Shown: piece after piece, positions 1-64,000 of the stretch
How positions within the stretch are numbered: position 1 is the stretch's first letter
Layout of the letters: every line of letters starts with the position of its first letter
Source of the DNA: a virus
Lineage: Duplodnaviria > Caudoviricetes
IMG/VR virus record: IMGVR_UViG_3300047561_000814
Coordinates: 40,478 to 104,477 of that record
Reading direction: 5' to 3' (one strand)
Length of the DNA: 64,000 bases
Translations under genes and position numbers: made by a program
The notes under the pieces: generated by a model
Databases searched by the model: none
Told to the model about the DNA's origin: nothing
What the model saw: only the letters and a program-made list of their open reading frames with translations

Positions 1-751
1 TTCAAATAACATTGCACAAAAATATATTGATGCAAGACCATTTAATAGTTATAAACAACTTGAAGAGTTTACATTTACAAAAGGTAATGGCGTAAACAGT
101 AGAGCACTAAATGCGCTTAGGCTAACTGGTGCTGCAACATTTTCTGATAATCCACGTAACGATGAAGACATTAAAGAAAATCTTTATGAGTATTTAAATC
201 TTCCAGAGTTCAATATTTCTATTCCATCTCACTATTATGCATTTATTCAATCAATTGAGGATTTTGAAGAAAAAGGATCTTTTATTTTAATGGGTATGGT
301 TAAAGCAATTAAACGAGGAAAGGGATGGTCAAGGGTTGAAATTTTAGACAAAACTGGAAGCGTTGGTATATTTGATGAAGAATCAACAACTATTGAAACA
401 GGTCGCACCTACTTAATTCTTGCTAATGATAATAGAATTGTTTCTGCAGTTCCTATTGACGAAGTAAAAGGATCAACAAATGCACTTGTTAAGTTTTTAA
501 GTTATAAGCAACTACCCTATACAGAAGATGAAATGTTTGTTGTTTCATTTAAATCAAGAATAACAAAGGCTGGAAAGAAAATGGCTTCTTTAACCTTAGC
601 AGATACGTCAAGAGACTTACACTCAGTGACAGTATTCCCTACTGCATTTCCAAAAGCATACATGCACATTGAAGAAGGCAAGTCGTATAAATTTAGTTTT
701 GGTAAAACCAAAGATGGCACGGTAATTATGGAGGATGTAAATGTCAGTTAA
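1..751 (+). CDS. dnaE: DNA polymerase III alpha subunit, C-terminal part (gene starts before the window)
   Basis: Frame is open from base 2 (..KYIDARPFNSYKQLEEF..VNSRALNALRLTGA.., HhH-like) into the ORF 290..751, which ends in an OB-fold (TKAGKKMASLTLAD..VTVFP). Confidence 0.85.
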   Translation, partial: SNNIAQKYIDARPFNSYKQLEEFTFTKGNGVNSRALNALRLTGAATFSDNPRNDEDIKENLYEYLNLPEFNISIPSHYYAFIQSIEDFEEKGSFILMGMVKAIKRGKGWSRVEILDKTGSVGIFDEESTTIETGRTYLILANDNRIVSAVPIDEVKGSTNALVKFLSYKQLPYTEDEMFVVSFKSRITKAGKKMASLTLADTSRDLHSVTVFPTAFPKAYMHIEEGKSYKFSFGKTKDGTVIMEDVNVS

Positions 752-1754
752 CATACAAGATGTACTAGCACAGTTAGACCCAAGAATTAGAAAACGTCTT
801 GGGACAGGAGAGGGAATTACTTTTGAGTATCAACCAACTCCAAGTTTTGGTTTAAATCGTGCCCTTGGCGGTGGATTGCCATACGGAAGACAGGTTCTTA
901 TATGGGGTAGCAAGTCATCTGCTAAGTCTTCTATGTGTCTACAAATGATTGCTTTAGCACAAAAAGAAGGCAAGGTTTGTGCATGGATTGATTCTGAAAT
1001 GTCCTATTCGGAAGACTGGGCTAAACTGATGGGGGTAGATCCAACAAAACTAATTTACTCTCAAGCACGTACTATTAGCGATATGGTAGATGTTGGCGTT
1101 GGACTTATAAATGCTGGAGTTGATCTTATTGTTATTGACTCAATTACATCAATGCTTCCTGCAATATATTTTGAAAAAGATTCAGACGAAATGAAGGCGC
1201 TTGAAAATACAAAGCAGATTGGTGCAGAGTCTAGAGACTTTAGCAATGCCTGGAAAATGCTTAACTATGCTAACAATAAAGTAAAGCCCACGCTGCTTGT
1301 TCTTATTTCACAATCAAGAAATAATATTAATGCAATGTACACAAGCCAACAACCTTCTGGCGGTCAGGCAACTAAGTTCTACTCATCTTGCGTAATTAAA
1401 TTGTTTTCTTCTGAATCAGAAAATCAAGCAATTAAAGGAAAGATTAAAATTGGAGATAAATTAATTGAAGAAAAAATTGGTAGAAAGATTCGTTGGGAAC
1501 TACAATTCTCTAAAACCTCTCCAGGGTTCCAATCTGGTGAGTATGATTTTTATTTTAGAGGTGACAATATTGGTATTGATGCAATAGGAGATTTAGTTGA
1601 TACTGCAGAATCAATGGGCTTGGTTAATAGAACTGGCGCATGGTATCAGTTAGATGACGGCACAAAGGTACAAGGCCGTGATGGTTTTATTGCTCGTGTT
1701 AAAGAAGATCTAGATTTACAGGAACAACTTAAGAAAAAAATAATTGATGCCTGA
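741..1754 (+). CDS. recA: RecA/UvsX-like recombinase
   Basis: LNRALGGGLPYGR, P-loop GSKSSAKS, LIVIDSI, SGGQATKFYSS, GAWY. Confidence 0.92.
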   Translation: MSVNIQDVLAQLDPRIRKRLGTGEGITFEYQPTPSFGLNRALGGGLPYGRQVLIWGSKSSAKSSMCLQMIALAQKEGKVCAWIDSEMSYSEDWAKLMGVDPTKLIYSQARTISDMVDVGVGLINAGVDLIVIDSITSMLPAIYFEKDSDEMKALENTKQIGAESRDFSNAWKMLNYANNKVKPTLLVLISQSRNNINAMYTSQQPSGGQATKFYSSCVIKLFSSESENQAIKGKIKIGDKLIEEKIGRKIRWELQFSKTSPGFQSGEYDFYFRGDNIGIDAIGDLVDTAESMGLVNRTGAWYQLDDGTKVQGRDGFIARVKEDLDLQEQLKKKIIDA

Positions 1755-1944
1755 GCAAATTTTTACTGTATATCCTGGAAAATGGCCATGCAAGACTTGT
1801 CAAGAAGTTGTAATATCTTTAAGGTATTGGCCAGAAACTGGAAATGCCACCTGGATGTGTACACAAAAACATATTTCAAAAGTTAATCTATTACCTCCAA
1901 CAAAGAAGGACTATGAGCAAAAACAAAGAAAAGAGATTATATAA
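1744..1944 (+). CDS. small Cys/His (zinc-ribbon-like) protein
   Basis: CxxC...CxxxH; overlaps the recA stop. Confidence 0.6.
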   Translation: MMPEQIFTVYPGKWPCKTCQEVVISLRYWPETGNATWMCTQKHISKVNLLPPTKKDYEQKQRKEII

Positions 1945-2535
1945 ATGAGTAATAATAAAAAAAATGAAACTGAAACAGGATTTTATAATTTTATAGATAA
2001 AACTATTTTTGGACAAAGTTTAATTCATTTAATTAATTTAAATTTGCCCAAAGACTCTGTTATTGTAGAGGTAGGAACTGGCTATGGCACAACAGCATGT
2101 ATGATTGCACAGCATTGTCCAAATATTAAAAAAATATATACAATAGATCCATATACGCCATACAACACATCTTGGGTTGGAGGCGATATTTTTTTTGGTA
2201 AAAAAGAAATTGATAATGCAAAAGTTATTGCAAAACATAATATTGAGTTTAGTGGATTTAAAGAAAAAATAGAATCATTAAATATAACATCTGACTCTTC
2301 TTTATCAATTTTTGATAATGAATCTATAGATTTACTTTTTTATGATGCAACGCAAACTGTTGAAATTATATATAAAGATCTTTTTAATTGGTATAAAAAA
2401 ATAAAAAGAAAAGGAATTGTTTCTGGACATTGTTGGAGCGTTTTAAAAGATGGAATATTGAAATTTAAAAATAATATAGACAGTGATAGCATTTTAAGTG
2501 TTTATGATGATGTTTGGGTGTGGCAAAAAAAATGA
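1945..2535 (+). CDS. class I SAM-dependent methyltransferase (Methyltransf_24-like)
   Basis: IVEVGTGYG motif I, TIDPY, DLLFYDA, GIVSGH; AT-rich insert. Confidence 0.8.
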   Translation: MSNNKKNETETGFYNFIDKTIFGQSLIHLINLNLPKDSVIVEVGTGYGTTACMIAQHCPNIKKIYTIDPYTPYNTSWVGGDIFFGKKEIDNAKVIAKHNIEFSGFKEKIESLNITSDSSLSIFDNESIDLLFYDATQTVEIIYKDLFNWYKKIKRKGIVSGHCWSVLKDGILKFKNNIDSDSILSVYDDVWVWQKK

Positions 2536-2831
2536 CAGAAAAAAATGAATCAAAAAAAATAGGTGCAAAACAGCATAAAAATTCTGGTAGAAATACACAG
2601 AAAGGCGATGCCACTTGGAGAGGATTTGTTGTTGACTTTAAAGAAGCCAGCAAATCTTTTACATTAAATAAAGATGTATGGGCAAAGGTCGTTACTGACT
2701 CAATCCAGGCAGGTAGAGATAAATCTCCAGCCATTATTGTAATTCTTGGAGAAGGCAATACAAAGGTAAGACTTGCTATAATTGAAATGAACATGCTAGA
2801 GCAATTAACAGAGGAGGAATATAATGTCTGA
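2532..2831 (+). CDS. Holliday junction resolvase-like PD-(D/E)XK nuclease
   Basis: NSGR..QKGDA..VVDFKE pattern; replication context; start moved to the ATG overlapping the upstream stop. Confidence 0.6.
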   Translation: MTEKNESKKIGAKQHKNSGRNTQKGDATWRGFVVDFKEASKSFTLNKDVWAKVVTDSIQAGRDKSPAIIVILGEGNTKVRLAIIEMNMLEQLTEEEYNV

Positions 2832-3138
2832 AACAGGAACACAGAAAACAACACTTGACATGGTAAATGGTTTAACAGAAATTGCAGACTATATGCAAGA
2901 TGAGGAGTTAACCGTTGCCTTAACTATGATTGCAAAGATTATCATAAAACCAGATATTCCCCTACAGGCTGCTAGTCTTGAAATTGTAAGGCTACAGGCC
3001 ATTGCAGCAAAGATGTCTTTTAAAGCCACTTGGATGGCTAATGTTGACAAATCTGACAGGGCAAAGAAAAATATATACTTTACAGCAGCACAAGCAATAA
3101 ACGATTTGGTCTCAGCGCTTAAATACATAATGCGCTAA
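2824..3138 (+). CDS. hypothetical helical protein
   Basis: GGAGG RBS, overlapping ORF. Confidence 0.6.
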   Translation: MSETGTQKTTLDMVNGLTEIADYMQDEELTVALTMIAKIIIKPDIPLQAASLEIVRLQAIAAKMSFKATWMANVDKSDRAKKNIYFTAAQAINDLVSALKYIMR

Positions 3139-3171
3139 CCTGCTATAATTAATATAAACAAAGGATAAAAC

Positions 3172-4035
3172 ATGGCTAAAAACTTACTAAAACAGATTAT
3201 GATTAAAGATATCAAAAAGAACAAAAGAAATAGTGAAGAAGATGAAAATCTTGTTGAGGGGTTAGACACTGCCATAAACGCTGGCTATCTTACTAAAACA
3301 AAACCAAAATTTACTAAGAAAAATAACTTCTCTGCATCCAATCTAACATATGGCTCAGGAGAATGTCCAAGGTATTGGTCTCTAGCCTTTGATGGTCAGA
3401 TCTTCTATGATAATTCAGACGCAATTGGTGTAGCAAATAGAACACAAGGAAGCCTTGGACATGGAAGAATTCAAGAAGCAATAGAAGCCTCTGGTTTACT
3501 TGCAGAAGATTTAGAGTTTGATCCAATACCAAGAAAGTATAACCAACAAACTCATCCAGCAATGGAGTTTAGAGTTAAAATTGATGATCCACCGTTTGAT
3601 GGGTATGGAGATGTCATGCTTGACTACAAAGGTGAAAGACTTGTTGGTGAAATTAAAACAGTAAGAAACGATGACTTTGAACATAAAAAATTAAGTAGAA
3701 AACCTAAAATGGGTCACTTAATGCAATTACTAATGTATATGAAGGTTTGGAAAATTGGTAAGGGTGTAATGATTTATGAAAATAAAAACAATCACGAATT
3801 ACTTACCTTACCCGTTATAGTAAATGATCAGTATCGTACTTGGGTAGATGAAACATTTGAATGGATGAGAGTAGTTTACAAAAGTTGGCAAGATAAACAA
3901 TTACCAGAAATTCCCTATCGTTCAAATTCAAGAGTTTGCAAGGTGTGTCCTATTCAAAAAGCATGTGCAGAAGCAGGGGACGGAACAATCAAAATTAAAC
4001 CTATGAAATTATTAAAGGACGAGAAAGATGAATAA
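3172..4035 (+). CDS. Cas4-like PD-(D/E)XK exonuclease
   Basis: ECPRYW, G..GH, GYGD..EIKT, QLLMY, C-terminal CxxCxxxxxC. Confidence 0.8.
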   Translation: MAKNLLKQIMIKDIKKNKRNSEEDENLVEGLDTAINAGYLTKTKPKFTKKNNFSASNLTYGSGECPRYWSLAFDGQIFYDNSDAIGVANRTQGSLGHGRIQEAIEASGLLAEDLEFDPIPRKYNQQTHPAMEFRVKIDDPPFDGYGDVMLDYKGERLVGEIKTVRNDDFEHKKLSRKPKMGHLMQLLMYMKVWKIGKGVMIYENKNNHELLTLPVIVNDQYRTWVDETFEWMRVVYKSWQDKQLPEIPYRSNSRVCKVCPIQKACAEAGDGTIKIKPMKLLKDEKDE

Positions 4036-4037
4036 AT

Positions 4038-4328
4038 GTGAAACTATGTGAAAGGTGCGAGACCCAGTTTAAACCAAAGGTAAGTTATCAAATTTATTGT
4101 GGAGATGTTTGTAGAGAAGAAGCCACCAAAATAAAGATAGCCGAAAGGTATCACATAACTCGTAGACAAAGAAGGATAGGTAAAAAAAGACTTTGTATTG
4201 GTGGCTGTAAAGAACAACTTTCAATATATAACGATTCTGGCTTTTGTCCTAATTGTAATATAAATAAAAAAGAAGTAGACAAAATGTTAAAACAACTAAA
4301 AGGATTCTTTGACTATGAACAAAAATAA
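4038..4328 (+). CDS. zinc-finger protein
   Basis: CERC..YCGDVC..CIGGC..CPNC. Confidence 0.65.
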   Translation: MKLCERCETQFKPKVSYQIYCGDVCREEATKIKIAERYHITRRQRRIGKKRLCIGGCKEQLSIYNDSGFCPNCNINKKEVDKMLKQLKGFFDYEQK

Positions 4329-4887
4329 CCAAAAAACAATTTGTGCTATTGATGCAAGCACCAACAGTCTTGCTTTTGCTATTTTTAATAATAAGACCCT
4401 AGGTAGTATTGGTAAAATTAATTTTAATGGAAAAACAAATTATGAAAAAGTAATAGATGCCTGTGCTAAGACAAGGGCATTCTTTGAACATTTTGGTGGA
4501 TTTGAAGCAATTATAATTGAACATACCGTATTTATGAACAGTCCTAAAACTGCTGCAGATCTAGCATTAGTTCAGGGGGCACTATTAGGTGCTGCTGGAC
4601 TAACTGGAACAAAAGTTATAGGAACCGTATCACCAATAACCTGGCAAAATTATTTAGGAAATAAAAGGTTAACCAAAGAAGAACAACTAGGAATTAGATT
4701 AATGAATCCTGGAAAATCAGTTTCTTGGTACAAAACATACGAACGGCAAATAAGAAAAGAAAGGACCATAAAACTAATTGAAATTAATTATGATAAAATT
4801 ATTAAAGACAATGACGTTGCTGATGCTTGTGGTATCGGCCATTGGGCTATTAATAACTGGAACAAAGCAATGAGAATTGAGGAATAA
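4309..4887 (+). CDS. RuvC-like resolvase
   Basis: AIDAST (first acidic residue), IIE, DNDVADACGI. Confidence 0.75.
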   Translation: MTMNKNNQKTICAIDASTNSLAFAIFNNKTLGSIGKINFNGKTNYEKVIDACAKTRAFFEHFGGFEAIIIEHTVFMNSPKTAADLALVQGALLGAAGLTGTKVIGTVSPITWQNYLGNKRLTKEEQLGIRLMNPGKSVSWYKTYERQIRKERTIKLIEINYDKIIKDNDVADACGIGHWAINNWNKAMRIEE

Positions 4888-5531
4888 TGCCAGAGTTAAA
4901 TGCAAACATACCACCAATTGAGTGCTATGTTCGTGGTAACTTCTTAAGAGATCAAGAAGATAGTCATGATAAATATTTTCCATGTGTAATTTTTGGAGTA
5001 TCTAGCGTTAAGGCCAGAAGTCCTTTGTTTCATTTTTTAATGGAAGATGGTGGTATTTGGTGGCGAATGCCAATCAATGCATTTTGCACTAAACCTAATG
5101 TACCTGAAGAGCCTATATACAACCTTGTGTTGTGGAATTCATTTTCTCCACACATATCTGTAACTAAATTTCAAAACTTAAGCAATATGAGAATGTCATA
5201 CTTAGATAGAGAAAAGAATCAGGTTCCTGGCAAGTACCTATTTACTTTAGATTGGCATAATCCAGATAGCAATGTATTAGACGATGGCTATTCTGAAAAT
5301 CCAGGGCAGCATAAGTGTGGTCATGTTATTCAAAGAGATGATGGCAATTTTGCTATTCAACCTAACAATAGGGTTAAGTTATACGAGCCATCATTTGTTA
5401 CTAAACCAGACCTTCTGCTTCATAGATTAGTTAATACAAATAAGTGGGATGTTGAAAGTTATGATAAATGGGTACTAGAAGACTCAAATTCCTATAATTA
5501 TGATATTAATATTGCTGAAATTGACAAATAA
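4887..5531 (+). CDS. conserved phage hypothetical protein
   Basis: 214-aa ORF with RBS; ends in a QPNNR-type motif. Confidence 0.6.
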   Translation: MPELNANIPPIECYVRGNFLRDQEDSHDKYFPCVIFGVSSVKARSPLFHFLMEDGGIWWRMPINAFCTKPNVPEEPIYNLVLWNSFSPHISVTKFQNLSNMRMSYLDREKNQVPGKYLFTLDWHNPDSNVLDDGYSENPGQHKCGHVIQRDDGNFAIQPNNRVKLYEPSFVTKPDLLLHRLVNTNKWDVESYDKWVLEDSNSYNYDINIAEIDK

Positions 5532-5535
5532 TCCA

Positions 5536-5691
5536 ATGGCTGCTAAACTATATACAAGCGAGACTTGGTTACGTAAAAGATTTCTTATGGACAAAAAATC
5601 TCCACAAGATATTGCTAAAGAGTGTGGGGCAAGCATAGAAACAATTTATGTGTACCTTGCAAAATTTGGATTAAGGAAATCAAAAAGATGA
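5536..5691 (+). CDS. small HTH DNA-binding protein
   Basis: SPQDIAKECGASIETIYVYLAKFGL. Confidence 0.65.
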   Translation: MAAKLYTSETWLRKRFLMDKKSPQDIAKECGASIETIYVYLAKFGLRKSKR

Positions 5692-6443
5692 GCAAAAAAG
5701 ATACAGTAAATGTATATTGGGCACCAGCATATTCTATGAACATGAAAGGGGCAAAAGAATGGAACATGATTTATCAAGATCCATTTAATTTATTTACAGA
5801 ATTAAACAAAGATAAAAACTTACTTATTGATAAATCGTCTTATTTTACTTGTCCAGTAACAAAAAATTTATTTAAAAACACATATTTTTTTAAAAATACA
5901 ATAAGTTGTAAGTATGAATATGATTTTACTGTAAATCCTCCTATTATTAATCCACTTACAGAAAATTTTATTAATTTAAATATAATCAGAGACCCAAACA
6001 TGAAGTCTTATCCATTAATAGCAATGTCTTTATATTATATATTGTTTTCCGAAGAACCACTTGTTGCAACATTCTCAAATCCAACATTTCATAAACCAGA
6101 GTATATCAATTATGGAACATGTATTCCTGGAGAATTTGATATTGGTCAGTGGTTTAGACCATATCCAATGGAAATTCAATTGTGGAATCAAAAAGGAATA
6201 TTTGAATTAAAAGAATATGAGCCATTATTTTATGTTAAATTTAACACCGATAAAAAAATTAACTTACAAAGATTTGTTTTTAATGAAAAATTATCACAAT
6301 ATTCTGATCATTGTATTAATTATAAAAATATTTTTGGATTTTTTCATCCATTAAGTAAAATGTATTCAAAATTTAAAGAGTCTAAGTTAAATACTTTAAT
6401 TTTAAAAGAAATTAAAAATAATTTAGTGGAAGAAATAAAATGA
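5688..6443 (+). CDS. hypothetical protein, distantly DUF6065-like
   Basis: CP motif and PGEFDIGQWFRP; similar layout to 37490..38245 and 52086..52793; ATGA overlap start. Confidence 0.5.
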   Translation: MSKKDTVNVYWAPAYSMNMKGAKEWNMIYQDPFNLFTELNKDKNLLIDKSSYFTCPVTKNLFKNTYFFKNTISCKYEYDFTVNPPIINPLTENFINLNIIRDPNMKSYPLIAMSLYYILFSEEPLVATFSNPTFHKPEYINYGTCIPGEFDIGQWFRPYPMEIQLWNQKGIFELKEYEPLFYVKFNTDKKINLQRFVFNEKLSQYSDHCINYKNIFGFFHPLSKMYSKFKESKLNTLILKEIKNNLVEEIK

Positions 6444-6775
6444 AACCAAGTGCAGTATTTAAAGATGTTAAAGATTTTAAATGTGAGGATCTTTATCTTC
6501 AATCAATTGGGGCGCCATCTGGCACTTTAATTTGGCAAACATGTCATTCTATAACACAAATGCTTATTGAAAAAAACATAGCATACGGTGACTCTGCCTT
6601 AGATCCTGTAAGAATTTTTAGCAAGTCCGATCCAGCAGAACAACTTAAAGTTAGAATTGACGACAAACTAAGTCGTCTTATGAAAGGCACAGACTATCCT
6701 GGAGATAATGACATTGATGATTTAATAGGATATTTAGTTTTATTAAAAATAGCAAAGGAAAAAAATGTCAACTGA
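6440..6775 (+). CDS. DUF1599/Nmad1-like nucleotide-modification-associated protein
   Basis: KNIAYGDS..RIDDKLSR..DLIGY. Confidence 0.7.
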   Translation: MKPSAVFKDVKDFKCEDLYLQSIGAPSGTLIWQTCHSITQMLIEKNIAYGDSALDPVRIFSKSDPAEQLKVRIDDKLSRLMKGTDYPGDNDIDDLIGYLVLLKIAKEKNVN

Positions 6776-7298
6776 ATCAGAATTAATTGAGCACCTTGAT
6801 GAAGTTAATAAGGTAGTTACAGAATATCTTAAAGGTCAAGATCCAACAAAAATTTCTAAAGAGTTAGATATTCCACGTACTCGTGTTGTTTCATTAATTA
6901 ATGAGTGGAAAGTTATGGCATCTGCAAATGATGCGATTCGTGCTCGTGCTAAAGAAGCCCTTGCTGGAGCAGATACTCATTACACAAAACTTATTACAAA
7001 GGCTTATGAGGTAATTGATGAATCAAGTATGACTAATAATCTTAGTGCAAAGACTCAAGCAATTAAGTTGGTGATGGATATTGAAAAATCTAGAATTGAA
7101 ATGTTACAAAAAGCAGGACTTTTAGAAAATAAAGAACTTGCAGAAGAAATGGTTGAAATTGAAAGACGACAAGAAGTTCTTGTTGAAATCTTAAGAGACA
7201 TTGCCTCAACCCATCCAGAGGTTCGTGATTTAATTATGAGACGCCTTTCTCAAATTGCTAAAGATGGAGAGGTAATTACAATTGTCCAAGATGTTTAA
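6765..7298 (+). CDS. HTH protein, candidate terminase small subunit
   Basis: N-terminal HTH plus coiled coil, directly upstream of TerL. Confidence 0.55.
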   Translation: MSTESELIEHLDEVNKVVTEYLKGQDPTKISKELDIPRTRVVSLINEWKVMASANDAIRARAKEALAGADTHYTKLITKAYEVIDESSMTNNLSAKTQAIKLVMDIEKSRIEMLQKAGLLENKELAEEMVEIERRQEVLVEILRDIASTHPEVRDLIMRRLSQIAKDGEVITIVQDV

Positions 7299-9066
7299 TG
7301 ATTTTTTAGAAGTTTTAAAAGAAAATCAATTTGACGAGATTCCAGTAGACGCAAAAACATTTGTTGAGTCTGCTGATTATCTTGGACAGCCACAATTATC
7401 TTTAATTCAATATGAAATTGTAGAAGCAATGAGTCAAATTTATCGTAAAGAAGAACTACAAGAAATTTTTGGATCTGTTGCTGGCTCTCAATATTTTGAT
7501 AAATACACTAAAAATGAAATTATTTTGCAACTTGGCAAGGGATCTGGAAAAGACTTTGTATCAACGGTAGCCTGTGCATACATAGTCTATAAACTATTGT
7601 GTCTTAAAGATCCTGCTAGATATTATGGAAAACCAAGCGGGGATGCAATTGATATCATAAACGTAGCCATTAACGCACAACAAGCAAAGAACGTATTCTT
7701 TAAAGGATTTAAAACTAAGATAGAAAAATCACCATGGTTTGCAGGAAAGTATAACGCAAAGGCTGATAGTGTTGAGTTTGATAAATCAATTACTGTCTAC
7801 TCTGGACACTCAGAAAGAGAATCACACGAAGGGTTAAATTTACTTCTTGCAGTACTTGACGAAATTTCTGGCTTTGCATCTGAAGTTGGAACTGGTAATG
7901 AACAAGGTAAGACTGCAGAAAATATTTATAAAGCATTTCGTGGTTCTGTAGATTCTCGTTTTCCAGATTTGGGTAAGTTAGTATTACTTTCATTTCCCCG
8001 CTATCAAGGTGACTTTATTTCTAAAAGATATGAAGATGTTATTGCAGAAAAAGAAACTATTGAAAAGAAACATTTATTTATTATGAATGAAGACCTTCCA
8101 CATGATGATCCAAATAATCAATTTGAAATTGCATGGGAAGAAGATACAATTCTTTCTTATAAAGTTCCAAAAGTTTTAGCACTTAAAAAAACAACTTGGG
8201 ATGTAAACCCTACTAGAAAAATAGATGATTTTAAGTTAGCATTCTATACAGACCTTGGCGACGCCATGATGCGGTTTGCATGTACGCCAACCTTTGCATC
8301 AGATGCATTTTTTAAGGATAAAGCAAAACTAGAAAAAGTAATGACATTAAGAAATCCAGTTGACAATTTTAGAAGGTTTGATGAATCATTTAAACCTGAT
8401 CCAGAAAAAATATATTACATTCACGCCGACCTTGCTCAGAAACACGACAAATGTGCTGTAGCAATTGCTCACGTAGACAAGTGGGTAAACATTCAAGTTA
8501 TTAAAGATTATGAACAAGTAGCGCCAATGGTTATTGTTGATGCAGTTGCTTGGTGGGAACCAAAAGCAGAAGGTCCAGTTAATTTATCAGAAGTAAAACA
8601 ATGGATTATTAATTTACGAAGACAAGGATTCAATATTGGTGTTGTTTCGTTTGACCGTTGGCAGTCATTTGACATTCAACAGGAATTAAAAGCGGTAGGC
8701 ATAAAGACTGACACTGTTTCTGTTGCTAAAAAACACTACGAAGATTTAGCAATGATGATATATGAAGAAAGAGTTGCAATACCAAGAATTCCTTTATTGC
8801 TGGAAGAGATGTCAGAACTCAAAATTATGAAAAATACTAGGGTTGATCATCCACGTAAAAAATCTAAGGACCTAGCAGATGCTGTATGTGGCGCTGTATT
8901 TGGAGCAATATCACATACACCTAAAGATTCTAACCATGAGATTGAGATTCATACTTGGTCTACTTCTGCACGACTTGCAGAAAAACAAAGGGATATGGTA
9001 GAATTAGACAACAAGGAAATGCCTAAAGATGTTAGAGATTTTCTTGATAGATTAAACATAATATAA
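7282..9066 (+). CDS. terL: terminase large subunit
   Basis: Walker A GKGSGKD, Walker B VLDE, nuclease HADLA..D and DHP..SKDLADA. Confidence 0.9.
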   Translation: MSKMFNDFLEVLKENQFDEIPVDAKTFVESADYLGQPQLSLIQYEIVEAMSQIYRKEELQEIFGSVAGSQYFDKYTKNEIILQLGKGSGKDFVSTVACAYIVYKLLCLKDPARYYGKPSGDAIDIINVAINAQQAKNVFFKGFKTKIEKSPWFAGKYNAKADSVEFDKSITVYSGHSERESHEGLNLLLAVLDEISGFASEVGTGNEQGKTAENIYKAFRGSVDSRFPDLGKLVLLSFPRYQGDFISKRYEDVIAEKETIEKKHLFIMNEDLPHDDPNNQFEIAWEEDTILSYKVPKVLALKKTTWDVNPTRKIDDFKLAFYTDLGDAMMRFACTPTFASDAFFKDKAKLEKVMTLRNPVDNFRRFDESFKPDPEKIYYIHADLAQKHDKCAVAIAHVDKWVNIQVIKDYEQVAPMVIVDAVAWWEPKAEGPVNLSEVKQWIINLRRQGFNIGVVSFDRWQSFDIQQELKAVGIKTDTVSVAKKHYEDLAMMIYEERVAIPRIPLLLEEMSELKIMKNTRVDHPRKKSKDLADAVCGAVFGAISHTPKDSNHEIEIHTWSTSARLAEKQRDMVELDNKEMPKDVRDFLDRLNII

Positions 9067-9082
9067 ACAAACAAGGAGAACA

Positions 9083-10744
9083 ATGAATTCATTTAAAAAA
9101 ATTGCCCTAGGACTCGCTGCAGCCATGTCCTTTGGCGTATTATCTGCACTTCCGACACATGCTACGGTGATTGCACCAACCTTGACAATTGACTCTCCTA
9201 CAGATTCAATTCTCGTAGGTGAGACTGCAACAGCAGTAGTTTCGTTGTCATATATTTCAGAAACATCAGCAGACACAGCAACTGTGTTATCTGCTATATT
9301 TACACAGCCTTCTACGGCTAATAAGTCTGCAACACTTACACTGCTTGAAACAAATACAGCAACAGTAGTAATTGCAGGAGATAGTTTGACTGCAAATGTT
9401 AACTCAACAGTTAATACAACAGGATATGTAACAGCAAAATTTACAGTTACTTTGGCAGCGCCAACAGTTGCTGGAACATATGAGGCAAGAATTATTACAA
9501 CTCGCCCATCAACTGGTCCATCAGTTATATGGACAATAACAGTTGGTGCTGGAGATACAGTTCCTTCTGCTTCAACAACAACTTCAATTCTTAACAGAGG
9601 CGAAGTAATTACTGCAACAGTAGATGATTCAGTATTTGCTCCAAAAGCAGCAGCAACAGATGCAGCAGCAGTCATTGTTATTGCACAAAAAAATGCAGCA
9701 AGCAGAACAACTTCAGAATCACTTCTTGCTACAGTAACTGGATCAGGATCAATTGGATATGGCACTAATGCTACAACAATGTCAGTTCTTGGTCGTTCAC
9801 TTGTAATCCCATCAGGCAACTACATTGGTGTATTTGCTGACGGTACTGCAGGAGTTGGAACAATTACAATTACAACCCTTACAGGTACAGTGCTTGCAAC
9901 AGAAAAAGTAACATTCTACGGAGATATTGCAACAATTGAAGCAACTGCAGTTAAGTCTGTTATTGCAGTTGGTGCAAATACAACTACAGTCAAGGCAGTT
10001 GCAAAGGATGCTTCTGGCGTAACAGTCGGAGCAGGAACTCTTTATGCATATTCATCAGATGTAACAACAGTATCTGATTCAGCAACAGCAACAACAATTG
10101 TTAACGGTGAAGCCGTATTTACAATTACTGGTGTTAAGACTGGTGGAGCAGCAATTACAGTTAAGTCTGGAACAATTGCATCAGCACCAGTTTCTACTCG
10201 TGTAGAAGCAGCAGCAGCAACTGTAAAGATTTCATTTGATAAGGCTACATACCTTCCAGGTGAGGCAGCAACAGTTAAGGTTCAAGTTCTTGATGCAGTA
10301 GGTCTGCCAGTTTCTGGTAAGACACACTCAGCACTATTCGCAACAGGTGGAATCACTTCTACTTATGCATTTGGTTCAGGATCTGACGTACTTACAGCAA
10401 CATCAGTTACAACTGATACTGATACAGCAAAGTCATACAAGGTATATATGCCTTTGACTGAAAACACTGTAAAACTTTCAGCAACTGGTGGTACATCCCT
10501 ACCTCTAGCAGGACAGATTGCAGTAACCGCATCAGCAACAGTTTCAAATTCTTCTTCTAGCACAAACGCTACTCTTGCAGCATTAGTTGCACAGATTACC
10601 GCCATGCAGGGAATTTTTGATGGCCTAAAGGCAGAAGTTGCAACTTCAAAAGCAGAAAGAGTTGCTTTTGTAAAGCAATACAATATTCTTGCTAAAAAGT
10701 GGAACGCAAAGAATCCTAAGTCTAAGGTTGCACTAATTAAGTAA
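9083..10744 (+). CDS. secreted Ig-like, Ala/Thr-rich surface (S-layer-like) protein
   Basis: Signal peptide MNSFKKIALGLAAAMSFGVLSALPTHA; beta-rich body; C-terminal coiled coil; RBS and its own terminator. Confidence 0.65.
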   Translation: MNSFKKIALGLAAAMSFGVLSALPTHATVIAPTLTIDSPTDSILVGETATAVVSLSYISETSADTATVLSAIFTQPSTANKSATLTLLETNTATVVIAGDSLTANVNSTVNTTGYVTAKFTVTLAAPTVAGTYEARIITTRPSTGPSVIWTITVGAGDTVPSASTTTSILNRGEVITATVDDSVFAPKAAATDAAAVIVIAQKNAASRTTSESLLATVTGSGSIGYGTNATTMSVLGRSLVIPSGNYIGVFADGTAGVGTITITTLTGTVLATEKVTFYGDIATIEATAVKSVIAVGANTTTVKAVAKDASGVTVGAGTLYAYSSDVTTVSDSATATTIVNGEAVFTITGVKTGGAAITVKSGTIASAPVSTRVEAAAATVKISFDKATYLPGEAATVKVQVLDAVGLPVSGKTHSALFATGGITSTYAFGSGSDVLTATSVTTDTDTAKSYKVYMPLTENTVKLSATGGTSLPLAGQIAVTASATVSNSSSSTNATLAALVAQITAMQGIFDGLKAEVATSKAERVAFVKQYNILAKKWNAKNPKSKVALIK

Positions 10745-10759
10745 TATTACTTATAAATT

Positions 10760-10791
10760 AAAGGGTTAGCCAAGCGCTAGCCCTTTTTTTT
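10760..10791 (+). terminator. intrinsic terminator
   Basis: aagggttagc-caagc-gctagccctt followed by a T-run. Confidence 0.8.
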
Positions 10792-10847
10792 ATTGGATAA
10801 AAATGGTATAATTGCTAATATAACTACACATTGGAGATTATACATAA

Positions 10848-13517
10848 TTGACTAGCCTCAAGCGTAAAATATTATTGGCTTTGGGGATAGGGTTATGCTT
10901 AACAATTTTTGGTATTATGGCGCCTAATGAAGCCTATGCTACGGATAATCAAGAACAGGTAGTAGTTAGCCCTGCCCAACAGGCAGTCAATACAGCCCTT
11001 GCAACGGCTACTACAGAGGTTCAACAGGCTATTTCAGCCACAGACACAGCCACCGCCACCGTTGCAGTAGCAGTAGTTCAAAATGTAGAGGCGCAGTCAG
11101 CGGTAGATACAATAACAGCCACGGTAGCAATAGCACAATCAAATATAACCTTAGTAGACACAGCCACTGCCACAATTAATGCTATAGATTTATCTCTTAC
11201 GCCAATAGATCAAAGTTCTCAAATAGTTCAAGATGCAAAAAATACAATTACAACAGCACAAACCTCCATAAATAATATTGATACATCAACTGCACAAGTA
11301 CAAATATCTGAAGCCATTGCAGCAAAAACAACAGCAACAACGGCACAAACCACTGCACAAACCGAATTAACTCAAGCCAACATTGCAATTAACAACGCTC
11401 AAGATGCAGTAAATGCTTTGGTAGCCACAATTGGAACAACAACAAATGTTTTAGCAAATACAGATGATGCTGGTATTCGCATGAACCTTCCATTTAATTT
11501 ACAAATGGGCGGAGTAACATATTCAAATATTTATGTTGGATCTAATGGAACAATTATGTTTGGAGTAAATCAAGGGACAAACTACTCTTCTACACCTACC
11601 GCTCCTTCTATTTCTGTAGCGGGATACGACTGGACTACATGGAGTAATGGTTCTGGTATTACTTATTCAACAACAACAAATACGCTATCTATTGCATGGG
11701 ACGTTAGAGTATTCCCGTTAACAACGGCAGAAACACAGATGACTCAGATTCGTTTTAATGCAGACGTAAATCCTACAGATGGTGCTTGGGCAGCAGATAT
11801 TAATGTTACTGGACCAATACCAAACGGCACAAGGTTTAACGTAAGAGAAACTACTAATGGAACAGTAACTGCCACTCTTGATACAAATCCTGGCGCTGGA
11901 TATAACGCAACAATTAGTCAAGGCGCTGCATTTACTCCCACTCCTGATCCAAATAATGCAACTGTTTTGGCGGCAATTGATACAGCAAATGCACAAATTG
12001 CTACATTAAACTCAGAAATTACTGCAGTTGTTGCTCAAAATACTACAAACACATCAGCAATAAATGCTATTAATACAACATCTTTAACCAATACCGTAAA
12101 CTCAGCGATATCAACAAAAACATCTCTTCAATCAACATTAAATACTAAATCAAGTCAACTAGTTACTGCAATTAATAATAATATTCCTACACCAGCCCCT
12201 ATCATTACAATCCCAGCACCTGGTCCATTAATGTATGTTGAAGTAGACATGCCAACAGGGTATGAAGGAAACACATGGTTTTATCAAGTTACTACTCAAA
12301 ATCCAACTGCTGCAAACCCATATGCTGGTGGAACATACAATACAGATGGCGCTCCTGCATCAATTGAGTTAAGTGGTTTGACACAAGGCGCTACCTATAC
12401 TATTAGAGTTGCTAACTGGTCTGGACCTGTAAGTGAATATACTGAGACTGTTATTTCTATACCCGCTACTCAAGGCGCAAATTTAAATGGTGGTGGAGCA
12501 ATTCAACCGCCACCTGCTCCAGAGCCTCCTGTTGAGCAACCATCTGATCCAGCACCTATACCAGTGCCACCTGCAGAAGAACCTCCTATTGTAATTGAAG
12601 AACCCCCTATTATAATTGAAGAGCCACCCGTTGTAGTTGAAGAACCCCCTATTGTAATTGAAGAGCCACCTGTTGTAGAACCTGAACCTCCTGTTATTGA
12701 AGAATTACCACCATTAACTGTTGAAGAAATTATCTCAGTTGTAGAAGATCTGGTTGCTGACGGTAATTTAACAGCAGCAGATGCAGAAGCAGTGCTAGAT
12801 GCTTTAATGTCTGATGGAGAAATAACATCTTCAGAAATTAGTGCACTGACTGATAATTTAATATCAGATGGAACCTTAAGTGCAAATGAATCAGCACTAA
12901 TTATAGATGCTTTAAATTCTGACGGGGTAGTTACAAACTCAGAGGTCACATCATTAGTTGAAGCACTTGTATCTGAAGGCGGATTATCTACAAATGAAAC
13001 AAAATTAATTGTAGATGCATTATCTGCAGATGGAAATATCACTACGTCAGAAGTAAATAATCTATCTGATGCTTTAACTAAAGATGGTTCATTTACATTA
13101 GCAGAAAAAGATTTAGTTTCACAAGTATTGATTACAGCAGCAGATGGAGCACCAGTAACTGCTGCCAACATAGAATCGGCGGGACTTGAATATCAGGATC
13201 TTCCTCCTACAATACCAGTAGAGGTAAGAGAAGACGTTAATGGTAATCCTGTAGTTATTACTGCAGAGGTGGCATCAGCATTGCTTGTATTGGAAAGTCC
13301 AGCAGCATTATTAGATGCAGTTGCTACTTGTTTTAATCCAGATGAAGCAATTGAAGGTTTGACAGAAGAGCAAAAATGTGAATTGGGCAAAGCCTTACTT
13401 AGCATAGGTGCTGATATGTCTATACCAGAACGTGAAAAAGCAAAAGATATTGTAGTTGTAACAATCATTGCTGGTCAAATGATAGTTGGAACTGCATCAA
13501 GAAGAAGGAGAGCATAA
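10848..13517 (+). CDS. large secreted/membrane-anchored protein with FN3-like domain and Pro/Glu-rich linker
   Basis: Signal peptide; LSGLTQGATYTIRVAN (FN3); EEPP(I/V)V repeats; acidic helical repeats; hydrophobic end plus RRRR. Confidence 0.7.
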   Translation: MTSLKRKILLALGIGLCLTIFGIMAPNEAYATDNQEQVVVSPAQQAVNTALATATTEVQQAISATDTATATVAVAVVQNVEAQSAVDTITATVAIAQSNITLVDTATATINAIDLSLTPIDQSSQIVQDAKNTITTAQTSINNIDTSTAQVQISEAIAAKTTATTAQTTAQTELTQANIAINNAQDAVNALVATIGTTTNVLANTDDAGIRMNLPFNLQMGGVTYSNIYVGSNGTIMFGVNQGTNYSSTPTAPSISVAGYDWTTWSNGSGITYSTTTNTLSIAWDVRVFPLTTAETQMTQIRFNADVNPTDGAWAADINVTGPIPNGTRFNVRETTNGTVTATLDTNPGAGYNATISQGAAFTPTPDPNNATVLAAIDTANAQIATLNSEITAVVAQNTTNTSAINAINTTSLTNTVNSAISTKTSLQSTLNTKSSQLVTAINNNIPTPAPIITIPAPGPLMYVEVDMPTGYEGNTWFYQVTTQNPTAANPYAGGTYNTDGAPASIELSGLTQGATYTIRVANWSGPVSEYTETVISIPATQGANLNGGGAIQPPPAPEPPVEQPSDPAPIPVPPAEEPPIVIEEPPIIIEEPPVVVEEPPIVIEEPPVVEPEPPVIEELPPLTVEEIISVVEDLVADGNLTAADAEAVLDALMSDGEITSSEISALTDNLISDGTLSANESALIIDALNSDGVVTNSEVTSLVEALVSEGGLSTNETKLIVDALSADGNITTSEVNNLSDALTKDGSFTLAEKDLVSQVLITAADGAPVTAANIESAGLEYQDLPPTIPVEVREDVNGNPVVITAEVASALLVLESPAALLDAVATCFNPDEAIEGLTEEQKCELGKALLSIGADMSIPEREKAKDIVVVTIIAGQMIVGTASRRRRA

Positions 13518-13518
13518 A

Positions 13519-13692
13519 ATGAAAAAGTTCAAAGAATGGGGTATGGCAGCCCTAAACGAAAACTTTACATTCCTTGGCTTCTTTGTAGCATGGGTGGTTT
13601 TAGAGGGTAGCGCAAAGACGGTGGTAGGGTACGTAACCCTGGCATCAATAGCCGTATGGTTTGCAACCATAGGAATTCGTAAAGAAGACTAA
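13519..13692 (+). CDS. small membrane protein
   Basis: Two hydrophobic segments; RBS aaggag. Confidence 0.55.
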   Translation: MKKFKEWGMAALNENFTFLGFFVAWVVLEGSAKTVVGYVTLASIAVWFATIGIRKED

Positions 13693-13745
13693 TACTATTT
13701 AATAATACTATAAGTTATTATTTTAATGTATAGTATACTATTAGT

Positions 13746-13946
13746 ATGAAGAAATTAACATCAGCCATTGGTTGCTGTATACTTGTATTGATGCTATCAG
13801 GATGTGGCATTGAACTAGGTCATTATCGTTACCCTTGTCAAAATCCTGATAACTGGAACGCTAAAGATTGCATACCTCCAATTTGTGAAGCAAAAGGTGT
13901 ATGTACAAAAGATATTATTAAGGTAGAGGACACAAAAAATGCGTAA
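13746..13946 (+). CDS. small lipoprotein
   Basis: Lipobox LSGC; Cys-rich mature part. Confidence 0.6.
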   Translation: MKKLTSAIGCCILVLMLSGCGIELGHYRYPCQNPDNWNAKDCIPPICEAKGVCTKDIIKVEDTKNA

Positions 13947-14343
13947 TCGTAGAACACAGTCAGAGATGGACTCTTTATTAAAGTTTATTTTAGGATTAAC
14001 CCTTGGAGCAATTTTATTTTTTACATCAATGGGAATTCTGTATGGTTTGCTTTTTGTTGAGCAACCACTAAATGCCCAATCAGAAAACGATAAAATGTTT
14101 TTTAACGTTCTTGGTAGCGTAGCAACTTTTATTACAGGAACACTTGCTGGTCTTCTTATTGGATCATCTGGCGCTAAAGATATTATGTCTGCACAGATTG
14201 CAAATAAAGAAGTTGATGCCAAAAATACAATGGCAGATAAAAAATTAGAATCAGAGATTGACGCAACAGCAGCACGTCTAGCAGCAAAGCCAGACGGGGC
14301 AATGCCAGAAGAACAACCAGTTGATACGGATTGGAATAAGTGA
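13939..14343 (+). CDS. two-TM membrane protein (holin-like, lysis region)
   Basis: Two TM helices upstream of the endolysin. Confidence 0.5.
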   Translation: MRNRRTQSEMDSLLKFILGLTLGAILFFTSMGILYGLLFVEQPLNAQSENDKMFFNVLGSVATFITGTLAGLLIGSSGAKDIMSAQIANKEVDAKNTMADKKLESEIDATAARLAAKPDGAMPEEQPVDTDWNK

Positions 14344-14549
14344 TGTCAAAAGATTCTACAAAAAAGACTTTACTAAAAACATTAAGTTGGGAAACTTTTC
14401 ACTTAGTGGGCGTCGCTGGTATTATTTATTTATTTACTCGTGAATGGGAATACGCAAGTCTTGGAGCCCTAATCTATATTGGTTGGGAAGCATTAGGCTA
14501 CTTTATTCATGAAAGAATTTGGGCAAAATTTGGGAATAAGGTAAGGTGA
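14340..14549 (+). CDS. DUF2061-like small membrane protein
   Basis: KTLSW..YFIHERIW. Confidence 0.6.
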   Translation: MMSKDSTKKTLLKTLSWETFHLVGVAGIIYLFTREWEYASLGALIYIGWEALGYFIHERIWAKFGNKVR

Positions 14550-15127
14550 TGGCGGAGCAAGGTACAGCAGCACGTTTAATTGAAGTTGCTACAGCAGAGA
14601 TTGGGACTATTGAAGGTCCAAAAGATAATGAAACAAAGTACGGCGCTTACACAAAGGCTAACTTTCAACCATGGTGCGGATCATTTGTTAATTGGTGCGG
14701 TAACGAGGCTGGCGTAAAAATTCCTAACACTGTTTATACTCCAGCAGGGGTAACAGCATTTAAAAAAGCCAACTCATGGATTGATGGAGACATAGCAGAT
14801 CCAGAATCAGGGGATATAGCCTATTTTGATTTCCCCTCAGATGGCGTTGATAGGGTGAGTCACGTAGGCATTGTTGTTAAAGATAATGAAGACGGAACTG
14901 TTTGGTGTATTGAAGGAAATACTTCTTCAAAGAAGTCTGGAAGTCAACGAAATGGCGGAGAGGTTTGCAAACAGTTACGTGCTTATAAAAAAAACAAGGC
15001 TGGAGTTTTAATCTCAATAGTTGGGTTTGGTCGTCCAAAATTTGGAGCATCTACACCTACTACAACTGCTAAAAAATCTCAAAATAAAACAAAAACATGC
15101 TCAGCATGCGGTCAAAATATTAAATAA
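14546..15127 (+). CDS. CHAP-domain endolysin
   Basis: PWCGSFV, SHVGIV, IEGNT. Confidence 0.85.
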   Translation: MMAEQGTAARLIEVATAEIGTIEGPKDNETKYGAYTKANFQPWCGSFVNWCGNEAGVKIPNTVYTPAGVTAFKKANSWIDGDIADPESGDIAYFDFPSDGVDRVSHVGIVVKDNEDGTVWCIEGNTSSKKSGSQRNGGEVCKQLRAYKKNKAGVLISIVGFGRPKFGASTPTTTAKKSQNKTKTCSACGQNIK

Positions 15128-15189
15128 AGGTGTTTGACTAAGCAAAAATGCTTTGATATACTTAAGGTTATAGTCTGAGGGGGAATTGT

Positions 15190-15720
15190 ATGACCGTACT
15201 GGCTGTTGTGCGTGATCAACTAACTAATAAAATTTATATGGCTGGTGATCGGGGGGCTTCAGATGATAATACTATCTTGGCTCTAACTTCTCCAAAAGTT
15301 TGGAAACTTGGTCCATACCTAATTGGATATGCTGGAGCATTAGACGGTGAACGTATTCGTTATAATTTTAATCCATATGTTCCAGACATTAAAGACACAG
15401 ACAAGTTTATGCAAACTAAGTTTATTAAACAACTTAGAGATTTTTATAATAACTGGTGGGTAGATACTAGCAAAGAAGGTGACCTAGGTCTTATTATTTG
15501 TATTAAAGGACAAATATATGAACACAATGCTATTGATATGTCCTTGTCTAAATACAATTTGGATTATTTGGCTATGGGATCTGGTGCTGAGTACGCCTAT
15601 GGATATTTAAATGCTACAGAAAAATCTAAAGATGCTCGTAAAAGAGTTATTGGAGCAGTAAATTCAGCAATAAAATTTAGTCCAACCTGCTTGGGTCCAG
15701 TTGACGTAGTAAGCATTTAG
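15190..15720 (+). CDS. HslV/proteasome-beta-like Ntn hydrolase
   Basis: N-terminal Thr, AGD, IGYAG, GSGAEYAYG. Confidence 0.7.
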   Translation: MTVLAVVRDQLTNKIYMAGDRGASDDNTILALTSPKVWKLGPYLIGYAGALDGERIRYNFNPYVPDIKDTDKFMQTKFIKQLRDFYNNWWVDTSKEGDLGLIICIKGQIYEHNAIDMSLSKYNLDYLAMGSGAEYAYGYLNATEKSKDARKRVIGAVNSAIKFSPTCLGPVDVVSI

Positions 15721-15735
15721 CGCTATACTTAATAT

Positions 15736-15942
15736 ATGAATCATAAGTATAAAGAAGATTTATCTTTAGAAGACAAAAAGTTTGGCGTTTGGCTTGAAAA
15801 AGGAATTGAAAAAGGTTGGGTAACACCGCCTTATTGCAATACCCATGATGGTGGATACGAATATATGGGTGAAGAAGAACAAGAAGAATGGGAAGCAGGT
15901 GGCGACCCATGTTGTCATGTCATCAGATTGATGATATCTTAA
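15736..15942 (+). CDS. hypothetical protein
   Basis: TATACT 6 nt upstream of the ATG; CxxHDG..GGDPC. Confidence 0.6.
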   Translation: MNHKYKEDLSLEDKKFGVWLEKGIEKGWVTPPYCNTHDGGYEYMGEEEQEEWEAGGDPCCHVIRLMIS

Positions 15943-15958
15943 ATAGATTAGGAAGAAT

Positions 15959-16627
15959 ATGAAAACAAAAAATAAAGTTTTTACTGCAATTTTAAGCGTA
16001 GTTGCATCATCATTTTTATTTATTGCCGTTCCAGAGGCAGCAACTGCTGCACCGTGTTCGGCATCCGATCCTTGTCAAACTTATGCAATGGTAGATAATA
16101 CAAATAACGTTATAAATGTTATTGTTTGTCAGCCATCAGTTTGTGGTAGTGGAACTTTTGCTGGTTATCGTGTTGTTTTACAAATTGCTGCTAATCCACA
16201 AACAAATGATCCAACTGGAACAAGTGGTCAGATGACAAAACCAGAAGAAAATAGAGTTGTTACGTTGTCAGATAATAATACTTTTACTGTAAAACAGAAT
16301 GAAGTTGTTATTCAGACTATTGCAGTTCCAGAAGTTCAAACTCAAAATACAAATAATACAACAACAACAACAACAACATCTATGCAGGCACAGTTTATTG
16401 ATACAAGTACTGGATCTGTAAAAATTGACGCAACTCAAACTACTGATTCTACTACAGTAACTTCTAATTCTACAGTAAATAGTACAAACACTATTAAAGA
16501 AACTGTTATTTTTCAAGAAAGAAAAACTGCAGCACAAGTATCTTCTGTGCTTGAACAACAAAAACTTACTTTATTCCAATCAAGAATGAATAAGTTATTA
16601 ATACTTTTAAGCGGTTGGCTTATTTAG
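15959..16627 (+). CDS. secreted Thr-rich protein
   Basis: Signal peptide; poly-Thr encoded by (aca)n. Confidence 0.6.
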   Translation: MKTKNKVFTAILSVVASSFLFIAVPEAATAAPCSASDPCQTYAMVDNTNNVINVIVCQPSVCGSGTFAGYRVVLQIAANPQTNDPTGTSGQMTKPEENRVVTLSDNNTFTVKQNEVVIQTIAVPEVQTQNTNNTTTTTTTSMQAQFIDTSTGSVKIDATQTTDSTTVTSNSTVNSTNTIKETVIFQERKTAAQVSSVLEQQKLTLFQSRMNKLLILLSGWLI

Positions 16628-16643
16628 TTTAATCCTTAATGTT

Positions 16644-16717
16644 GCGGATATTGCATAGTGGTAGTGCGTAACCTTGCCAAGGTTAATGTGCGGGTCCGAT
16701 TCCCGCTATCCGCTCCA
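16644..16717 (+). tRNA. tRNA-Gly(GCC)
   Basis: Cloverleaf; anticodon arm taacc-ttGCCaa-ggtta; encoded CCA. Confidence 0.92.
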
Positions 16718-16718
16718 A

Positions 16719-16790
16719 GGCCCTATCTTCTAGTGGTCAGGATACCAGGCTTTCATCTTGGTGAGCAGAGTTCAATTCTCTGTAGGGCTA
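16719..16790 (+). tRNA. tRNA-Glu(TTC)
   Basis: Cloverleaf; ccagg-ctTTCat-cttgg; T-arm cagag-ttcaatt-ctctg. Confidence 0.9.
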
Positions 16791-16812
16791 CAAAATTCTG
16801 ATATAATAATAT

Positions 16813-16863
16813 TGTATCTGCCAAATGGGGATACATTAACTTATTCGCTTGAAAGGGGAATAA
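16813..16863 (+). promoter_or_regulatory. ROSE-like RNA thermometer in the hsp20 5' UTR
   Basis: Two hairpins; the second, UUAUUCGCUU-GAAA-GGGGAAUAA, pairs UCGCU (bulged G) with the SD. Confidence 0.55.
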
Positions 16864-16864
16864 A

Positions 16865-17281
16865 ATGGTAACACAGTTTGCAATGGATCTATTCAATGAT
16901 CCTTTTTTTATTGGCTTTAATAGAGAGTTAGGCCGTTTAAATACAGCACATAAAGTAAATTCACAGTCATATCCTCCATATGATCTTCTTAAATTAGATG
17001 AAGACACCTATATACTATCTCTTGCTATTGCAGGATTTACAAAAGAATATATTGACGTATCGGTAGACAATGGAACCCTTGTAATTAAAGGAGAAATTGT
17101 AGAAGTTACAGATGCTGAAGTTGTTCACAAGGGAATCGCTGGTCGTAAGTTTGTACGATCTTTTGCTCTTGGCGAATACATGGAAGTATCTAGTGCTGAA
17201 CTAAAAGATGGACTGCTAACAATTAATATTGTTCGTGTTATTCCTGAAGATAAAAAACCTAAAGTAATTAAAATAAAATAA
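16865..17281 (+). CDS. small heat shock protein Hsp20/IbpA
   Basis: YPPYD, LAIAGF, HKGIAGRKF.RSF, AELKDGLL. Confidence 0.92.
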   Translation: MVTQFAMDLFNDPFFIGFNRELGRLNTAHKVNSQSYPPYDLLKLDEDTYILSLAIAGFTKEYIDVSVDNGTLVIKGEIVEVTDAEVVHKGIAGRKFVRSFALGEYMEVSSAELKDGLLTINIVRVIPEDKKPKVIKIK

Positions 17282-17287
17282 AAATAA

Positions 17288-17315
17288 CAACCTGGGCATG
17301 TTGCAAAACTGCCTA
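17288..17315 (+). ncRNA. pseudoknot motif copy (3' of hsp20)
   Basis: CAAC-CUGGGCAU-GUUG-CAAAAC-UGCCUA; P1 CAAC/GUUG, P2 UGGGCA/UGCCUA. Confidence 0.7.
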
Positions 17316-17352
17316 TTTTTTGATATACTTAGATATAACCATAGGAGATTTA

Positions 17353-17526
17353 ATGCCAAGAGATGACTACAGATGTTCTATTTGTTCTTCACAAATTGAA
17401 TTTGAAAGATCAATTGGTGATGACAAATATCCAATATGCTGTAATGAATCTATGCAAAAAGTATGGAGTTCACCTGCTGCAATTTTTCGGGGTAATGGAT
17501 TTTACTCAACTGACAACAGAAAGTAG
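17353..17526 (+). CDS. FmdB-family zinc-ribbon protein
   Basis: MP..DYRCSIC..F.GNGFYSTD. Confidence 0.75.
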   Translation: MPRDDYRCSICSSQIEFERSIGDDKYPICCNESMQKVWSSPAAIFRGNGFYSTDNRK

Positions 17527-17799
17527 ATGTATAATATGAGTATGACTAATATTGTTGAAGATCATCCAAGCGTAGTTTCAAAAAAGTATATACTAAATGC
17601 CAGTGATCGTTGCGATAAATGTACTGCTCAAGCCTTAATTAAGGTTAAGGGCTTGTCGGGAGAGTTAACATTTTGCAGTCATCATTATGAAAAAATAATG
17701 AATAGTTCTGAATCACATAATAAAATGATGGCTTTTTTAGTAGAAATTCTTGATGAGCGTGAAAAACTTATTAAAGACAAACCAGTGGGAGGCATATAA
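17527..17799 (+). CDS. zinc-binding hypothetical protein
   Basis: DRCDKC.AQA..LTFCSHH. Confidence 0.6.
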   Translation: MYNMSMTNIVEDHPSVVSKKYILNASDRCDKCTAQALIKVKGLSGELTFCSHHYEKIMNSSESHNKMMAFLVEILDEREKLIKDKPVGGI

Positions 17800-18365
17800 T
17801 GTTATACAATAAAGAAATTTTAGATTTTAGATTTTCTTACATTAAAAACTATAATATTGAAAAAATAAAAAAAATTGTTAAAAATCTTGAAAATGAATGG
17901 TTAGTTGATCATTCTAGGCAAGATATGTTTTATGTACATAGATATACAAACTCATACATTATAAATAAAGTTTCGCTTGACTGGAAACAAGGAGAGCCAT
18001 TGCAGTCAATAAATAAATTAGAATCAACAGAACTTTCAGAACTTGCATTAGAAATTGCTTGTGATTTAGAAAAACAAATTGATGGAAAAATGGGTCAAGT
18101 TTTATTTACAAAACTTCCTGCAAAAAAAATTATTGATCCTCACGAAGACCATGGAGATTATTTACACTGTGTTGCACGTCATCACATTCCAATTATTACA
18201 AATTTAGGGGTAAGGTTTATTATAGATGGAGAAGGCCGACATGTTCCAGAGGGTGAGTGCTGGGAAATAAATAATAACAAAACACATGCAGTTGAAAATA
18301 ATGGAGAAGAGGACCGAATTCATCTTTTAATTGACATAATACCAAATAAATATTTAACAGTATAA
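17799..18365 (+). CDS. aspartyl/asparaginyl beta-hydroxylase-like 2OG-Fe(II) oxygenase
   Basis: HED, RHHIPIITN, WEINN.KTHAVEN.G..DRIHL. Confidence 0.8.
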   Translation: MLYNKEILDFRFSYIKNYNIEKIKKIVKNLENEWLVDHSRQDMFYVHRYTNSYIINKVSLDWKQGEPLQSINKLESTELSELALEIACDLEKQIDGKMGQVLFTKLPAKKIIDPHEDHGDYLHCVARHHIPIITNLGVRFIIDGEGRHVPEGECWEINNNKTHAVENNGEEDRIHLLIDIIPNKYLTV

Positions 18366-18389
18366 ATAATTAAAAAGAAATGGAGAAAA

Positions 18390-18797
18390 ATGTACGAATA
18401 CTTTGTTAGAGAAGTAAAAAATGTTGTTGATGGAGACACCATTGACGTAGTTATTGATTTAGGGTTTGATATTTTATTTGAATCCCGTGTTCGTTTGGCT
18501 GGTATTGATACGCCAGAGTCACGGACAACAGATAAGGCTGAAAAGGCTCTTGGTCTTGAGGCTAAGGAATATTTAAAAAAACAACTTAAGGATGCTAAGT
18601 CAGTTGTCATTCGTACAGAAAAAATGGATTCATCAGAAAAGTATGGTCGTATTCTTGGTTGGGTTTATGTTAATGGGGAATCAGATTCCGTAAACAATAA
18701 AATGATTAAAGATGGTTATGCTTGGGGATATCTTGGTGATACAAAAATTAAAGATTTTGAAATTCTTAAAAAGGCTAGATCAAAGTCTGGTAAATGA
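18390..18797 (+). CDS. thermonuclease (SNase-like)
   Basis: VVDGDTI, RVRLAGIDTPE, KYGRIL. Confidence 0.9.
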   Translation: MYEYFVREVKNVVDGDTIDVVIDLGFDILFESRVRLAGIDTPESRTTDKAEKALGLEAKEYLKKQLKDAKSVVIRTEKMDSSEKYGRILGWVYVNGESDSVNNKMIKDGYAWGYLGDTKIKDFEILKKARSKSGK

Positions 18798-19066
18798 AAA
18801 ACGTTTTTTATTTTACAGCAGACTGGTGTAGTCCTTGTAAAAAAACAAGACCAGTTGTTGAGGAATTAAAAAAAGAAGGTTTTCAATTTCAAATGATAGA
18901 TGTTGATTACGAACAACTTTTGGCTAAACAGTTTCAGGTTAAATCAATTCCTACATTTATTTTATTAGAAGACGGCAAAGAACTTGATCGTGTAACTGGG
19001 GCACAAACAAGGGCAGAGTTGGAGAACTTTATTAATTATGAAAAAATTATTCAAGAGAATATTTAA
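18794..19066 (+). CDS. thioredoxin
   Basis: WCSPC, SIPT. Confidence 0.88.
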   Translation: MKNVFYFTADWCSPCKKTRPVVEELKKEGFQFQMIDVDYEQLLAKQFQVKSIPTFILLEDGKELDRVTGAQTRAELENFINYEKIIQENI

Positions 19067-19415
19067 TCCAGATGGGAAAAGCATGAGTTCAGATGAAAAT
19101 GAAATGATTGAAAAGTTGATCCTTGAGGGTGGACTAGAGGTTGCGGGTATTGATTCTGAAAACGGATCATTCCTATATTCATTTACACCTAAAATTAAAG
19201 AACTAATGCCAGAACTTTATAATGATCATCTTAATAGAGTCAATGCTGAGATACTTTCTTTATGGGAAAGAGCCTACGTAGACATAGATTTTTTGGCAAA
19301 AGAGCCAGTGGTAACTCTTACAGATAAGTCTTTTGATCCAGTAGAAATGTCAAAACTACGCAAGCAAGACGTTTGGGCTATAGAAGAACTTAAACGCCTT
19401 ACTCGTAAAAAATAA
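19038..19415 (+). CDS. hypothetical protein
   Basis: Overlapping ORF in the operon. Confidence 0.55.
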   Translation: MKKLFKRIFNPDGKSMSSDENEMIEKLILEGGLEVAGIDSENGSFLYSFTPKIKELMPELYNDHLNRVNAEILSLWERAYVDIDFLAKEPVVTLTDKSFDPVEMSKLRKQDVWAIEELKRLTRKK

Positions 19416-19433
19416 GTCTGATATAATAAAAGC

Positions 19434-20201
19434 ATGAGTCATGTTGTAGAAGGCGATTTCGTAATGTTTGTTCATGAAGATGATGGAATTATGGCTGGTC
19501 GTGTTGAATATGTTATGACTAATCCTGGCTTACTTGGTATTCCTGGCTCTGAATACTCAATGGAATATGCTGAAGATGATAAACCAGTCATTGTTCGTGC
19601 TTATAAAGAAGAAGATGGCGCATGGGAAGAACAGCCATACGTTTTCTATCATCGCATGTCAGAAGTTGTGAAGATTGAATCACTATCTGTATCTGTTGAT
19701 ATGGTAATGGAAATTGGATCAAGTGGAACTGGAATTCCAACAATGCCATCGCAATCCGATATGGAAAACATGTATGCTGTTCAAATAGGAAAATCTTATA
19801 ACTCAGATAATCAAGATGAAGATAAATGGGATAACATGGAAAAAAAGTGCTGGGTTGGATATGAACAACGTGGCATGAAAGACAAGGGTGGACGAATGGT
19901 TCCTAATTGCGTTCCTGTTGGCAAATTAAATGAAATGGATGACAACATGGGAAAAGCAAAACCAAAATATGAAGACTTTATTAAACCAAGAAGTGGTGGA
20001 ACTGAGCCATCTAATCCAAAACTTTATGCAACAGTTGTTCAAGCAGCAAAAGATAAGTTTGACGTTTATCCATCTGCAGTAGCAAATTCCTGGGTAGTGC
20101 AAGAATATAAGCGTCGTGGTGGCACATACAAATCAGAATCAAAATCTACAACCAAAAGTATTTGGGGTGGAGCATTTGATCCTTTGACATTGGAAAAATA
20201 A
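19434..20201 (+). CDS. hypothetical mosaic protein
   Basis: Contains CWVGY..VPNCVP and YPSAVANSWVVQEYK modules; TGnTATAAT 6 nt upstream. Confidence 0.6.
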   Translation: MSHVVEGDFVMFVHEDDGIMAGRVEYVMTNPGLLGIPGSEYSMEYAEDDKPVIVRAYKEEDGAWEEQPYVFYHRMSEVVKIESLSVSVDMVMEIGSSGTGIPTMPSQSDMENMYAVQIGKSYNSDNQDEDKWDNMEKKCWVGYEQRGMKDKGGRMVPNCVPVGKLNEMDDNMGKAKPKYEDFIKPRSGGTEPSNPKLYATVVQAAKDKFDVYPSAVANSWVVQEYKRRGGTYKSESKSTTKSIWGGAFDPLTLEK

Positions 20202-20359
20202 TGTCTAAAAAATCTTCAGGATCTTATTTTAAAAATTACGGGTTTAATCCAATACAAATTAAAGACGGCAGAATTGTTCGTTTAAGAAAAGATGGTAGTG
20301 TTAAAGCGGACTTAGGTCCATATCCAAAAACAAAGATAGGGGTAACTCATGGCAAATAA
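20201..20359 (+). CDS. 52-aa basic protein (below the ORF-track cutoff)
   Basis: MSKKSSGSYF..GVTHGK; TAATG overlap. Confidence 0.5.
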   Translation: MSKKSSGSYFKNYGFNPIQIKDGRIVRLRKDGSVKADLGPYPKTKIGVTHGK

Positions 20360-20453
20360 AGAACAAAAAGGTAATGCTAATAAAAAGAAAGAGCCAAAGA
20401 TGACTCTTAAAGAAAAACGTGCTGTTAAGCAAGAAAAAAAGAAATCAAAATGA
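20349..20453 (+). CDS. 34-aa Lys-rich peptide
   Basis: MANKEQKGNANKKKEPKMTLKEKRAVKQEKKKSK; ggggt RBS. Confidence 0.5.
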   Translation: MANKEQKGNANKKKEPKMTLKEKRAVKQEKKKSK

Positions 20454-20549
20454 ATACATTTTATTTCTTGCATTCTTTAGTAATAGGTTTGTTAATGATT
20501 GGATCATTTTTTTGGGGTAAGTCTTATGAAACAAATAGGGTAAAGAAAA

Positions 20550-20918
20550 ATGGCTGATACATACACACCTACTTCAGGTATGAAGGCTGCTGCTCGTCGT
20601 GCTTTAAAATGGAAAGCAGATGGCAAGGCAACTGGTGCAGGAACTCCAGTAGGTTGGGGTAGAGCAACAGATATTGTAAATGGATCTGCTATGTCTCTTA
20701 GTACTGTTAAGAGAATGTATTCTTTTTTTTCCCGTCATGAGGTAGATAAAAAGGGTAAGGGTTTTTATTCTGGTCCAGATTTTCCATCTAATGGAAAAAT
20801 TATGTGGGATGCTTGGGGTGGCGATGCAGGATTTTCATGGAGCCGTGCAATTGTAGAAAGAGAAAAAAAGAAAGTAGAAAAGGTTTGGCAGGGAACTGCC
20901 TTTGATCTAAGAAAGTAG
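20550..20918 (+). CDS. conserved phage hypothetical protein
   Basis: GTPVGWGRA..RMYSFFSRHE..WGGDAG. Confidence 0.65.
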   Translation: MADTYTPTSGMKAAARRALKWKADGKATGAGTPVGWGRATDIVNGSAMSLSTVKRMYSFFSRHEVDKKGKGFYSGPDFPSNGKIMWDAWGGDAGFSWSRAIVEREKKKVEKVWQGTAFDLRK

Positions 20919-21088
20919 TGGGTATATGGATAATTTAGAAAAAAATGAGTTAATTCAGTTAATATCATTTTATAAGCAAAAACTATCTGACGTAGAACTA
21001 GAGTCATTAAAACTACAACTTGAAGTTAATAAACTTAACTCTATGGTTTTAGGCTTGAGCAAAGAATCAGTTAAAAAAACTAAATAAA

Positions 21089-21517
21089 ATGGAATATTTA
21101 TTAGTTATGGGCTTGACATTGCTGGCCTACTGGTCTATAATTAAGATATCAAATAAAAAAAGAATATCATTTTTAAAAAAAATTAAATATCGGCAAAGCA
21201 ATATTCATGAAATGATTAAAGATGTTATTCCAAAAGAAAGGTTTGAGAAGCCTAAGTTTATTACTCAATCTCAAAGACATATTCAAAAAAATATGTTAAA
21301 AGTAGTAATAGAAAAAGATAAAGCATATTGGATAATGGATAATGTTTTTTATACTGCTGATGCTATTAATGGCAGGGTAGATGAAAATACAGCAAAACCA
21401 TTAGATATTGAAAATATGCCAACAAAAGAATTAGATAATATGTTATCAATACTTGATGACTTAAAACAAGGAGTGGGACCAAATGATAGTGGCAGTACAG
21501 GGAACAAAAGAGTTTAA
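21089..21517 (+). CDS. N-terminally anchored membrane protein
   Basis: One N-terminal TM segment. Confidence 0.55.
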   Translation: MEYLLVMGLTLLAYWSIIKISNKKRISFLKKIKYRQSNIHEMIKDVIPKERFEKPKFITQSQRHIQKNMLKVVIEKDKAYWIMDNVFYTADAINGRVDENTAKPLDIENMPTKELDNMLSILDDLKQGVGPNDSGSTGNKRV

Positions 21518-21833
21518 CCAGTACAACATTTTTCTACGTGCCATGAGTGTTGCCTTATCAGGAATGAAAGATGAAGATAGTGAGTTCATTATTTATTCCG
21601 CTGGCCCATCAAAAATAAATAATTTTGTTTCAGAGTTCTCTAATTTATCAGAACGTGGAATGAAGGCAAGAGGCAAAAAAATTAAATTTTATAATGTAGC
21701 ACCCGTATGGTTGAGTGAGCATATAAAGCAAATTAATTATTTTGCTTTTTTAAGTAATCCAAAAGAACCAAAATCAAAATTGGTTTTAACTGCAGAAGCA
21801 AACAACATTGACGTTGGTCTTTTTAAGTATTAG
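21483..21833 (+). CDS. hypothetical protein (SLOG/DUF2493-like start)
   Basis: MIVAVQGTKEF N-terminus. Confidence 0.45.
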   Translation: MIVAVQGTKEFNQYNIFLRAMSVALSGMKDEDSEFIIYSAGPSKINNFVSEFSNLSERGMKARGKKIKFYNVAPVWLSEHIKQINYFAFLSNPKEPKSKLVLTAEANNIDVGLFKY

Positions 21834-21841
21834 GAGAAAAA

Positions 21842-22051
21842 ATGATTATTAGAAGTTTAAAGACAATGGAAAAAATTGTAAATAAAAACGAAAACCTTAT
21901 TTGGCATGCGTGGGATGTAATTGATTTAAAAGAATCTGATACAGCAAAAACCTCTCCTATGGGCATTAGAGTAAAAAACAAATGGTATCTGCATAGAATT
22001 TATAAGCCTGGTCGCAATGGTTGGGATATACCAAATAAGTATAAGGATTAA
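21842..22051 (+). CDS. hypothetical protein
   Basis: RBS aggag. Confidence 0.55.
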   Translation: MIIRSLKTMEKIVNKNENLIWHAWDVIDLKESDTAKTSPMGIRVKNKWYLHRIYKPGRNGWDIPNKYKD

Positions 22052-22053
22052 CC

Positions 22054-22338
22054 TTGAAACAGCATTTATGGAAAGACCAAGCCTTGTGTTTGGGAACGGA
22101 TAACAACGCATTTTTTGATAAATACGAAGACCATGAGGGATCTAGAAGAGACATTGATTCACTTTGCAAACAGTGCCCAGTTAGAAAAGTATGCTTTGCT
22201 AATGGCGTTTCAGGAAAAGAGTGGGGTGTTTGGGGTGGGGTATACTTAGAAGGTGGAGAAGTTTCAAGAGAGTTTAATAAACATAAAACCAAAGAAGATT
22301 GGTCTAAAACATGGCAATCACTAACAATGGAGGAATAG
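22054..22338 (+). CDS. whiB: WhiB-family Fe-S transcription factor
   Basis: W..ALC..C..CPV..C..GVWGG. Confidence 0.9.
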   Translation: MKQHLWKDQALCLGTDNNAFFDKYEDHEGSRRDIDSLCKQCPVRKVCFANGVSGKEWGVWGGVYLEGGEVSREFNKHKTKEDWSKTWQSLTMEE

Positions 22339-22342
22339 TAAA

Positions 22343-23098
22343 ATGATTATACAAATTATAGGTTTACCAGGATCTGGCAAAACGACATTAGCAAAAGAAT
22401 TAGTAAAAAAAATTAATGCAATTCATCTCAATGCTGATGAAGTAAGATCTGATTTAAATAAAGACTTAGGTTTTACCTTAGAAGATAGGATTGAGCAGTC
22501 TCGTCGTATGGGGGCTTTGTCAAGACTTCTTTCAAATCAGGGGTATGACGTTGTTGTAGACTTTGTTAATCCAACAAAAGAAACAAGAGATGCTTTTGGA
22601 AAACCAGATAGACTTATTTGGATGAATACATTTGAAAAAAGTAAATATCCAGATACAGACAAAATGTTTCAATATCCAGAAACTTTTGATATGTGTTTTG
22701 ATAAAACAATTCCAATGGAAGAAAGAATTAACATAATCATTGAAGGTTTTGGATTACATGACTGGAGCAAGCCAACTACATTAATGCTTGGTCGTTATCA
22801 ACCATGGCATGAAGGACATCATGCTCTTTATACAGAAGCGCAAAATCGTACAGAGCAAGTAATGGTTGGCGTTAGGGATACACATGGAACAACAGAGAAA
22901 GATCCTCTTACCTTTGATGAAGTAAGAGAATATATATCAAAAGATTCATACATGGATAAAGCAATGGTAATTAAAATGCCAAACATTACAAATATTGTTT
23001 ATGGTCGTGATGTAGGATATAAGATTGAACAAGTAGATTTGGGGGCAGACATTCATGCTATTTCGGCTACTGAAAAACGTAAAGAATTGGGTATTTAG
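22343..23098 (+). CDS. adenylyl-sulfate kinase-like domain fused to an HxGH nucleotidyltransferase
   Basis: GLPGSGKTT, LNADEVR..DLGF..DR; C-terminal GRYQPWHEGH. Confidence 0.75.
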   Translation: MIIQIIGLPGSGKTTLAKELVKKINAIHLNADEVRSDLNKDLGFTLEDRIEQSRRMGALSRLLSNQGYDVVVDFVNPTKETRDAFGKPDRLIWMNTFEKSKYPDTDKMFQYPETFDMCFDKTIPMEERINIIIEGFGLHDWSKPTTLMLGRYQPWHEGHHALYTEAQNRTEQVMVGVRDTHGTTEKDPLTFDEVREYISKDSYMDKAMVIKMPNITNIVYGRDVGYKIEQVDLGADIHAISATEKRKELGI

Positions 23099-23163
23099 TT
23101 TTGGGAAAGGCATTGCAGATGCAGAAGATAGATTTGTTAAAAGCATGTTTGAAGAAGATATAG

Positions 23164-23370
23164 ATGATGAAAGTAACAAAGACTAGATCATTTATTAAAG
23201 CATTAAGTTATAGAATTTGGGGAACCCTTTCATCTGTTGCTGTTGCTTATGTTATTACAAAAAATGCTTCACTTTCTATAACAATTGCTTTTTGGGAAAC
23301 CGTTGTTAAAATATTTATTTACTACGCACATGAGCGTGGCTGGAATAAAGTTCAGTGGGGAAGAAAATGA
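23164..23370 (+). CDS. DUF2061 membrane protein
   Basis: RSFIKALSYRI..YYAHERGW. Confidence 0.75.
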   Translation: MMKVTKTRSFIKALSYRIWGTLSSVAVAYVITKNASLSITIAFWETVVKIFIYYAHERGWNKVQWGRK

Positions 23371-23600
23371 TGTATACGGAAGAAATGCGTAGGGCTGTGC
23401 ATTCAATTACACCGCCTAAAGGATTTGGCGTTGAGATTATTGACAATGAGCACTTCCTTACGGTAAAATTAGATGAAAGAAAATTTTTGCACATGGTGCA
23501 TGATGATAAAATATCAGCGCTCCAGTATGTAGTAAAAATAAAAAAGGCTTTAGAGGAGTGTGCTGCTATAGTTTTAGTAACTAGGGAGGCAATAAAATGA
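23355..23600 (+). CDS. hypothetical protein
   Basis: Operon ORF. Confidence 0.55.
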   Translation: MGKKMMYTEEMRRAVHSITPPKGFGVEIIDNEHFLTVKLDERKFLHMVHDDKISALQYVVKIKKALEECAAIVLVTREAIK

Positions 23601-23852
23601 TAAAACAATTTAGTCTGTTTTTTATTTGTAAAATAAAATCACATAACTTTGTTGACGCTGGTTCTTGTCCATTTACTGGTAAAACCTATGTAGCCTGCCT
23701 AAGATGTGGAGCAACAATAACAAAATGAAAAAAAAAATAATTATATTAGTATTATCAACTATATCTGCTCTTGTTGCAGTTAGTTTATTTTTTGCTTCAA
23801 GGCTTAGTCAATTATCAGACTTAGATTTATTTGACATTGAAGAAGATGATTA

Positions 23853-24341
23853 ATGCAAACATTTTTACCATATAAAGACTTTGATCAATGTGCTGAATCT
23901 CTTGACAATAAACGTTTAAATAAGCAAATATTAGAGTCCTATCAAATACTCAAAGTCTTATCTGGTCAATCCCCTTCAGGTGCATGGCGCAACCATCCAG
24001 CGGTACTTATGTGGAAAAATGCTGAAAAGTCATTACGTATATACGTTAATGCCATGATTAAAGAGGCTAGACTTAGAGGTATTAGGACAGATGGCAATGA
24101 GTCCAACCTAGACGCCTTAGAGGCCGTTTCTGGGCATCTGTGGGGTACTCAGAAGCCAGTCTGGAGTCAGGTATCTCATGTAAATCGTGTCAATATTACC
24201 CATAGGGCTAATCTTTATCGTAAAGATCATATTTATTATGCAGAGTTTTATAAAGATACTAAAAGTGAATATAACAAGCCTTGTTGTGATAAATGTTTAT
24301 ATTATTGGACAACTCACGCTATTAGGAATGGAGTACAATAG
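23853..24341 (+). CDS. pyrimidine-dimer DNA glycosylase-like (MSMEG_6728 family)
   Basis: MQTFLPY..LD.KRLNKQ..E..W.NHPA..MW..HR.NL.RKD. Confidence 0.85.
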   Translation: MQTFLPYKDFDQCAESLDNKRLNKQILESYQILKVLSGQSPSGAWRNHPAVLMWKNAEKSLRIYVNAMIKEARLRGIRTDGNESNLDALEAVSGHLWGTQKPVWSQVSHVNRVNITHRANLYRKDHIYYAEFYKDTKSEYNKPCCDKCLYYWTTHAIRNGVQ

Positions 24342-24346
24342 ATAGT

Positions 24347-24709
24347 ATGGAGATGATGTTTCTGATATTTTTTGCCACCCTGTCTTTTTCCTTTGGACTA
24401 TCCTATTGGGCTACCCTTGATAAACTAAAAAAGTCTAACCTATTATTGGCTGAACTTTTTATAAAAAACAGGGCACTTGAAGAATTAAACTCTCAAGCCA
24501 ATAGTGGTATCAACATGTCTGACGACACACTACATAAAGAAAACTTTATAAAATTCCTATCTGATTCTAGAGACTGGGCATTTGAATATATTGAAAAGTC
24601 ACAGCAAACAATTAAAGAGGTTTCTGATGAATTGAAGGTAAAAGGTTTGGATAAATACTCCGATAAACTTTTAGCGCTTTTACCAGAAATAAATCAAGGG
24701 AAAAAATAA
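24347..24709 (+). CDS. membrane-anchored hypothetical protein
   Basis: N-terminal TM plus coiled coil. Confidence 0.55.
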   Translation: MEMMFLIFFATLSFSFGLSYWATLDKLKKSNLLLAELFIKNRALEELNSQANSGINMSDDTLHKENFIKFLSDSRDWAFEYIEKSQQTIKEVSDELKVKGLDKYSDKLLALLPEINQGKK

Positions 24710-24710
24710 T

Positions 24711-24869
24711 ATGAAAGATGTTCTGTTATCAATTATCACAGGTTTTGGATGCGGTGTCGTGTTCGCAGCATTCAAATTGCCAGTACCAGCACCACCAGTT
24801 TTTGCGGGAGTCGCAGGAATTATTGGTTTATGGATTGGCTATAAAACACTAACACAGATTATATCCTAG
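24711..24869 (+). CDS. XapX/DUF1427-like small membrane protein (below cutoff)
   Basis: MKDVLLSIITGFGCGVVFAAFKLPVPAPPVFAGVAGIIGLWIGY. Confidence 0.7.
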   Translation: MKDVLLSIITGFGCGVVFAAFKLPVPAPPVFAGVAGIIGLWIGYKTLTQIIS

Positions 24870-24877
24870 GAGGAATA

Positions 24878-25156
24878 ATGAATAACATACTAAATGATAA
24901 GACAAAGGCAATGCTGGCATCATATGGACGATCAGTTCTTGGTTCAGTAATTGCACTTTACATGGCTGGCGTAACAGATCCAAAAGATCTATGGACTGCA
25001 TTAATTGCTGCCCTGGCGCCCGTTGCATTGAGAGCACTTAATCCAAATGACAAATCTTTTGGCGTATTGCCAGATACAGGAGCCATTTCAGATGCTCTTG
25101 CTAAAATTGTTCCAGTTAAAAGTGCACCAAAAAAGAAGACTGCTAAGAAAAAGTAG
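24878..25156 (+). CDS. holin-like membrane protein
   Basis: Two TMs, RALNPND, basic tail; aggagg RBS. Confidence 0.55.
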   Translation: MNNILNDKTKAMLASYGRSVLGSVIALYMAGVTDPKDLWTALIAALAPVALRALNPNDKSFGVLPDTGAISDALAKIVPVKSAPKKKTAKKK

Positions 25157-25167
25157 TTTATTATATA

Positions 25168-25208
25168 AAGGGGGCAAACTTAAAAACTTGCCCTCTTTAT
25201 TTTTTTTA
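25168..25208 (+). terminator. intrinsic terminator
   Basis: aagggggcaa..ttgccctctt followed by a T-run. Confidence 0.7.
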
Positions 25209-25220
25209 TAATGGGGATTA

Positions 25221-25913
25221 ATGGATTTTGTATATATATGTAAAGATGGAATAAACGAAGAATTAAAGTATTCAATTAGATCTGTCGTTGAAAGTTTTCC
25301 AGAAGCAAACATATGGGTTGTTGGCGGTAAGCCTGATTGGTATGTAGGCAATTATATAAAAGTAGAACAAAAAGAATCAAAGTATAAAAATGCTGTAAAA
25401 AATTTAGAAACAATTTGTTTTTCACAAGAAATATCAAAATCTTTTATTTTAATGAATGATGACTTTTATATCATTAAAAAAATAAATAGAATAGAAAATT
25501 TTCATAGTGGCTTCTTATTAGATAAAATAAACTTATACCAAAAATTAAATGGCAACTCTCAGTACACCAGAAAACTTTCAGGAACATATAAGAAACTTAA
25601 AGCGTTAGAATTTGAGAACCCGCTAGACTATGAACTCCACGTTCCAATGATTATGGAAAAAGAAAAATTAAAGATAGTGTTAGAACTTTTAGATCAGTTT
25701 TTATGGAGATCTATATATGGAAACAAGTTTAATGTTGGTGGCACACAAATGGAAGACGTAAAGGTTTACAATTCTGGACCATTAGTTCTTAAGTCTTATA
25801 ATTTAAACATAGATGATCATACATATTTATCTAGTTCCGATAGTTCATTTAATAATATATTTAATAAAATACTTAAAGACAAGTTTAACAAAAAAACTAG
25901 ATTTGAGCAATAA
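25221..25913 (+). CDS. Stealth-like/glycosyltransferase-associated protein
   Basis: MDFVY, ELKYSIRSV, FILMNDDF, HVPM. Confidence 0.55.
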   Translation: MDFVYICKDGINEELKYSIRSVVESFPEANIWVVGGKPDWYVGNYIKVEQKESKYKNAVKNLETICFSQEISKSFILMNDDFYIIKKINRIENFHSGFLLDKINLYQKLNGNSQYTRKLSGTYKKLKALEFENPLDYELHVPMIMEKEKLKIVLELLDQFLWRSIYGNKFNVGGTQMEDVKVYNSGPLVLKSYNLNIDDHTYLSSSDSSFNNIFNKILKDKFNKKTRFEQ

Positions 25914-26934
25914 GTTCTAGGTATTTATCTTTTAATATTGTTGGAGAAAAGTTGTTAAACCCTAACTCGTAAGCCTGTTGTTTATAAATAGTTTTATCAT
26001 TGATAGACATGTACTTATCAATTGTTTGTGCTAACAAAACATTATTTGCTTCAACCAAATCAATTCTAACCTTTGTTCTAATGGTTCCAATGGAATCTGA
26101 GTCAACTAACCAATCTTGTGGCAAGATCTGGTTATTGGGTGAAACATTTGTCATAAAAACGGGGAGACCAGAAAGCAAAGCCTCATTCATTGGCAAACAC
26201 AGTCCTGCATATCGTCTAGGCAATACCATAGCATCAAAGCCATTGTATAGGTCTTCCCTGTTTTCTGGATTGCCAATTTCAATCTTTAGCCTTGAGTCTG
26301 TTACATTAGTTACTACTTCACTTTGACTTCTAATAACTAATTCATAATCAGCCTTAGAGTGTTTTAACATATTAATTACAGTTTCAGTACCGTTTCTATC
26401 TTTGGCTGCCTTCTTACCAGCAATGTGTAATAACCTATTATGTGATTTAGAAATGTTATTGTTTTTTACACTTGTAAATAACTCAGGACTGGTTGGTGGC
26501 GGAAGATGAATTACCTTTGTTCTATCTCCAAACATATTTTTAATTGTTTCAATTTGCCATAAACTAGGAGATAACAATACAGTTGGTAGCGGTAGTTCTG
26601 GGTTTGATAAATGACCAAACAGTTCATAGTTATACTGAAGAATAGTTTTTACGCCACGCCTATTTGCAAACCTTACAAAATTTTGATCATAAAAGGTTTC
26701 ACAACTCAAGACAACATCTACATCTCCTAAAAACATTTTTATCTGTTGAACAGATGGAAAACCTTGTGTCTTAATGCAACTATATTGGTCATACCAGTGT
26801 GGATGTTGCTTGTTGTTATTAAACGGGGTAGAGTCAATTAAAAGAATCTTATCAGGGTTAAGCATATTAACTAACTCTTTAGTCTGATTACCAAGGCCAG
26901 TATTGTCTGATCTTGCTATAATTCCTAGTCTCAT
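25897..26934 (-). CDS. GT-B (GT4-like) glycosyltransferase
   Basis: PRRYAGLCLPMNEALLSGLPV. Confidence 0.8.
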   Translation of the reverse strand: MRLGIIARSDNTGLGNQTKELVNMLNPDKILLIDSTPFNNNKQHPHWYDQYSCIKTQGFPSVQQIKMFLGDVDVVLSCETFYDQNFVRFANRRGVKTILQYNYELFGHLSNPELPLPTVLLSPSLWQIETIKNMFGDRTKVIHLPPPTSPELFTSVKNNNISKSHNRLLHIAGKKAAKDRNGTETVINMLKHSKADYELVIRSQSEVVTNVTDSRLKIEIGNPENREDLYNGFDAMVLPRRYAGLCLPMNEALLSGLPVFMTNVSPNNQILPQDWLVDSDSIGTIRTKVRIDLVEANNVLLAQTIDKYMSINDKTIYKQQAYELGFNNFSPTILKDKYLELIAQI

Positions 26935-27692
26935 TCTTTATACCCCCAGATTTCATCATCGGAAGTATATTTTCTTCCACCTTGGCGACCATCTAGATGA
27001 TAAGAACGCTTAATGCTTCCCTCTGGATGATAAATCCAAAGTTTATGCATTTCCCAATTTTCTTGATTAAATACTTCATATGGGAATATGTCATCTTGAA
27101 TTGCTCCATGAAATGTATCTTCTATAAAAAATTTATCTTTACATCTTGGTAGCACAATATCTTTGTAGTATTTTTTTCTACTTAAATGTGGGCGCTGACT
27201 CCATTGTATGGTTTTCATAAAGCCATCCTCTAAACCAAACATAAGGTGTTCATGCTCTTTTGGTATAAATGATTCATGGTGAAAACGAATAGTGTTTGCC
27301 TTATTGTATTCAAACATATCCAAACACTTGTCCCAGTCTATTGGTGTATCTGAAGTCAAAGGAGCATCTCCTTCAATATAAAGCAATAGCGGTGTTTTAA
27401 CTTCAGTAATTGTTTGACGCATCATATTGGTTTGATGACTATGTTCTTTAAATATAAAAGGTAGGATGTTCTTATCTTCATGCAAACATTTCCATAAAAT
27501 GCGATTTTTGTATTCATCGTAATCTTTTTTACGATTTTTTTGTTCTTCCCTAAGACCATCTATCTGCATAATAATTTCGTTGTCTGGAAAATGAACACGA
27601 ATATCACTAATGGTTTGATCTATCATTTTTGTGCTTGGGTGATCTGTAATTACAGAAGTAGCCATGACAATCGTTATATCCCTTTTATGCAT
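26931..27692 (-). CDS. GT-A-like glycosyltransferase
   Basis: IDG, LLYIEGD (DxD-like), HLDGR; operon context. Confidence 0.55.
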   Translation of the reverse strand: MHKRDITIVMATSVITDHPSTKMIDQTISDIRVHFPDNEIIMQIDGLREEQKNRKKDYDEYKNRILWKCLHEDKNILPFIFKEHSHQTNMMRQTITEVKTPLLLYIEGDAPLTSDTPIDWDKCLDMFEYNKANTIRFHHESFIPKEHEHLMFGLEDGFMKTIQWSQRPHLSRKKYYKDIVLPRCKDKFFIEDTFHGAIQDDIFPYEVFNQENWEMHKLWIYHPEGSIKRSYHLDGRQGGRKYTSDDEIWGYKE

Positions 27693-28548
27693 TTACTTGC
27701 CTCATTAACTCAATAAAAAGATCTCTTTTATATTTAATCCACCAACAAACAACTTGGTGCATTTCAGATATATAATTATTTAATAATTCAGGCAACAAAT
27801 CAGATAAAGTTTGCCAATTTTCAACAGTTTTTATTGAATGCTCACCCTGAAATAAAAAATTAAAAAAATCTGTACGTTGCATTTTTGAATCTAATTTGTC
27901 TCCTATTGGTAAACAAAGCATTTCAATTGCTTCATAAAATCTGAATGAATCAATAACCATTGCTCCGCTAGGACAAGGAACAATCTTTGATAAAAACATT
28001 TTATCGTAATATGATTTTGGACTTAAGCCTTCTGCAAAACCATTAGTTGGATTATAAAAAGAATTTGGTATATTAGGCATAACAATTGCAAGTTCTTGCC
28101 TTCTTTGATGTGTTATCTGTCCTGAAAAAAATGCATCATACGATTTATCTTGATACTCTGGTAAATTATTTGGTAAGTGTTGTGGAACACCTAATGCTAA
28201 CTTATTATATTGTGAATGTTTTCTGTGCGGGTATTGAATCCAAATTTCAATATTACTATGTTCTATCTTGTCAACTTTAAATGTGGCACTTTCATCTCCA
28301 GTAATAAATAAAACTACCCTGCTTATTTTATTTAACTCTTTGGATATTTGATCCTCATAATCTACATTTTGTGGTCCAGGAATAACAACAAAGGCTCTAT
28401 CTGTGTTAGGCAAGGTTGTTACCTTATCTGGTTTAATATTATTTTTATTAAAAAATTGTTTTAATAAGCCGTAATCCCATTTATCAGCAGCACAATCTTC
28501 TTTTTTAACTGAATAAAGATATGCGTTAATCATGTTAAAACCTTCCAT
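27685..28548 (-). CDS. exostosin/GT47-like glycosyltransferase
   Basis: FFSGQ..R, CPSG..DSFRFYEA. Confidence 0.6.
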   Translation of the reverse strand: MEGFNMINAYLYSVKKEDCAADKWDYGLLKQFFNKNNIKPDKVTTLPNTDRAFVVIPGPQNVDYEDQISKELNKISRVVLFITGDESATFKVDKIEHSNIEIWIQYPHRKHSQYNKLALGVPQHLPNNLPEYQDKSYDAFFSGQITHQRRQELAIVMPNIPNSFYNPTNGFAEGLSPKSYYDKMFLSKIVPCPSGAMVIDSFRFYEAIEMLCLPIGDKLDSKMQRTDFFNFLFQGEHSIKTVENWQTLSDLLPELLNNYISEMHQVVCWWIKYKRDLFIELMRQVNA

Positions 28549-29147
28549 AATTTTTCTTCTACAATAAGTTTACCAATTAAATCTTCGTCTATGTAAGATG
28601 GGTCATGTACATATGCTATCTGTGAGTTATATTTTTTGATTGCCTCAATTTTATGCTGTGTAAAATTAATTGGAATGTTTTCTAAAGTATGGACTAACTC
28701 AAACTGTTTTAATCTTTCTTTATGTAACTCTGGATGCGACATTCTATATGGCAATTCAGCATATATAAAGTATGTTTTATTAAAACTTTTCATTAAATTA
28801 AAGAGATTGTCTGATAAAAAAACATGGTCTGGATGATGAATACCCAATGGAATATATACATTATCAAAATTTACAATTATATTTTTTATCCAATCAATTA
28901 AAATATCTTCATTTTGTTTTCCATAGACATCATCTAATAAATCGCCATTAATAACCTCAGCATTTATCATGGCACAGGCTTCATCGTGCTCCTGTCTTAG
29001 TTTGATATGTTTCTTATATCCAACTTCATCTGTTGGTATTCCAGCAAATGCAGATGCAATAGTAAAAGAATCCTCATTGTCAATAATATGATCACCTAAT
29101 GAAAAGATTGCGTCATCTGTATGTGGACAAAATATTAAATTATTCAT
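28530..29147 (-). CDS. PIG-L/LmbE-family deacetylase
   Basis: PHTDD, R..E, HPDH, Y.SQ. Confidence 0.8.
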   Translation of the reverse strand: MNNLIFCPHTDDAIFSLGDHIIDNEDSFTIASAFAGIPTDEVGYKKHIKLRQEHDEACAMINAEVINGDLLDDVYGKQNEDILIDWIKNIIVNFDNVYIPLGIHHPDHVFLSDNLFNLMKSFNKTYFIYAELPYRMSHPELHKERLKQFELVHTLENIPINFTQHKIEAIKKYNSQIAYVHDPSYIDEDLIGKLIVEEKLWKVLT

Positions 29148-29847
29148 AAAATAAATGTACCTCATGTTGATAATCTAAAAGAGTTTCCTTATATCCTAAT
29201 CCTTTTATCCATTGTCTAAGATCATGTAATGCCTCATTCCACTGTTGCAACATAAATTCAGGGTGTCCAGATAACCAAATCTTAGGTTTATGCTCTCTAA
29301 GCACCCTCTCAGCCCCTCCTAGGACCCTCCATTCACTACCTTCTACGTCCAAAGAAATGGCGGTAGGTGGTTTAATACCGTGATCATATACACAAGAATC
29401 TATAGTAATCTGACCATAGGTTTCTCCTTCAAGGTATAGTTCTTTGAATCCGTGGGCTATTTCAATAACATCATTGACTTCTGGTGGCCATTCATTATAA
29501 TAAATACGTGAAAGACTGTTTATCTTATCAGATGCAAAGCCAGGTATACATACCATTGGAATTTTTAAGTTATTGGCAGACCAAGTTATAGGAAAATGTG
29601 ACCACACCTTGGGATTTGGTTCAAATAAAACTAATTCTGCGCCCCACATTTGACATAGTGCTGGAAACTCTCCTTCTTCTGCACCCACATAATAAACAAT
29701 ATCTCCATTACCAATATTTTTATGCATTGATTTTAGTCTTAATTTTTCCCATCCATGAGGCTGGTACCAATCTGGTCTATCTGCACGATGTTTTGGCAAG
29801 ATCATTTCAAACTCTCCGTTTAAAACTGCTTTGACCATCTCTGTCAT
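29140..29847 (-). CDS. FkbM-family methyltransferase
   Basis: VGAEEG, FEPNP, LDVEGSE..VL.GA. Confidence 0.82.
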   Translation of the reverse strand: MTEMVKAVLNGEFEMILPKHRADRPDWYQPHGWEKLRLKSMHKNIGNGDIVYYVGAEEGEFPALCQMWGAELVLFEPNPKVWSHFPITWSANNLKIPMVCIPGFASDKINSLSRIYYNEWPPEVNDVIEIAHGFKELYLEGETYGQITIDSCVYDHGIKPPTAISLDVEGSEWRVLGGAERVLREHKPKIWLSGHPEFMLQQWNEALHDLRQWIKGLGYKETLLDYQHEVHLFYE

Positions 29848-30392
29848 TTCATTGCCTCCATAAAATAAAATTCATGTTCTCTTGTATCAAGTTCATAAAT
29901 TTTTTCATTTGATAATACTGTTTCTTTATATTTTACTTTTGTTATATTTTTAAACCCAGAGTCGTGTAGTTTATACTCTAACGCTTTATCTGTTAGTAAT
30001 GATCTTGATGTTGAATACCACGTCAACCAAGCAGAAAAACGTCTATCTAAAATATCTTCAGAGTTGGGGAAAAAGTTAATGTTATTATTTTTATATGCAT
30101 CAAATCCAGAAACAATATCTGGCAAACTAATTCTAACGACACCGCCAGGCTTTAATACACGAATAAACTCTAGTAGTGTTGTTTTAATTTCAAGATAGGG
30201 TATTGCACATATTGTTGCATGTGAAACTATAATATCACATGAATTATCTGGAATTGAATGTAAATTTTTGTGTTCTGTTTTATATTCAGGATCAAGGTCT
30301 ATGTTTATCCAATCAAACGGCTGAATGCTACCACAACCAAAGTTTATGTTCATTGTTGTATCCAATCCATCAAAGATATTTTTGGAGTCCAT
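29844..30392 (-). CDS. SAM-dependent methyltransferase (Methyltransf_11-like)
   Basis: NFGCG, WINID, RVLKPGG. Confidence 0.8.
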   Translation of the reverse strand: MDSKNIFDGLDTTMNINFGCGSIQPFDWINIDLDPEYKTEHKNLHSIPDNSCDIIVSHATICAIPYLEIKTTLLEFIRVLKPGGVVRISLPDIVSGFDAYKNNNINFFPNSEDILDRRFSAWLTWYSTSRSLLTDKALEYKLHDSGFKNITKVKYKETVLSNEKIYELDTREHEFYFMEAMK

Positions 30393-31234
30393 CCAGTTAA
30401 ATCTTTAAACTTGGCATTAGATGCAAGAGTTTCTTGCACCTCACCAATTCTTGACGGTATAAATTTAACATCATTTGAAATGATATTAGCAATATCAAGT
30501 ATAGAGTAATTACTTCCATACCCAATGTTATATACTTCACCAAATCCATTTTCAACCTCAGATGCAAGAATGTTTGCTTGTATTACGTCTGATATGTGAG
30601 TAAAATCTCTACGCTGAGATCCATCTCCAACTACTGTTAGTGGCTTTGATTCATGATATTGTTTTAAAAATAACCCTATTACTGGTGCATACTGTCCTTT
30701 TAATGGTTGTCTATCTCCATAAACATTAAAATATCTAAGAGATATAGTCTTTAATCCGTAAAGGTTGTAATAAACTCTTGCAAGGTTTTCACCAAAAACT
30801 TTAGCAGCAGAGTATGGAGTTAATGGATCAGGCGACTGTGTTTCTTGGTTTGGAAGCAAAGCCTTTTTCCCATAGGAAGAAGATGTGCTTGAATAGATTA
30901 GCCTATTTACCTTGTTAACCCTACAAAGTTCAAGAACATTGGCTGTTCCTACTGCGTTTGATTGAATAGATTTTTTAGGATTTAATATTGCTGGCTGTAT
31001 TCTTGCATCAGATGCTACGTGAAACACGCAGTCAACATCTTTAAAGAGTGGTGCAATTAAGTCATAGTCACAAATATCATACTTATAGTTTTGTGCTTTA
31101 TCATTCCAATAGAATTGCTCATGACATTCTGCAGACTCATCATCAATACAAATAACATTGTGACCAAGACTAATTAACTTATCAACAAGGTTTGATCCAA
31201 TAAAACCAGCACCACCAGTAACTAAATATTTCAT
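30350..31234 (-). CDS. NAD-dependent nucleotide-sugar epimerase/dehydratase
   Basis: VTGGAGFIGS, YSAAK, LRYFNVYG, RDFTH. Confidence 0.92.
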   Translation of the reverse strand: MKYLVTGGAGFIGSNLVDKLISLGHNVICIDDESAECHEQFYWNDKAQNYKYDICDYDLIAPLFKDVDCVFHVASDARIQPAILNPKKSIQSNAVGTANVLELCRVNKVNRLIYSSTSSSYGKKALLPNQETQSPDPLTPYSAAKVFGENLARVYYNLYGLKTISLRYFNVYGDRQPLKGQYAPVIGLFLKQYHESKPLTVVGDGSQRRDFTHISDVIQANILASEVENGFGEVYNIGYGSNYSILDIANIISNDVKFIPSRIGEVQETLASNAKFKDLTGWTPKISLMDWIQQ

Positions 31235-32190
31235 TTTATATTTAAGGTTTCTAATATGCTTGCCCATCTATGAACATAGGTGTGTTCTTGTTTAGTTCTT
31301 TCATGACCATTAAATCTAATTTGCTCCCGTTCAAGATTAACATTAAGATAGTGATCTATCTTATTTTTTAGATCTTCAAGATTACCGTGTTCATAGAATA
31401 CAATATCATTACCATCTTCAAAGTATTCTTCAAGTCCTGTAATGCGAGGGTAAATAGTAAAACCACCACGACCAGTACTCTCAAACAACCTATCACTAGT
31501 ATAGTAAGGATAGTTAAAGTTAATGTTTAAACTATCACCTATTGCTATCTTGCTTTTTGCATAGATACGATTAAGCGCTTCTCCACGTACAGTTCCAGTG
31601 TCACCATCTCCACCAACATGTAGGAATCTTTTACCGTATGTGTTTCTTAAAAAGTCTATTAATTCTGGACGGTATTTATGTTCATGATGATAACCTTTAC
31701 TACCAACAAAGATTATGTCATGCTCAAAGTTGTCTGGATCATAATCTTGATGTAGATAACACTCTTTATCATATACACCAGCAGGTAAGAAGTGTCCTCT
31801 AACTTCTGTATTTTCATTAAACCAATCACACATTAACTTATCTGTAGCAAAAAAGTGACCTATACTCGTGTAGAAATCATCATTCTTTAAATCTTTTTCA
31901 CGCTCAATTCCAAACCACAAATCCAAGTGATAAGTCATAGTTGGTATGCCAGCAGACTTTAATTCTTTTAGTACATCAGTCATAGATCTAGATCCTGGAG
32001 TCTGCCATCTATGTGTGTGTACCCAGATGAATAGATCAGAGTTTAATGATTTGTTTAATATTTCTGTGCTACCTGCTTTTTTTTCTTGCAGTTTTTGCAC
32101 GGTATGCCCAAGAGATTCCAAAGACTTAGCATGATGATTCTCACTACTATAAGGCACTTCAAAGTTGCCAAGAAAAACTATGTTAGCCAT
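31231..32190 (-). CDS. CgeB/Glyco_trans_1_2-like glycosyltransferase
   Basis: DIIFVGS, SDRLFES.G.G, HTY.HR. Confidence 0.8.
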   Translation of the reverse strand: MANIVFLGNFEVPYSSENHHAKSLESLGHTVQKLQEKKAGSTEILNKSLNSDLFIWVHTHRWQTPGSRSMTDVLKELKSAGIPTMTYHLDLWFGIEREKDLKNDDFYTSIGHFFATDKLMCDWFNENTEVRGHFLPAGVYDKECYLHQDYDPDNFEHDIIFVGSKGYHHEHKYRPELIDFLRNTYGKRFLHVGGDGDTGTVRGEALNRIYAKSKIAIGDSLNINFNYPYYTSDRLFESTGRGGFTIYPRITGLEEYFEDGNDIVFYEHGNLEDLKNKIDHYLNVNLEREQIRFNGHERTKQEHTYVHRWASILETLNIK

Positions 32191-32416
32191 TTATTTGTTC
32201 GTTTTCCCCTCTAGCAATAGCAGCAGATGCCTCAAAGGCTTTTTGTGTTCTACGAGATTTCAATAAACCTTTTGACTTCCAAAGTGGGATGGTTGCTTCA
32301 ATGTCTTTGGCTATCTGTTCTCTTATTTCTTTAACAGTAAAAACAACAAAGTTCCAGACATCTTCTTTTTGTTTGTCGTTAAGTTCTTCAGTCCAGTTAG
32401 TCATCTTCTTCCTCAA
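32183..32416 (-). CDS. hypothetical protein
   Basis: ORF overlapping the GT start. Confidence 0.5.
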   Translation of the reverse strand: MRKKMTNWTEELNDKQKEDVWNFVVFTVKEIREQIAKDIEATIPLWKSKGLLKSRRTQKAFEASAAIARGENEQING

Positions 32417-32519
32417 ATTCTCTTAAAGCATTGACATTTTTAAGACAGTTGTAACAATCTTTATTTATTAGTCTTTCCCCACAATATTCACAGAACATAT
32501 GTATATCATATCATGCGTG

Positions 32520-32590
32520 TAGGACTGGAAGGTAACGCTCCTTCTTCTCAGGATTAAAAGTCCTGAGCATCACTTTAATGCTTCAATCCC
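32520..32590 (-). tRNA. tRNA-Lys(TTT), atypical T-loop
   Basis: cagga-ctTTTaa-tcctg; T-arm gaagg-agcgtta-ccttc. Confidence 0.75.
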
Positions 32591-32594
32591 ATAG

Positions 32595-32667
32595 TACCCA
32601 CAGTTGGATTTGAACCAACGCTTTGTGAATTTTAAGTCCACTGCCTCTACCGCTGGGCTATATGGGT
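32595..32667 (-). tRNA. tRNA-Leu(TAA), short variable loop
   Basis: gtgga-ctTAAaa-ttcac; T-loop ttcaaat. Confidence 0.82.
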
Positions 32668-32670
32668 TTG

Positions 32671-32743
32671 CTGGTCTGGTAGGACTCGGACCTACGACTT
32701 GCGAATTAACAGTTCGCCACTCTACCAACTGAGTTACAGACCA
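32671..32743 (-). tRNA. tRNA-Asn(GTT)
   Basis: gcgaa-ctGTTaa-ttcgc. Confidence 0.9.
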
Positions 32744-32747
32744 AGAG

Positions 32748-32821
32748 TACACTAGGTAGGACTTGAACCTACGATATCCGAATTATGAGTTCGGGGCCTT
32801 AACCAACTTGGCTACTAGTGT
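32748..32821 (-). tRNA. tRNA(CAT): Met or Ile2
   Basis: ccgaa-ctCATaa-ttcgg; T-loop ttcaagt. Confidence 0.88.
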
Positions 32822-32848
32822 CTGCTGTGGTTTTTATACCTTTATGTA

Positions 32849-33247
32849 TTATTTTTCTATAGACTTACACAGTTTATCAAAATTGGTAACTGAAGAAATT
32901 TTTAAATTCATTGCAACAGTAATTGTTTCAAAATTTTTATCAGTTATTGCAATTTTTGTATTTTTTTCTGCTGTAATCCAAGAGGCAATAGTTGTTTTAA
33001 TTTTACCAGTTGTCGTTTTTTGTTTTGCAGTAAGCATTTTTATATTTAAATCTATTTCTTTTAACACATCTTGATCACTTGCTAAACCATTAGCCCAACT
33101 AGCAATCACCTTTGACTCATAACTTGTTTTAATAGTTTTACATGAAGATTTATTGCCTTTGGTATTTAATGATGTTATTGCAGCCTGTGCAGGTGCGTTT
33201 GAGATTAATAATGCAATTAATAAAGAAGTTGTAATTATTTTTTTCAT
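32849..33247 (-). CDS. secreted hypothetical protein
   Basis: Signal peptide ending AQA. Confidence 0.6.
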   Translation of the reverse strand: MKKIITTSLLIALLISNAPAQAAITSLNTKGNKSSCKTIKTSYESKVIASWANGLASDQDVLKEIDLNIKMLTAKQKTTTGKIKTTIASWITAEKNTKIAITDKNFETITVAMNLKISSVTNFDKLCKSIEK

Positions 33248-33261
33248 ATTATAAGTTTATC

Positions 33262-33453
33262 CTATTCAGATTGTTTTGTAAAGTTCTGACTATCTTTAAT
33301 AACTGGATCAAGTCTATTCCAATGACCTGCAGAACTTCCTTGATATATTTCTCCAGTTTGCCTATCTATAAGCAACCATTTATCTGGGCATTTAGTATGA
33401 ACGACTAAATCAACAGGTTTGTTAAATTCTTCAAACTCTTTTATTTTTTTCAT
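33262..33453 (-). CDS. hypothetical protein
   Basis: ORF; HTKCPDKWLLIDR motif. Confidence 0.55.
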   Translation of the reverse strand: MKKIKEFEEFNKPVDLVVHTKCPDKWLLIDRQTGEIYQGSSAGHWNRLDPVIKDSQNFTKQSE

Positions 33454-33615
33454 TTATGCTCTTTCATGTGATTGTATAAAGTTTCATACGCCATTGCTGA
33501 TCTTACCTGTATTTCTTCACTACATATCTCACAAATAACAACCCTGTTGGCCGACATATATACCAAGTATATCAAAATTTGAGCAGTATGTCAAGATAGG
33601 GTATAATAGAGTAAT

Positions 33616-33954
33616 ATGAGATTTAAACTTAAAGGTATAATCTGGGGACAATCTGCATTAATCGTAATACTTCTTTTGTCTTTGCTTTTTGTAGGGGGAG
33701 ATTTAAAACAGGCTCGTAAAATGACTCTTGACCAAAGCAATTATTGTATAAAATATACCAGTGATATTATTGCAAGCAGCCGTCTTGATTTGATAAGAGA
33801 ACAAGATGACCATGCAAGAACGGTAGACAAAGCAAACTCCGTAATAGATGACATTGTTAATAGATATAACTCACTTGTGGCACGGTATAACAAAACCACT
33901 AATGGAACCAACTACGACCCACTTAACACATACTCATATAGGATAAGACCTTGA
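33616..33954 (+). CDS. membrane-anchored coiled-coil protein
   Basis: Divergent gene with TATAAT upstream. Confidence 0.55.
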   Translation: MRFKLKGIIWGQSALIVILLLSLLFVGGDLKQARKMTLDQSNYCIKYTSDIIASSRLDLIREQDDHARTVDKANSVIDDIVNRYNSLVARYNKTTNGTNYDPLNTYSYRIRP

Positions 33955-33955
33955 C

Positions 33956-34138
33956 ATGTGTCCGCATTGCAATAATAAATTAATCCCACTATTATATGGT
34001 TTTGTAGATCCTGAATATGTGGATATGCATAAACAAGGTTTGGTATTCTTGGTATCAACTACCTATCATACAAAAAATAGTCCTACTTCATATTGTAAAA
34101 AATGTGAAAAAAGTTTTGATATCAAAGTAAAATATTAA
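33956..34138 (+). CDS. small zinc-ribbon protein
   Basis: CPHC..YG..CKKC. Confidence 0.55.
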   Translation: MCPHCNNKLIPLLYGFVDPEYVDMHKQGLVFLVSTTYHTKNSPTSYCKKCEKSFDIKVKY

Positions 34139-34140
34139 TC

Positions 34141-34860
34141 TTAATTACTTTGTTTTTTTATTTTACCCTCTTCCAAAGAAGACCAATACAAATTATAATA
34201 ATTTATATCGTAAGCAAATCTTTTCATATGTGGGACATAGGCGCCAGAATGAACGTGTAACTTTATTCCAGCCTTTTTTAAATTTCTAAAAAATGCAATA
34301 TCTTCACCAACAAAACTTTCTGTATTGTGAGCCTTTTCCGCAAATAAAGAATAGTCAGGAGAAATTTTTCTTAATGGATCAATTATTGATTTATGCATTA
34401 AAACAAACCCAAAGCCTGCGTAATCAACAACAATGACTTTATCGTTTGGAATATCGTTTACAACTTGAATTAAAAATTCATCTTCTGTTTCATTAAAAAT
34501 AACTGGCATAGGTTCCATTAATGAATGTTCGCTTTGTTTAGATATAAAATATAATCCAGATATTACTGGAACAGAGACTTTATCTGCAGAATTCCATAAT
34601 TTTTTAAAAATTTCTGGCGCTATAACTATATCGGAATCAACCCATAGAACCCAATCAGACTTTATTGTATCTGCCCAAACATCAAAAGCAACCTGTCTTT
34701 GTCTTGCAATTTGATTTCCATGGACTCTTAAACTAGAAACATTTTTAATTCCAACTGATTCCATTGCTAAGATAGTTTTTATAACTCCATCCATAAATAA
34801 TCCGTCAACACTACCATTGTCACACCAAACTATTGTTAAAGATTCATCTTTAGCATGCAT
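34141..34860 (-). CDS. GT2-like glycosyltransferase
   Basis: LWVDSD, AGFGFVL, GEDIAF. Confidence 0.75.
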   Translation of the reverse strand: MHAKDESLTIVWCDNGSVDGLFMDGVIKTILAMESVGIKNVSSLRVHGNQIARQRQVAFDVWADTIKSDWVLWVDSDIVIAPEIFKKLWNSADKVSVPVISGLYFISKQSEHSLMEPMPVIFNETEDEFLIQVVNDIPNDKVIVVDYAGFGFVLMHKSIIDPLRKISPDYSLFAEKAHNTESFVGEDIAFFRNLKKAGIKLHVHSGAYVPHMKRFAYDINYYNLYWSSLEEGKIKKQSN

Positions 34861-34966
34861 AATTATTTAAACCCCATTTTCTATCATAGAATAATTATAC
34901 CAAATTTAGGAGAAAAAAGCAAAGCGCAAAATATAAATTTCAAGTTTGGCGACGGTAAGAGATATT

Positions 34967-35007
34967 AAACCTTCCCATGCCCTAAGAGGGCACTAGTGGT
35001 TAGTATC
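34967..35007 (-). repeat. 41-bp hairpin repeat, copy 1
   Basis: 37/41 identical to 36701..36741; core tgccct-NNN-agggca. Confidence 0.8.
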
Positions 35008-35117
35008 TTCTATCTTTGCCAATATAGACAATGATATTTTTTCTCGTTCTTGCGGGGATAATTGAATACCTGTATCTATCTCTGTCATTGAAATGGCTAG
35101 ATCAACTAAATCTTTAC

Positions 35118-35342
35118 TCATAGATTTTCTTTCCAATCCACCTCATAGTATGTGCCCCATCGTTCATAAGGCTTATTAAGATAATACCAAACCTTGCTAT
35201 GGAATTTAAAACGGTATCCAAGATTGCCTTGTTCCTGTAACTCAATGGCTTTAACTAAACTACTAGTAGCAGGATAACTTAATTGGTTTGCAATCCACCT
35301 CAGCGGAAGTATCTTCGTCTTTTGATGTTTCTGGAACTCCAT
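35118..35342 (-). CDS. hypothetical protein
   Basis: ORF in a run of small genes. Confidence 0.5.
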   Translation of the reverse strand: MEFQKHQKTKILPLRWIANQLSYPATSSLVKAIELQEQGNLGYRFKFHSKVWYYLNKPYERWGTYYEVDWKENL

Positions 35343-35727
35343 TTTTAGGTATCCACACTTTCTTTCCGTCTTTGTATACAGGCCAATATCCTGCTGATCG
35401 CCAATCCATTCTCATAATCTTTGGCTCTTTAATTTTGGTCAACCTTGTATGTCATTGCAAAATAGCAAGCCAAATATCCTACAAAAAATGCGGGAATAAG
35501 AAATAAAACATTAATCATTTGTAACCTCCTTTATTATATAAGTATAACAAATTTTGGCGGGGAAGTCAAAGAACACCGTAATCCCCCTAGTATAAGACTA
35601 CTGAGAACACATAAGGCAAGTAAAGGATTTACCAGAGGCTGATATAAAGATTTTTTGGCATTTACTACATTTAATCTTATATGTATCAAAGTCTAAAGAG
35701 TTTTCAAAGTTATCTAGTGTTCCCATA

Positions 35728-36057
35728 TTAATGAAAACTATCCCCACAGGCGCATGAGCCTTGTGCATTAGGATTATCTATTGTAAAACCTTGCTTTTCT
35801 ATAGTGTCTACAAAATCTAAGTTTGACCCTTGTAGGTATGGATCTGACATTCTATCCAATCTAAGATCAAAGCCTTCAAACTTATAGATTACATCGCCTT
35901 CTTTTTCTTCATAATCAAAATAGGTTTGATATCTAAGTCCTGAACATCCTCCAGGAGAAACCGACACTCTTAAAAATTGTGGTCGTCCAGGAGTTGAAAT
36001 TTGAGACTCTGTAATTAGTTCGGCAACTTTTTTAATTGCATCTTTAGTTAGTATCAT
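35728..36057 (-). CDS. HesB/IscA/ErpA Fe-S cluster carrier
   Basis: GGCSG..NPNAQGSCACGDSF. Confidence 0.92.
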   Translation of the reverse strand: MILTKDAIKKVAELITESQISTPGRPQFLRVSVSPGGCSGLRYQTYFDYEEKEGDVIYKFEGFDLRLDRMSDPYLQGSNLDFVDTIEKQGFTIDNPNAQGSCACGDSFH

Positions 36058-36273
36058 TAAAGTTTAGAAACAATGTTGGATGCCATCTTAAGGCCCTTGA
36101 CTACACCATCATGATAGTCTTGATTCTTCATTACTTTAGCAGTATCCCAAATGCGATAAGAGGCTTTGTCTAATATCTCTGCTATTTCTTTTTTTAGCAT
36201 TATGTCGTCTAGGCTCATACATCCATCATACCAAATTTTGGCAGTAAAGTCAAGGCAAAAAATATAATCAATC

Positions 36274-36654
36274 TTATGGCCTAGAAAATGCTGACCAAAA
36301 TTTTTTCATGTCCGTAATAGTAGCAGGATCTTTTGTTGGTATCCCTGCTCTAGAATATGCTGCTCTCATTGTTGCATTATTATCAATTGCCAAATTAACT
36401 TGAGATCGCAATTTCATGCCAACTTCATATTTATATTTAGCGGTATCTGCAGAAGACCCTGGATTCATAATAAGTTTAGAATACTTAACTCCTGCTGTTC
36501 TTAATGCTGCCACAGTTTCTTTACGTTCTGACACATTTCTGCCTGTTACAATAATCAAAGACCCTGGCAAAGCGTTTACATAATCAATAACTCGGCGGAT
36601 AGGTTGAGTTCCGTTTCGCAGTAAGGTATCGTCAATATCAACTATGGTGGCCAT
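36274..36654 (-). CDS. HAD-family phosphatase (PNK-phosphatase-like)
   Basis: VDIDDTL, VTGR, IDN. Confidence 0.75.
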   Translation of the reverse strand: MATIVDIDDTLLRNGTQPIRRVIDYVNALPGSLIIVTGRNVSERKETVAALRTAGVKYSKLIMNPGSSADTAKYKYEVGMKLRSQVNLAIDNNATMRAAYSRAGIPTKDPATITDMKKFWSAFSRP

Positions 36655-36700
36655 TTGTTAATTATAGCATTTATTAAATTCGGCGCAAAATAGAACTATC

Positions 36701-36741
36701 AAACCTTCCTATGCCCTAAGAGGGCAATAGCGGTTAATATC
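36701..36741 (-). repeat. 41-bp hairpin repeat, copy 2
   Basis: 37/41 identical to 34967..35007. Confidence 0.8.
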
Positions 36742-36939
36742 ATAATTTCGGCGGGTATACAAAGGATGCCGTATTACCCCTAGTGTAATAACAAACCATA
36801 TATCCCAGACAGCCAGATATCCACCATATCCCAGATATAAAGGTTTGACCATGTGTCCAATTACGCTGGTTTGATATAGACAATATAGAGCCAGGATGAT
36901 GGTTTGAATGTGTGTGTAGTTATATTATTTTATAGAGAT

Positions 36940-37374
36940 TTATTTTATTGAAACAGATAGCATCCAGTGCCATCTTTGGTGCATGCTGATACGATCTGCA
37001 AAAAAGTTTGCAAGTCCTTGTTGTCTTTGAGCAGTTGCAATATCAAATGCATTCGTAAGTTTTATTGTAACCATATCGTTTGCCATTAAAAGATCTTTTG
37101 ACATTACTATTGGATCAGATGTAACTTCTGGTTCTCCAATTTCATTTAACTCTATAAATCTAGATAATTTAAATGGTGCGTATGTATCTAATTTTCTAAG
37201 CCATTCAGCATATGTATCTGTTGCTTGTTCGTAGTCTGCATAAATATCTCCAAAAAGTTCATGATATTGAGAAAATTCAATGCCTTCTACATTCCAATGA
37301 TACCCATGAGACTTTAGTTTAAGGGTAATATTATCTGCAAGCAGAATCTTAATTAAATTTATTAATTCTTCCAT
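36940..37374 (-). CDS. dps: Dps DNA-protection/mini-ferritin
   Basis: HGYHWNV.G..F..YHELF..Y, DTYAE, H..W.WML. Confidence 0.9.
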   Translation of the reverse strand: MEELINLIKILLADNITLKLKSHGYHWNVEGIEFSQYHELFGDIYADYEQATDTYAEWLRKLDTYAPFKLSRFIELNEIGEPEVTSDPIVMSKDLLMANDMVTIKLTNAFDIATAQRQQGLANFFADRISMHQRWHWMLSVSIK

Positions 37375-37489
37375 AAAAACAGTATATCACTTAGTTTGAT
37401 TTTTTTAGGATAATTGGGATATGAACAATCTGGAGCCAGGGCGATGGTTTTAATATGGCCTAGCCGTATCTTATGGATACCCTGAGATT

Positions 37490-38245
37490 TTATGGTTTTT
37501 GATGATCCTTAAACTTATTTCCATAGACATCCTTACCCTGCATATAATGCTTTCCAACACCATCTTTTAAAGTTGGCTCTACTTCGGCTCTATGATTACT
37601 AGCATCATGGTCTGCTTTAAGTTCTTCGTCTACTATTTCTTTGCTAAATATATTTTCAGCAAAATCAAGATTAAATTCATCACAATAGTACCTAGGAATT
37701 GGCATAAATGCAGCCAAAGGATACCCAGCAGGAATAGTTACCTTTATGTTAGGCATCTGCACTTTTAAGTTAAAGGTAAAATTTTTTCTAAGATTGTCTG
37801 TTTCTATAACCCCAGTCATAACTGTTACGTTTGGGATTACATAATTAGGTGGATTCATTGTTATTAGGTTAACCCCTGGAGGAGTCCTAAAGAAATATGG
37901 AGGATTTATGGTTAAAATACCACTGCCAAAATGACTATCTACGTTTGGGTAATAGTTTATATTGTCTACTTTTTCGTTTACATAGGTCCGTATACTAGTC
38001 TTATCATTCCCACCATCCCACTCAAAAGCAATGTCATATTCTAAAGATATCGTAAAGCCATACTGATTTCCAATAGTTAAAGGTAAACATCTATAAAAAT
38101 GTGGAGTAAACCAATCTCTTTTTTTATTAGGTTTTTTTATCATATTGAGAATTCTATCCTGTGTTAGATTTTTATTCTCGTTGTTAGGAGCAATAAATAC
38201 CGCTATGGTTTTATCTGGAACATTATTTATTCCATCATTTATCAT
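37490..38245 (-). CDS. DUF6065-like protein
   Basis: RDWF..YRCLPLTIGNQYG, PPN, GVIETD. Confidence 0.65.
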   Translation of the reverse strand: MINDGINNVPDKTIAVFIAPNNENKNLTQDRILNMIKKPNKKRDWFTPHFYRCLPLTIGNQYGFTISLEYDIAFEWDGGNDKTSIRTYVNEKVDNINYYPNVDSHFGSGILTINPPYFFRTPPGVNLITMNPPNYVIPNVTVMTGVIETDNLRKNFTFNLKVQMPNIKVTIPAGYPLAAFMPIPRYYCDEFNLDFAENIFSKEIVDEELKADHDASNHRAEVEPTLKDGVGKHYMQGKDVYGNKFKDHQKP

Positions 38246-38420
38246 TAAATTTCCTTATCTTTAAATATAGGATGTAAACACTAAGTATATCATCTACAAA
38301 TAACCCAGTAAACACAATATAAATCTTACTGATATTTTTTATATTTGGTCTAGGTGGAGGAAAGTGGAGGATAGTGGGTGATTGAGCGTTTTTATAGATG
38401 GCGTCGTAATCCTCTGGCGG

Positions 38421-38794
38421 CCAAACCTCCCATCCCCAAACCTCCAAACCTTTCTATCCCCATATCTGGCATGCATTATATACCCAAAGCAATGGTTTGT
38501 CAACTCTAAAACCCCTATAAAAACATAACAAAAAAGTTATAAAATCTTTTAAAACACCAGGAAAAAATCTAGAAAGGTTTGATAACTATAGGGAAAGTTT
38601 TGATTAGTTGTGGATTTAAATCCCCGCTTCGTAATGTCTAACAATACTATTACTCAGCGCCCCGCAGGGACGCAAAAACGGCGGGGATAAAAAGATACAC
38701 CCATATCACTAGTATAAGATACATACATACTCTGGATATAAGGTTTGAGATATAGAGGTTTGATGGTTTGAGATAGAAAGGTTTGAAGGTTTGG
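38421..38794. repeat. inverted arrays of GGTTTG, including a 23-bp inverted repeat
   Basis: CAAACC x3 (38422-38450) faces GGTTTG x5 (38742-38793); 38436-38458 vs 38772-38794 match 22/23 as an IR. Confidence 0.75.
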
Positions 38795-38928
38795 CATGAA
38801 TCTGGAAAATATTCTATGCTACGTAATCTCCCACGATCTGGGATTTTTTTGAAAGGGTTCTTAATGTCTTTCAGGAAAAAAGGATGTCCTATTTGTGGTG
38901 GTTTGATATACTTGACCCGAGTGCAGGG

Positions 38929-39195
38929 CTATGCCTGGTCGCCAAGCAACTCATCAAGACTTCCCCATTCTCTATCCTCAACACCAAGAGAAGCAATAAA
39001 TAGATTATAGGTTTCATCTATATACACAGCAGATTGCAGAGTTGGCAAAACAATTTCGTTCATTAAAAAATAAGCAAGTGGCAAACCTAGATCGTTATAC
39101 TCTACAAAATCTTGCAAGTCCTCATCATCACGATAGTTCATCCACAACTCAGCAAGAATACTTATCTTGTTGTCAAAGGTATTACCTTGTGTCAT
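38929..39195 (-). CDS. hypothetical acidic protein
   Basis: Overlapping ORF. Confidence 0.6.
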   Translation of the reverse strand: MTQGNTFDNKISILAELWMNYRDDEDLQDFVEYNDLGLPLAYFLMNEIVLPTLQSAVYIDETYNLFIASLGVEDREWGSLDELLGDQA

Positions 39196-39415
39196 GATAA
39201 ACCCCTCTATCTAATTGGTCAACCTCTTTATTATACTGCATGGCTTCTAATATTTCATTAGTCCTTGAATAAATAATGTGTGGAGATATTTTTGCCAAGT
39301 AAAATCCTATGGCTTCTAAGTCAAGGTTCAAGTCAGAAAGCAGAGTAATAATCCTGCTAGCAACCTTTTCCTCTTTACTTATTCCCAGCCTAATAGAATT
39401 ACGCATAAAACCCAT
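39182..39415 (-). CDS. hypothetical protein
   Basis: TGATACAAT 6 nt upstream of the ATG. Confidence 0.55.
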   Translation of the reverse strand: MGFMRNSIRLGISKEEKVASRIITLLSDLNLDLEAIGFYLAKISPHIIYSRTNEILEAMQYNKEVDQLDRGVYHDTR

Positions 39416-39507
39416 TTCTCCATTGTATCAAAAAGTGTGGGAAAGCACAAGCCCACCACAAACCTGTGCCTTCCCCTATCTCTAGCGAGAGGTGACCCTA
39501 CCTCCGC

Positions 39508-39879
39508 TTATGAAGCCCCCACAGTGGAAAGGACACTGCTGGGCAAATTATAACTAATAAAACTATCAATGTCTTTGTGGTCTACACCATCATGACTAAT
39601 AGTATTATCTGTAAGGTCAATTAATATTGGATGGTCCGCAAAACCTAGGTCATTAGGATTGCATGCATATATACCAAACCCTGTTTCATCCAAGATAGAG
39701 TCTTGAATCAAGTAACTGATAGCCATGCGGACGTAGTATTCATTGTCTCCGCTGCGTGGCTTAGCATGCTGCAGGGCCTGCGCTAGGTCTGAATACATAC
39801 CGTCTTCACCCCAATGGCTATACAGCGCTACGGCTAGGTCCTCTGATTGTTTAAATACAAATGTACAACGTGCTCCCAT
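39508..39879 (-). CDS. conserved phage hypothetical protein
   Basis: MGAR..LYSHWG motif; RBS. Confidence 0.65.
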   Translation of the reverse strand: MGARCTFVFKQSEDLAVALYSHWGEDGMYSDLAQALQHAKPRSGDNEYYVRMAISYLIQDSILDETGFGIYACNPNDLGFADHPILIDLTDNTISHDGVDHKDIDSFISYNLPSSVLSTVGAS

Positions 39880-40036
39880 TACTCTTCCTCATTCTTTTCT
39901 ATTAGGTTAGGTACGATGGATAATTGGTTTGCTACTTCGTTAAAAATAAACTCTTCATCTTCAGTATCAGTCTCATACACAAAGTTCATGTAATCACCTG
40001 TTGGTTCAAAGATTACTTCAATTTCCCATTTAGCCA

Positions 40037-40228
40037 TTATAAGGTCTCCTCTGATTTTATTGATTCAACTAAGTCCCACGCAATTCCTAAACCATCTGAA
40101 CCTGTTGCGGCAAAATTATCTAGGAATTCACTTTCGGCAATGTTTCTAGCGTCAATCTCATCTTGTGCGTCTTCAATACGAACAGACTTGGTGATTTGTC
40201 CTATAACTTTAATATCATAGGTTGGCAT
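40037..40228 (-). CDS. small acidic early protein
   Basis: Resembles 41068..41268 (MPxYDxKV..EAxxE). Confidence 0.55.
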   Translation of the reverse strand: MPTYDIKVIGQITKSVRIEDAQDEIDARNIAESEFLDNFAATGSDGLGIAWDLVESIKSEETL

Positions 40229-40664
40229 TTTTTGGGCTCTCCACTCCTACTAGTTTGAGTTCTTCAACTGTACCACATTGAGGGCACTTTTCCAAATCCT
40301 GTTCATCAAAGGCATCTCTGATAGTATTATCAGGGTCTTCAAATTCAGCACCACAGTTTTCACAGTAGAACCAGTTATGGCTAATCAAGACCTGAATAGT
40401 CGTATCAGGTGGACAAGGAACCTCAGTGACAAAGTATCCTATTCTATTTACAATGTGCCAGCCGTTCCAGATGTAGGAACCACCGTCGTCACCATCACCA
40501 TACATCCAGATATAGGCAGGGTCTTGTTCTTTTACAAACTCAACCTCTTTATCGTAGGTCTCAAACATATGCCCATCAAAACTAGCATTCTCATCTAGAT
40601 GATTCTTAATAGGCTTATAAGTGTCAAACCACTCATCTTCCGTCATCTCAATAAAGTTATCCAT
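40215..40664 (-). CDS. early protein with C-terminal zinc ribbon
   Basis: VNRIGYFVTE; CENC..CPQC. Confidence 0.6.
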   Translation of the reverse strand: MDNFIEMTEDEWFDTYKPIKNHLDENASFDGHMFETYDKEVEFVKEQDPAYIWMYGDGDDGGSYIWNGWHIVNRIGYFVTEVPCPPDTTIQVLISHNWFYCENCGAEFEDPDNTIRDAFDEQDLEKCPQCGTVEELKLVGVESPKNANL

Positions 40665-40929
40665 TTTTCTTAGTCCTATCACTAATAGCAAATGCTAACT
40701 CATATGTTAATTGATATACAACTGAATAGGCGTCTAGCATGCCTTCCCAATATTTACGTTCCATTGAATCCATTGCTTCTTCTGATTCATCTTCAGCCTC
40801 TTGGGCAAGAGTTAGTTGCTCCTCTGCTTCTAGCATGAAGTTCTTTAGTTCACCATGAAGAATATCAGTACCTGATTCTCCTAGGTCTATTAGTTTCTGT
40901 AGTCGTGGTGCTAGGGTCATGTTATTCAT
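40657..40929 (-). CDS. hypothetical early protein
   Basis: Overlapping ORF. Confidence 0.55.
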   Translation of the reverse strand: MNNMTLAPRLQKLIDLGESGTDILHGELKNFMLEAEEQLTLAQEAEDESEEAMDSMERKYWEGMLDAYSVVYQLTYELAFAISDRTKKNG

Positions 40930-41067
40930 TCTTTAATCATACCCTCTGCCACTGACAAATAGTGACGGGACACATGAATGGCACCCTCAAGATAAGGAAC
41001 AATGCTATCAGCACCATCCTCATTCTCTAGGTCTTGTTCAAGGCTAATCGCATGAATCTTAATATAC

Positions 41068-41268
41068 TCAGTTAGAGTCTGTAGGTTCATCTTCATCCTC
41101 TTCTTCTTCGTCTTCTTCTTCAGGTTGTTCATCTACATCAATAGAATAAACTTCACTTGAATATCCGTAGTCTTCGTAGTGCCAGCCTTGTTCTTCGGCT
41201 TCTGCCTCGTTCTCTGCTTCTACCTCGTAATTGTATTCTACAATCACCTTTACATCATACATTGGCAT
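41068..41268 (-). CDS. small acidic early protein
   Basis: aaggag RBS; very acidic. Confidence 0.6.
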   Translation of the reverse strand: MPMYDVKVIVEYNYEVEAENEAEAEEQGWHYEDYGYSSEVYSIDVDEQPEEEDEEEEDEDEPTDSN

Positions 41269-41292
41269 TTTGTTCTCCTTTAGGTCTATATA

Positions 41293-41544
41293 TTAATTAT
41301 AGGGGTTGGTGTTGATTTTAACAAGTCCTGTAGGTGTGACCTTGCTCACATCTGTAATGATAGGGACAAAGGCATCTGACAACCCAATATTAACTAAATT
41401 AGGAGATCCACAAGAACACCAGCCTCGCCAGTCTCTGATATTTTTCAGGGTAGTAATCTCCATCAAGGCATCACAATCATTACATACATAATCATACTTA
41501 GTCCACATACTTAGTCTCCATACACTTATAAATATTTGTATCAC
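41293..41544 (-). CDS. zinc-ribbon early protein
   Basis: CNDC..CSCGS; the true start is probably the internal MWTKY. Confidence 0.5.
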   Translation of the reverse strand: MIQIFISVWRLSMWTKYDYVCNDCDALMEITTLKNIRDWRGWCSCGSPNLVNIGLSDAFVPIITDVSKVTPTGLVKINTNPYN

Positions 41545-41983
41545 TCATAGCATGAATCCACTCCATGAATTCTTCTTTAGCAAAGTCCTCAGCATCTTCA
41601 TCTGCTACTTCCATGCCCATTTCTTTCCAGGAATCTAAATAAATATCTAACTCAAGAGTCACTCTAATACGATTCATTAGTCAAAGTACCCTTCTGCCCA
41701 TAGACCTTGTAGGAAGTCTTGTGCCATAACTAAATAATTATGAATAGCGGGGTTTTGGTCTGCATCAAGCATGAAGTCAGCAGTTTTAACTCCATAAACC
41801 ATGTTTTCTAAATCTTCCAGTGTATAGCCTAACATTATCCTACCTCTATTCCTGCATACTTAGCAATAGTGTTTAGTGTAATATGGATATGGCAGTCACA
41901 ATCAATACCGCCCATGTTTTCCTCAAACTCTAGGTGTGAGAAGTTATCATCATAGATTTCATTTATTAGGTCATTTATGGTGT

Positions 41984-42202
41984 TCAAGCATATTCCTTTT
42001 CATAGGCAGGAAGTGAGGTTACTACCAATTCTAACATTTGTGCAGGGTATCTGTCAAGTACCCAATTAAGAGCCTCTCCAGCAGTTTTAAAATCAGAGGC
42101 GGTGCTACTGTATCCATACCCCTGGATAGTTGCTTCCCAGCAATCAATCCCACCAGGAGATACGGCATAGTTCATTTCATAGATTTCTACTTTTAGGGTC
42201 AT
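41984..42202 (-). CDS. hypothetical early protein
   Basis: TTGACA promoter directly upstream. Confidence 0.55.
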   Translation of the reverse strand: MTLKVEIYEMNYAVSPGGIDCWEATIQGYGYSSTASDFKTAGEALNWVLDRYPAQMLELVVTSLPAYEKEYA

Positions 42203-42322
42203 GTATTAATTATCCTACAAACTGGGAAAAATGTCAAGTATCCGTAATGAGAAAATGGGAAAAATATCATTTCAACGTAATAAGATTATAACAAAAATGT
42301 TATCAAACTCGGGGCCCCTTTG

Positions 42323-42396
42323 CGGCTCTGATGGGACTTGAACCCACGATCTCTACCGTGACAGGGTAGCGCATTAACCAACTATGCTACAGAACC
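42323..42396 (-). tRNA. tRNA-Asp(GTC)
   Basis: ctacc-ctGTCac-ggtag; T-loop ttcaagt. Confidence 0.92.
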
Positions 42397-42403
42397 AAAA
42401 TAG

Positions 42404-42433
42404 TGAGCAGTTTTAAATCATGCTCAGGATTTT
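42404..42433 (-). ncRNA. pseudoknot motif copy
   Basis: AAAUC-CUGAGCAU-GAUUU-AAAAC-UGCUCA, between the DUF932 stop and tRNA-Asp. Confidence 0.75.
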
Positions 42434-42437
42434 TTTA

Positions 42438-43454
42438 CTAAACTAGTTGCAAAGTATTTTGCACAATAGTTAGCAAACGATTTTTCTCTGCATTGGTAGC
42501 AGGGTCAAATCCAGAAGCAGCAGCAAACATGCTTTCGCCATTTGCACTACGAGCAGAACGATACCAGTCTAAACGCTCAGTTAGCGCATTAAACGCACCC
42601 CAAGCATTACCACTAATCATTCCGTTAAATTCACCAGTGTAAATATCGTTAATCATATCTACCTTGTTTTCCCATTTCTTTACAGCACCCTTAGTATCTT
42701 TATCAGGCTTAGGGTAAGCAGCAAGAATAATGTTATTGAAATCTTGTGCGGAGATTTCTTTTGCTATCATGGCATGAGCCATCTTATCAAATTCGTCCAT
42801 GTAAGAATTAGCCATGCCTAGTGCCTGACGAGCAACAGCAATTTTGCCCTCAGCGGTTTGGGTATGACGGATTTTGAAAGATTGCTTAACGCCATCTTTC
42901 TTGCGTGTGCGGTTAAGTGCAACATTAAGAGTATTAGCACACACAACACGAACTGGTGTTATGCTTGCTTGAATAGCGATTGAACCATCATGTGATGTGT
43001 TGATGAGTAAATAAGTCTTTACAACATCAGCAACGCCATTAGGGTCTAATACGGTTTCACGCTCTAATGCAAGAGAGCCAAATACCACACGCCCACCACT
43101 AATTGAACCAGCGGTTTCCCAACGCCCACCACCATCAAGAATGTTATCGCCAAAGGCAAATAAATCCTCATTTTGTAGTGGAACATAACGCTGACCAACA
43201 ATTCCCAAAACATCAGTTTGAGATTTATCAGTAGGGTTAGTGCGAACAACATATTGATATTGTTTATCAGATACTAGGGTAGTGGGGATTTCTAAATCCT
43301 CTAGTCTAACATTCCAATTATTAAGATTAGCAGCAACAAGCATTTCACTTGTATTTTTTTCAGTATCAAATACTGTGCCTAGATTATGCCAAGCAGGTTC
43401 TCTAAATGAAGCAAAACTTGCTACGCCATTTTGAGTTTCTAAATCATGAGCCAT
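42438..43454 (-). CDS. DUF932 / TIGR03299-like phage-plasmid protein
   Basis: PAWHNLG, Y.PLQN, ETAGS..GG, NTSHDGS, TPVRVVCANTL, W.AFNA.TE. Confidence 0.85.
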   Translation of the reverse strand: MAHDLETQNGVASFASFREPAWHNLGTVFDTEKNTSEMLVAANLNNWNVRLEDLEIPTTLVSDKQYQYVVRTNPTDKSQTDVLGIVGQRYVPLQNEDLFAFGDNILDGGGRWETAGSISGGRVVFGSLALERETVLDPNGVADVVKTYLLINTSHDGSIAIQASITPVRVVCANTLNVALNRTRKKDGVKQSFKIRHTQTAEGKIAVARQALGMANSYMDEFDKMAHAMIAKEISAQDFNNIILAAYPKPDKDTKGAVKKWENKVDMINDIYTGEFNGMISGNAWGAFNALTERLDWYRSARSANGESMFAAASGFDPATNAEKNRLLTIVQNTLQLV

Positions 43455-43480
43455 TTTTATCCTTTCGGTTGTTTTAACTA

Positions 43481-43509
43481 AGTCTAGCAGTCATGACTGA
43501 CAATGTCAA
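43481..43509 (-). promoter_or_regulatory. promoter with PafBC/RecA-NDp-type motif
   Basis: TTGACA-t-TGTCAG-tcatgactgc-TAGACT. Confidence 0.75.
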
Positions 43510-43592
43510 CTAGGACTGGGGAAAATGGTTTAATCTTCTTAAATGGTATAAATCGGACATTTGGGGCCCCCCGAGTTTTTCTGCAGAAATAT

Positions 43593-43621
43593 AGAGCCTT
43601 TTTAAATCATGCTCAGGATCT
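43593..43621 (-). ncRNA. pseudoknot motif copy
   Basis: AGAUC-CUGAGCAU-GAUUU-AAAAAG-GCUC. Confidence 0.7.
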
Positions 43622-43679
43622 TTGGCCCCTTATTTATACTGGCTGTACCGTCGCCAGTTTTGATAGCCCCCTATCAAAT

Positions 43680-44159
43680 TTAGTAGTGGTCCTCTAATGA
43701 AACTTCGTCCACAGTTAAGTCTGCGTCGTAGTCATATGAATTAAGTTCTGCTTCAATTGAAACATTGCTTAAATCAAAGTCAGCAATTTCTGACATTGGG
43801 ACGCTGATTGTTCCGCTGAATGAAACTGTACCTTGTACTTCAATTTCCTTGACTGGATTAACACCAAAGAGTTCACATAGCGCTACAAGAACTTCTTCTT
43901 TAGAATAGTTAGGGTCATACCATTCTACGATATTGTCTTCAAGTTGACTTACTGTTCCCTGCAGGCTACGCAATAAATCTTCTTTAGCACGTGCACTATG
44001 AAGGTCCCATTCAAGTTCTGTTACCTTGGATGTTAAATATGTTGGCTCTTCAGGAGCAGCATATGTTCCCGCAATAGCCTTGTACGTTACAAGAAGATTT
44101 GGGTTGTACGGTACTTCTAGTTTATCAATTGTTACTGCATCGCTGATATTGGTTGACAT
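43680..44159 (-). CDS. hypothetical early protein
   Basis: Start moved to MSTNIS because the promoter lies at 44197-44218. Confidence 0.65.
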   Translation of the reverse strand: MSTNISDAVTIDKLEVPYNPNLLVTYKAIAGTYAAPEEPTYLTSKVTELEWDLHSARAKEDLLRSLQGTVSQLEDNIVEWYDPNYSKEEVLVALCELFGVNPVKEIEVQGTVSFSGTISVPMSEIADFDLSNVSIEAELNSYDYDADLTVDEVSLEDHY

Positions 44160-44196
44160 TGTGGGGCCTCTTCCTTGTTGTTTGGTTATTAATCTA

Positions 44197-44218
44197 ATCA
44201 TAGCAGCGGTCACTGACA
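44197..44218 (-). promoter_or_regulatory. promoter with PafBC/RecA-NDp-type motif
   Basis: TGTCAG-tgaccgctgc-TATGAT. Confidence 0.72.
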
Positions 44219-44266
44219 AATGCAAGTTGTAAGCCTAGGGTTCTTAATTAGTCTCACATAATGAGA

Positions 44267-44282
44267 TGTGATTTAGATCACG
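44267..44282. promoter_or_regulatory. CRP/GlxR-like box
   Basis: TGTGA-tttaga-TCACG. Confidence 0.6.
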
Positions 44283-44316
44283 TTGCCTCGGGGGATTTTT
44301 GCAGGGCAATTAAAAA

Positions 44317-44345
44317 TAAGCCTTTTTGATTCATGCTTAGGAATT
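44317..44345 (-). ncRNA. pseudoknot motif copy
   Basis: AUUC-CUAAGCAU-GAAU-CAAAAAG-GCUUA (compensatory changes in both stems). Confidence 0.72.
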
Positions 44346-44414
44346 TACACCTCTTACAGTTAGTGCGAACTGTGCTCTATAGTATTTCTATGATCGCCCT
44401 AATCAGCCTGGCGA

Positions 44415-44442
44415 AAGCAGTTTGAAATCATGCTCAGGATTT
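44415..44442 (-). ncRNA. pseudoknot motif copy
   Basis: AAAUC-CUGAGCAU-GAUUU-CAAAC-UGCUU. Confidence 0.7.
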
Positions 44443-44446
44443 TTTA

Positions 44447-44617
44447 TTATTTAGTTGTGCTTACCATAGCAAGACGACGAGAGCCGTTTGCTAGTTGTAA
44501 TGAAACCCTAGTAAGTTTAGAATTAAGTGGTGAGAACTTTACAATTCTACCTGTAATTCCAGTTTTGCTAGTGGTGAATAAATCACCTAGTTGATATGTG
44601 TATCCGCCTAGTGTCAT
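44447..44617 (-). CDS. 56-aa SH3/KOW-like protein (below cutoff)
   Basis: MTLGGYTYQLGDLFTTSKTGITGRIVKF..; aagga RBS; own TTGACT-17-TAGACT promoter. Confidence 0.65.
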   Translation of the reverse strand: MTLGGYTYQLGDLFTTSKTGITGRIVKFSPLNSKLTRVSLQLANGSRRLAMVSTTK

Positions 44618-44711
44618 GATTTTCCTTTTCTGTTTGGGTGGTTTGCTTACTTACTTAGTCTAACATTTTTTAGGGGGGAAGTCAATTACCCTTCCCCACC
44701 TAATTATCTAA

Positions 44712-45134
44712 TTAAAGATAACGAGCAATAGCGTTATAGGTGCTAGTGCTAACTGTTTCCTCGTCTGTCATTTTAAGGATACGGATAGCGTTTTCCATTT
44801 CCTCTTTTTGCTCACGATAAGTGTGCTGATGTAGTTGCTCAAAATTACGCTCAGGCTCTTTAGGGAACTCGCCTTCCTTAACTGTAATATCAAAATCAAC
44901 ATTAAGGTTTTGGCTGTATGAGCGATAGTTGGTGCGTAGGTTTTCTGCCTTAGCAACATTAGCGATAGCAAAAACAAATAATTCTTTTTTCCAAGCCTCT
45001 ATTGCGGTTTGGAACTTTGCTTCGTTTTCGTCTTGCTTTTTATAGTTAGCCTCTAACTCTGCTAATCTATTTGTTAAGGCTGTAATAACCTTAGCAGTAG
45101 CGATTTTTACGCTGATGGGTTTGCTTCTTGCCAT
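44712..45134 (-). CDS. coiled-coil early protein
   Basis: aagga RBS. Confidence 0.65.
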   Translation of the reverse strand: MARSKPISVKIATAKVITALTNRLAELEANYKKQDENEAKFQTAIEAWKKELFVFAIANVAKAENLRTNYRSYSQNLNVDFDITVKEGEFPKEPERNFEQLHQHTYREQKEEMENAIRILKMTDEETVSTSTYNAIARYL

Positions 45135-45181
45135 TTGTTTTGGTTTCCTTTTCGTTTGGTGTAGTTGATGGGGGTTTGAGT

Positions 45182-45211
45182 TGAGCAGTTTTAGTTGTCA
45201 TGCTCAGGACA
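45182..45211 (-). ncRNA. pseudoknot motif copy
   Basis: UGUC-CUGAGCAU-GACA-ACUAAAAC-UGCUCA. Confidence 0.75.
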
Positions 45212-45230
45212 TTTAGCCACTAGGCTAAGA

Positions 45231-45398
45231 CTATGACTTTGCTGTCCAAGTTGTCCAGCGAGTTGCGCCATTAACCTCTAACTTAACACGAACATTACCA
45301 TTTGCTTGTGGCACGATTTCTGTAATTGTTCCAGTTGCCTTTGACTTTTGGCTTGTGTAGGTATCTCCTACTTTGTAGATTGCGTTTGCTACTGACAT
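45231..45398 (-). CDS. 55-aa SH3/KOW-like protein (below cutoff)
   Basis: MSVANAIYKVGDTYTSQKSKATGTITEI..; aaggag RBS. Confidence 0.65.
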   Translation of the reverse strand: MSVANAIYKVGDTYTSQKSKATGTITEIVPQANGNVRVKLEVNGATRWTTWTAKS

Positions 45399-45500
45399 GG
45401 TTCTCCTTTGGTTGTTTTTGCTTACTGTATAAGTCTAACATTTTTTGGCTAAAAATACAAATCGTATTTCTAATAATCTCATATTTTGAGATGTGATATC

Positions 45501-45516
45501 TGTGATGTATATCACA
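45501..45516. promoter_or_regulatory. CRP/GlxR box (perfect)
   Basis: TGTGA-tgtata-TCACA. Confidence 0.65.
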
Positions 45517-45619
45517 CCACGATACCGAAACGGACAAAACGGACATTACTTATGCCCAAGACCTGCGAATAAGACCATGACAAATAAGATAGTTAGAATT
45601 GTTAATTCCAAGATTACCC

Positions 45620-46348
45620 CTATTTTTTAGATGATGAAAAAACTATGTCGCTCTTAGAGTATACACACAATCCGCAAGAAACGCAAGCAGAGCCAGCGCT
45701 TGATATAAGTGGAATGGCTTTTAAGTTTTCAGGACACTTAGCGCCAGGTTTATTAAATAACTCTTTCATATCTGCTTGACCTATTGCAAAATTCTTTGCA
45801 AGGTATGCAAGGCGTATGCCATGATCTTTTTTAAGACTAACGCCTATCTCTTTATTCTCGCTGTCTGTAGAATAGTATAAAGATAGATTAGGAATATTCT
45901 TAAGCATTAGTGCTGCAGACTGTACTCTAGTGTATACCCAAAACTTTATATCTGTATTGTTAAGGATGATATATTGCCATGCTCTAGTGTACTTATCATT
46001 AAAGAAGTCACCGTCCCAGTGAATGCGAAATAGCAATGGCGCATTTTTCTTTTCACAATCTTTTTTAAAATCAGCAATCATGTTTTCTAATAAATCAACC
46101 ATGGTAGGTTCATCTGCGTCTTTCAATAACTCCCAATTGTGTAGGAGGTTAGTCTTTACTCCTTTGAATAACTTTTCAAGTTTTCCCGCGTAGCAAACAC
46201 TTTCACAAATATTAGTGGCACCAGGGCATGAGTAAGCCTTTCCAGCAGGGAGGCCGAATGTGTTCGCAATTGCGGCTTGCTTTCCATTTTTTGTAACAAG
46301 ATTAGCAACCTTTCTATCATGTGATCTTTTTAGTTGTGGTGTTGTCAT
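45620..46348 (-). CDS. GP88-family Cys-rich protein (mycobacteriophage gene 88-like)
   Basis: CPGA..C...CYA, FRIHWDGDF, WVYTR, CP..C..C.LC. Confidence 0.75.
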   Translation of the reverse strand: MTTPQLKRSHDRKVANLVTKNGKQAAIANTFGLPAGKAYSCPGATNICESVCYAGKLEKLFKGVKTNLLHNWELLKDADEPTMVDLLENMIADFKKDCEKKNAPLLFRIHWDGDFFNDKYTRAWQYIILNNTDIKFWVYTRVQSAALMLKNIPNLSLYYSTDSENKEIGVSLKKDHGIRLAYLAKNFAIGQADMKELFNKPGAKCPENLKAIPLISSAGSACVSCGLCVYSKSDIVFSSSKK

Positions 46349-46429
46349 ATGAAAATTCTAGCAGAATATGGGAAAAATATCAAGTCGCCTTAATTGGTAC
46401 AAATCGGACAAATCGCCCTCGGGCGCCTC

Positions 46430-46681
46430 TTAGAGCAACATCATTAAATCAAATTGGTCGTATTCACCAACTTGAATTATTTCACTTTCACCAAAATCAT
46501 TGACAACTTCTAAAGTGTATCCGTCAGGTAGTGAAATTATATCTGCAATAGACACAACCTCATCGTCAATTAAAATACAATCATCAACCATTAACTGTCC
46601 TGCAGTTAAGATATCAACTTTTACGTAGTCCACAATCTGAATAGTATCATCATTTTCTAGATCAATCACATTACTCCTCAA
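46430..46681 (-). CDS. hypothetical acidic protein
   Basis: ORF. Confidence 0.5.
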   Translation of the reverse strand: MRSNVIDLENDDTIQIVDYVKVDILTAGQLMVDDCILIDDEVVSIADIISLPDGYTLEVVNDFGESEIIQVGEYDQFDLMMLL

Positions 46682-46752
46682 TTTCTGCTAGTGTTTCCCA
46701 TAGAATAGGTTCTAGTATTAGTGCAACTGCGTCTAACTTATCTTGCAAGTCC

Positions 46753-47037
46753 TTACTCATCTACTGGCTCAATAAACCAATGCAGGTGGTGTCCATCAAC
46801 AATGAATTTTGCTGGTGCTTCTGACTGACCACGCCAAGTAATCTGAAAGTCATTTACTTTTGGCAAGGTAATCATACGGTCATAGTCCTCATCATAGTAA
46901 GCGTCAATAGCCTCAATACAAGGTTGCACCATTTCAGAAGGCACTGGTGGATAATGATTACCACGCAAGTGATATAGAATCTGAGTTTCTAAATCTAATA
47001 CTGAATCCTTGATACCTAGTGCTGTTACGGAACCCAT
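46753..47037 (-). CDS. conserved actinophage hypothetical protein
   Basis: HLRGNHYPPVP..HHL. Confidence 0.65.
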   Translation of the reverse strand: MGSVTALGIKDSVLDLETQILYHLRGNHYPPVPSEMVQPCIEAIDAYYDEDYDRMITLPKVNDFQITWRGQSEAPAKFIVDGHHLHWFIEPVDE

Positions 47038-47038
47038 A

Positions 47039-47248
47039 TTATTTCACACTCACATTTCCGTTGCGATAGAAGGTCTTAGTATACATCTTACCCGTAGGGT
47101 CTGACAAGTTGTAGGTTGCGTATTCTTTAGCGTCGCCAAAGTCCACACACTTAGTCCAAGCATTGACTGCCTCTAGCATATCGCTAACTCGCAGGGTATG
47201 AATTAACTCTCCATCATATGAAGTAGTAAGTGAATAAGTATATTCCAT
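47039..47248 (-). CDS. hypothetical early protein
   Basis: aaggag RBS. Confidence 0.6.
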   Translation of the reverse strand: MEYTYSLTTSYDGELIHTLRVSDMLEAVNAWTKCVDFGDAKEYATYNLSDPTGKMYTKTFYRNGNVSVK

Positions 47249-47445
47249 TATGCGTTCTCCTTAGTAGAAAATAAAGCGTGGGCAGTAAATAATTCATCAG
47301 CAGGGATATTGTAAGGATTACACTCACACGCCCATACATCGTAGTCTATCTCATTACCTGCAAATTGCCAACCTTGTCCGTAGCACATGTCGCAAGCAAG
47401 TATTTCCATTATGGCATTTTTAACTTTTCCCATTAGCAATACCAA
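47248..47445 (-). CDS. small Cys-containing early protein
   Basis: CDMC..CECNP. Confidence 0.55.
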   Translation of the reverse strand: MVLLMGKVKNAIMEILACDMCYGQGWQFAGNEIDYDVWACECNPYNIPADELFTAHALFSTKENA

Positions 47446-47584
47446 TCCTCTCCTAAAGCCTTTTCAGCACACCAATCAGTATAGTGCTTATCGCACATAG
47501 TTTCAACATTAGAGTTAATCATGTTGATATTATTTTTTGTAGCGTAACAAATATTACACATAGTTTTCCTTTCGTTATATCTTT

Positions 47585-47606
47585 ATCCTATCAGACTGGA
47601 CTGACA
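47585..47606 (-). promoter_or_regulatory. promoter with PafBC/RecA-NDp-type motif
   Basis: TGTCAG-tccagtctga-TAGGAT. Confidence 0.72.
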
Positions 47607-47644
47607 AAATCCAATTAGACACGAAGAATCTGGACAATCTGGAG

Positions 47645-47718
47645 TGTGATCTTAACCACATAATGGCCCTGTGGATAACCCTGTGGAAAACGCCCCGAGG
47701 ATTTTAGAACAAATGTTC
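47645..47718. promoter_or_regulatory. cluster of CRP-like, DnaA and LexA-like boxes
   Basis: TGTGAtcttaaCCACA 47645-60; TGTGGATAA 47670-78; TGTGGAAAA 47682-90; GAACaaatGTTC 47707-18. Confidence 0.6.
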
Positions 47719-47745
47719 GGACAGTTTTAGATCGTGTCCAGGATT
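47718..47745 (-). ncRNA. pseudoknot motif copy
   Basis: AUC-CUGGACAC-GAU-CUAAAAC-UGUCCG (P2 GGACA/UGUCC, compensatory). Confidence 0.72.
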
Positions 47746-47750
47746 TTTAT

Positions 47751-47897
47751 TTATACTTTTAGCGCTTTACGCAATTCATTTCGCAATCTGCGAATTTCTT
47801 TATCTTGTGCAACATTTTGTTTATAAAACAAAAACATTACCAACATTGAACCGCTTAGCGCAATTATTACAGCAAGCAAATCTAAATTAGTTAACAT
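47751..47897 (-). CDS. 48-aa membrane peptide (below cutoff)
   Basis: TM plus short coiled coil. Confidence 0.5.
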   Translation of the reverse strand: MLTNLDLLAVIIALSGSMLVMFLFYKQNVAQDKEIRRLRNELRKALKV

Positions 47898-48078
47898 TTA
47901 CAAATCCAATCTCGTCAATACCGCAAGCCTTTTCAAATCTTGCGAAATCAAAGTTTTCGTTATCTGCTTTGAACCAATCAGCAAAAGTATCTACCAAATC
48001 CTCATAAATAGTTTGCGGAATATCTTGTGCAAAACTTTTAAGAATATTTGCGGTTTGTATGTAGTCTTTTCTAGTCAT
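47887..48078 (-). CDS. small early protein
   Basis: MTRKDY..A..DN..FD..RF..AC motif. Confidence 0.7.
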   Translation of the reverse strand: MTRKDYIQTANILKSFAQDIPQTIYEDLVDTFADWFKADNENFDFARFEKACGIDEIGFVNVN

Positions 48079-48226
48079 TAGTTAGCCTCTCCGCTAGTAA
48101 ATAAATCGCCTAATGCAAAATCGCTACAATTACATTTTTCTACATCATAGTCAAGGTCGTTGCCCCAAAAGACAAGACCAACACCATTACACTCATCACA
48201 AGGAAAAGACATTACAGAATTTATCA

Positions 48227-48412
48227 TTATACTAACGCCTTTCCTCTAAGTGTGCCACTAACCCCAAGCATATCGCAAGATAATTTAACAGATACGCCAA
48301 CAGGTAATTGGTTTGGATAAGTGCTTATGAATTGAGCAACCGCACCCTTAGAAGGTAGGTTGATTTTTTTTACAGACCCATTATAGGTTTCTAGTTTTAC
48401 AGTATAAGTCAT
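48227..48412 (-). CDS. small early protein
   Basis: aaggtgg RBS; first gene after the promoter. Confidence 0.6.
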   Translation of the reverse strand: MTYTVKLETYNGSVKKINLPSKGAVAQFISTYPNQLPVGVSVKLSCDMLGVSGTLRGKALV

Positions 48413-48447
48413 TTCTGACCACCTTTCGTTTGTTTGTTTATATGGTA

Positions 48448-48469
48448 AGTTTAGCAGGTTTGGCAGACA
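48448..48469 (-). promoter_or_regulatory. promoter with PafBC/RecA-NDp-type motif
   Basis: TGTCTG-ccaaacctgc-TAAACT. Confidence 0.65.
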
Positions 48470-48507
48470 TTATCAAATTCAAATTCGGACATTTAGGACA
48501 TTGGGGG

Positions 48508-48523
48508 TGTGAGATACCTCACA
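48508..48523. promoter_or_regulatory. CRP/GlxR box (perfect)
   Basis: TGTGA-gatacc-TCACA. Confidence 0.65.
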
Positions 48524-48754
48524 ACGCCCCTTCGTTAAATAAGCCTATTTCTAACTCTAGGAGAGTTTCAGGCGGTATATCTGAAAGATCAAGCCACCCC
48601 GCACCCTCAGAATTCATGGTGAAAATTTCTACATAACCCATTATTTAGCCACCTTCCAATTTAGCACGATACAACTATCGCACATAGCAGGGATACCACG
48701 CTTAGAAGCATAAGCGGTATTTGTATAGCAAAACTCACAAAGTTTTTTTATCAT

Positions 48755-48958
48755 TTACTCACCTACCTTCACCGCAATTGTTGCGTATTTATTTTTTATG
48801 CTAGGAGTATTTATAGCAATTAAATATGCTTGAGTATTTTCTCCATACCAAACATCAGATTTTTCGGCAGAGATAATCTCACCTGAAAAAAATCTTGAGT
48901 TAGAGCGATAGGTTTTACCAATTAGTAAATCCTCTATTGTGTATAGTTTAGTAGCCAT
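48755..48958 (-). CDS. small early protein
   Basis: Start moved to MATKLY, downstream of the promoter. Confidence 0.6.
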   Translation of the reverse strand: MATKLYTIEDLLIGKTYRSNSRFFSGEIISAEKSDVWYGENTQAYLIAINTPSIKNKYATIAVKVGE

Positions 48959-48996
48959 TAGTGGCACCTTCTTTCTTGTTATTTTCTTACTAGGTA

Positions 48997-49018
48997 AGTC
49001 TACCAAAATTATCAGACA
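48997..49018 (-). promoter_or_regulatory. promoter with PafBC/RecA-NDp-type motif
   Basis: TGTCTG-ataattttgg-TAGACT. Confidence 0.65.
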
Positions 49019-49279
49019 TTTACAACCTACTAGCCAGTAATCTTAAATAGTGAGACGCTCAGCGGTGTGATATGCCCCACAAAATTTCTGTGATCTTAAA
49101 CACATTGTCCTTAAAGCGACACGCCGTCTGCGCCGAGTCAACTCGGGTTTTTTATTTCAATTTATCTTTATGTTTTATTTTTCTTGAATACTTTTTTTTA
49201 TTTGGAATTGGTGTCGCAGCATTACTACGACGCAATTCTTGAATACGAATTATTTTATTTTTTATTTCTTTTAACATTT

Positions 49280-49471
49280 TTATTCCCCTCTACTTTCTGC
49301 ATCTGCTTCCCAATCAGAAAGCCAAACACGATAAGCAATTGGGTCGCAGTTAAATAAAATTTCACTAGCAGTAAATGTTAAATAACCAATCTTTGTGTCT
49401 GGATAACACTCGTCAAGCATTTGATCAAATTCTTCTTTGATTTCTAATTCTTTTTCAAATTCTGATTTCAT
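49280..49471 (-). CDS. small early protein
   Basis: FDQMLDECY..DPIAYR motif. Confidence 0.65.
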   Translation of the reverse strand: MKSEFEKELEIKEEFDQMLDECYPDTKIGYLTFTASEILFNCDPIAYRVWLSDWEADAESRGE

Positions 49472-49671
49472 TTATTTACTCCCAACAATTTGAGCAAGTA
49501 ATTATATCTTGCTCATCAAATAAATCGCTAGAAACTTTGTTATCGCATAAGCGACAATTAAGAGTTATCATTTATATTCTCCTTTTAAGATAAGTTCATC
49601 TAGCATTTTTGCTAGAGGGTCTTGATTTTCATCAAGGTAGTTATTTAATTCTAACTGTTTAACAAAGTCTA

Positions 49672-49854
49672 TCATTTAGACACTTTCCAATCTGACCACA
49701 TAGATAGTCTTTCTGGGTCAGTATCGTTATACCAACGCTCAATATTATTTTCGCAAATTTCACAAAAAGTGAATTGCTCATCATTAACGTCTGAGATAGC
49801 AGACTTATTTGGAACGTGTGATTTACACACTTGGATTATTACATTTGAATTCAT
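49672..49854 (-). CDS. small early protein
   Basis: aaagga RBS; CxxH/CxxC. Confidence 0.6.
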   Translation of the reverse strand: MNSNVIIQVCKSHVPNKSAISDVNDEQFTFCEICENNIERWYNDTDPERLSMWSDWKVSK

Positions 49855-49904
49855 TTGAATTCCTTTCTAGTTTGAGAACCTTTCTCAACTTTCTTTATAC
49901 TAGA

Positions 49905-49926
49905 AGTATAGCAGGGGGGTCTGACA
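49905..49926 (-). promoter_or_regulatory. promoter with PafBC/RecA-NDp-type motif
   Basis: TGTCAG-acccccctgc-TATACT. Confidence 0.72.
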
Positions 49927-49966
49927 TTTACTCACCAGTAAGTAGGACAAAATGGACATTGTGTCT

Positions 49967-50032
49967 TGTGATGTAGGTCATGTGGATAACTTACGCTCAA
50001 AATTCAATGTGATGTGCGTCATGTGGATAACT
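49967..50032. repeat. 25-bp direct repeat: CRP-like box overlapping a DnaA box
   Basis: tgtgatgtaggtcaTGTGGATAAct (49967-91) and tgtgatgtgcgtcaTGTGGATAAct (50008-32). Confidence 0.7.
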
Positions 50033-50138
50033 GATCACGAGGTCGGGCGTGTCGGTCCCCGAGTCAATGTCCGATTTGCACCATTTGTCATGTGGTGCAT
50101 ATCACTAATTACATGCGTGTTATTCACGGCGTGTCGTC

Positions 50139-50167
50139 TTGACTTTTAGGCTTATCTCTGCTATAAT
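50139..50167 (+). promoter_or_regulatory. near-consensus sigma-A promoter
   Basis: TTGACT-17-TATAAT with an extended TG; GGCGTGTC just upstream. Confidence 0.8.
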
Positions 50168-50194
50168 TCCATTATACAAAAAAATAAAGAAGCA

Positions 50195-50326
50195 GACTCA
50201 ATGAGCCTAGCGATTAAGCCTCTACAAGAGGATGAGCCTAGCAAATAAGTGAGTCAGAGATTAGATAGCCTCAATGAGCCTACCAAATAAGCCTAGCAAT
50301 AGGATGAGCGTAGCAATTAAGTGAGG
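50195..50326 (+). ncRNA. candidate structured ncRNA with four 18-nt motifs
   Basis: ATGAGCCTAGCAAATAAG-like at 50201, 50232, 50274 and 50304, enclosed by covarying stems. Confidence 0.6.
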
Positions 50327-50363
50327 TATCTCACACCACGACACTAGAGGAAAGTCCCCAAAA

Positions 50364-50385
50364 TGTCAGCGGTATCTGGTAAGAT
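50364..50385 (+). promoter_or_regulatory. promoter with PafBC/RecA-NDp-type motif
   Basis: TGTCAG-cggtatctgg-TAAGAT. Confidence 0.7.
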
Positions 50386-50443
50386 ACTAGTATCAAGGTT
50401 AATCAAGGTGATTAACTTAGTAAAAGAAAGGTTAGGTCTAAAA

Positions 50444-50605
50444 ATGACTAACACTATATATAACGAAATCGCTGATGAGTTTGGCTCATCTGCTCTATCT
50501 ATTAACTATCCTGAGCCTGAGATTAGTATTACTCGTGCTGCTCAGTTGTTAAATCAAATGGGTTTTGACAATGCTAAAGCCTATCTATTAGCAGGGGGTC
50601 GCTAA
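50444..50605 (+). CDS. small early protein
   Basis: Start moved to MTNTIY; aaagg RBS. Confidence 0.55.
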   Translation: MTNTIYNEIADEFGSSALSINYPEPEISITRAAQLLNQMGFDNAKAYLLAGGR

Positions 50606-50789
50606 TGACTACCTCCAACATAGATAAGATTAACGAAGCCATAGAGGCTTTACAAAATGCTAACAAGGCGTTAGTAGAAATGTTTGGAGAGGATAAAGAC
50701 TAATGCTAACAGTATTACTAATTATCTCTACACTATCTTTTATCACAATGATATTTGGTATCGCACTAACTAACGAAGGAGTACTATAA

Positions 50790-50948
50790 ATGAAAATCAC
50801 TTACACAATTTGGCAGGGTAGCCTAAACAAAGGCAGACTAACTGCTAAGACCATGAAAGAGATCATCGCCCTAATTGATGAACTAAACGGAGGCAAGCCT
50901 ACTCTAAAATTTGAGTATCTTGTCCATAAGATTGAGCAGGTAGCATAG
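50790..50948 (+). CDS. 52-aa early protein (below cutoff)
   Basis: MKITYTIWQG..; aaggag RBS. Confidence 0.55.
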   Translation: MKITYTIWQGSLNKGRLTAKTMKEIIALIDELNGGKPTLKFEYLVHKIEQVA

Positions 50949-51116
50949 TGAACCTAGAACTATTATTTGACAGAGAATATTTTTCTCTATACATCAATGG
51001 CTTATGGCCTAACGGAGTCGCTATTGAAATTCCTACATGGTTACTAATTGGCTCTATTGCTTTTATTTATTCTATTCATCTAATTAGAAAAGATAAAGAA
51101 GAGGCATAGGCTGTTA

Positions 51117-51160
51117 GGGGCACACTATCCAGAGTGGTGTGCTCACTATTTTTTTTATTT
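51117..51160 (+). terminator. intrinsic terminator
   Basis: gggcacacta..tggtgtgctc followed by a T-run. Confidence 0.7.
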
Positions 51161-52085
51161 TTTATTTTTAAAATTACATATCATACATCTAAGAAAAATA
51201 TTCAGATTTTCTCAAAATGAAAATTTTTTCAGATTTAGGCGGGTATAGAAATATTTGCTGGATTAAGTTCTGGATAAGTAGTAAAGAAATCTACCTGTAT
51301 TTCCTGTATTGCCCACTTGCTTATGTATGTTAAAATCATTGCTGTTATAAAAAGTCTAAAGATATATTTGCTAAGGGGCATGCTGATAGTATATAATATT
51401 ATTATGTGCCAACACGTATATAAATACACAAATCCTGGGCTATGCCGATATTGTGGTTTGGACACCCACGATACAGATTGGGCTAAACAAAATAAACTAT
51501 ACGCAGAGTACAGGGAAAAAGTTGGATTCTTCTTCAACAATAATGCCTGGTGGTCAATCTAGCCAAAATATGGTAAGATAGATATATGTACTTACTAGGA
51601 CTAGAAATTCGCAAAGACCGTAGAGAAAAACAATACTCTATGAAGACTTGTTTTGGCTGTAACAAAATAATGTGGGTAGCCCAAGAAAACATAAGAGTCT
51701 ATAACTATTGCGGTAGTTGCAAATGAAACAACAAATCCTAATCTCTATCATCATAATTGGTTTGGCAGCACTGGTATGGCTATTCTAGACAACCTTGAAG
51801 ACTCTATGGCAGATGACGACGGTATGCCAAGTCAAAAAGTTACAGATGCTATCAAAGAAATGCTTGAAGATCCAGAGCACCATAAACTCATGGAACGATT
51901 AAAATACATGGAGGACCATGGAGTCTAAATATCCTATACCACCTTACAGACATACTCCAAAAGGTTTGAACATAATAAATGAAACAACTAAATCAACAAA
52001 GTGTTGTGATGCCTGTGAATGTGGTAATTCTGAAGAAGAAAAGTTTAATAAACTTATGGAGACTCAGTCATCATTTGAAGAGTAG

Positions 52086-52793
52086 TTAGTTTTTGCTATC
52101 TCTTTTTCTTTGCATTTTTCTATATACTCCATTTGGCATAAAAGCAGAATGCAAATTAAATTCAGTTTTGTTAAATATCTTTTTATCTTTTTCTGTTTGA
52201 TATCGTATTTCTTGTTTTAATTTTTGTGATCTTTTAAAAGGAATATACAGAACAAAAGGCTCTCCTCTTTTGATAGTTATTTCTTTTCCATTTCCATGAT
52301 ATAAAACTTGTTGATTAATTGTTTGATCTATATCTGTATCTGTAACTCCAGGAAGTACGGACCAATCCTTATTAAAATGATAAAATAATGGTAACTGTAA
52401 AACAGACCAACCTGGAGGAGTTATAATTTTCCATGGAGAAATTGCTTTAAAAACAAATTGTCCATCAACTCCATTAAAATTTGCACTTGTATAGTTTATA
52501 AATTGATCATTGCCATGATGCTCCCAAGAAACTAGTGGTGTGGATGTTTCCACAAGCCACTTATCATTATTACATTTTAACTTTGTATCACACCACATTG
52601 GTAGAATATAGCCTTGAGAAAAATAATCTGGAAAAGATGGACAGTCTTTTACGGTCCCTATTTTTGTAGATGGAATATTCTTAAACCATTGTGGAATAAA
52701 ATGTTTAGCAGGTCTTGGCAAGCACTCTTCTATGGATTCTAGACCTTCAATAGTACTGATAAACTGTATCTTATTTGTTTTATTTTTAAACAT
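52086..52793 (-). CDS. hypothetical protein, DUF6065-like
   Basis: IPQWFK..TVKDCP..GYILPMWCD, TPPGWS, LPGVTDTD. Confidence 0.55.
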   Translation of the reverse strand: MFKNKTNKIQFISTIEGLESIEECLPRPAKHFIPQWFKNIPSTKIGTVKDCPSFPDYFSQGYILPMWCDTKLKCNNDKWLVETSTPLVSWEHHGNDQFINYTSANFNGVDGQFVFKAISPWKIITPPGWSVLQLPLFYHFNKDWSVLPGVTDTDIDQTINQQVLYHGNGKEITIKRGEPFVLYIPFKRSQKLKQEIRYQTEKDKKIFNKTEFNLHSAFMPNGVYRKMQRKRDSKN

Positions 52794-52848
52794 ATATATT
52801 ATTATATCCTATCGCTTACCCAGTAGGATTCCTGGCTGAATATATATT

Positions 52849-53660
52849 TCATAAAATTAAACTATTCAAATTTTTATATTTTTTTAATATATAGTCAGAA
52901 AAGAAATTTTCTGGATTTGCTTTATTTAACTCAATTTTTGAATAAACCTTATGAAGATCTTTTGGTAGACCTAGGGCCTCGTCATTTTCCTTTTCCTCTA
53001 ATACTATGTTATTTAAATCATTGTTAAATTTTTTAATTCATATATTTTATCCATAACATTTTGTGTATTTGAAATTAAATCATTATATTTAACTACATGA
53101 AATACATCTTTGTTTTCTGTCAAAGAAGAAGCATATAGAAAAGATTTCAGTTGCAATAAAAATCCATTTTCACCCAATAAATAGTTTGCTCTATTATCAT
53201 TTAGAGATAATCCAGAGTCCCATATAAAACCTTCATCTGTCATTTTTTTATCTAAATAATCTGAGCCACTCTTAATTGCAGACTCAGTAATTTCAAAAGG
53301 ATTTCTAATAGTAATAATAATTTTTGGTTTTGTGTTTATAAAATTTTTAATCAAGTTAACAGATTCGTGTGTGCACCAAAATTTATGTCTATCAAAAATT
53401 ATAGGTTTTTTAATATCTTTGTGATATGAGTCAAGAATTCCCTTAATGGTGTTTTTTGATTTTTCAGATTTTGTGTATTTAGGGTCTGCTGGGTTATCTG
53501 AAAAATTTTGGCTAACAGAAAAGGCATAGTCTAAAACTGGACTAAGATGGCTTGCATAAATTTCTGGATGCTGGTTAAGCAAGGCAGATAAAAGTGTATT
53601 TCCAGACCTTTGCAATCCTGATAAATAAAAATATTTTTTAATTTCTGTTTCTTTTTGCAC
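52849..53660 (-). pseudogene. sulfotransferase-family gene with a -1 frameshift near the 3' end
   Basis: 5'-PSB motif GLQRSGNTLL and RNP..S; the C-terminus (FNNDLNNI..DLH) continues in the -1 frame from an A6 run at 53029-53034. Confidence 0.7.
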
Positions 53661-53662
53661 TT

Positions 53663-54259
53663 TTACAATATCTCCAATTTTGTCGGGGCACCAATGAGAG
53701 ACTCATTAACACTGGTCCATAACTGTGACGACATACTAGTATTAATTCTAGCAGACAAACCAATAGACTCCATAATGTAGTTATGTCCCCCAGACTTGGT
53801 TTGAACTTTGTTCCAAACCCCACTATCATATATCAAGGTTTGAGCATCAAATACAAACAAATAATAAACCTTCTTTTCATTTTCGGCGGGGACAGAAGAC
53901 CAATCCTCTTCTGCTTTAGCAAGACACACATAGTAATCAGCACTATTATCCACTACGCTAGATATCATGGCATCTAAGGTTTGATATTTACCTAGCCTGG
54001 AGCCAGAGAAGGTTAGTGTGTTATTTGCGTATACACCCGATTTGACAGAGAAACTTTCGCCTGACTCTAAAGACATGTCTACACTGATACTATGGCTTCT
54101 ATTGGGCTGCCAGTCGTTTATATACCCTGCCTCAGTCAAAGTGTTAGCAATGAGTTCTTCTAGAAATTCACTTGTGCAGGGAAGACGATAAACGCTATGA
54201 TGTATTTTTAGTTTACTTGTCAAACCTTCAATAAGGGTTTGCTTTATAGAATGTAGCAC
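53663..54259 (-). CDS. putative PD-(D/E)XK endonuclease
   Basis: E..E, VD..SVKS pattern. Confidence 0.45.
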   Translation of the reverse strand: MLHSIKQTLIEGLTSKLKIHHSVYRLPCTSEFLEELIANTLTEAGYINDWQPNRSHSISVDMSLESGESFSVKSGVYANNTLTFSGSRLGKYQTLDAMISSVVDNSADYYVCLAKAEEDWSSVPAENEKKVYYLFVFDAQTLIYDSGVWNKVQTKSGGHNYIMESIGLSARINTSMSSQLWTSVNESLIGAPTKLEIL

Positions 54260-54421
54260 AATTAATTATAACCTATATCGGGCTATTAAGCAAACATAGA
54301 TATTACATCCAGTTAGACATTATTGTGTGTGTCACACATGTTATGTCTTATAGTGGTTTGGTATCTCTATTTTCGGCTTTGTTAATTCCCGCCGAAATTT
54401 AATCTCAAATAGTGATATAAT

Positions 54422-54649
54422 TTGTTTACAATGATGACAGTAGACGACTGGGCAAAACTAACACTTACAATTCTTTCAATAGTTACTATTGTTGGCGGAG
54501 GAGTTCGTTGGCTCGTAAAACATTATTTAAACGAACTTAAGCCGAATTCAGGATCCAGTTTAAAAGATTCCGTTGACCGCTTAGAGAAAAAAACTGACCA
54601 ATTGTTTGAACTTTTGCTTGAACACTTTAAAGATCATTCTAAAAAATAA
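54422..54649 (+). CDS. small TM plus coiled-coil protein
   Basis: ELKPNSGSSLKD motif after a TM. Confidence 0.6.
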   Translation: MFTMMTVDDWAKLTLTILSIVTIVGGGVRWLVKHYLNELKPNSGSSLKDSVDRLEKKTDQLFELLLEHFKDHSKK

Positions 54650-54895
54650 TTTTCTTTATATATAACATATAAGATACTTTAAAAAACTTACTTGCTAGTT
54701 ATTCTTTATTCTTTATATTTTTAAGTATACACTGTAATACTCTGGATTTTTAGAGTTTATGCAGAATTGATTATAACAATTGTATAACAATTCTTTTAAT
54801 GCCTGGTTTATAACGTTTTGTTACAATTTATACCCTTTATAACGTTTTGTTATGATATGTCCTATTTATACCAATATAGTGTTATAATTTTTATG

Positions 54896-54947
54896 CTGGC
54901 GCCTAGATTCTAACCCCCACCCCACTGCGTCTAGGTGTCCAGTTTTT
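54896..54947 (+). ncRNA. candidate small RNA: hairpin with a C-rich loop
   Basis: TGTTATAAT at 54880-88; 12-bp stem, loop with CCCCC-A-CCCC, then T5. Confidence 0.45.
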
Positions 54948-54970
54948 ATTTAATGGTATAATCAATTATC

Positions 54971-55369
54971 ATGTGTGCTCCTACAGTAGAAAAATATGGC
55001 GCCTCGCCAGCAAATATTCAATGGACAGTAGTCCGTGGAGACACAGCAACCCTGCTTGTAGAGTTTTTAGAAGACGATGAAATAACACCATTTGACTGCG
55101 ACAATTGGACTTTTAGAGCAACTGCCTATGATCCAATGGGAAATGTATTAGATAACTTAACAGTAACCGTTGATGATAATGAGGCAACAATTACTGCTCC
55201 AGCATCAATTACAGAGGATTGGGGAACTGGCTATAGTCAAGTGGCAGCCGAGTTAAGGTTTGATCTTGAAGTAATTATAGAAGGCGGTAGTGGACCAAAT
55301 GCAGACACGGTCTGGACTCCAGTTATAGGCACAATATGTGTTCTAAGTGATATGACTCCAGGTTTATAA
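54971..55369 (+). CDS. virion structural protein (BppU-N/Ig-like)
   Basis: VVRGDT..FDLEV..GTI; paralogs at 56212 and 60366. Confidence 0.55.
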   Translation: MCAPTVEKYGASPANIQWTVVRGDTATLLVEFLEDDEITPFDCDNWTFRATAYDPMGNVLDNLTVTVDDNEATITAPASITEDWGTGYSQVAAELRFDLEVIIEGGSGPNADTVWTPVIGTICVLSDMTPGL

Positions 55370-55470
55370 TGCCAATAGTAAAAGTATCAAACCCAACACC
55401 ACTTCTTCCGCCAGTAATAAAAATTGGCAATAAAATATTTAAAATCAAAATAAAGTAGTTAGGATAAGTC

Positions 55471-56187
55471 ATGGCTAAGAGCATGGACTTTCCCCCAAAG
55501 AAAAAATATCTAGAAACAATCCAAGAAGTTAAAACAACAGAGTACATTGCCGTACCTGGAATTACTGGAGAAAAAGGCGAAGTTGGGCCATCGGGACCAC
55601 AAGGTCCTAAAGGCGACAAAGGCGACAAAGGTGACAAAGGTGATATAGGAAGACATGGGCCACAGGGTGAACGTGGGGAGCCAGGAAGGGCGGGGGATGG
55701 ATATGATAGCCCATCTGGTCAGTATCCTGGCTGGGCTTATTATGCAAATAAAAGTACGCAAGAATATAGGCTAGGTCCAGAAAGAGGCGAAGATGGTTGG
55801 GTAAGTTTTTTCTTAGATCTAGACGAATTAAAAACCATTGAATCCTATTTGCCAAATAAATCTGTTTCTCTATTAAACTTAACAGCAAAAAATATAAATT
55901 TAAAAACCTTAAAGGTTGGTTCAAAAGTAGAAATTCGGTATGATTTTTCTTTAGAAACCTACACTTCAAATACAGAGGTTTGGATAAGAACTCTTTTGCG
56001 AGATGAAGAAATTTCTCCAATGGGGTATGTTGGATTACTTAAATATCAATACTTGTATGACATTTCACATTGTCAAACCATCTTTATTAATAGCGATAAA
56101 ATTAAAAACTATGGAGGGCAACCTCAAATTAGAACTGACAACGAAGGCTCTTTTATTTTAAAAGGGATATATGTATCAGTCTCTTAG
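55471..56187 (+). CDS. collagen triple-helix protein
   Basis: About 16 Gly-X-Y triplets. Confidence 0.8.
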   Translation: MAKSMDFPPKKKYLETIQEVKTTEYIAVPGITGEKGEVGPSGPQGPKGDKGDKGDKGDIGRHGPQGERGEPGRAGDGYDSPSGQYPGWAYYANKSTQEYRLGPERGEDGWVSFFLDLDELKTIESYLPNKSVSLLNLTAKNINLKTLKVGSKVEIRYDFSLETYTSNTEVWIRTLLRDEEISPMGYVGLLKYQYLYDISHCQTIFINSDKIKNYGGQPQIRTDNEGSFILKGIYVSVS

Positions 56188-56211
56188 TGGTATAATGTTA
56201 CAGGAGGAATA

Positions 56212-56562
56212 ATGGCATTTCCAGGTTCTTATAATTTTAGTTACTATCGTGGCGATAGGTATGAGTTTGTAATCCGTCCAAAAACTGCAAATGGTGGCGC
56301 TTTTGATTTAACAGGTTATAGCGCAAACTTTACTGTTGCTAATGCAAGAGGAGAGGGTAAAACTCAGTACGAAATGCAGGCTGTTGTTGATGGATCTGCA
56401 GATACCGTAACTTGTACAATCCTACCAGGCGCAGGAGAAGCGCTAACTGCTGGAAGTTATGTTTATGACGTTCAAATAGATTCTGGCGCAACATTAGTTT
56501 ATACACTTTTAACGGGAACTGTAACAGTAGTAGATGATATTACTGGAGCAGATGATTCATAA
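56212..56562 (+). CDS. virion structural protein (BppU-N/Ig-like)
   Basis: RGD..DLTGY..YVYDVQI..LL.GTVTV. Confidence 0.6.
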   Translation: MAFPGSYNFSYYRGDRYEFVIRPKTANGGAFDLTGYSANFTVANARGEGKTQYEMQAVVDGSADTVTCTILPGAGEALTAGSYVYDVQIDSGATLVYTLLTGTVTVVDDITGADDS

Positions 56563-57137
56563 TGGTTGACGTACTACTTAATACTGACGATGTTGTTGTT
56601 ATAGGACCACCAGAGTCAATTGACTTATTAATTGACATTGGACCACAAGGAACTCGTGGTAGTAAGTTTATTGTTGGTTCTGGAGAGCCCAATGCATTAA
56701 CAGCAAGTGGTGTTTTATTTGGAAATACTTTAATTTTAAATGATATGTATATTAATACCGCCCCAGGAGAAAATTATGGATATATGTATCAATATATTTC
56801 CCAGGCTGGTGCAAATACTTGGGTTGAAGTTTTAAAAGTAAGTCCAGCAATTTACTCATCTGTAAGAGCAGTCACATTCACATCTGGTGCAGGATCAACA
56901 ACCATTCCAATATCAAACATTGTAACAGTTAGCGGTTCACCACTTACCGCTTCAAACTTTAATGTTCAGTTTCAAATTGAAGGAGCAAATCCAATTGCTT
57001 CATCAATGGAGATTCCTGCTTTAGTAGGTGCAGGAACAAACTTAGTAATAAATTTTGACGCAGTTCAATATAGCGGTGGCACTTGGTCAGCACTTACTGG
57101 AAGTAAAACGGTCCATTTGTTTATTTCTATAGTTTAA
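56562..57137 (+). CDS. minor tail protein
   Basis: GPQGTRGS; tail-region context. Confidence 0.55.
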   Translation: MVDVLLNTDDVVVIGPPESIDLLIDIGPQGTRGSKFIVGSGEPNALTASGVLFGNTLILNDMYINTAPGENYGYMYQYISQAGANTWVEVLKVSPAIYSSVRAVTFTSGAGSTTIPISNIVTVSGSPLTASNFNVQFQIEGANPIASSMEIPALVGAGTNLVINFDAVQYSGGTWSALTGSKTVHLFISIV

Positions 57138-57171
57138 TATAAAAATGGTATAATTTTAAAGAGGTGACCCA

Positions 57172-57651
57172 ATGGCTGTAGAAAATATAGGAAGTTTAGT
57201 ACCCACCAAGATTCCAGCATTAGCAGATGATGCGGATATTCAAGATGCGCTAAGAGCGTATCATTATGGCTCTTATGATTTTGATACCGCAGAAACAGAT
57301 GCAACAGAACTTTTAAATCCATCAATTGCTTATACAATTAATAGTTTACAAACTCAAATTACTACAAAGGCTGCGCTAGAGGTTTCAGCAAGAGATAGTT
57401 CAAGAGTAACTACAACTGCACCAACTTCTGCTGCGTTCACTGCATTTTCTAATACAATTCCAGATGGTTATATTTGGGTAGACAAAGATGCTACTGCACA
57501 AGTAGGATATATATCAGCAACATCTGTTTATACTGCAACACAGCCAACAACTGGTTTGGCTAACGGTGTTATTTGGATTAAAAAAGGATCAAGCCCTATA
57601 GAGATGTATGTTTATAATGGCGATACTAGCGTTTTTAATCGGGTGATTTAA
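57172..57651 (+). CDS. minor tail protein
   Basis: P..G.IW repeats. Confidence 0.55.
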   Translation: MAVENIGSLVPTKIPALADDADIQDALRAYHYGSYDFDTAETDATELLNPSIAYTINSLQTQITTKAALEVSARDSSRVTTTAPTSAAFTAFSNTIPDGYIWVDKDATAQVGYISATSVYTATQPTTGLANGVIWIKKGSSPIEMYVYNGDTSVFNRVI

Positions 57652-58031
57652 TGCCAACAACTTTTGATGAAGATGGAAAGCCAGGGTATATCTACAACGT
57701 AGCAGATGATAAATGGTATGCCATTTCTGGTAAGACGGATACATCTGGAACTTTTGAATGGGCTGGTCTACAAAGTTATTTATCTTCTGTGACAATGCTT
57801 GAAGCATTAGTTGCAAAAAAAGGTATAAATAATTATCTTAATCCAGCAGCAAGAGACGCCTCAATTTCTTCTCCAACCGCTGGAGCCATATGTGTAATAA
57901 GACAAGATTCAAGCGGTAATGTTATAAATACCTTACAAATTTATGATGGATCAAGTTGGGTATCAATTGCAAGACAATCCTTAGTTGAAGAACTAGAACT
58001 TAGAACTATTATGGGTCTATATACTTTATAA
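57651..58031 (+). CDS. minor tail protein
   Basis: ARDA..P..G..YDGSSW. Confidence 0.55.
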   Translation: MPTTFDEDGKPGYIYNVADDKWYAISGKTDTSGTFEWAGLQSYLSSVTMLEALVAKKGINNYLNPAARDASISSPTAGAICVIRQDSSGNVINTLQIYDGSSWVSIARQSLVEELELRTIMGLYTL

Positions 58032-58074
58032 AAAGATGATATAATAATCCTATACCACAGAAAGGTAGTAATTA

Positions 58075-58389
58075 ATGGCTACAGTAACAAAAGCACTTTC
58101 AAGAACGGCTGCTGCAACTTCAAGCACAACTCTTTATACCGTTCCAAACACATCAACAACGACTGTTGTTACAAATATTGTAATTTCAAATACAGCCGCT
58201 TCAACATCAACAGCAACAATTTTAATTGATGCAATAAATATAATTCCAACAGTCTCAATTGCAGCAAACTCTGTTTTTGGTTTTGACTTAAAGCAGGTTA
58301 TTCCAGCAAATGCAACCCCTAAACTAGTTAGTGGTTATGCATCAACTACTGCTGTAACATTCCACATTAGCGGAGTGGAGATTTCATAA
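58075..58389 (+). CDS. tail-fibre-associated beta protein
   Basis: TTLYTVP..ISGVEI. Confidence 0.55.
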   Translation: MATVTKALSRTAAATSSTTLYTVPNTSTTTVVTNIVISNTAASTSTATILIDAINIIPTVSIAANSVFGFDLKQVIPANATPKLVSGYASTTAVTFHISGVEIS

Positions 58390-59297
58390 TGGCTAGTACA
58401 GTATTTCCAGTAGCAACTTCTTCCAGTGCTTCTGGTCTATCTAAAGCAGTAAATTTAACAAGTTCTGGCACATTTTATACCTTGGTTGACGCAACATTAA
58501 CTGCAGGAAATTATACAATTACTTCACCAAGCACAATTGCCGTAACTGCAACATTTTATGATGCTTCATATACATCAATAGCAAGTGGAACTACAAGTTC
58601 TGGAACTATTGGTGTAATTGTTCCAACTGATGCAAGCAGAGTAATGTTATATGCAGCAGCAGGATCAAGTGTTGGTGTAACAATACAGTTAACTGGTTTA
58701 ATTCTTAGTCCTACGTATACATCTGCTGGCACAGAAACATTAACATCTACTCAAACCTATACAGAATCAAGTACTTCTGGTTATGCCCTGACTTTAGTAG
58801 TTGGTGGTGGTGGTTCTGGTTCAAGTGGTGGATATTATCCAGGCGGTGGCGGTGGATCAGGTGGAATTGCTTTTGGTATTGCTCAATTAACTGGAACCAC
58901 TACAGCCATGGTTGGTAGTTCTAACGGAACTTCAACTTTTGGAGCAATTACTGCAACTGGTGGTGGCACCAACGGAAATTATCAAGGATCCTCTGGTGGC
59001 TCTCCTAACGGAGCCTCTGGTGGCTCAAGTGGTTGTTTTTATGGTGGTGGCGCGGCAGGCTCTGCAACTATAGTTGTAAATTCAGCCATGAATGCTGGAA
59101 CTACTGGTGGTGGTGGCGGGGCTAGAGGAAAGTTTGTTAATCACCCACCAGGTGCTGGCGCTGGCTCAGGTATTGGAACTGGCGGTTCAGGTGGTAATAA
59201 CGGTTCAGCAGGAACAGGATATGGCGCTGGCGGTGGCGGTGCGAACTCATCAGGTGGCGCAGGATCACAAGGCGTAATATATGTTAGGAGATTTTAA
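58389..59297 (+). CDS. glycine-rich tail fibre/adhesin
   Basis: VVGGGGSG..GYGAGGGG..G.QGVIYVR. Confidence 0.7.
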   Translation: MASTVFPVATSSSASGLSKAVNLTSSGTFYTLVDATLTAGNYTITSPSTIAVTATFYDASYTSIASGTTSSGTIGVIVPTDASRVMLYAAAGSSVGVTIQLTGLILSPTYTSAGTETLTSTQTYTESSTSGYALTLVVGGGGSGSSGGYYPGGGGGSGGIAFGIAQLTGTTTAMVGSSNGTSTFGAITATGGGTNGNYQGSSGGSPNGASGGSSGCFYGGGAAGSATIVVNSAMNAGTTGGGGGARGKFVNHPPGAGAGSGIGTGGSGGNNGSAGTGYGAGGGGANSSGGAGSQGVIYVRRF

Positions 59298-59615
59298 ATG
59301 AAACAATATGCTGTTATAGAAAACTCAACCGTTATTAATTTAATTGTTGCAGATTCAAAAGAACTAGCAGAAAACATGACTGGCAAAGAATGTGTTGAAT
59401 CAGATAGTCCTCAAATTATTGTTGGTTCTGTTTTGGTTGATAATATCTTAAAACCATATGCCTCTTGGATACTAAACAGTGACAATGAATGGATTCCACC
59501 AAAACAATACCCAACAGGACTTAAAGATCTTCGTAAATTCCCTCTATGGAATGAAGAAAAAAATGATTTTGACTTATTTGATATACCAGAAATTGATCTT
59601 GGTTCTAATCCTTAA
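59298..59615 (+). CDS. partner protein of the Gly-rich fibre
   Basis: YAVIEN..VINLIVA..PYASW..W.PP..P..WNE. Confidence 0.55.
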   Translation: MKQYAVIENSTVINLIVADSKELAENMTGKECVESDSPQIIVGSVLVDNILKPYASWILNSDNEWIPPKQYPTGLKDLRKFPLWNEEKNDFDLFDIPEIDLGSNP

Positions 59616-59625
59616 TAAAAAATAT

Positions 59626-59672
59626 AAAAAAAAATACCCCCAAGGCATATAGCCAAGGGGGATTTTTTATTT
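59626..59672. terminator. bidirectional terminator
   Basis: GC hairpin flanked by A- and T-runs between convergent genes. Confidence 0.6.
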
Positions 59673-59677
59673 AATTG

Positions 59678-60220
59678 TTATTTACATGGATATTTGTTGT
59701 ACCACTCTTGATACCGTGTTCCATTTATGGAAGTCCAAGCAGACCAGTCTTTTCCACCCTTAGTCATATGTAGAGTAATCTGTGCATTTACTACTGGATT
59801 TAGTAGTTCAGCATTTGAGTCTAACTCAAACTTATCTCTACGATCTGACCCTAGTTCTCCAAGCATGTTGATCTGAAATACTCCATAAGAACTATCTCCA
59901 GTTTTTACATTGCCGTTAAAGGCAAGAGGACGACCATTAGATTCTGCCTTTGCAATAGCACAAGCAGACCTTAAAGCCTTTCCTTCAAACCCAACCTGAC
60001 GCAACATATCAACTAACTGCCCATCAGTCAAATTATGAGCATTTTCATACTTTTCTAATTTTTTGTCTTTAGAAACCAAAAAAGCCACCTGTTGGGTGGC
60101 AGATTTCACGGATTGCTTAATTAGTAAGTTATTTTCATTTGTTGCATTTGCTGAAGCCGAAAAGACGGTACTGCAAATAACCAACGTTAATACCCCTAGC
60201 CAAACATTTGCTTCTCTCAT
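59678..60220 (-). CDS. secreted lysozyme-like lytic transglycosylase (SLT/Rpf-like)
   Basis: Signal peptide; AIAKAESNG, YGVFQIN, W.AW; TTGACC-17-TATAAT promoter, aggagg RBS. Confidence 0.8.
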   Translation of the reverse strand: MREANVWLGVLTLVICSTVFSASANATNENNLLIKQSVKSATQQVAFLVSKDKKLEKYENAHNLTDGQLVDMLRQVGFEGKALRSACAIAKAESNGRPLAFNGNVKTGDSSYGVFQINMLGELGSDRRDKFELDSNAELLNPVVNAQITLHMTKGGKDWSAWTSINGTRYQEWYNKYPCK

Positions 60221-60365
60221 TGTAGAATACCTCCTAGAGAACAAATGCTACCAATAGGTAGCATGTATTAATTATAACACTAATTTGGCTCTTTGGTCAA
60301 GTTAAGGCAATAAAATATAAAAATACTTTAAATATTATATTAGTTAATGGTATAATGATATAACT

Positions 60366-60812
60366 ATGGCACAATATAGAAACCCCGATGAATCTGCAAT
60401 TACGCCTCAACCAACGGCTCCAGCAACGTACAGTCTTGGAAATATTCCACCATTAGTTAACTGGACAGTTGTTATTGGAGATAGTGCATCTTTTAGAATT
60501 TATGTAGAAGATGATCTTGGAAATGAATTAGATTATACAAATGATGAAAGCGGAGATATTACTGGCTGGGATATCAAAGCAGATTTTAGACGGTATTCAG
60601 ATAATATCGGAACCGACCTAATATTTAGTATAACTCCATATGCAACAGTATTTGATGATGCAGGAGAATTCACAGTAACTTTATCCCCAGCACAATCTAA
60701 GCAACTAAGAACTGGTGATGTATTTGATGTTCAGTTAACCGATGCTAATCGTGTTTGGACGGTATGTCAAGGTGAAATGATTATGATAGGCGAAGTTACA
60801 GATCAGAGTTAA
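60366..60812 (+). CDS. virion structural protein (BppU-N/Ig-like)
   Basis: WTVVIGDSA..FDVQL..G.M; paralog of 54971. Confidence 0.55.
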   Translation: MAQYRNPDESAITPQPTAPATYSLGNIPPLVNWTVVIGDSASFRIYVEDDLGNELDYTNDESGDITGWDIKADFRRYSDNIGTDLIFSITPYATVFDDAGEFTVTLSPAQSKQLRTGDVFDVQLTDANRVWTVCQGEMIMIGEVTDQS

Positions 60813-60815
60813 TAA

Positions 60816-61157
60816 ATGGCTACTACAACAATCAGCAATATATCAAACCCTGTTTCTCTTCAAGATATAAAACCAACAAAAACCCTCTCAAATATAAAAC
60901 CCTTTAACTCAACAGCATCTAATGTTGCTTTAGGTGCAGTTCTTGCTATTGCTACATTAACTAATACCGTCGCAGTTTCTGATTTAAAACCAATACCGTC
61001 AAATTTTCAAAAAGTAGACTATGCAAAAGTTATTACACCAGCATCAGTTTTGCCTTTTAGGCTTACACTTACAAACATTGGTATTGAGGGATACAACCCA
61101 GCAAATCCTCCTGGAATTGGTATTCAGATAATTGGTTTCTCTAATTATATTCTTTAA
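60816..61157 (+). CDS. hypothetical tail-region protein
   Basis: ORF with S.IKP repeats. Confidence 0.5.
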   Translation: MATTTISNISNPVSLQDIKPTKTLSNIKPFNSTASNVALGAVLAIATLTNTVAVSDLKPIPSNFQKVDYAKVITPASVLPFRLTLTNIGIEGYNPANPPGIGIQIIGFSNYIL

Positions 61158-61177
61158 CATAATGATATAATAACCTC

Positions 61178-61624
61178 ATGGCAAAGATATCAACCACCAA
61201 CGTAAAGGCCCTGTTTCAGACAGGCGATAGACCAACTCAGGAAAACTATATAGATTTAATTGATAGTACTTCTGCTAGGTCTACCGATCTTGGATCAGAC
61301 GGCAATAACGAGTTAACAATTAATGGAATTGAGAACTCAACAGTATTTGATAGTTTTGCATCAAGTGAGTTTAGATCAATGAAATATATGATCTCACTCA
61401 AGCATGTAGCAGGCGGTGCAAATAAGTACTCTGTTACAGAATTAACAATATTGAATGATGGATCAGATGTATCTGTTAGTCAATATGGCACTATTGAAAA
61501 TGATGGGAATATTGGCACCATCTCTGTTTCAAAGGCTGGAGACACAGTTTCACTAACTGTGGTTCCTGTGGGGGGAAGTACACCTATAACTCTACGCTAT
61601 TTGCGTATGGGATTAAAGGCCTAA
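61178..61624 (+). CDS. tail-associated protein
   Basis: FQTGDRPTQ..DLIDS; C-domain similar to that of 61640..63946 (KY.I..E..I..DG). Confidence 0.6.
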   Translation: MAKISTTNVKALFQTGDRPTQENYIDLIDSTSARSTDLGSDGNNELTINGIENSTVFDSFASSEFRSMKYMISLKHVAGGANKYSVTELTILNDGSDVSVSQYGTIENDGNIGTISVSKAGDTVSLTVVPVGGSTPITLRYLRMGLKA

Positions 61625-61639
61625 CCAAGGAGATAAAAG

Positions 61640-63946
61640 ATGGCAACAGTAACAAAAGACTTTAGAGTAAAATCGGGACTGATAGTTGAGGGATCAACTG
61701 CAACCGTTAATGGAAAAAATGTAATCACAGCAGGCATCGTTGATGCTAAAGGTGATTTAATTGTTGGTAGCGCAGATGACACAGTAGTTCGTCTTGCCGC
61801 TGGAACAAATAACTATGTTCTTACAGCAGATTCAAATGAAACAAGTGGTTTAAAATGGGCAGCACCAGCAGCCGTTGGTACTTTTGATACAAGTATTGTA
61901 TTTGAAGGTGCAACAGCAGATGCTTATGAAACAACTCTTGCAGTAGTAGATCCAACTCAAGATAATACAATTACGCTTCCTAACGTAACAGGCACTGTAG
62001 TTACAACTGGTGATACTGGAACAGTCTCAGCAACAATGCTTGCTTCAGATTCAGTAACCACTGTAAAGATTTTAAACGCTAACGTAACAGCAGCAAAACT
62101 TGCTTCAGATTCTGTAGAGACAGCAAAGATTGTTGACGCTAACGTAACTAACGCTAAACTTGCTGCAGATTCAGTTACAACAGCAAAGATTACAGACTCA
62201 AACGTAACAGCAGCAAAATTGGCTGCAGATTCAGTTACAACTGTAAAGATTCTTGATGCTAACGTAACAGATGCAAAACTTGCTGCAAACTCAGTTACAA
62301 ATGCTAAGATTGCAGATTCAGCAGTAGACACAGCAGAAATTGCAGCAGTTGCAGTAACAGCAGCAAAACTTGCTACAGATTCAGTTGAAACATTAAAGAT
62401 TAAAGACCTAAACGTAACTACTGGCAAACTTGCAGATAGTGCAGTCACTACAGGAAAGATTACAGATTTAAACGTAACTACTGGTAAACTTGCAGACCTA
62501 AACGTAACTACTGGCAAACTTGCAGATAGTGCAGTGACTACAGGAAAGATTACAGATTTAAACGTAACTACTGGCAAACTTGCAGATAGTGCAGTGACTA
62601 CAGCAAAAATTACAGATGCTAACGTAACCGCTGCTAAACTTGCTGCAGATTCTGTAGAAACAGCAAAAATTGTAGATCAGGCAGTTACTTCAGCAAAGAT
62701 TGCTAACGATACAATTGTAAACGCAGACATTAACTCTGCAGCAGCAATTGATCAATCAAAGATTTCAGGATTGACAACAGACCTTGGTAACAAACTAGCA
62801 CTTGCTGGTGGTACAATGTCTGGCGCAATTGCAATGGGTACAAACAAAATCACAGGTCTTGGAGAGCCAACATCTGCACAAGATGCAGCAACAAAATCTT
62901 ATGTAGACACAACAGTTCAAGGAATTGACTGGAAAGCATCCGTACGTGCAGCAACAACTGCAAACGTAACACTTGCTTCTGCTCTTGAAAATGGAGACGT
63001 TCTTGACGGTGTAACTCTTGCAACAGGTAACCGTGTTCTTGTTAAAGATCAATCAACCGCTTCAGAAAACGGTATTTATGTAGTAGCATCCTCTGGAGCA
63101 CCAACTCGTTCAATTGATGCAGATACAGGTGCTGAAGTTACTTCAAACTTTGCGGTATTCGTAGAAGAAGGATCAGTAAATGCTGACTCTGGATTTACAT
63201 TAACAAACAACGGTGCAATTACAATTGGTACTACATCACTTGTCTTTACCCAGTTTACTGGTCTTGGACAAATTGTTGCTGGTACAGGATTAGACAAGAC
63301 TGGAAACACTCTTGATATTGATTCAACTGTAGTAACATTAACAGGTACACAAACTCTTACAAACAAGACACTAACATCACCAACATTAACAACTCCTGAT
63401 CTTGGAACTCCATCAGCAGGAACTTTAACAAACGCCACTGGTCTTCCAGTAGCAACTGGTATCTCAGGTCTTGGAACTGGCGTAGCAACATTCCTTGCTA
63501 CACCATCTTCTTCAAACCTTGCAGCAGCATTAACTGATGAAGCAGGGTCTGGAACAGTAGCATTTACTACTAGCCCAACTTTTGTTACACCAACTCTTGG
63601 TGCAGCAGCAGCGACAAGTATTGCTCTTCCAGATGCTCTTGTTGGTTCTGCTCTTGCTACCGCATCAACTTCAGCAACAACAATTGACACATGGTCAGCA
63701 AGCACTTATTCATCTGCAAAGTATATTGTTCAGATGAAAAAAGGTACTGACATTGAAGTAATTGAATTACTTGTTACAGTTGATGGATCAAACAACGTTT
63801 ACTTAACAGAGTATGCAGATGTAATCAGCAACGCTGAACTAGGAACAACTAACGCTGTTTACAGTGGTGGAAACGTTCTTCTTCAGGTAACTGGTGCAGC
63901 AGTAGATACCGCTGTTAAGGTACACAAGATTTATATTGAAGCATAA
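61640..63946 (+). CDS. long tail fibre with 10-aa repeats
   Basis: (V..AK(L/I)AD.S)n; [22 protein letters not shown] module. Confidence 0.8.
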
Positions 63947-63964
63947 CTAGAATAGAGGTTAGAA

Positions 63965-64000
63965 GTGGCAACAGTAAATAAAGACTTCAGGGTAAAGCAC
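63965..64000 (+). CDS. start of a paralogous fibre gene (truncated by the window)
   Basis: GTG-ATVNKDFRVKH vs [12 protein letters not shown]; gagg RBS. Confidence 0.65.
   Translation, partial: MATVNKDFRVKH

What the first reader, a model, noticed from the sequence alone, without database searches (positions are those of the whole stretch)
17288..47745. Seven-copy covarying H-type pseudoknot placed 3' of genes
Seen on the sense strand: P1(3-5 bp)-CURRRCAY-P1'-A-rich linker-P2'. Copies are at 17288-315 (+), and 42404-433, 43593-621, 44317-345, 44415-442, 45182-211, 47718-745 (-). P1 covaries (AAAUC/GAUUU, UGUC/GACA, AUUC/GAAU, CAAC/GUUG) and P2 covaries (UGAGCA/UGCUCA, UAAGC/GCUUA, GGACA/UGUCC, UGGGCA/UGCCUA), while CCU..CAYG and the A-tract stay fixed. 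Four copies begin within about 7 nt of a stop codon, and one of these also ends 7 nt before tRNA-Asp. It is not a hairpin+U terminator. Inferred roles: exonuclease roadblock (PNPase or RNase J), processing signal, protein/ligand-binding element, or ToxI-like decoy RNA. I cannot match it to an RNA family I know.
Basis: partly seen in the sequence, partly recalled or inferred. Interest (0 to 1): 0.85.

Follow-up and report, generated by a model that had tools for sequence, protein, structure and literature searches.

The report
Phage gene-end RNA pseudoknot family
The seven repeats are real copies of a tiny knotted RNA fold that this freshwater phage, like many unrelated phages, places a few bases after stop codons, probably to mark and protect the ends of its messages, although nobody has tested this.

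Summary
Observation confirmed. All seven copies exist at the stated coordinates, on the sense strand. They are the only seven in the 104-kb phage genome (7 found, 0.92 expected).

Both helices of the H-type pseudoknot are supported by compensatory changes. This holds in 263 copies from 80 related phage contigs and in 63 distinct copies from other phages.

No Rfam family matches.

The element is a self-contained fold of about 28 nt. Its first base pair lies at least 4 nt (mode 5) after the upstream stop codon, behind at least 38 unrelated genes.

A quarter of copies are followed by a U-tract. Others abut a tRNA by 3-8 nt.

The same knot occurs in cultured phages of Mycobacterium, Arthrobacter, Synechococcus, Bacillus, Streptococcus, Paracoccus and Vibrio.

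Best reading (about 0.45): a mechanical roadblock that caps the 3' end of the upstream message.

The closest published relative is the plant-virus coremin / xrRNA-WCC pseudoknot, but coremin's required second hairpin is absent here.

This scan has already found the family on other DNA. I found no paper describing it. Its function is untested.

The parts
17288..17315 (+). Pseudoknot copy 1. P1 is CAAC/GUUG, L1 is CU, P2 is GGGCA/UGCCU (plus U-A), L3 is CAAAAC. It starts 6 nt after the hsp20 stop (17279-17281) and is followed directly by U6.
   Evidence: 44.3 and 39.9 bits; Hsp20 phrog_432
42404..42433 (-). Pseudoknot copy 2. P1 is AAAUC/GAUUU and P2 is UGAGCA/UGCUCA. It lies 4-5 nt after the DUF932 gene's UAG-UAA stops and 7 nt before tRNA-Asp.
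   Evidence: 50.4 and 50.9 bits; the same gene-knot-tRNA order is seen in 14 of 15 relatives
42322..42396 (-). tRNA-Asp (GUC) that abuts copy 2. Its 5' processing would leave the knot at the 3' end of the DUF932 message (inferred).
43593..43621 (-). Pseudoknot copy 3. P1 is AGAUC/GAUUU and P2 has only 4 bp (GAGC/GCUC). It lies 58 nt after the stop of the 181-aa ORF. A GC-rich islet and a promoter-like site (43509-43481) follow it.
44317..44345 (-). Pseudoknot copy 4. P1 is AUUC/GAAU and P2 is UAAGC/GCUUA. It is followed by U5. No ORF lies between it and copy 5, 70 nt upstream.
   Evidence: relatives lack the copy 5 to copy 4 interval (joint 44316 to 44446)
44415..44442 (-). Pseudoknot copy 5. 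P1 is AAAUC/GAUUU and P2 is GAGCA/UGCUU. It lies 4 nt after the UAA-UAA stops of a 56-aa ORF.
45182..45211 (-). Pseudoknot copy 6. P1 is UGUC/GACA, L3 is longer (ACUAAAAC), and P2 is UGAGCA/UGCUCA. It lies about 19 nt after a 55-aa ORF and 47 nt before the next gene, with no promoter-like site between, so it is probably internal to an operon.
47718..47745 (-). Pseudoknot copy 7. P1 is AUC/GAU and P2 is (U)GGACA/UGUCC(G). It lies 4-5 nt after the stop of a 48-aa ORF.

Best explanation
The seven elements are RNA. Each is a compact H-type pseudoknot of about 28 nt, transcribed as part of phage messages. The phage is a roughly 104-kb WhiB-encoding phage, so its host is probably a freshwater actinobacterium.

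Fold: P1 (3-5 bp, closed by an invariant C-G), L1 = CU (invariant), P2 (5-6 bp, GAGCA/UGCUC type), one junction nucleotide, P1 3' strand, an A-rich L3 ending in AAAC, then the P2 3' strand.

Proposed mechanism: the knot is a mechanically robust roadblock that marks and protects the 3' end of the upstream cistron. It sits as close to the stop codon as a terminating ribosome allows: the first pair is at least 4 nt, most often 5 nt, after the stop. A real RNA end is made a little further downstream in one of three ways: termination at a following U-tract, RNase P cutting at an abutting tRNA, or another cut. 3'-to-5' exonucleases then trim back to the knot and stop.

Shown here: the fold (covariation), strand, position, spacing, U-tract association, tRNA association and wide distribution.

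Inferred: the exonuclease stop, its direction, and the tertiary contacts (L3 adenines in the P1 minor groove, L1 in the P2 major groove).
For: 1. Fold. Both helices covary in alignments that were not fitted to them. L1 is C-U in 70 of 70 and 63 of 63 distinct copies. The two P2 pairs next to the junction hardly vary, as expected if tertiary contacts hold them.

2. Strand. All 263 of 263 hits in 80 relatives' loci are on the gene-sense strand.

3. Autonomy. Nothing is conserved outside -6..+24 of the CCU anchor, and the flanks are G-poor.

4. Tie to the upstream gene end.
- In 285 contexts the first paired base lies 4, 5, 6 or 7 nt after the stop in 19, 40, 25 and 12 cases, and below 4 nt in only 4.
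- 123 of 291 copies lie 4-10 nt after a stop, while the distance to the next start is broad.
- This holds behind at least 38 unrelated upstream protein families, none with spacing under 4.

5. Real RNA ends nearby.
- TTTT occurs within 12 nt after the knot in 25% of copies against 1-4% at control positions. For unique 14-mers the counts are 55 of 223 against 6 of 232.
- Copies with a U-tract are less often followed within 60 nt by the next ORF (18% against 36%).

6. tRNA association. A tRNA starts 3-8 nt after the knot in 43 of 280 contexts (Asp, Leu and Val lineages). Arthrobacter phage Molivia has SSB stop, knot, tRNA-Gly.

7. Published support. Knots of this type are known ribosome and exonuclease obstacles. 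Coremin/xrRNA-WCC stalls Xrn1 and scanning ribosomes and drives -1 frameshifting, also in an E. coli screen (PMC10520033 passages; PMC10321173 Results).
Against: - No experiment exists, and no read-level RNA ends were available. The RNA runs were contigs only, and they run through the knots.
- An exonuclease stop would protect the upstream gene equally well from any distance, so the tight spacing to the stop is not explained by this model alone.
- About 55% of copies lie more than 10 nt from a stop.
- Copy 4 follows no ORF.
- The published analogue blocks a 5'-3' enzyme, not a 3'-5' one.
- The knot is AU-rich and short, so its stability without cofactors is uncertain. Nested folding finds only P2, with z-scores between -1.35 and +0.77.
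- Counts are over related sequences and are not independent events.
Confidence: 0.45

Rival explanations
1. xrRNA-like 5'-to-3' roadblock. The knot stops RNase J (or 5'-end-dependent RNase E scanning) coming from upstream. It thereby shields the RNA behind it, or leaves a stable downstream fragment, as coremin does with Xrn1.
For: - It closely resembles coremin/xrRNA-WCC in stem 1 (..UC/GA..), the first loop base (a pyrimidine), the ..UUAAAC linker and the GAG/CUC pairing.
- Cultured-phage hits are mostly from hosts that I recall having RNase J: Mycobacterium, Arthrobacter, Bacillus, Streptococcus, Synechococcus, Paracoccus.
- There is no hit in 5,426 E. coli genomes, which is a weak negative.
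- Earlier follow-ups in this scan read some copies this way.
Against: - Coremin needs a second hairpin right after the spacer for Xrn1 resistance. No such hairpin is enriched here: 49% against 47-61% in controls.
- Position is tied to the upstream stop, not to the downstream start.
- Knots that sit 3-8 nt before tRNAs would shield something that RNase P removes anyway.
- U-tract enrichment fits a 3' end.
- A variant occurs in a Vibrio phage group, whose host I recall lacking RNase J.
Confidence: 0.2
2. Ribosome-directed element. The knot sits at the mRNA entrance of a ribosome whose A site holds the stop codon. There it acts on termination: it blocks read-through, sliding or re-initiation, or tunes termination or recoding.
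For: - Sharp spacing (minimum 4, mode 5 nt) across unrelated genes. This is the range I recall for frameshift stimulators.
- Coremin-type knots stall ribosomes and promote frameshifting.
- Second stops, in frame or out of frame, are frequent in the spacer: 43 of 123 have another in-frame stop within two codons.
Against: - None of the four close window copies has a slippery heptamer before its stop (read by eye).
- Tandem stops argue against programmed read-through.
- More than half of copies lie over 10 nt from a stop, and copy 4 has no ORF.
- The spacing is equally explained by avoidance of ribosome collisions.
Confidence: 0.12
3. Transcription terminator proper. The knot replaces the usual GC hairpin of an intrinsic terminator for the host RNA polymerase.
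For: - U-tract enrichment after the knot, and 3 of 7 window copies are followed by U4-U6.
- Most copies are followed by 100-200 nt of spacer, which leaves room for a promoter.
Against: - 75% of copies lack a U-tract.
- 89 of 291 copies have the next sense ORF within 60 nt. For example, copy 6 has none of the promoter-like sites listed before the next gene.
- RNA-library contigs cross the knots, although DNA carry-over is not excluded.
- In Streptococcus phage Javan271 the knot follows a canonical hairpin-plus-U terminator.
Confidence: 0.1
4. DNA-level junction. The repeats mainly serve as short homology or recombination sites that let gene cassettes be swapped, like the promoter-early stem-loops of T4-type phages.
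For: - Joints between cassettes in relatives' contigs fall at knots: 42428/42430/42433, 43619, 44316 to 44446, and 45210.
- Ends of homology with 80 relatives are 2.9 times enriched within 15 nt of the knots (91 of 630 against 5.1% expected).
Against: - Recombination needs identity. Here pairing is kept while sequence changes, in two interleaved helices.
- The element has strict sense orientation.
- Homology breaks fall in intergenic DNA anyway, so the enrichment is weak evidence.
- Swapping is better seen as a by-product.
Confidence: 0.05
5. Ligand switch or specific decoy: a riboswitch aptamer of the small pseudoknot kind, or a ToxI-like antitoxin or protein decoy.
For: - Its size and topology resemble small pseudoknot aptamers and ToxI units (recalled).
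- One sub-threshold SAM_alpha hit overlaps copy 3 (15.1 bits against a gathering score of 36, E 8.5).
Against: - There are 4-7 copies per genome behind unrelated genes, not ahead of a regulated gene.
- The junction has one nucleotide and it varies (U/A/C).
- There is no Rfam hit at gathering thresholds.
- Copies are dispersed and differ in both stems within one genome, unlike tandem, near-identical antitoxin repeats.
- The element occurs in phages of at least five bacterial phyla.
- The phage has no ToxN gene (that search also matched none of its control genomes, so it says little).
Confidence: 0.03

Closest known systems
Coremin motif (xrRNA-C) and its Watson-Crick form xrRNA-WCC, found in beny-, cucumo-, picorna-like and other eukaryotic RNA viruses (PMC10520033 passages; PMC10321173 Results)
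   Same: - A small hairpin whose stem ends ..UC/GA..
- A first loop base that is a pyrimidine.
- Last loop bases A then D (A, G or U).
- A linker ..UUAAAC after the stem; some phage copies read GAC-GUUAAAC-U exactly.
- Loop bases GAG pairing with CUC downstream (WCC form).
- Usual location just behind a coding region.
- A known action as an obstacle to exonucleases and ribosomes.
   Different: - The loop has 8 nt with U, not G, at position 2.
- Stem 2 has 5-6 bp instead of 3.
- L1 is CU.
- The second hairpin that coremin needs for Xrn1 resistance is not enriched.
- The host enzymes are bacterial.
- The copies lie in DNA phages, several per genome.
- Common descent is unlikely; convergence is the simpler reading.
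Compact frameshift-stimulating pseudoknots of luteoviruses (BWYV type). This is recalled; PMC10321173 notes that their dimensions are comparable to coremin's.
   Same: - Size of about 28 nt.
- A short stem 1.
- A 2-nt L1 that begins with C.
- One junction nucleotide.
- An A-rich L3.
- A position a few nucleotides downstream of the codon in the A site.
   Different: - There is no slippery heptamer, and the codon in the A site is a stop.
- There is no extended frame downstream.
- There are many copies per genome.
- The BWYV knot did not resist Xrn1.
REP / BIME extragenic palindromes of enterobacteria (recalled; not read here)
   Same: - A short, dispersed, structured repeat just after stop codons.
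- Orientation follows transcription.
- They stabilise the upstream message against 3' exonucleases.
- REPs close to stops are reported to interfere with terminating ribosomes.
   Different: - REPs are plain GC-rich hairpins of the host chromosome, present in hundreds of copies.
- The element here is an AU-rich pseudoknot of phages, present in a few copies.
PeSLs, the promoter-early stem-loops of T4-type phages
   Same: Short repeated regulatory modules that bound small accessory genes and coincide with cassette-swap junctions.
   Different: - PeSLs combine a promoter with a hairpin and are conserved in sequence.
- Here there is no promoter inside the element, and the pairing covaries.
Small pseudoknot riboswitch aptamers (preQ1-I, SAM-II/SAM_alpha)
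   Same: H-type topology with an A-rich 3' linker and a size of about 30-50 nt.
   Different: - There is no Rfam match at gathering scores. The only sub-threshold hit is SAM_alpha at E 8.5.
- There is no conserved junction pocket.
- The position is behind genes, not ahead of them.
- There are several copies per genome.

Membership tests
Coremin / xrRNA-C (including xrRNA-WCC) | Hairpin 1 with a stem of about 4 bp | tested here: met
   P1 has 3, 4, 5, 6 or 7 pairs in 41, 115, 104, 17 and 5 of 285 contexts. The top pairs U-A and C-G match coremin.
Coremin / xrRNA-C (including xrRNA-WCC) | Loop 1 follows the consensus YGAD (or YGNNAD; longer loops are tolerated) | tested here: not met
   The loop is C-U-GAGC-A-U. 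Y at position 1 and A-D at the end fit. Position 2 is U in 133 of 133 distinct copies, not G.
Coremin / xrRNA-C (including xrRNA-WCC) | Conserved spacer of 8-10 nt (..UUAAAC..) whose 3' part interacts with loop 1 | tested here: met
   AAA is 97-99% conserved and followed by C in 77% of copies. The 3' part pairs with the loop by Watson-Crick pairs that covary.
Coremin / xrRNA-C (including xrRNA-WCC) | A second hairpin directly after the spacer, required for Xrn1 resistance | tested here: not met
   A hairpin of 4 or more bp starting within 8 nt occurs in 49% of 280 contexts, against 47-61% at control positions and in shuffles. The mean folding energy is not lower.
Coremin / xrRNA-C (including xrRNA-WCC) | Stalls a 5'-3' exoribonuclease just upstream of hairpin 1 | not testable with these tools
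   This needs an enzyme assay or 5'-end mapping.
Any Rfam 15 family | A score at or above the family's gathering threshold | tested here: not met
   Only 7 tRNAs pass in the whole window. At E up to 10 in 42000-48000, nothing but a 15.1-bit SAM_alpha hit (gathering score 36) touches a copy.
Intrinsic (hairpin plus U-tract) terminator | A stable stem directly followed by a U-tract | tested here: inconclusive
   A U-tract within 12 nt occurs in 25% of copies against 1-4% in controls. 75% lack one. The 'stem' is a 5-6 bp AU-rich helix inside a knot. The terminator scan lists none of the seven copies.
Type III antitoxin RNA (ToxI-like) | A tandem array of near-identical repeats next to a ToxN-type endoribonuclease gene | tested here: not met
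   The copies are dispersed over 30 kb and differ in both stems. The phage has no ToxN match, but that search also matched none of its control genomes.
-1 frameshift or read-through signal | A slippery heptamer (or a leaky stop) upstream, and an open frame that continues through or past the structure | tested here: not met
   There is no X XXY YYZ before the stops of copies 1, 2, 5 and 7 (by eye). 43 of 123 close copies have a second in-frame stop within two codons.
Phage 'gene-end pseudoknot' family noted earlier by this scan (unpublished) | A covarying H-type knot of about 27-30 nt a few bases after stop codons and just before tRNAs, in many unrelated phages, absent from Rfam | tested here: met
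   Every listed trait was found independently here. Identity of sequence with the earlier cases could not be checked, because their sequences are not shown.

The most novel reading that the evidence does not exclude
Phages of many bacterial phyla carry a bacterial-world counterpart of the eukaryotic-virus xrRNA. It is a 28-nt triple-helical knot, convergent with plant-virus coremin down to its linker sequence. It works as a universal, protein-independent mechanical stop.

It is placed exactly at the leading edge of the terminating ribosome. As a result the ribosome, 3' exonucleases and perhaps RNase J all halt at it. This gives each cistron a defined, protected end without a classical terminator, and it creates the junctions at which accessory-gene cassettes are exchanged.
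Probability: 0.3. Interest if true: 0.85.

Novelty: new variant of a known kind. Interest (0 to 1): 0.7.

Why it matters
If the knot is a roadblock, it is a new and very small way for bacterial viruses to define and stabilise message ends. It would then be the first exonuclease- or ribosome-stopping pseudoknot class described for DNA phages.

It is widespread: cultured phages of at least seven host genera and hundreds of metagenomic contigs. It is absent from Rfam. It is directly testable in safe laboratory systems (Mycobacterium smegmatis phage Labelle, Arthrobacter phage Molivia).

Its near match to plant-virus coremin would be a striking case of convergence. At 28 nt it would also be a handy part for stabilising transcripts in synthetic biology.

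For annotation, it marks true gene ends and operon sub-structure in uncultured phage genomes.

Tried and rejected
- Rfam at gathering and at E up to 10 gave no family.

- Megablast of 6 kb against GenBank phages gave no match.

- The bacterial genome collection scan with the core pattern gave 120 stretches scattered over all phyla. Only 3 reach E below 0.01 with the profile (L285, L263, L291). That is chance level for 15 fixed bases in 596 Gb, so the host genome as a source of the element is rejected.

- A loose descriptor of my own missed copies 3 and 4 and gave false hits, so I dropped it.

- G.U against A.C counts, meant to tell the strand, were equal (21 against 25), so they are uninformative.

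- RNA-library runs X19-X22 were held only as contigs of relatives at 85-99% identity. No starts or ends could be read, and parts without cover mean nothing.

- Nested folding of the flanks showed no larger conserved structure; z-scores ran from -1.35 to +0.77.

- The second hairpin (coremin's hp2) is not enriched.

- I tested whether neighbouring proteins might be partners. 66 of 85 knot-bearing pattern loci carry none of 12 window neighbour proteins.

- The two small ORFs before copies 5 and 6 looked alike by eye, but BLASTP finds nothing, and Pfam finds nothing.

- ToxN is absent, but that search also matched none of its control genomes.

- The E. coli genomes gave no hit. This is a weak negative, because a 35-nt query in 28 Gb needs a near-exact match.

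- The tRNA-like 3' tail idea (ACCA after the knot) holds for only a minority of copies, so I dropped it.

- Literature. Searches found no paper on this phage element. So did passages of PMC10690425 and of two 2026 preprints.

- Rows left out of counts. Contexts nearer than 120-150 nt to a locus end were dropped. Hits with no CCT within a few bases of the expected model position were to be dropped; one search lost none on this rule. Contexts without a P2 3' strand of at least 4 of 5 pairs were dropped (280 of 291 kept).

Full report
WHAT IS THERE

The window is bases 40478-104477 of a single-contig virus record of 104,477 bp at 35.6% G+C, rated 96% complete. It encodes a terminase, tail-fibre proteins and Hsp20, DUF932 and GP88 proteins, a WhiB protein (48 bits) and seven tRNAs. 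WhiB points to an actinobacterial host. DNA runs that hold the stretch are labelled freshwater or lake metagenomes.

The seven claimed elements are at the stated places. The core CCTRRRCAYG occurs 7 times against 0.92 expected, and 0 of 100 shuffles reach 7. It occurs nowhere else in the genome. All copies lie on the sense strand of the local genes.

THE FOLD

Aligned (A1), the copies read as follows:
- P1 of 3-5 bp, closed by C-G
- L1 = CU
- P2 of 5 bp (GAGCA type), sometimes with a sixth U-A pair
- one junction base
- the P1 3' strand
- an A-rich L3 ending in AAAC
- the P2 3' strand

Copy 3 has only four P2 pairs, and copy 4 has an A.G mismatch.

I built two covariance models, R1 with P1 as its structure and R2 with P2. 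Each finds the seven copies at 37-51 bits. The next hit scores 17-20 bits, lies antisense to tRNA-Lys, and I take it as chance.

To test the fold on sequences not chosen for it, I fetched 80 IMG/VR loci through the neighbouring DUF932 protein.
- R1 finds 263 copies at E up to 0.01, all 263 on the gene-sense strand.
- On the best 150 (70 distinct), 95.7% of cells pair against 84.6% after shuffling (0 of 500 reach it).
- 63 cells carry changes on both sides, against 8.0 expected.
- Sliding the partner by 1-3 columns drops pairing to 22-44%.
- P2 was not part of that model's structure. It is 99.1% paired, with compensatory changes in 3 of 5 pairs.

Conversely, R2 on 100 loci found by a pattern that fixes neither P1 nor the A-tract gives 65 copies (63 distinct). 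In these the three inner P1 pairs are 100% paired, with AU 25, GC 21, CG 8 and UA 7 at one position.

These counts are over related sequences and are not independent events. Even so, the variety of pair types and the slid controls make the pseudoknot secure.

Several positions are invariant or nearly so: L1 (C then U in 133 of 133 distinct copies), the A of the junction-proximal P2 pair, the G that closes P1, and AAA in L3. That pattern is what tertiary contacts in a compact triple-stranded knot would give; the contacts themselves are inferred.

Wobble pairs do not tell the strand (21 G.U against 25 A.C). Gene orientation does. So do loop lengths: a 2-nt L1 and a 5-7-nt L3 suit an H-type knot only in the sense reading (stereochemical rule recalled, not computed).

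WHAT IT IS NOT

No Rfam 15 family reaches its threshold. At E up to 10 the only hit touching a copy is SAM_alpha at 15.1 bits against a gathering score of 36.

Nothing outside positions -6 to +24 of the CCU anchor is conserved. The flanks are G-poor and the 5' flank is A-rich.

WHERE IT SITS

- In 291 non-identical contexts, 123 copies lie 4-10 nt after the stop of a sense ORF of at least 50 aa, and 1 lies at 0-3 nt.
- Measured to the first base that actually pairs, the spacing is 4, 5, 6 or 7 nt in 19, 40, 25 and 12 of 285 contexts. It is under 4 nt in 4.
- The rule recurs behind at least 38 unrelated upstream protein families: DUF932, Hsp20, a 667-aa protein, many small ORFs. None has a spacing under 4.
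- In the window, four unrelated genes are followed at 4-6 nt.
- Second stop codons, in or out of frame, are common in the spacer.
- The distance to the next start codon is broad, with a mode of 100-200 nt. 89 of 291 copies have the next ORF within 60 nt, which is too close for a promoter, so many copies are internal to operons.

Four nucleotides is about what I recall the mRNA channel holding between the A-site codon and the ribosome's helicase entrance (recalled ribosome geometry). The knot therefore sits as near as it can without having to be unwound for termination.

Published work shows that knots of this type stall ribosomes and drive frameshifting, also in E. coli.

SIGNS OF RNA ENDS

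A run of four or more U within 12 nt after the knot occurs in 25% of 280 contexts, against 1-4% at control positions. For unique 14-mers the counts are 55 of 223 against 6 of 232. Copies with a U-tract are less often followed closely by the next ORF (18% against 36% within 60 nt). Window copies 1, 4 and 2 have U6, U5 and U4.

A tRNA starts 3-8 nt after the knot in 43 of 280 contexts: 41 are the orthologous tRNA-Asp, one is tRNA-Leu and one is tRNA-Val. tRNA-Asp follows the DUF932 knot in 14 of 15 relatives checked. Arthrobacter phage Molivia has SSB stop, 6 nt, knot, about 3 nt, tRNA-Gly. RNase P cutting at such a tRNA would leave the knot as the 3' terminus of the upstream message (inferred).

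DISTRIBUTION

Five related complete or near-complete genomes (90-117 kb) carry 4-6 copies each. These cluster in one stretch of 5-6 kb beside DUF932, with 0-1 copies elsewhere.

Of 85 knot-bearing loci found by pattern, 66 share none of 12 neighbouring window proteins, so many other phage lineages carry the knot.

BLAST of two copies against GenBank phages finds the knot mostly in unannotated intergenic DNA. It lies on the sense strand in six of the seven records whose annotation I inspected; the exception is the Vibrio phage D456 group. The records with a match are:
- Mycobacterium phage Labelle
- Arthrobacter phage Molivia
- Synechococcus phages S-EIVl, S-H35 and S-RIM4
- Paracoccus phages ParKuw1 and ParMal1
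- Bacillus phages Edson and WH1
- Streptococcus phages Javan271 and Javan383
- gut Acutalibacteraceae phages
- a Vibrio phage group with L1 = CC, lying antisense to its annotated small ORFs

 R1 hits the expected place in all 7 stretches fetched.

The bacterial genome collection gives only chance-level matches, and E. coli genomes give none.

MOSAIC JUNCTIONS

Contigs of relatives in four RNA libraries join different cassettes at the knots, and they lack the interval between copies 5 and 4. Homology ends with 80 relatives are 2.9 times enriched near the knots. This is weak evidence, because breaks fall in intergenic DNA anyway.

COMPARISON WITH WHAT IS KNOWN

A lead from earlier follow-ups of this scan pointed to the coremin motif. 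I read the papers' passages.

Coremin is a 4-bp hairpin with a YGAD or YGNNAD loop, a spacer ..UUAAAC.., and a required second hairpin. Its Watson-Crick form pairs loop GAG with CUC downstream. It stalls Xrn1 and scanning ribosomes and promotes -1 frameshifting.

The phage knot shares the stem top (UC/GA), the first loop pyrimidine, the closing A-D, the linker and the GAG/CUC pairing. Some copies read GAC-GUUAAAC-U exactly. It differs in three ways:
- It has U, not G, at loop position 2.
- Its stem 2 is longer.
- It lacks any enrichment of a second hairpin (49% against 47-61% in controls).

It therefore works like the knot part of coremin but is not a member of that family.

VERDICT

The element is a real, widespread, uncatalogued phage RNA pseudoknot.

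I rank the readings as follows:
- a 3'-end cap or roadblock for the upstream cistron, 0.45
- a 5'-3' (RNase J) roadblock, 0.2
- a termination-coupled ribosome element, 0.12
- a terminator proper, 0.1
- a recombination junction as the main role, 0.05
- a ligand switch or decoy, 0.03

This scan has already reported the same kind of element on other genomes. My searches found no paper that describes it (passages). Closed supplementary tables may list it.

Noticed in passing
window 22069-22242 (+), inside ORF 22054-22338: A WhiB-family gene (PF02467, 48.4 bits). Together with GP88 (45620-46348, -) it marks this roughly 104-kb freshwater phage as an actinophage.
   Followed up: partly
window 45231-45398 (-) and 44447-44617 (-): Two small ORFs of 55 and 56 aa each sit directly before a knot (copies 6 and 5). 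The 55-aa type is the second most common upstream family in relatives (45 contexts). The two look alike by eye (GD..T..K...TG.I), but BLASTP finds no alignment and Pfam finds nothing.
   Followed up: partly
window about 43565-43577, 47691-47700, 44288-44296 and 42305-42321 (-): GC-rich islets of the CTCGGGG / CCCCGAG kind lie 17-22 nt after copies 3, 7 and 4, and right after tRNA-Asp. They are not conserved at a fixed distance across the 283 relatives' contexts.
   Followed up: partly
window about 43632-43639 and 47749-47756 (-): TATAAATA, the consensus I recall for T4-type late promoters, lies just upstream of copies 3 and 7. In copy 7 it overlaps the stop codon. This may be chance in AT-rich DNA.
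   Followed up: no
window 44316-44446: Copies 5 and 4 stand 70 nt apart with no ORF between them. Relatives' contigs lack this interval (joint 44316 to 44446 in runs X21 and X22). It looks like a remnant of a cassette lost or gained by exchange between knots.
   Followed up: partly
window 32555-32587 (+): A weak eighth model hit (19.7 and 17.3 bits, E about 0.04) lies antisense to tRNA-Lys. It is probably chance.
   Followed up: partly
window 45213-45228 (-): A small hairpin, UUAGCCUAGUGGCUAA, sits directly before copy 6. A near-identical stretch is inserted at a joint in a relative's contig (table 5c).
   Followed up: no
L325 (Streptococcus phage Javan271) about 575-640: Here the knot follows a canonical hairpin-plus-UUUU terminator, and its P2 is weakened by a mismatch. 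This argues that the knot is not merely a terminator substitute.
   Followed up: no
L323 (Vibrio phage D456 group) 595-629: A variant knot with L1 = CC lies antisense to the annotated small ORFs and overlaps the start of one. Either the annotation is doubtful or this copy is oriented unusually.
   Followed up: no

Follow-up and report, generated by a model that had tools for sequence, protein, structure and literature searches.

The sequence analysed here, a 64,000-nt stretch referred to as the window, comes from a 104-kb freshwater actinophage with 35.6% G+C and a WhiB-like gene. The DUF932 and WhiB proteins of the phage match those of actinophages best, BE-cluster phages being the closest. 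Most features considered below lie in a minus-strand arm composed of many small one-strand genes, each with its own promoter and then a hairpin element, an organization shared with the strong early promoter arrays in host-takeover modules of large virulent phages, examples being the terminal redundancy of SPO1 and, in Streptomyces phages of the BE cluster, the early arm. Of the 43 small arm ORFs, most gave no match to a known family, and several are Cys-rich and zinc-ribbon-like. The initial annotation proposed reporter tests in M. smegmatis, but because the phage has 35.6% G+C and is of freshwater origin the host cannot be a mycobacterium; a mycobacteriophage identity was rejected on the same grounds, and such tests would be heterologous.

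The putative promoters and neighbouring elements are listed below, where 'box' denotes the TGTC(A/T)G hexamer and -35 matches were scored at 16–18 nt (random mean, 2.56 of 6).

43481..43502, minus strand: box promoter 1, TTGACA-(1 nt)-TGTCAG-N7-cTGc-TAGACT, -35 match 6/6 at 17 nt; target, DUF932 gene (42438-43454)
44197..44218, minus strand: box promoter 2, TGTCAGTG-N8-TATGAT with a TGc extended -10, -35 match 3/6; target, 159-aa ORF (43680-44159), for which a family search gave no match
47585..47606, minus strand: box promoter 3, TGTCAGTC...cTGa-TAGGAT, -35 match 3/6; target, a run of small Cys-rich ORFs (47433-47561 onward)
48448..48469, minus strand: box promoter 4, TTGATA-(1 nt)-TGTCTG...cTGc-TAAACT, -35 match 5/6; target, ORF 48227-48412, then further small ORFs
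48997..49018, minus strand: box promoter 5, TGTCTG...tTGg-TAGACT, -35 match 4/6; target, ORF 48755-48958
49905..49926, minus strand: box promoter 6, TGTCAGACCCCCCTGCTATACT, -35 match 2/6, first promoter of the minus-strand arm; target, ORF 49672-49854
50364..50385, plus strand: box promoter 7, divergent partner of promoter 6, -35 match 2/6; target, 53-aa ORF (50444-50605)
40936..40957, minus strand: probable eighth box promoter, TGTCAGTG-N8-TATGAT, within the 3' end of the upstream ORF; ATG of ORF 40657-40929 six nt past the -10 (leaderless geometry)
47085..47106, minus strand: possible box promoter inside ORF 47039-47248, TGTCAGACCC...GGGTAAGAT, 47 nt upstream of ORF 46753-47037
51931..51952, minus strand: motif match without a gene behind it, probably chance
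46355..46383, minus strand: putative box-less canonical promoter, TTGATA-17-TAGAAT with TGc, repeat families D3 and D7; leaderless, ATG of the GP88-family gene (45620-46348) 6 nt past the -10
42209..42237, minus strand: putative box-less canonical promoter, TTGACA-17-GATAAT; leaderless to ORF 41984-42202
44657..44685, minus strand: putative box-less canonical promoter, TTGACT-17-TAGACT with TGt; target, ORF 44447-44617
45432..45460, minus strand: putative box-less canonical promoter, TTGTAT-17-TAGACT with TGt, repeat family D4; target, ORF 45231-45398
49927..50363, no strand: divergent control region between promoters 6 and 7, with repeat families D5, D11, D12 and D14, four GTTATCCACATGAC-type repeats and two 72-73-nt tandem units
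22054..22338, plus strand: phage WhiB-like gene, marking the host as an actinobacterium

Two further conserved elements, ATGTCCG and GTGA-N6-TCAC, occur in the same intergenic regions.

Box enrichment, spacing and conservation

The initial annotation had described seven TGTC(A/T)G-N10-TAnnnT sites with a spacer of exactly 10 nt, each intergenic and directed at the next gene. Re-reading the sequence recovered all seven at the same positions and on the same strands, with the -10 ending 23–58 nt before the ATG and a Shine-Dalgarno sequence in between. Comparison with shuffled sequence supported enrichment: the 2,797 nt of intergenic DNA within window positions 40215-51109 hold 7 matches where 0.24 are expected (500 shuffles, of which none reached 7 and the top count was 2), and the window as a whole holds 10 where 1.62 are expected (0/100 shuffles reached 10). 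The remaining three window matches, at 40936, 47085 and 51931, fall in coding sequence. Across the full 104,477-bp record the motif occurs 12 times (1 forward, 11 reverse), compared to a single match for a reversed control pattern, and the claim of a fixed spacer also held, with spacings of 6-9 and 11-15 nt giving 0-5 matches per strand.

This spacing is equally pronounced among related phages. In a comparison set of 80 related contigs, a spacing of 10 gave 427 matches on the gene strand and 59 on the opposite strand, and other spacings from 5 to 16 gave at most 41 gene-strand matches each, except for 115 at spacing 16. We also examined an unselected collection of 584 non-redundant sites that combine an extended -10 and a ribosome-binding site, in which the commonest hexamers 16 nt upstream of the -10 were TGTCAG (151), TGTCTG (15) and TGTCGG (14), followed by one found 11 times; the fifth box base among these 180 boxed sites was A (151), T (15) or G (14). 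A TGTC started at that position in 188/584 sites and at any other position in at most 25. The extended -10 itself is conserved in 245 non-redundant relatives (T 74%, G 84%), and the -35 score of boxed promoters in relatives was ≤3 in 84/166 and ≥5 in 46/166. In some related contigs, 17 kb contain as many as 14 boxes. In contrast to this phage, its Streptomyces relatives lack the box, as judged from the first 16 kb of the BE-cluster phage NootNoot (0+1 matches).

Conservation also bears on individual promoters. All seven sites were confirmed, and the number of such promoters is probably eight or more: because relatives keep boxes homologous to the one at 40936, with the ATG 5-8 nt past the -10 (25/465 boxes), this box is probably an eighth, leaderless promoter. 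The region upstream of the DUF932 gene is conserved in 45 unique relatives; in some relatives the box of this promoter is lost or altered and TTGACA or TTGACT is retained, so that the box is dispensable there.

Promoters of this kind might need no trans-acting factor, with TGTCAG serving as a spacer- or discriminator-like feature of strong phage promoters that suits the host sigma A holoenzyme, or having spread as a duplicated cassette. Promoter regions of the arm do consist partly of repeated cassettes (families D3, D6, D7, D13 and D20), and the canonical promoters of the same arm appear to work without a box. We nevertheless consider this explanation very unlikely, given that the flanks of the seven boxes differ, that hundreds of diverged relatives retain both box and register and that, in host-type genomes, LexA-linked damage genes are marked by this very box.

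Boxes at damage-type genes of actinobacteria

We used actinobacterial genomes as stand-ins for plausible host lineages, none being a proven host, and found pafBC in these lineages. WYL proteins occur in 26/26 streamlined genomes (1.0-1.7 Mb) of one actinobacterial class, of which 22 carry a pafBC-like tandem pair ~1 kb apart, and in 34/40 WhiB-bearing ~1 Mb genomes of another class. The box was strongly enriched over a reversed control in most genomes of the actinobacterial class sample (for example, 98 versus 14 and 102 versus 8).

One of these genomes, G941, is a complete 1.41-Mb contig (46.2% G+C, 95% coding) encoding pafB (WYL+WCX), pafC (HTH_PafC+WYL) and tatC in a row. Ten of its 18 boxes are fully intergenic (P = 2.9e-9); of these, eight read TGTCAG and none TGTCTG, five have a gene start 7-8 nt past the -10, and two are followed by LexA-like boxes (CGAAC-N4-GTTCG). 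The G941 boxes have a mean -35 match of 2.8. Genes behind the ten intergenic ones are of repair or defence type and include those for an SNF2 helicase, a NERD-UvrD helicase, a C5 methylase, DUF6504 and a DnaQ-like exonuclease. In three other genomes of high G+C content, TGTCAGACCCCC boxes lie upstream of recA and share 13 nt (TGTCAGACCCCCC) with the start of phage promoter 6, and G023, a genome of 35-38% G+C that carries a pafBC pair, has TGTCAG boxes ahead of DUF763, dprA and an AddB-like gene. The same box marks damage-type genes in these stand-in genomes, and the damage-promoter geometry that the initial annotation cited from mycobacteria is also used, as TGTCAG-N10-TAnnnT, by pafBC-bearing streamlined actinobacterial genomes. 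Overall similarity between the phage and G941 is weak (tRNAs 78-81%, proteins 30-58%), and their G+C contents differ. From these comparisons, the phage carries at least seven predicted promoters with an upstream box matching that of DNA-damage genes in its likely hosts.

The geometry agrees with the PafBC (RecA-NDp) motif as published, tGTCgg(N10)tA(N3)T, whose box spans -28 to -23 (PMC8635444). Both are 22-nt bipartite motifs with an invariant GTC core and exactly 10 nt between the box and a sigma A -10, features present in 7/7 phage sites, and the phage box would likewise fall at about -28 to -23, counting from its -10. The same paper describes contacts to the GTC triplet, from -23 to -28, at promoters without a -35 (PMC8635444). 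The phage sites differ in lying on a virulent phage genome instead of in a host regulon, in their fifth base, which is A (91%), T or G rather than G, and in the remainder of the promoter. A TGn directly 5' of TAnnnT, on which the initial annotation was silent, creates an extended -10 in 7/7 sites, and TTGACA is matched at ≥4/6 with 17-nt spacing in 3/7 (one 6/6). Host boxes, on the other hand, lack an extended -10 and a -35 and are mostly leaderless, whereas transcripts of the phage genes would have 23-58-nt leaders. With three usable -35s and an extended -10 in all seven, the phage promoters are, by their sequence, hybrids, and their assignment to a pure PafBC class was not supported.

Candidate readers of the box

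If the box is read by PafBC, the factor must come from the host. In line with the initial annotation, which recognised no WYL/PafBC-like gene in the window, searches of the phage recovered neither a WYL domain nor a PafB/C-like ORF (lowest tblastn E 0.82). Searches for sigma-70 region 2 or 4 in the phage and for HTH families in the 43 minus-strand-arm ORFs found none, and family scans of these 43 and of 30 larger ORFs elsewhere in the genome gave no activator or anti-sigma match.

A phage protein of no known family could still read the box, in the manner of MotA/AsiA at T4 middle promoters, or act on it as a shut-off repressor, in which case the likeness to PafBC would reflect convergence or chance. 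The many arm ORFs without a family match, among them the zinc-ribbon-like ones, offer candidates for such a protein, the box-less canonical promoters of the arm could produce it first, and the conserved ATGTCCG and GTGA-N6-TCAC elements show that more regulators act in these regions. However, not only are HTH, sigma, WYL and PafB/C-like genes missing among those sought, but the box equals the host damage box in its core, its upstream A/T bases, its spacing and, for one host class, even an ACCCCCC spacer. So many shared features make chance hard to invoke, and we regard a phage-encoded reader as unlikely.

Because no PafBC-like factor was recognised in the phage, we infer that host PafBC reads the boxes; this is the best-supported explanation and the one towards which we lean. 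The sites would act as promoters in a virulent freshwater actinophage, serving its arm of small, early-type genes and being read by the host housekeeping RNA polymerase. Each would combine an extended -10 (TGnTAnnnT), able to work with a poor -35, and a wTGTC(A>T,G)G box placed exactly 10 nt further upstream, corresponding to the -26 element, which PafB binds through its HTH domain. In actinobacteria, PafBC activated by ssDNA sits between sigma region 4 and the -26 element, a mechanism known as sigma adaptation; ssDNA arising from DNA entry, replication or host attack would then raise transcription of the phage genes, with the extended -10 and sometimes a -35 providing basal expression without PafBC. 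In this way the early genes of the phage are probably wired into a host alarm circuit. Several observations count against activation by PafBC: the extended -10 (7/7) and -35 (3/7) mean that the promoters could fire without any activator, two of the seven phage boxes read TGTCTG, the form absent from intergenic boxes of G941, and damage-dependent early genes are no obvious design for a virulent phage. The lack of an extended -10, a -35 and mostly of leaders at host boxes, the weak similarity and differing G+C of phage and G941, the dispensable box of the DUF932 promoter and the absence of the box from the Streptomyces relatives also count against it.

The apparent self-sufficiency of the promoters (TGn in all seven, a usable -35 in three) would fit a different role, in which host PafBC binds the boxes mainly to be titrated and transcription runs on the extended -10. 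Multiplied by replication, 7-14 boxes per phage genome (the upper figure from the densest related contigs) would outnumber roughly ten host sites and blunt ssDNA-triggered repair or defence, and the G941 boxes do control defence-like genes (SNF2 helicase, NERD helicase and C5 methylase). A decoy would, however, have no need for an exact register between box and -10, and every box is directed at a gene, making titration as the main role improbable, although titration and activation are mutually compatible. A scenario joining the two is conceivable but less likely than not: in an abundant lineage of virulent freshwater actinophages, early promoters may have come to copy the host ssDNA-alarm box. 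PafBC, which turns on host repair and defence-island genes in response to foreign or damaged DNA, would through sigma adaptation also turn on the counter-measures of the phage, and would be diluted by hundreds of boxes carried on phage DNA. No earlier case would then be known of a phage hijacking an alarm regulator of the WYL-domain type by promoter mimicry, without a factor of its own.

T4 middle promoters combine a MotA box at -30 with a -10 and rely on sigma appropriation by AsiA and MotA. They resemble the predicted phage promoters as a class in which the host primary sigma relies on a box between the -35 and -10 in place of, or in addition to, recognition of a -35, but T4 brings two proteins of its own, whereas no such genes were recognised here and the box belongs to the host. 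The T4 comparison is also drawn for PafBC itself, in the same paper (PMC8635444). Published work on CapW, BrxR and DriD, WYL-domain regulators of phage defence and damage responses, describes ssDNA-sensing proteins that link DNA damage or phage attack to transcription; these are host circuits acting on host genes, while here the target sites lie on a phage.

So far, PafBC and sigma adaptation are known solely from the response of hosts to damage, and our literature search found no published report of phage promoters with PafBC-type boxes. If host PafBC does read the boxes, a virulent phage would be timing or boosting its early genes through a host ssDNA sensor without T4-type activator proteins. 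It would further imply a direct regulatory contest between host and phage, as the PafBC regulon of streamlined freshwater actinobacteria includes defence-like genes (helicases, a nuclease-related protein and a methylase), and the box would provide a signature by which uncultured phages could be tied to hosts among the actinobacteria. Members of the phage group are widespread: we found 492 related stretches in IMG/VR, and parts of the stretch were present in runs of 18 studies, derived from freshwater, lake, aquatic or unlabelled metagenomes.

Boxes of the early arm and their anatomy

The initial annotation described seven promoters of the form TGTC(A/T)G-N10-TAnnnT in the early arm, a run of small, early-type genes around window positions 40215-51109, and a pattern search of the window returned all seven at the coordinates and on the strands reported. 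They are listed with four canonical promoters of the arm that lack the box.

Promoters of the early arm; for promoters 1-7, the best match to TTGACA at 16-18 nt is given (random mean, 2.56 of 6)
43481-43502, minus strand: promoter 1, upstream of the DUF932 gene; 6 of 6
44197-44218, minus strand: promoter 2; 3 of 6
47585-47606, minus strand: promoter 3; 3 of 6
48448-48469, minus strand: promoter 4; 5 of 6
48997-49018, minus strand: promoter 5; 4 of 6
49905-49926, minus strand: promoter 6, divergent from promoter 7; 2 of 6
50364-50385, plus strand: promoter 7; 2 of 6
42209-42237: canonical promoter without box, leaderless (ATG 6 nt past the -10)
44657-44685: canonical promoter without box
45432-45460: canonical promoter without box
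46355-46383: canonical promoter without box, leaderless (ATG 6 nt past the -10)

All seven point toward the gene that follows, as had been claimed, with a ribosome-binding site and ATG 23-58 nt past the -10. The 64-kb window holds 10 matches to the pattern (1.62 expected; 10 reached in 0 of 100 shuffles), and the enrichment held when genes between 40215 and 51109 were marked and shuffling was confined to the 2,797 intergenic nt (7 matches vs 0.24 expected; 7 reached in 0 of 500 shuffles). Across the full 104,477-bp virus record, of which the window is the final 64 kb, the pattern matched 12 times, once on the plus strand and 11 times on the minus strand, compared with 1 match for the reversed control pattern; when spacings of 6-15 were scanned over the whole record, spacing 10 gave 1 + 11 matches and the others 0-5 per strand. 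Among the extra matches in the window, that at 40936 is kept in relatives and has an ATG six nucleotides after its -10, and is probably an eighth, leaderless promoter judging from this arrangement; that at 47085 lies within an ORF, 47 nt ahead of the next gene, and that at 51931 has no gene behind it. GAAC-N4-GTTC occurred once, at 47707, which is not above chance (0.43 expected).

All seven sites carry an extended -10 (TGn immediately 5' of TAnnnT), and the box starts one base past the end of a would-be -35 hexamer set 17 nt from the -10; a generic sigma-70 scan picks up just two of them. Actinobacteria commonly make leaderless transcripts, and the leaderless promoters at 46355-46383 and 42209-42237 are consistent with an actinobacterial host.

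The proposal that the boxes have PafBC promoter geometry proved accurate, the phage form fitting exactly the in vivo motif tGTCgg(N10)tA(N3)T given in PMC8635444. According to the same source, the 3' portion of the motif is the sigma A -10, the PafB HTH makes contacts at -23 to -28, where it recognizes the GTC triplet, PafBC lies between DNA and sigma region 4, PafBC promoters have no -35, and the mechanism is likened by its authors to T4 AsiA and MotA. Activation of PafBC through ssDNA binding is described in the abstract of PMC11804915. A paper cited in PMC12848934 reportedly connects pafBC, on the side of the host, with resistance to mycobacteriophages. We found no description of phage promoters with a PafBC box in the literature, as judged from titles and abstracts, and a literature search for PafBC with Nanopelagicales returned nothing.

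Conservation among relatives

Using the DUF932 protein encoded downstream of promoter 1 as a query, we retrieved 492 related stretches from IMG/VR and took 80 loci, in which the box at spacing 10 had 427 occurrences on the gene strand and 59 on the opposite strand; other spacings gave at most 41 on the gene strand, save for 115 at spacing 16. In a logo of 245 non-redundant instances, the fifth box position was A in 91% and the extended -10 had T in 74% and G in 84%, with an A-rich stretch directly 5' of the box and little else. Streptomyces relatives of this phage were without the box.

A second set was compiled blind to the box and consists of 584 non-redundant extended -10 sites with a ribosome-binding site and start codon 3' of them. 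At 16 nt 5' of the -10, the hexamer was TGTCAG at 151 of these sites, TGTCTG at 15 and TGTCGG at 14 (next commonest, 11), and TGTC started at that position in 188, as against at most 25 at any other. The -35 match of the 166 TGTC(A/T)G promoters in this set was ≤3 of 6 in 84 and ≥5 of 6 in 46. At the DUF932 promoter, with its perfect TTGACA, the box is altered or lost in some relatives and is therefore not essential where the -35 is strong. That the box is simply a promoter feature working free of any factor seems to us the least probable reading.

Candidate readers of the box

No WYL domain was found in the phage, nor any ORF akin to PafB or PafC when those of two genomes were compared by tblastn (best E 0.82), in agreement with the initial annotation, which had recognized no such gene. 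Searches of the phage for sigma-70 region 2 or 4 were also negative, as was that for HTH families among the 43 ORFs of the minus-strand arm, where the sole PHROG 'DNA binding protein' is ferritin/Dps-like. Set beside these null searches, a phage-encoded factor that reads the box is unlikely.

The phage is not a mycobacteriophage. It is a freshwater actinophage of a low-G+C host, as indicated by its G+C content (35.6%), its WhiB and DUF932 matches and the runs in which parts of the stretch were found (24 public runs from 18 studies, labeled freshwater, lake water, aquatic or metagenome). The phage encodes a WhiB-like protein, RecA, DnaB, primase, class II ribonucleotide reductase, portal and terminase, and the window has seven tRNA genes. 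Its DUF932 protein matches 543 phage records, mostly actinophages, the best being Streptomyces phages of about 130 kb (~53% identity), to whose WhiB its own is 40-46% identical; 190 of 192 records matching the phage WhiB bear names of actinobacterial hosts. The region had no megablast match in the phage collection. Relatives of the early genes are covered by metatranscriptome contigs from four runs; no transcription starts show in these contigs, and DNA carry-over is possible.

We looked for the box and its presumed reader in samples of the phylum (301 genomes) and of a second class (351 genomes); these tallies include some unpublished genomes, on which no individual claim rests. In the phylum sample, a WYL domain was present in 257 genomes, and the box was in strong excess over the reversed control in many. 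The 44 genomes without WYL, which are small and AT-rich, were dropped as evidence against PafBC: WhiB was found in 0 of 10 such genomes with the family model, 3 of 40 in a second test and 0 of 30 with the phage WhiB as query, and small AT-rich genomes lacking WhiB are implausible hosts and were set aside. A test of recA upstream regions (box in 0 of 26 small AT-rich genomes) was likewise dropped as uninformative, with only 2 of 5 high-G+C WYL-positive controls showing the box. In the second class the box was enriched in most genomes (for example, 98 vs 14, 102 vs 8 and 104 vs 8). WYL proteins occurred in all 26 of its 1.0-1.7-Mb genomes, 22 of which have two WYL genes about 1 kb apart; G+C at these WYL loci was 44-63%, and 44-49% at 19 of the 22 tandem pairs. 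Among WhiB-bearing genomes of about 1 Mb, 34 of 40 had a WYL protein. By these comparisons pafBC is retained in streamlined actinobacteria, and the box in those of lower G+C is TGTCAG-N10-TAnnnT, the same form as in the phage.

Phage WhiB is 19-41% identical to the WhiBs of 1-Mb WhiB-bearing genomes, which is no host signal. The only genome contigs matching it were short and binned into unrelated MAGs (Saccharibacteria, Acidimicrobiaceae and Chitinophaga); they are probably phage contigs. A comparison of 20 kb of phage DNA with the 301 genomes gave tRNA-level matches only (75-85%), except for phage-like contigs of one genome, G001.

We used G941, a complete contig of 1,409,984 bp (46.2% G+C) with weak similarity to the phage, as a stand-in for the host, its G+C being ~10 points above that of the phage. 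Its tandem pair runs WYL+WCX, HTH_PafC+WYL, tatC; pafB-pafC-tat is the mycobacterial gene order. Ten of its 18 boxes are fully intergenic although the contig is 95% coding (P = 2.9e-9), eight as TGTCAG and two as TGTCGG, and TGTCTG, the form of two of the seven phage sites, is never intergenic there. At five of the ten a gene starts 7-8 nt past the -10. The genes behind G941 boxes encode an SNF2 helicase, a NERD-UvrD helicase, a TPR protein, a C5 cytosine methylase, DUF6504 and a DnaQ-like exonuclease, and two ORFs without family match also follow intergenic boxes; CGAAC-N4-GTTCG, which we take to be a LexA-type box, stands immediately 3' of two of the boxes. In G023 (35-38% G+C, with a pafBC pair), TGTCAG boxes stand ahead of dprA, DUF763 and an AddB-like gene. 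In three genomes of a third group, TGTCAGACCCCC...TAnGGT lies ahead of ORFs with N-termini matching those of RecA ORFs detected by PF00154, and the same TGTCAGACCCCC-type box lies ahead of an SbcD-like and a DnaQ-like ORF (both judged by eye); TGTCAGACCCCCC is common to these boxes and phage promoter 6.

The intergenic G941 boxes lack both a -35 (mean 2.8) and TGn, whereas the phage promoters add an extended -10 and sometimes a -35, so that some transcription is expected from them on their own. Recognition by host PafBC is the simplest account of the phage boxes, and one we rate slightly better than an even chance: the promoters would fire at a basal level without PafBC and be boosted once it is activated by ssDNA. 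Host PafBC might instead be bound mainly to titrate it. The boxes stand in promoters that face genes, and we think titration as their main purpose doubtful.

Side observations in host-type genomes and in the phage

Of the ten intergenic PafBC-type boxes in G941, seven fall within 25 kb (G941:C1:431900-460600, loci L266-L268), ahead of the SNF2 helicase, NERD-UvrD helicase, TPR protein, C5 methylase and small ORFs, in what looks like a defense-like island under damage-alarm control. Three WhiB-bearing genomes of about 1 Mb (G424, G372 and G313; loci L181-L183) share the conserved intergenic box TGTCAGTyTGAACCACTACACT. Next come a leader of about 30 nt, likewise conserved, and an ORF, an EamA-type transporter by eye; the leader may be riboswitch-like and driven by a PafBC-type promoter. 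Of the phage-host matches, the closest found was a small phage Fe-S cluster biosynthesis (IscA/HesB-like) gene at 35728-36054, similar to a G941 gene (58% protein, 78% over 105 nt) and probably a host-derived auxiliary gene. A 553-aa ORF adjoining the terminase (9083-10744) matches neither a Pfam nor a PHROG family. Over 479 residues it shares 40% identity with a chromosomal G941 gene, which lies ~5 kb from a tRNA gene 81% identical to the phage tRNA-Asp.

GTGA-N6-TCAC palindromes, which resemble CRP/GlxR-type sites, occur at 44268-44281, 45502-45515, 48509-48522, 50321-50334 and 41336-41349 (5 vs 0.71 expected; 5 reached in 0 of 100 shuffles). Four of the five are in early-arm intergenic regions, about 60-110 nt 5' of promoters, and such palindromes are kept upstream of the DUF932 gene in relatives. 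An ATGTCCG(A/T)TTT element, sharing TGTC with the box, lies about 50-70 nt 5' of the -10 (43554-43560, 45540-45546, 48486-48492, 49953-49959 and neighbors), at times doubled with a 10-nt period. Of 45 unique relatives, at least 90% keep it 5' of DUF932, a stricter conservation than that of the TGTCAG box; ATGTCCR is not enriched window-wide (9 vs 11.3 expected) and the conservation is local.

Terminator-like sites are in excess in the region (17 vs 6.2), and a 37-nt hairpin element, CCTGAGCATGATTTAAAACTGCTCA on the gene strand, is repeated 3' of five or six arm genes and may be a terminator or RNA-processing site.

Copies of the 37-nt hairpin element
42398-42434
43587-43623
44311-44347
44408-44444
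47712-47748
45198-45221

Between promoters 6 and 7 (49927-50363), a GTTATCCACATGAC-type repeat is present in four copies, along with two tandem units of 72-73 nt with cores GAGCCTAGC; because these look like iterons, the region may be an origin or control region. Outside the arm, a minus-strand block at 25897-32416 comprises glycosyltransferases and an NAD-dependent epimerase/dehydratase followed by four tRNA genes, with sulfotransferase-, ferritin/Dps- and kinase-like genes nearby.

What the first reader, a model, noticed from the sequence alone, without database searches (positions are those of the whole stretch)
50139..50335. Promoter-driven candidate ncRNA displaying one 18-nt motif four times in symmetric internal loops
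Seen: after TTGACT-17-TATAAT there is no ORF, only two units of the same design. Unit 1 is GACUCA-[AUGAGCCUAGCGAUUAAG]-CCUC uacaa GAGG-[AUGAGCCUAGCAAAUAAG]-UGAGUC. Unit 2 is CCUCA-[AUGAGCCUACCAAAUAAG]-CCUA gcaa UAGG-[AUGAGCGUAGCAAUUAAG]-UGAGG. The stems differ in sequence but keep pairing (one has a GNRA loop), while the loop motif is conserved. It is the first rightward transcript from the divergence point. Inferred: a multivalent sponge for a host protein or ligand (CsrB-like logic), possibly anti-defence.
Basis: partly seen in the sequence, partly recalled or inferred. Interest (0 to 1): 0.8.

Follow-up and report, generated by a model that had tools for sequence, protein, structure and literature searches.

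The report
Conserved twofold-symmetric phage leader RNA
A lineage of uncultured freshwater phages begins an early transcript with a highly conserved, mirror-symmetric RNA hairpin that matches no catalogued RNA family and probably serves as a docking site for an unknown factor.

Summary
A near-consensus promoter (50139-50167) is followed by two hairpin units (50195-50255, 50269-50326) that carry four copies of one 18-mer. These are the only four copies in the 104-kb phage genome.

The units are a real, widespread structured element. I found them in 84 of 106 motif-seeded viral contigs, in at least 118 metagenome contigs, and in 32 of 33 protein-seeded relatives. The outer and inner stems covary strongly.

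The "symmetric internal loops" need revising. The two 18-mers pair with each other through a palindromic CUAG helix, shown by a G-C/C-G swap and by paired 1-bp insertions. Each unit is therefore a rod with two identical 5x7 internal loops (UGAGC / CAAAUAA) placed back to back. The loop signature resembles the UAA/GAN (GNRA-like) motif.

Units lie 18-46 nt after a promoter's -10 element. Complete genomes carry 1-3 units, all in the early control region near DnaA boxes. No terminator separates the units from the downstream genes, so this is a leader rather than a free 150-nt RNA.

No Rfam family matches, and no match turned up among 50,697 GenBank phage records. The function is inferred only. 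My best guess is a factor-recruitment site on early transcripts, similar to nut or put. A decoy or sponge remains a live rival. DNA operators are unlikely.

The parts
50139..50167 (+). Sigma-70-type promoter, TTGACT-17-TATAAT, with TG before the -10 element. The start site is inferred near 50174.
   Evidence: (11 of 12 matches). The same promoter type precedes units in 69 of 102 distinct contexts. The start site itself is not mapped.
50168..50194 (+). A-rich leader between the promoter and unit 1. Relatives carry a similar AAWTAAATAR stretch here.
   Evidence: contexts printed.
50195..50255 (+). Unit 1. P1 pairs 50195-50200 with 50250-55. The 18-mers lie at 50201-18 and 50232-49. P2 pairs CUAG 50207-10 with CUAG 50238-41. 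The P3 hairpin is 50219-31.
   Evidence: R1 covariance model, 79.3 bits, E 1.9e-18. Covariation.
50256..50268 (+). Linker between the two units.
50269..50326 (+). Unit 2. P1 pairs 50269-73 with 50322-26. The 18-mers lie at 50274-91 and 50304-21. P2 pairs CUAC 50280-83 with GUAG 50310-13, which is the compensatory variant. The P3 hairpin is 50292-50303 with a GCAA loop.
   Evidence: R1, 71.7 bits, E 2e-16. The C/G swap is always paired, in 10 of 10 rows that carry it.
50360..50385 (+). Second promoter-like element, with no -35 box: AAAATGTCAG-N7-TGG-TAAGAT. It lies between the units and the first gene.
   Evidence: Pattern scan. The same box precedes units in 20 of 102 contexts and follows many others. 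Promoter function is inferred.
50444..50605 (+). First gene of the rightward early operon (53 aa, no known family).
   Evidence: Relatives carry at least four different first genes at this position.
51118..51160 (+). Intrinsic terminator ending the rightward early operon of about 1 kb: an 11-bp stem followed by a long T run.
   Evidence: It is the only + strand terminator-like site between the promoter and 51200.
49981..50030 (+). Two perfect TGTGGATAA 9-mers (DnaA-box complement, identified from memory) at 49981-89 and 50022-30, upstream of the promoter.
   Evidence: These boxes occur at 0.586 per kb within 500 nt of units against 0.231 per kb elsewhere in the same loci.
50091..50136 (+). Upstream promoter elements: the palindrome TGTGG-N6-TCACT (50091-50106) and the 11-mer ACGGCGTGTCG (50126-36).
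   Evidence: Both recur upstream of the -35 box in relatives.
49871..49889 (-). Hairpin in the leftward leader, GUUGAGA-loop-UCUCAA. It is homologous to the P1 stem of units in L013, L089 and L097 but lacks the 48-nt core.
   Evidence: (z = -2.35).

Best explanation
The two units form a structured RNA leader transcribed rightward from the strong early promoter at 50139-50167.

Each unit folds into a rod: P1, then an internal loop, then a 4-bp palindromic helix P2 (CUAG/CUAG), then a second internal loop, then the P3 hairpin. The two loops are identical (5'-UGAGC / 5'-CAAAUAA, each closed by an A-G purine pair) and sit back to back, so the rod has approximate twofold symmetry. This much is shown by comparative data.

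The following is inferred. The loops are docking sites for two copies of a factor, or for a dimer. The factor binds the nascent early transcript just after promoter escape. It then acts in cis on that transcription unit, as lambda nut or HK022 put sites do, changing elongation or termination (for example at the terminator 51118-51160) or the fate of the early mRNA.
For: Structure:
- Across 75 distinct units, 82.5% of cells are paired against 56.2% in shuffles, and the covariation score is 0.577 against 0.134 (0 of 500 shuffles reach it). Slid controls reach at most 0.126.
- An independent metagenome set of 100 distinct rows repeats this: 82.5% against 58.3%, and 0.513 against 0.124.
- P2 is never unpaired in 83 distinct rows. 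It shows a G-C to C-G swap in 9 rows and paired 1-bp insertions in 12 rows (11 CUAAG/CUUAG, 1 in the reverse order).
- The closing positions swap between G.A (55) and A.G (19).

Position and orientation:
- 87 of 102 distinct contexts have a sense promoter-like pattern within 130 nt upstream. The -10 element ends 18-46 nt before the first 18-mer in 81 of these.
- Only 5 of 102 have an antisense-directed promoter-like pattern.

The element is a leader, not a free RNA:
- No + strand terminator-like site lies between 50168 and 51118.
- Relatives have start codons 15-60 nt after the unit.

A nut-like layout:
- Five complete or near-complete relatives (92-100% by CheckV) carry only 1-3 units each, all in one control region. 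One of them has units on both divergent transcripts (G002: 999-1072 on the - strand, 2475-2545 on the + strand). L074 and L078 show the same arrangement.

Conservation:
- 32 of 33 relatives found through a neighbouring protein, with the region covered, have a unit at the syntenic site.

Loop signature:
- UAAG/UGAG matches the published UAA/GAN signature, described there as a GNRA-like internal loop (passages of PMC2615604).
Against: - No binding factor was identified. Twenty early ORFs hit no family of known function. Two conserved early proteins gave no significant match to any solved fold, RNA-binding folds included.
- The first gene behind the unit differs among relatives.
- A second, unit-less promoter often lies between the unit and the gene. 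The genes therefore do not depend on the unit-bearing transcript, which fits a trans-acting RNA equally well.
- Several units in series (5 units behind 3 promoters in L087) exceed what one loading site would need.
- Folding energies are unremarkable (z from -0.1 to -1.8).
- Wobble statistics do not settle which strand folds. A strict count gives 8 G-U against 4 A-C. A naive count gives 15 against 62, but that count is contaminated by helix ends.
- Contigs from RNA libraries cover the units but also the promoter, so DNA carry-over is possible.
- Antitermination itself is untested.
Confidence: 0.35

Rival explanations
1. Trans-acting decoy or sponge. The leader RNA, or a fragment processed from it, is itself the product. 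Its two to ten identical loop modules would titrate a host factor very early in infection, either an RNA-binding or defence protein or a nucleotide signal.
For: - Multivalency: 4 modules here, and up to 10 18-mers in 5 units behind 3 tandem promoters with no ORF between them (L087).
- The promoter is near-consensus.
- The unit is conserved in 32 of 33 relatives, whereas the first downstream gene belongs to at least four different families.
- A second promoter between the units and the gene makes the unit-bearing transcript dispensable for gene expression.
Against: - No terminator-like site or recognisable processing site follows the units.
- Many units lie directly before a ribosome-binding site.
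- Most complete genomes carry only 1-3 units, a low valency compared with known protein sponges.
- No target is known.
Confidence: 0.25
2. Recognition or processing site for an endoribonuclease. One option is a dimeric enzyme centred on the twofold axis at P2. Another is a phage RNA that mimics the substrate or antitoxin of a host abortive-infection RNase.
For: - The approximate twofold symmetry about the CUAG helix suits a homodimeric enzyme.
- Each 18-mer exposes an invariant A-rich strand.
- The position between promoters and genes recalls processing sites in the early regions of other phages (from memory).
Against: - Nested variants place two modules in the same orientation (L021:2650-2698), which breaks the symmetry.
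- The element is not a tandem array of identical whole repeats, and no toxin gene lies nearby.
- Rfam antitoxin families do not match.
- No cleavage data exist.
Confidence: 0.1
3. Ligand-sensing RNA: a pair of identical aptamer pockets in one rod that senses a metabolite or signalling nucleotide and adjusts early expression.
For: Near-invariant loop nucleotides are framed by freely covarying helices (24 invariant columns in 75 units). The element sits in a 5' leader. From memory, pseudo-symmetric riboswitches that bind two ligands are known.
Against: - No expression platform is apparent. No terminator-like site follows the units in the window. In the contexts I read by eye I saw no alternative pairing that would hide the ribosome-binding site; this was not counted.
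- The distance to the start codon varies from 15 to about 250 nt.
- The downstream genes are unrelated small proteins.
Confidence: 0.08
4. DNA-level element. The 18-mers would be iterons or operators for a DNA-binding protein beside the DnaA boxes, or hairpins extruded in single-stranded DNA at a transcription-activated origin.
For: - There are four direct repeats about 170-320 bp from two perfect DnaA-box 9-mers.
- The boxes are 2.5-fold enriched near units.
- Wobble counts do not prove that the folded molecule is RNA.
Against: - Repeat spacing varies among the 74 distinct units, whose inner segments run from 7 to 18 nt, so there is no helical phasing.
- The segments between and around the repeats are constrained to pair.
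- The two copies in a unit differ in a complementary way (CUAC with GUAG, CUAAG with CUUAG). A protein reading identical duplex sites would not select for this.
- Orientation follows the promoters: 87 of 102 sense against 5 of 102 antisense.
- Single-stranded DNA hairpins cannot be excluded by comparison alone.
Confidence: 0.05

Closest known systems
Lambda-type nut sites (boxA/boxB, bound by N) and HK022 put RNAs. Their properties are given from memory.
   Same: These are cis-acting RNA elements placed shortly after early promoters, one on each divergent early operon. They present a GNRA-like fold and load a factor onto the transcription complex. Here the layout is similar: 1-3 units per genome, on both divergent transcripts in G002, L074 and L078.
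   Different: There is no sequence or structural similarity. The unit is a 60-74-nt rod with two 5x7 internal loops, not a short hairpin with a pentaloop. No boxA and no N-like gene were recognised. Antitermination was not tested.
RAT antiterminator hairpins bound by dimeric BglG/LicT-type proteins (from memory).
   Same: A leader hairpin whose two internal loops are related by approximate twofold symmetry and are read by a protein dimer.
   Different: The sequence is different. The RAT element competes with a terminator, and no such terminator is present here. No PRD-type protein is known in these phages.
CsrB/RsmZ-type protein sponges (from memory).
   Same: One short motif is repeated in a highly expressed RNA.
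   Different: Here the motif lies in internal loops, pairs with its twin, and occurs only 2-10 times. The RNA has no terminator of its own, and no GGA-type loop motif is present.
UAA/GAN internal-loop motif of rRNAs, introns and riboswitches (PMC2615604, passages read).
   Same: The loop strands contain UAAG opposite UGAG, matching the published signature ccUAAg/uGAagg. That motif is described as a GNRA-like internal loop that makes A-minor contacts.
   Different: The helix does not directly abut the UAA and GAN triplets. There are extra invariant nucleotides (C6, and C11 to A14). The three-dimensional fold was not tested.
Iteron-type origins (from memory).
   Same: Direct repeats of about 18 bp lie next to DnaA boxes.
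   Different: The spacing is variable, the flanks must pair, and the copies differ in a complementary way.

Membership tests
Any Rfam 15 family | A covariance-model match at or near the family's gathering score | tested here: not met
   In window 49000-51500 at E up to 10, the only match overlapping the units is a spurious hit to a mammalian lncRNA model (17.4 bits against a gathering score of 80). Four other loci holding units gave no hit on the units at E up to 1.
Lambda-type nut site | Promoter-proximal position on early operons, including both divergent transcripts | tested here: met
   87 of 102 contexts; G002; L074, L078.
Lambda-type nut site | A short boxB hairpin with a GNRA-like pentaloop, preceded by boxA (definition from memory) | tested here: not met
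   The units are 60-74-nt rods with two internal loops. P3 loops vary and are not conserved. No shared boxA-like block was recognised other than an A-rich leader.
Lambda-type nut site | A cognate N-like protein and read-through of downstream terminators | not testable with these tools
   Twenty early ORFs have no annotated family. A terminator exists at 51118-51160, but read-through cannot be measured here.
CsrB-like sponge RNA | A stand-alone small RNA with its own terminator | tested here: not met
   No + strand terminator-like site lies between 50168 and 51118.
CsrB-like sponge RNA | Many copies of one exposed binding motif | tested here: inconclusive
   There are 4 copies here and 2-10 in relatives. 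The copies pair with each other.
UAA/GAN internal loop motif | The sequence signature UAAg opposite uGAN | tested here: met
   Strand b ends in UAA plus position 18, which is G in most copies. Strand a is UGAGC in 162 of 164 copies. The signature is taken from PMC2615604.
UAA/GAN internal loop motif | Helix pairs directly flanking UAA and GAN, and the tertiary fold | tested here: not met
   Extra invariant nucleotides separate the triplets from P2. The three-dimensional fold cannot be tested here.
Iteron/operator DNA repeats | Equivalent copies with regular phasing and no need for the flanks to pair | tested here: not met
   Inner segments of 7-18 nt give variable spacing. P1 and P3 covary. 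The copies differ in a complementary way.
Type III antitoxin RNA (ToxI-like) | A tandem array of identical whole repeats next to a toxin gene (definition from memory) | tested here: not met
   Only the 18-mers repeat, and the intervening segments differ. The neighbouring ORFs are small proteins of no known family.
Riboswitch | An expression platform and a consistent class of downstream gene | tested here: not met
   There is no terminator. The distance to the start codon varies. At least four unrelated first genes occur.

The most novel reading that the evidence does not exclude
The units are an RNA-only counter-defence or takeover gene. On this reading they form a multivalent early RNA whose identical GNRA-like loop pockets sequester a host factor in trans. 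The factor could be a defence or RNA-metabolism protein, or a nucleotide second messenger. This would be an RNA equivalent of the protein sponges that phages use against bacterial immunity.
Probability: 0.15. Interest if true: 0.9.

Novelty: new variant of a known kind. Interest (0 to 1): 0.7.

Why it matters
This is a well-supported new structured RNA class. I collected 207 distinct units, and the helices covary in two independently gathered sets. It sits in an early control region of a widespread lineage of uncultured freshwater phages. It is conserved better than the protein genes around it, yet it matches nothing in Rfam and no match turned up among the GenBank phage records.

The architecture is unusual and compact enough for structural and biochemical work. 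One internal-loop module is used singly, nested, tripled or, most often, back to back around a palindromic helix.

Finding the partner would show how these phages control, or exploit, the first minutes of infection. If the partner is a host factor, the RNA is also a potential tool for probing that factor.

Tried and rejected
- Rfam: no family matches.
- BLAST of the 601-nt region and of one unit against 50,697 GenBank phage records: only chance matches of 20-23 nt. This search has little power for 18-mers.
- Pattern scan of 185,579 species genomes. Only 4 of the 120 loci hold units. All four are short contigs (1.1-9.7 kb) of MAGs labelled Gammaproteobacteria, Proteobacteria, Rhodobacteraceae and Bacteroidia. 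I take these to be mis-binned phage fragments, so no host can be inferred.
- Folding energy is not informative. The three-module variant is not recovered by the MFE fold.
- Strand from wobble pairs is inconclusive. The naive count of 15 G-U against 62 A-C is dominated by helix ends next to the A-rich leader. The strict count is 8 against 4.
- Coding: the inner segments are 7-18 nt long, so no reading frame is kept.
- Partner hunt. PHROGs on 20 early ORFs found only families of unknown function. Pfam on 10 larger ORFs found sugar-modification enzymes. AlphaFold models of two conserved early proteins (pLDDT 82 and 85) gave no PDB match below E 0.26. The top hits were AcrIF9, phage T4 Dmd, Nudix domains and EF-P domain I, all non-significant.
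- Sequencing runs. Contigs from four metatranscriptome runs cover the units and run on to 50425, but they also cover the promoter. They are contigs, so they show no transcript ends. Parts of the stretch had no cover.
- The 10-nt identity between the motif and the start of ORF 36057-36218 has a chance expectation of about 0.12 and was dropped.
- Hammerhead, K-turn, loop E, box C/D, TIGR and CRISPR-repeat resemblances were considered from memory and dropped, because their defining letters or layout are absent.
- Literature. Searches found no description of this motif. They were not specific enough to show that it is unpublished. PMC10690425 (passages read) lists 8,495 unnamed candidate RNAs from IMG/VR in supplements that I could not open, and the motif may be among them. 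Passages of bioRxiv 10.64898/2026.10.21.760802 do not mention it.

Full report
**1. What is in the window**

TTGACT (50139-44), a 17-nt spacer and TATAAT (50162-67) form the best promoter-like site in 49300-51200. The site scores 11 of 12 with a TG extension. The number of such sites in that region, 9, is not above the shuffled expectation of 7.2.

An A-rich leader follows, and then two units.
- Unit 1: GACTCA / 18-mer 50201-18 / CCTCTACAAGAGG / 18-mer 50232-49 / TGAGTC.
- Unit 2: CCTCA / 18-mer 50274-91 / CCTAGCAATAGG / 18-mer 50304-21 / TGAGG.

The 18-mer occurs four times at up to 3 mismatches, all on the + strand. The chance expectation is 0.13, and 0 of 100 shuffles reached 4. It occurs nowhere else in the window's own genome, a 104,477-bp IMG/VR virus record estimated to be 96% complete. 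No + strand ORF of 30 aa or more lies between 50150 and 50362. Folding energy is unremarkable at z = -1.50.

**2. The element is widespread**

An exact scan of IMG/VR for the 18-mer with two free positions returned 106 loci.
- 84 of the 106 hold at least one full unit, meaning two 18-mers less than 60 nt apart.
- The other 22 hold no full unit by this test. They are chance single hits inside coding sequence or units cut off by a contig end.

In total I collected 207 distinct units with their flanks.

Nothing comparable appeared in 50,697 GenBank phage records, although BLAST has little power for 18-mers. Nothing matched in Rfam 15. In 185,579 species genomes, only four short contigs of MAGs with inconsistent labels hold units. 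I take these to be mis-binned phage fragments.

**3. Structure**

I aligned 75 distinct units and tested a three-helix model.
- 82.5% of cells form standard pairs, against 56.2% in shuffles (0 of 500 shuffles reach the observed value).
- The covariation score is 0.577 against 0.134 (0 of 500). Sliding the partners by 1-3 columns gives at most 0.126.
- All 8 P1 pairs and all 4 P3 pairs show changes on both sides.

A covariance model built from this alignment (R1) found 154 matches in 100 of the viral loci. It found 116 matches in 100 of the 118 metagenome loci. That second, independently seeded set repeats the result on 100 distinct rows: 82.5% against 58.3% paired, and covariation 0.513 against 0.124.

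They are not free loops. Positions 7-10 (CUAG) of the 5' copy pair with positions 7-10 of the 3' copy. This helix, P2, is paired in every one of 83 distinct rows.

P2 varies in a compensatory way in three forms:
- CUAC paired with GUAG, as in the window's unit 2 (9 rows; 10 of 75).
- CUAAG paired with CUUAG (11 rows).
- CUUAG paired with CUAAG (1 row, L038).

Position 1 of one copy and position 18 of the other form a purine-purine pair that swaps orientation (82 units). At the inner closing the counts are G.A 55 and A.G 19. At the outer closing they are A.G 65 and G.A 4.

What remains is a 5x7 internal loop, 5'-UGAGC (162 of 164 copies) opposite 5'-CAAAUAA, with positions 12 and 14 variable. 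Each unit presents this loop twice, back to back around P2. The rod therefore has approximate twofold symmetry.

The loop is the true building block, because it also occurs in other arrangements:
- Nested twice in the same orientation (L021:2650-2698 and its likes).
- As a third, outer module around a standard unit (for example L008:11817-11884).
- As a single 18-mer closing a hairpin (L073:2213-2250).

Its UAAG/UGAG letters match the published signature of the UAA/GAN motif, described as a GNRA-like internal loop. Extra invariant nucleotides separate it from the helix, so I call this a resemblance and not membership (passages of PMC2615604).

**4. Where it sits**

In 87 of 102 distinct contexts, a promoter-like pattern in the sense orientation lies within 130 nt upstream.
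- 69 contexts have the TTGACW-N16-18-TANNNT type.
- 20 contexts have a second type without a -35 box, AAAATGTCAG-N7-TGnTAnnnT.
- In 81 contexts the -10 element ends 18-46 nt before the first 18-mer.
- In 6 contexts the distance is 106 nt, for a second unit in a series.
- Only 5 of 102 contexts have a promoter-like pattern directed antisense.

A few units follow a gene end with no recognisable promoter (L034:3458, L064:3393, L047:180, L050:6296).

Start codons lie 15 to about 250 nt downstream. In the window, no + strand terminator-like site occurs until the strong terminator at 51118-51160. The element is therefore a leader of the rightward early operon, not a free RNA of about 150 nt, unless it is later processed.

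Five complete or near-complete relatives (92-100% by CheckV) hold only 1-3 units each, all in one control region. In G002 the units lie on both divergent transcripts.

I also seeded a search with a neighbouring conserved protein rather than with the motif. Among those relatives, 32 of the 33 whose locus covers the region have a unit at the syntenic place. The exception is the most distant one, at 54% identity. Four further loci do not reach the region.

The first gene behind the unit belongs to at least four unrelated families in 21 such loci. The RNA is therefore better conserved than what it precedes.

In the window's own leftward leader, the P1 stem of a relative's unit survives as a plain hairpin without the 48-nt core.

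**5. Expression**

Four metatranscriptome runs hold contigs from relatives that cover the units. Examples are X17 at 50178-50366 and X18 at 50202-50425, the latter running on into the downstream region. Other contigs cover the promoter itself. Because these are contigs they show no transcript ends, so DNA carry-over cannot be excluded. This is weak support only.

**6. Mechanism**

Shown:
- A folded single strand with three covarying helices.
- Two near-invariant loops per unit.
- A promoter-proximal position in the sense orientation.
- 1-3 units per genome in the early control region.
- Near-universal conservation in the lineage.

Inferred: the loops are docking sites, and the element acts on the early transcripts.

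I favour a recruitment site that works in cis, like nut or put, or that otherwise controls transcript fate (confidence about 0.35). The reasons are the promoter-proximal position, the occurrence on both divergent operons, the GNRA-like loops and the strong terminator downstream.

The decoy or sponge reading is nearly as good (about 0.25). Units stack up behind tandem promoters with no ORF between them (L087 has 5 units and 3 promoters). A second promoter often separates the unit from the gene. The unit also outlasts its downstream genes.

The other rivals score lower:
- An RNase target or mimic, about 0.1.
- A ligand sensor, about 0.08.
- A DNA-level role, about 0.05.

The DNA-level reading is unlikely for three reasons. 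The spacing is irregular. The flanks must pair. The two copies in a unit diverge in a complementary way. Hairpins in single-stranded DNA cannot be excluded by comparison alone, and wobble counts do not decide the strand.

No partner was identified.

**7. Novelty**

The motif matches no Rfam family, and my searches found no paper that describes it. An automated catalogue of 8,495 candidate RNAs from IMG/VR (PMC10690425, passages read) may list it in supplements that I could not open.

As an architecture it is new. As a kind of element, a structured phage leader or regulatory RNA, it is a new variant.

Noticed in passing
window 50091-50136; also about 41335, 45501, 48508, 49081 and 49117: Early promoters share an upstream architecture. 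A palindrome like TGTGA-N6-TCACA (CRP-like, recalled from memory) is followed by the 11-mer CGACACGCCGT in either orientation, just before the -35 box. In relatives, the apparent hairpin after a unit (GTGACCTAAATCACA) is this palindrome belonging to the next promoter.
   Followed up: partly
window 50360-50385 (+), 49929-49905 (-), about 43504 (-): A second promoter-like class lacks a -35 box. It has a conserved AAAATGTCAG box about 10 nt upstream of an extended -10 element and is often preceded by a GC-rich hairpin. It recalls activator-dependent middle promoters. Only 3 copies fit the strict pattern in the 104-kb genome.
   Followed up: partly
window 50162-50176 (TATAAT-TCC-ATTATA) and 49910-49896 on the - strand: The -10 hexamer is followed, after about 3 nt, by its own reverse complement. 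This was perfect in 65 promoter-like sites across the loci, against 4 in a reversed-sequence control. Because only half of the repeat would be transcribed, this looks like a DNA-level feature of the promoters.
   Followed up: partly
window 49981-49989, 50022-50030, 47670-47678; related loci: Perfect DnaA-box 9-mers occur at 0.23 per kb across these early regions, about 30 times the chance rate by my estimate. They reach 0.59 per kb within 500 nt of units. This may mark an origin, or regulation or titration by DnaA.
   Followed up: partly
window 49871-49889 (- strand): The leftward leader carries a plain hairpin that is homologous to the P1 stem of units in L013, L089 and L097. The 48-nt core is present in those relatives and absent here, so it behaves as a clean insertion or deletion.
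   Followed up: yes
window about 50424-50452 and many relatives (for example L005, L028): The first early genes start with AUGACU. The sequence just after the ribosome-binding site is complementary to the start codon region and covaries with it, forming small hairpins that bury the start codon (read).
   Followed up: no
window 25893-25924 (+): At the convergent junction of two gene blocks, a hairpin CUAGAU / UUGAGC-AAUAAG / UUCUAG joins the two loop strands directly. The R1 model scores it 17.4 bits, E 0.05. It may be a minimal one-module form or a chance match.
   Followed up: no
window 36057-36253 (- strand): A promoter-like site is followed within about 6 nt by an ORF (36057-36218) that starts ATGAGCCTAG, the first 10 letters of the motif. 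It may be a leaderless mRNA. The chance expectation of the 10-mer match is about 0.12.
   Followed up: partly
window 25897-34860 (- strand); tRNAs at 16644-16791, 32519-32821 and 42322-42396: There is a cluster of sugar-modification genes: glycosyltransferases, an NAD-dependent epimerase/dehydratase, an FkbM methyltransferase and a weak match to PIG-L deacetylase. The window also holds seven tRNA genes.
   Followed up: no
window 7282-9066: The large terminase is about 53% identical to those of 130-kb Streptomyces phages, although the window has only 30-40% G+C. The host is unknown.
   Followed up: no
L142, L149, L200, L213 (genome contigs): Unit-bearing contigs of 1.1-9.7 kb sit in MAGs labelled Gammaproteobacteria, Proteobacteria, Rhodobacteraceae and Bacteroidia. 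They are probably phage fragments that were mis-binned.
   Followed up: partly
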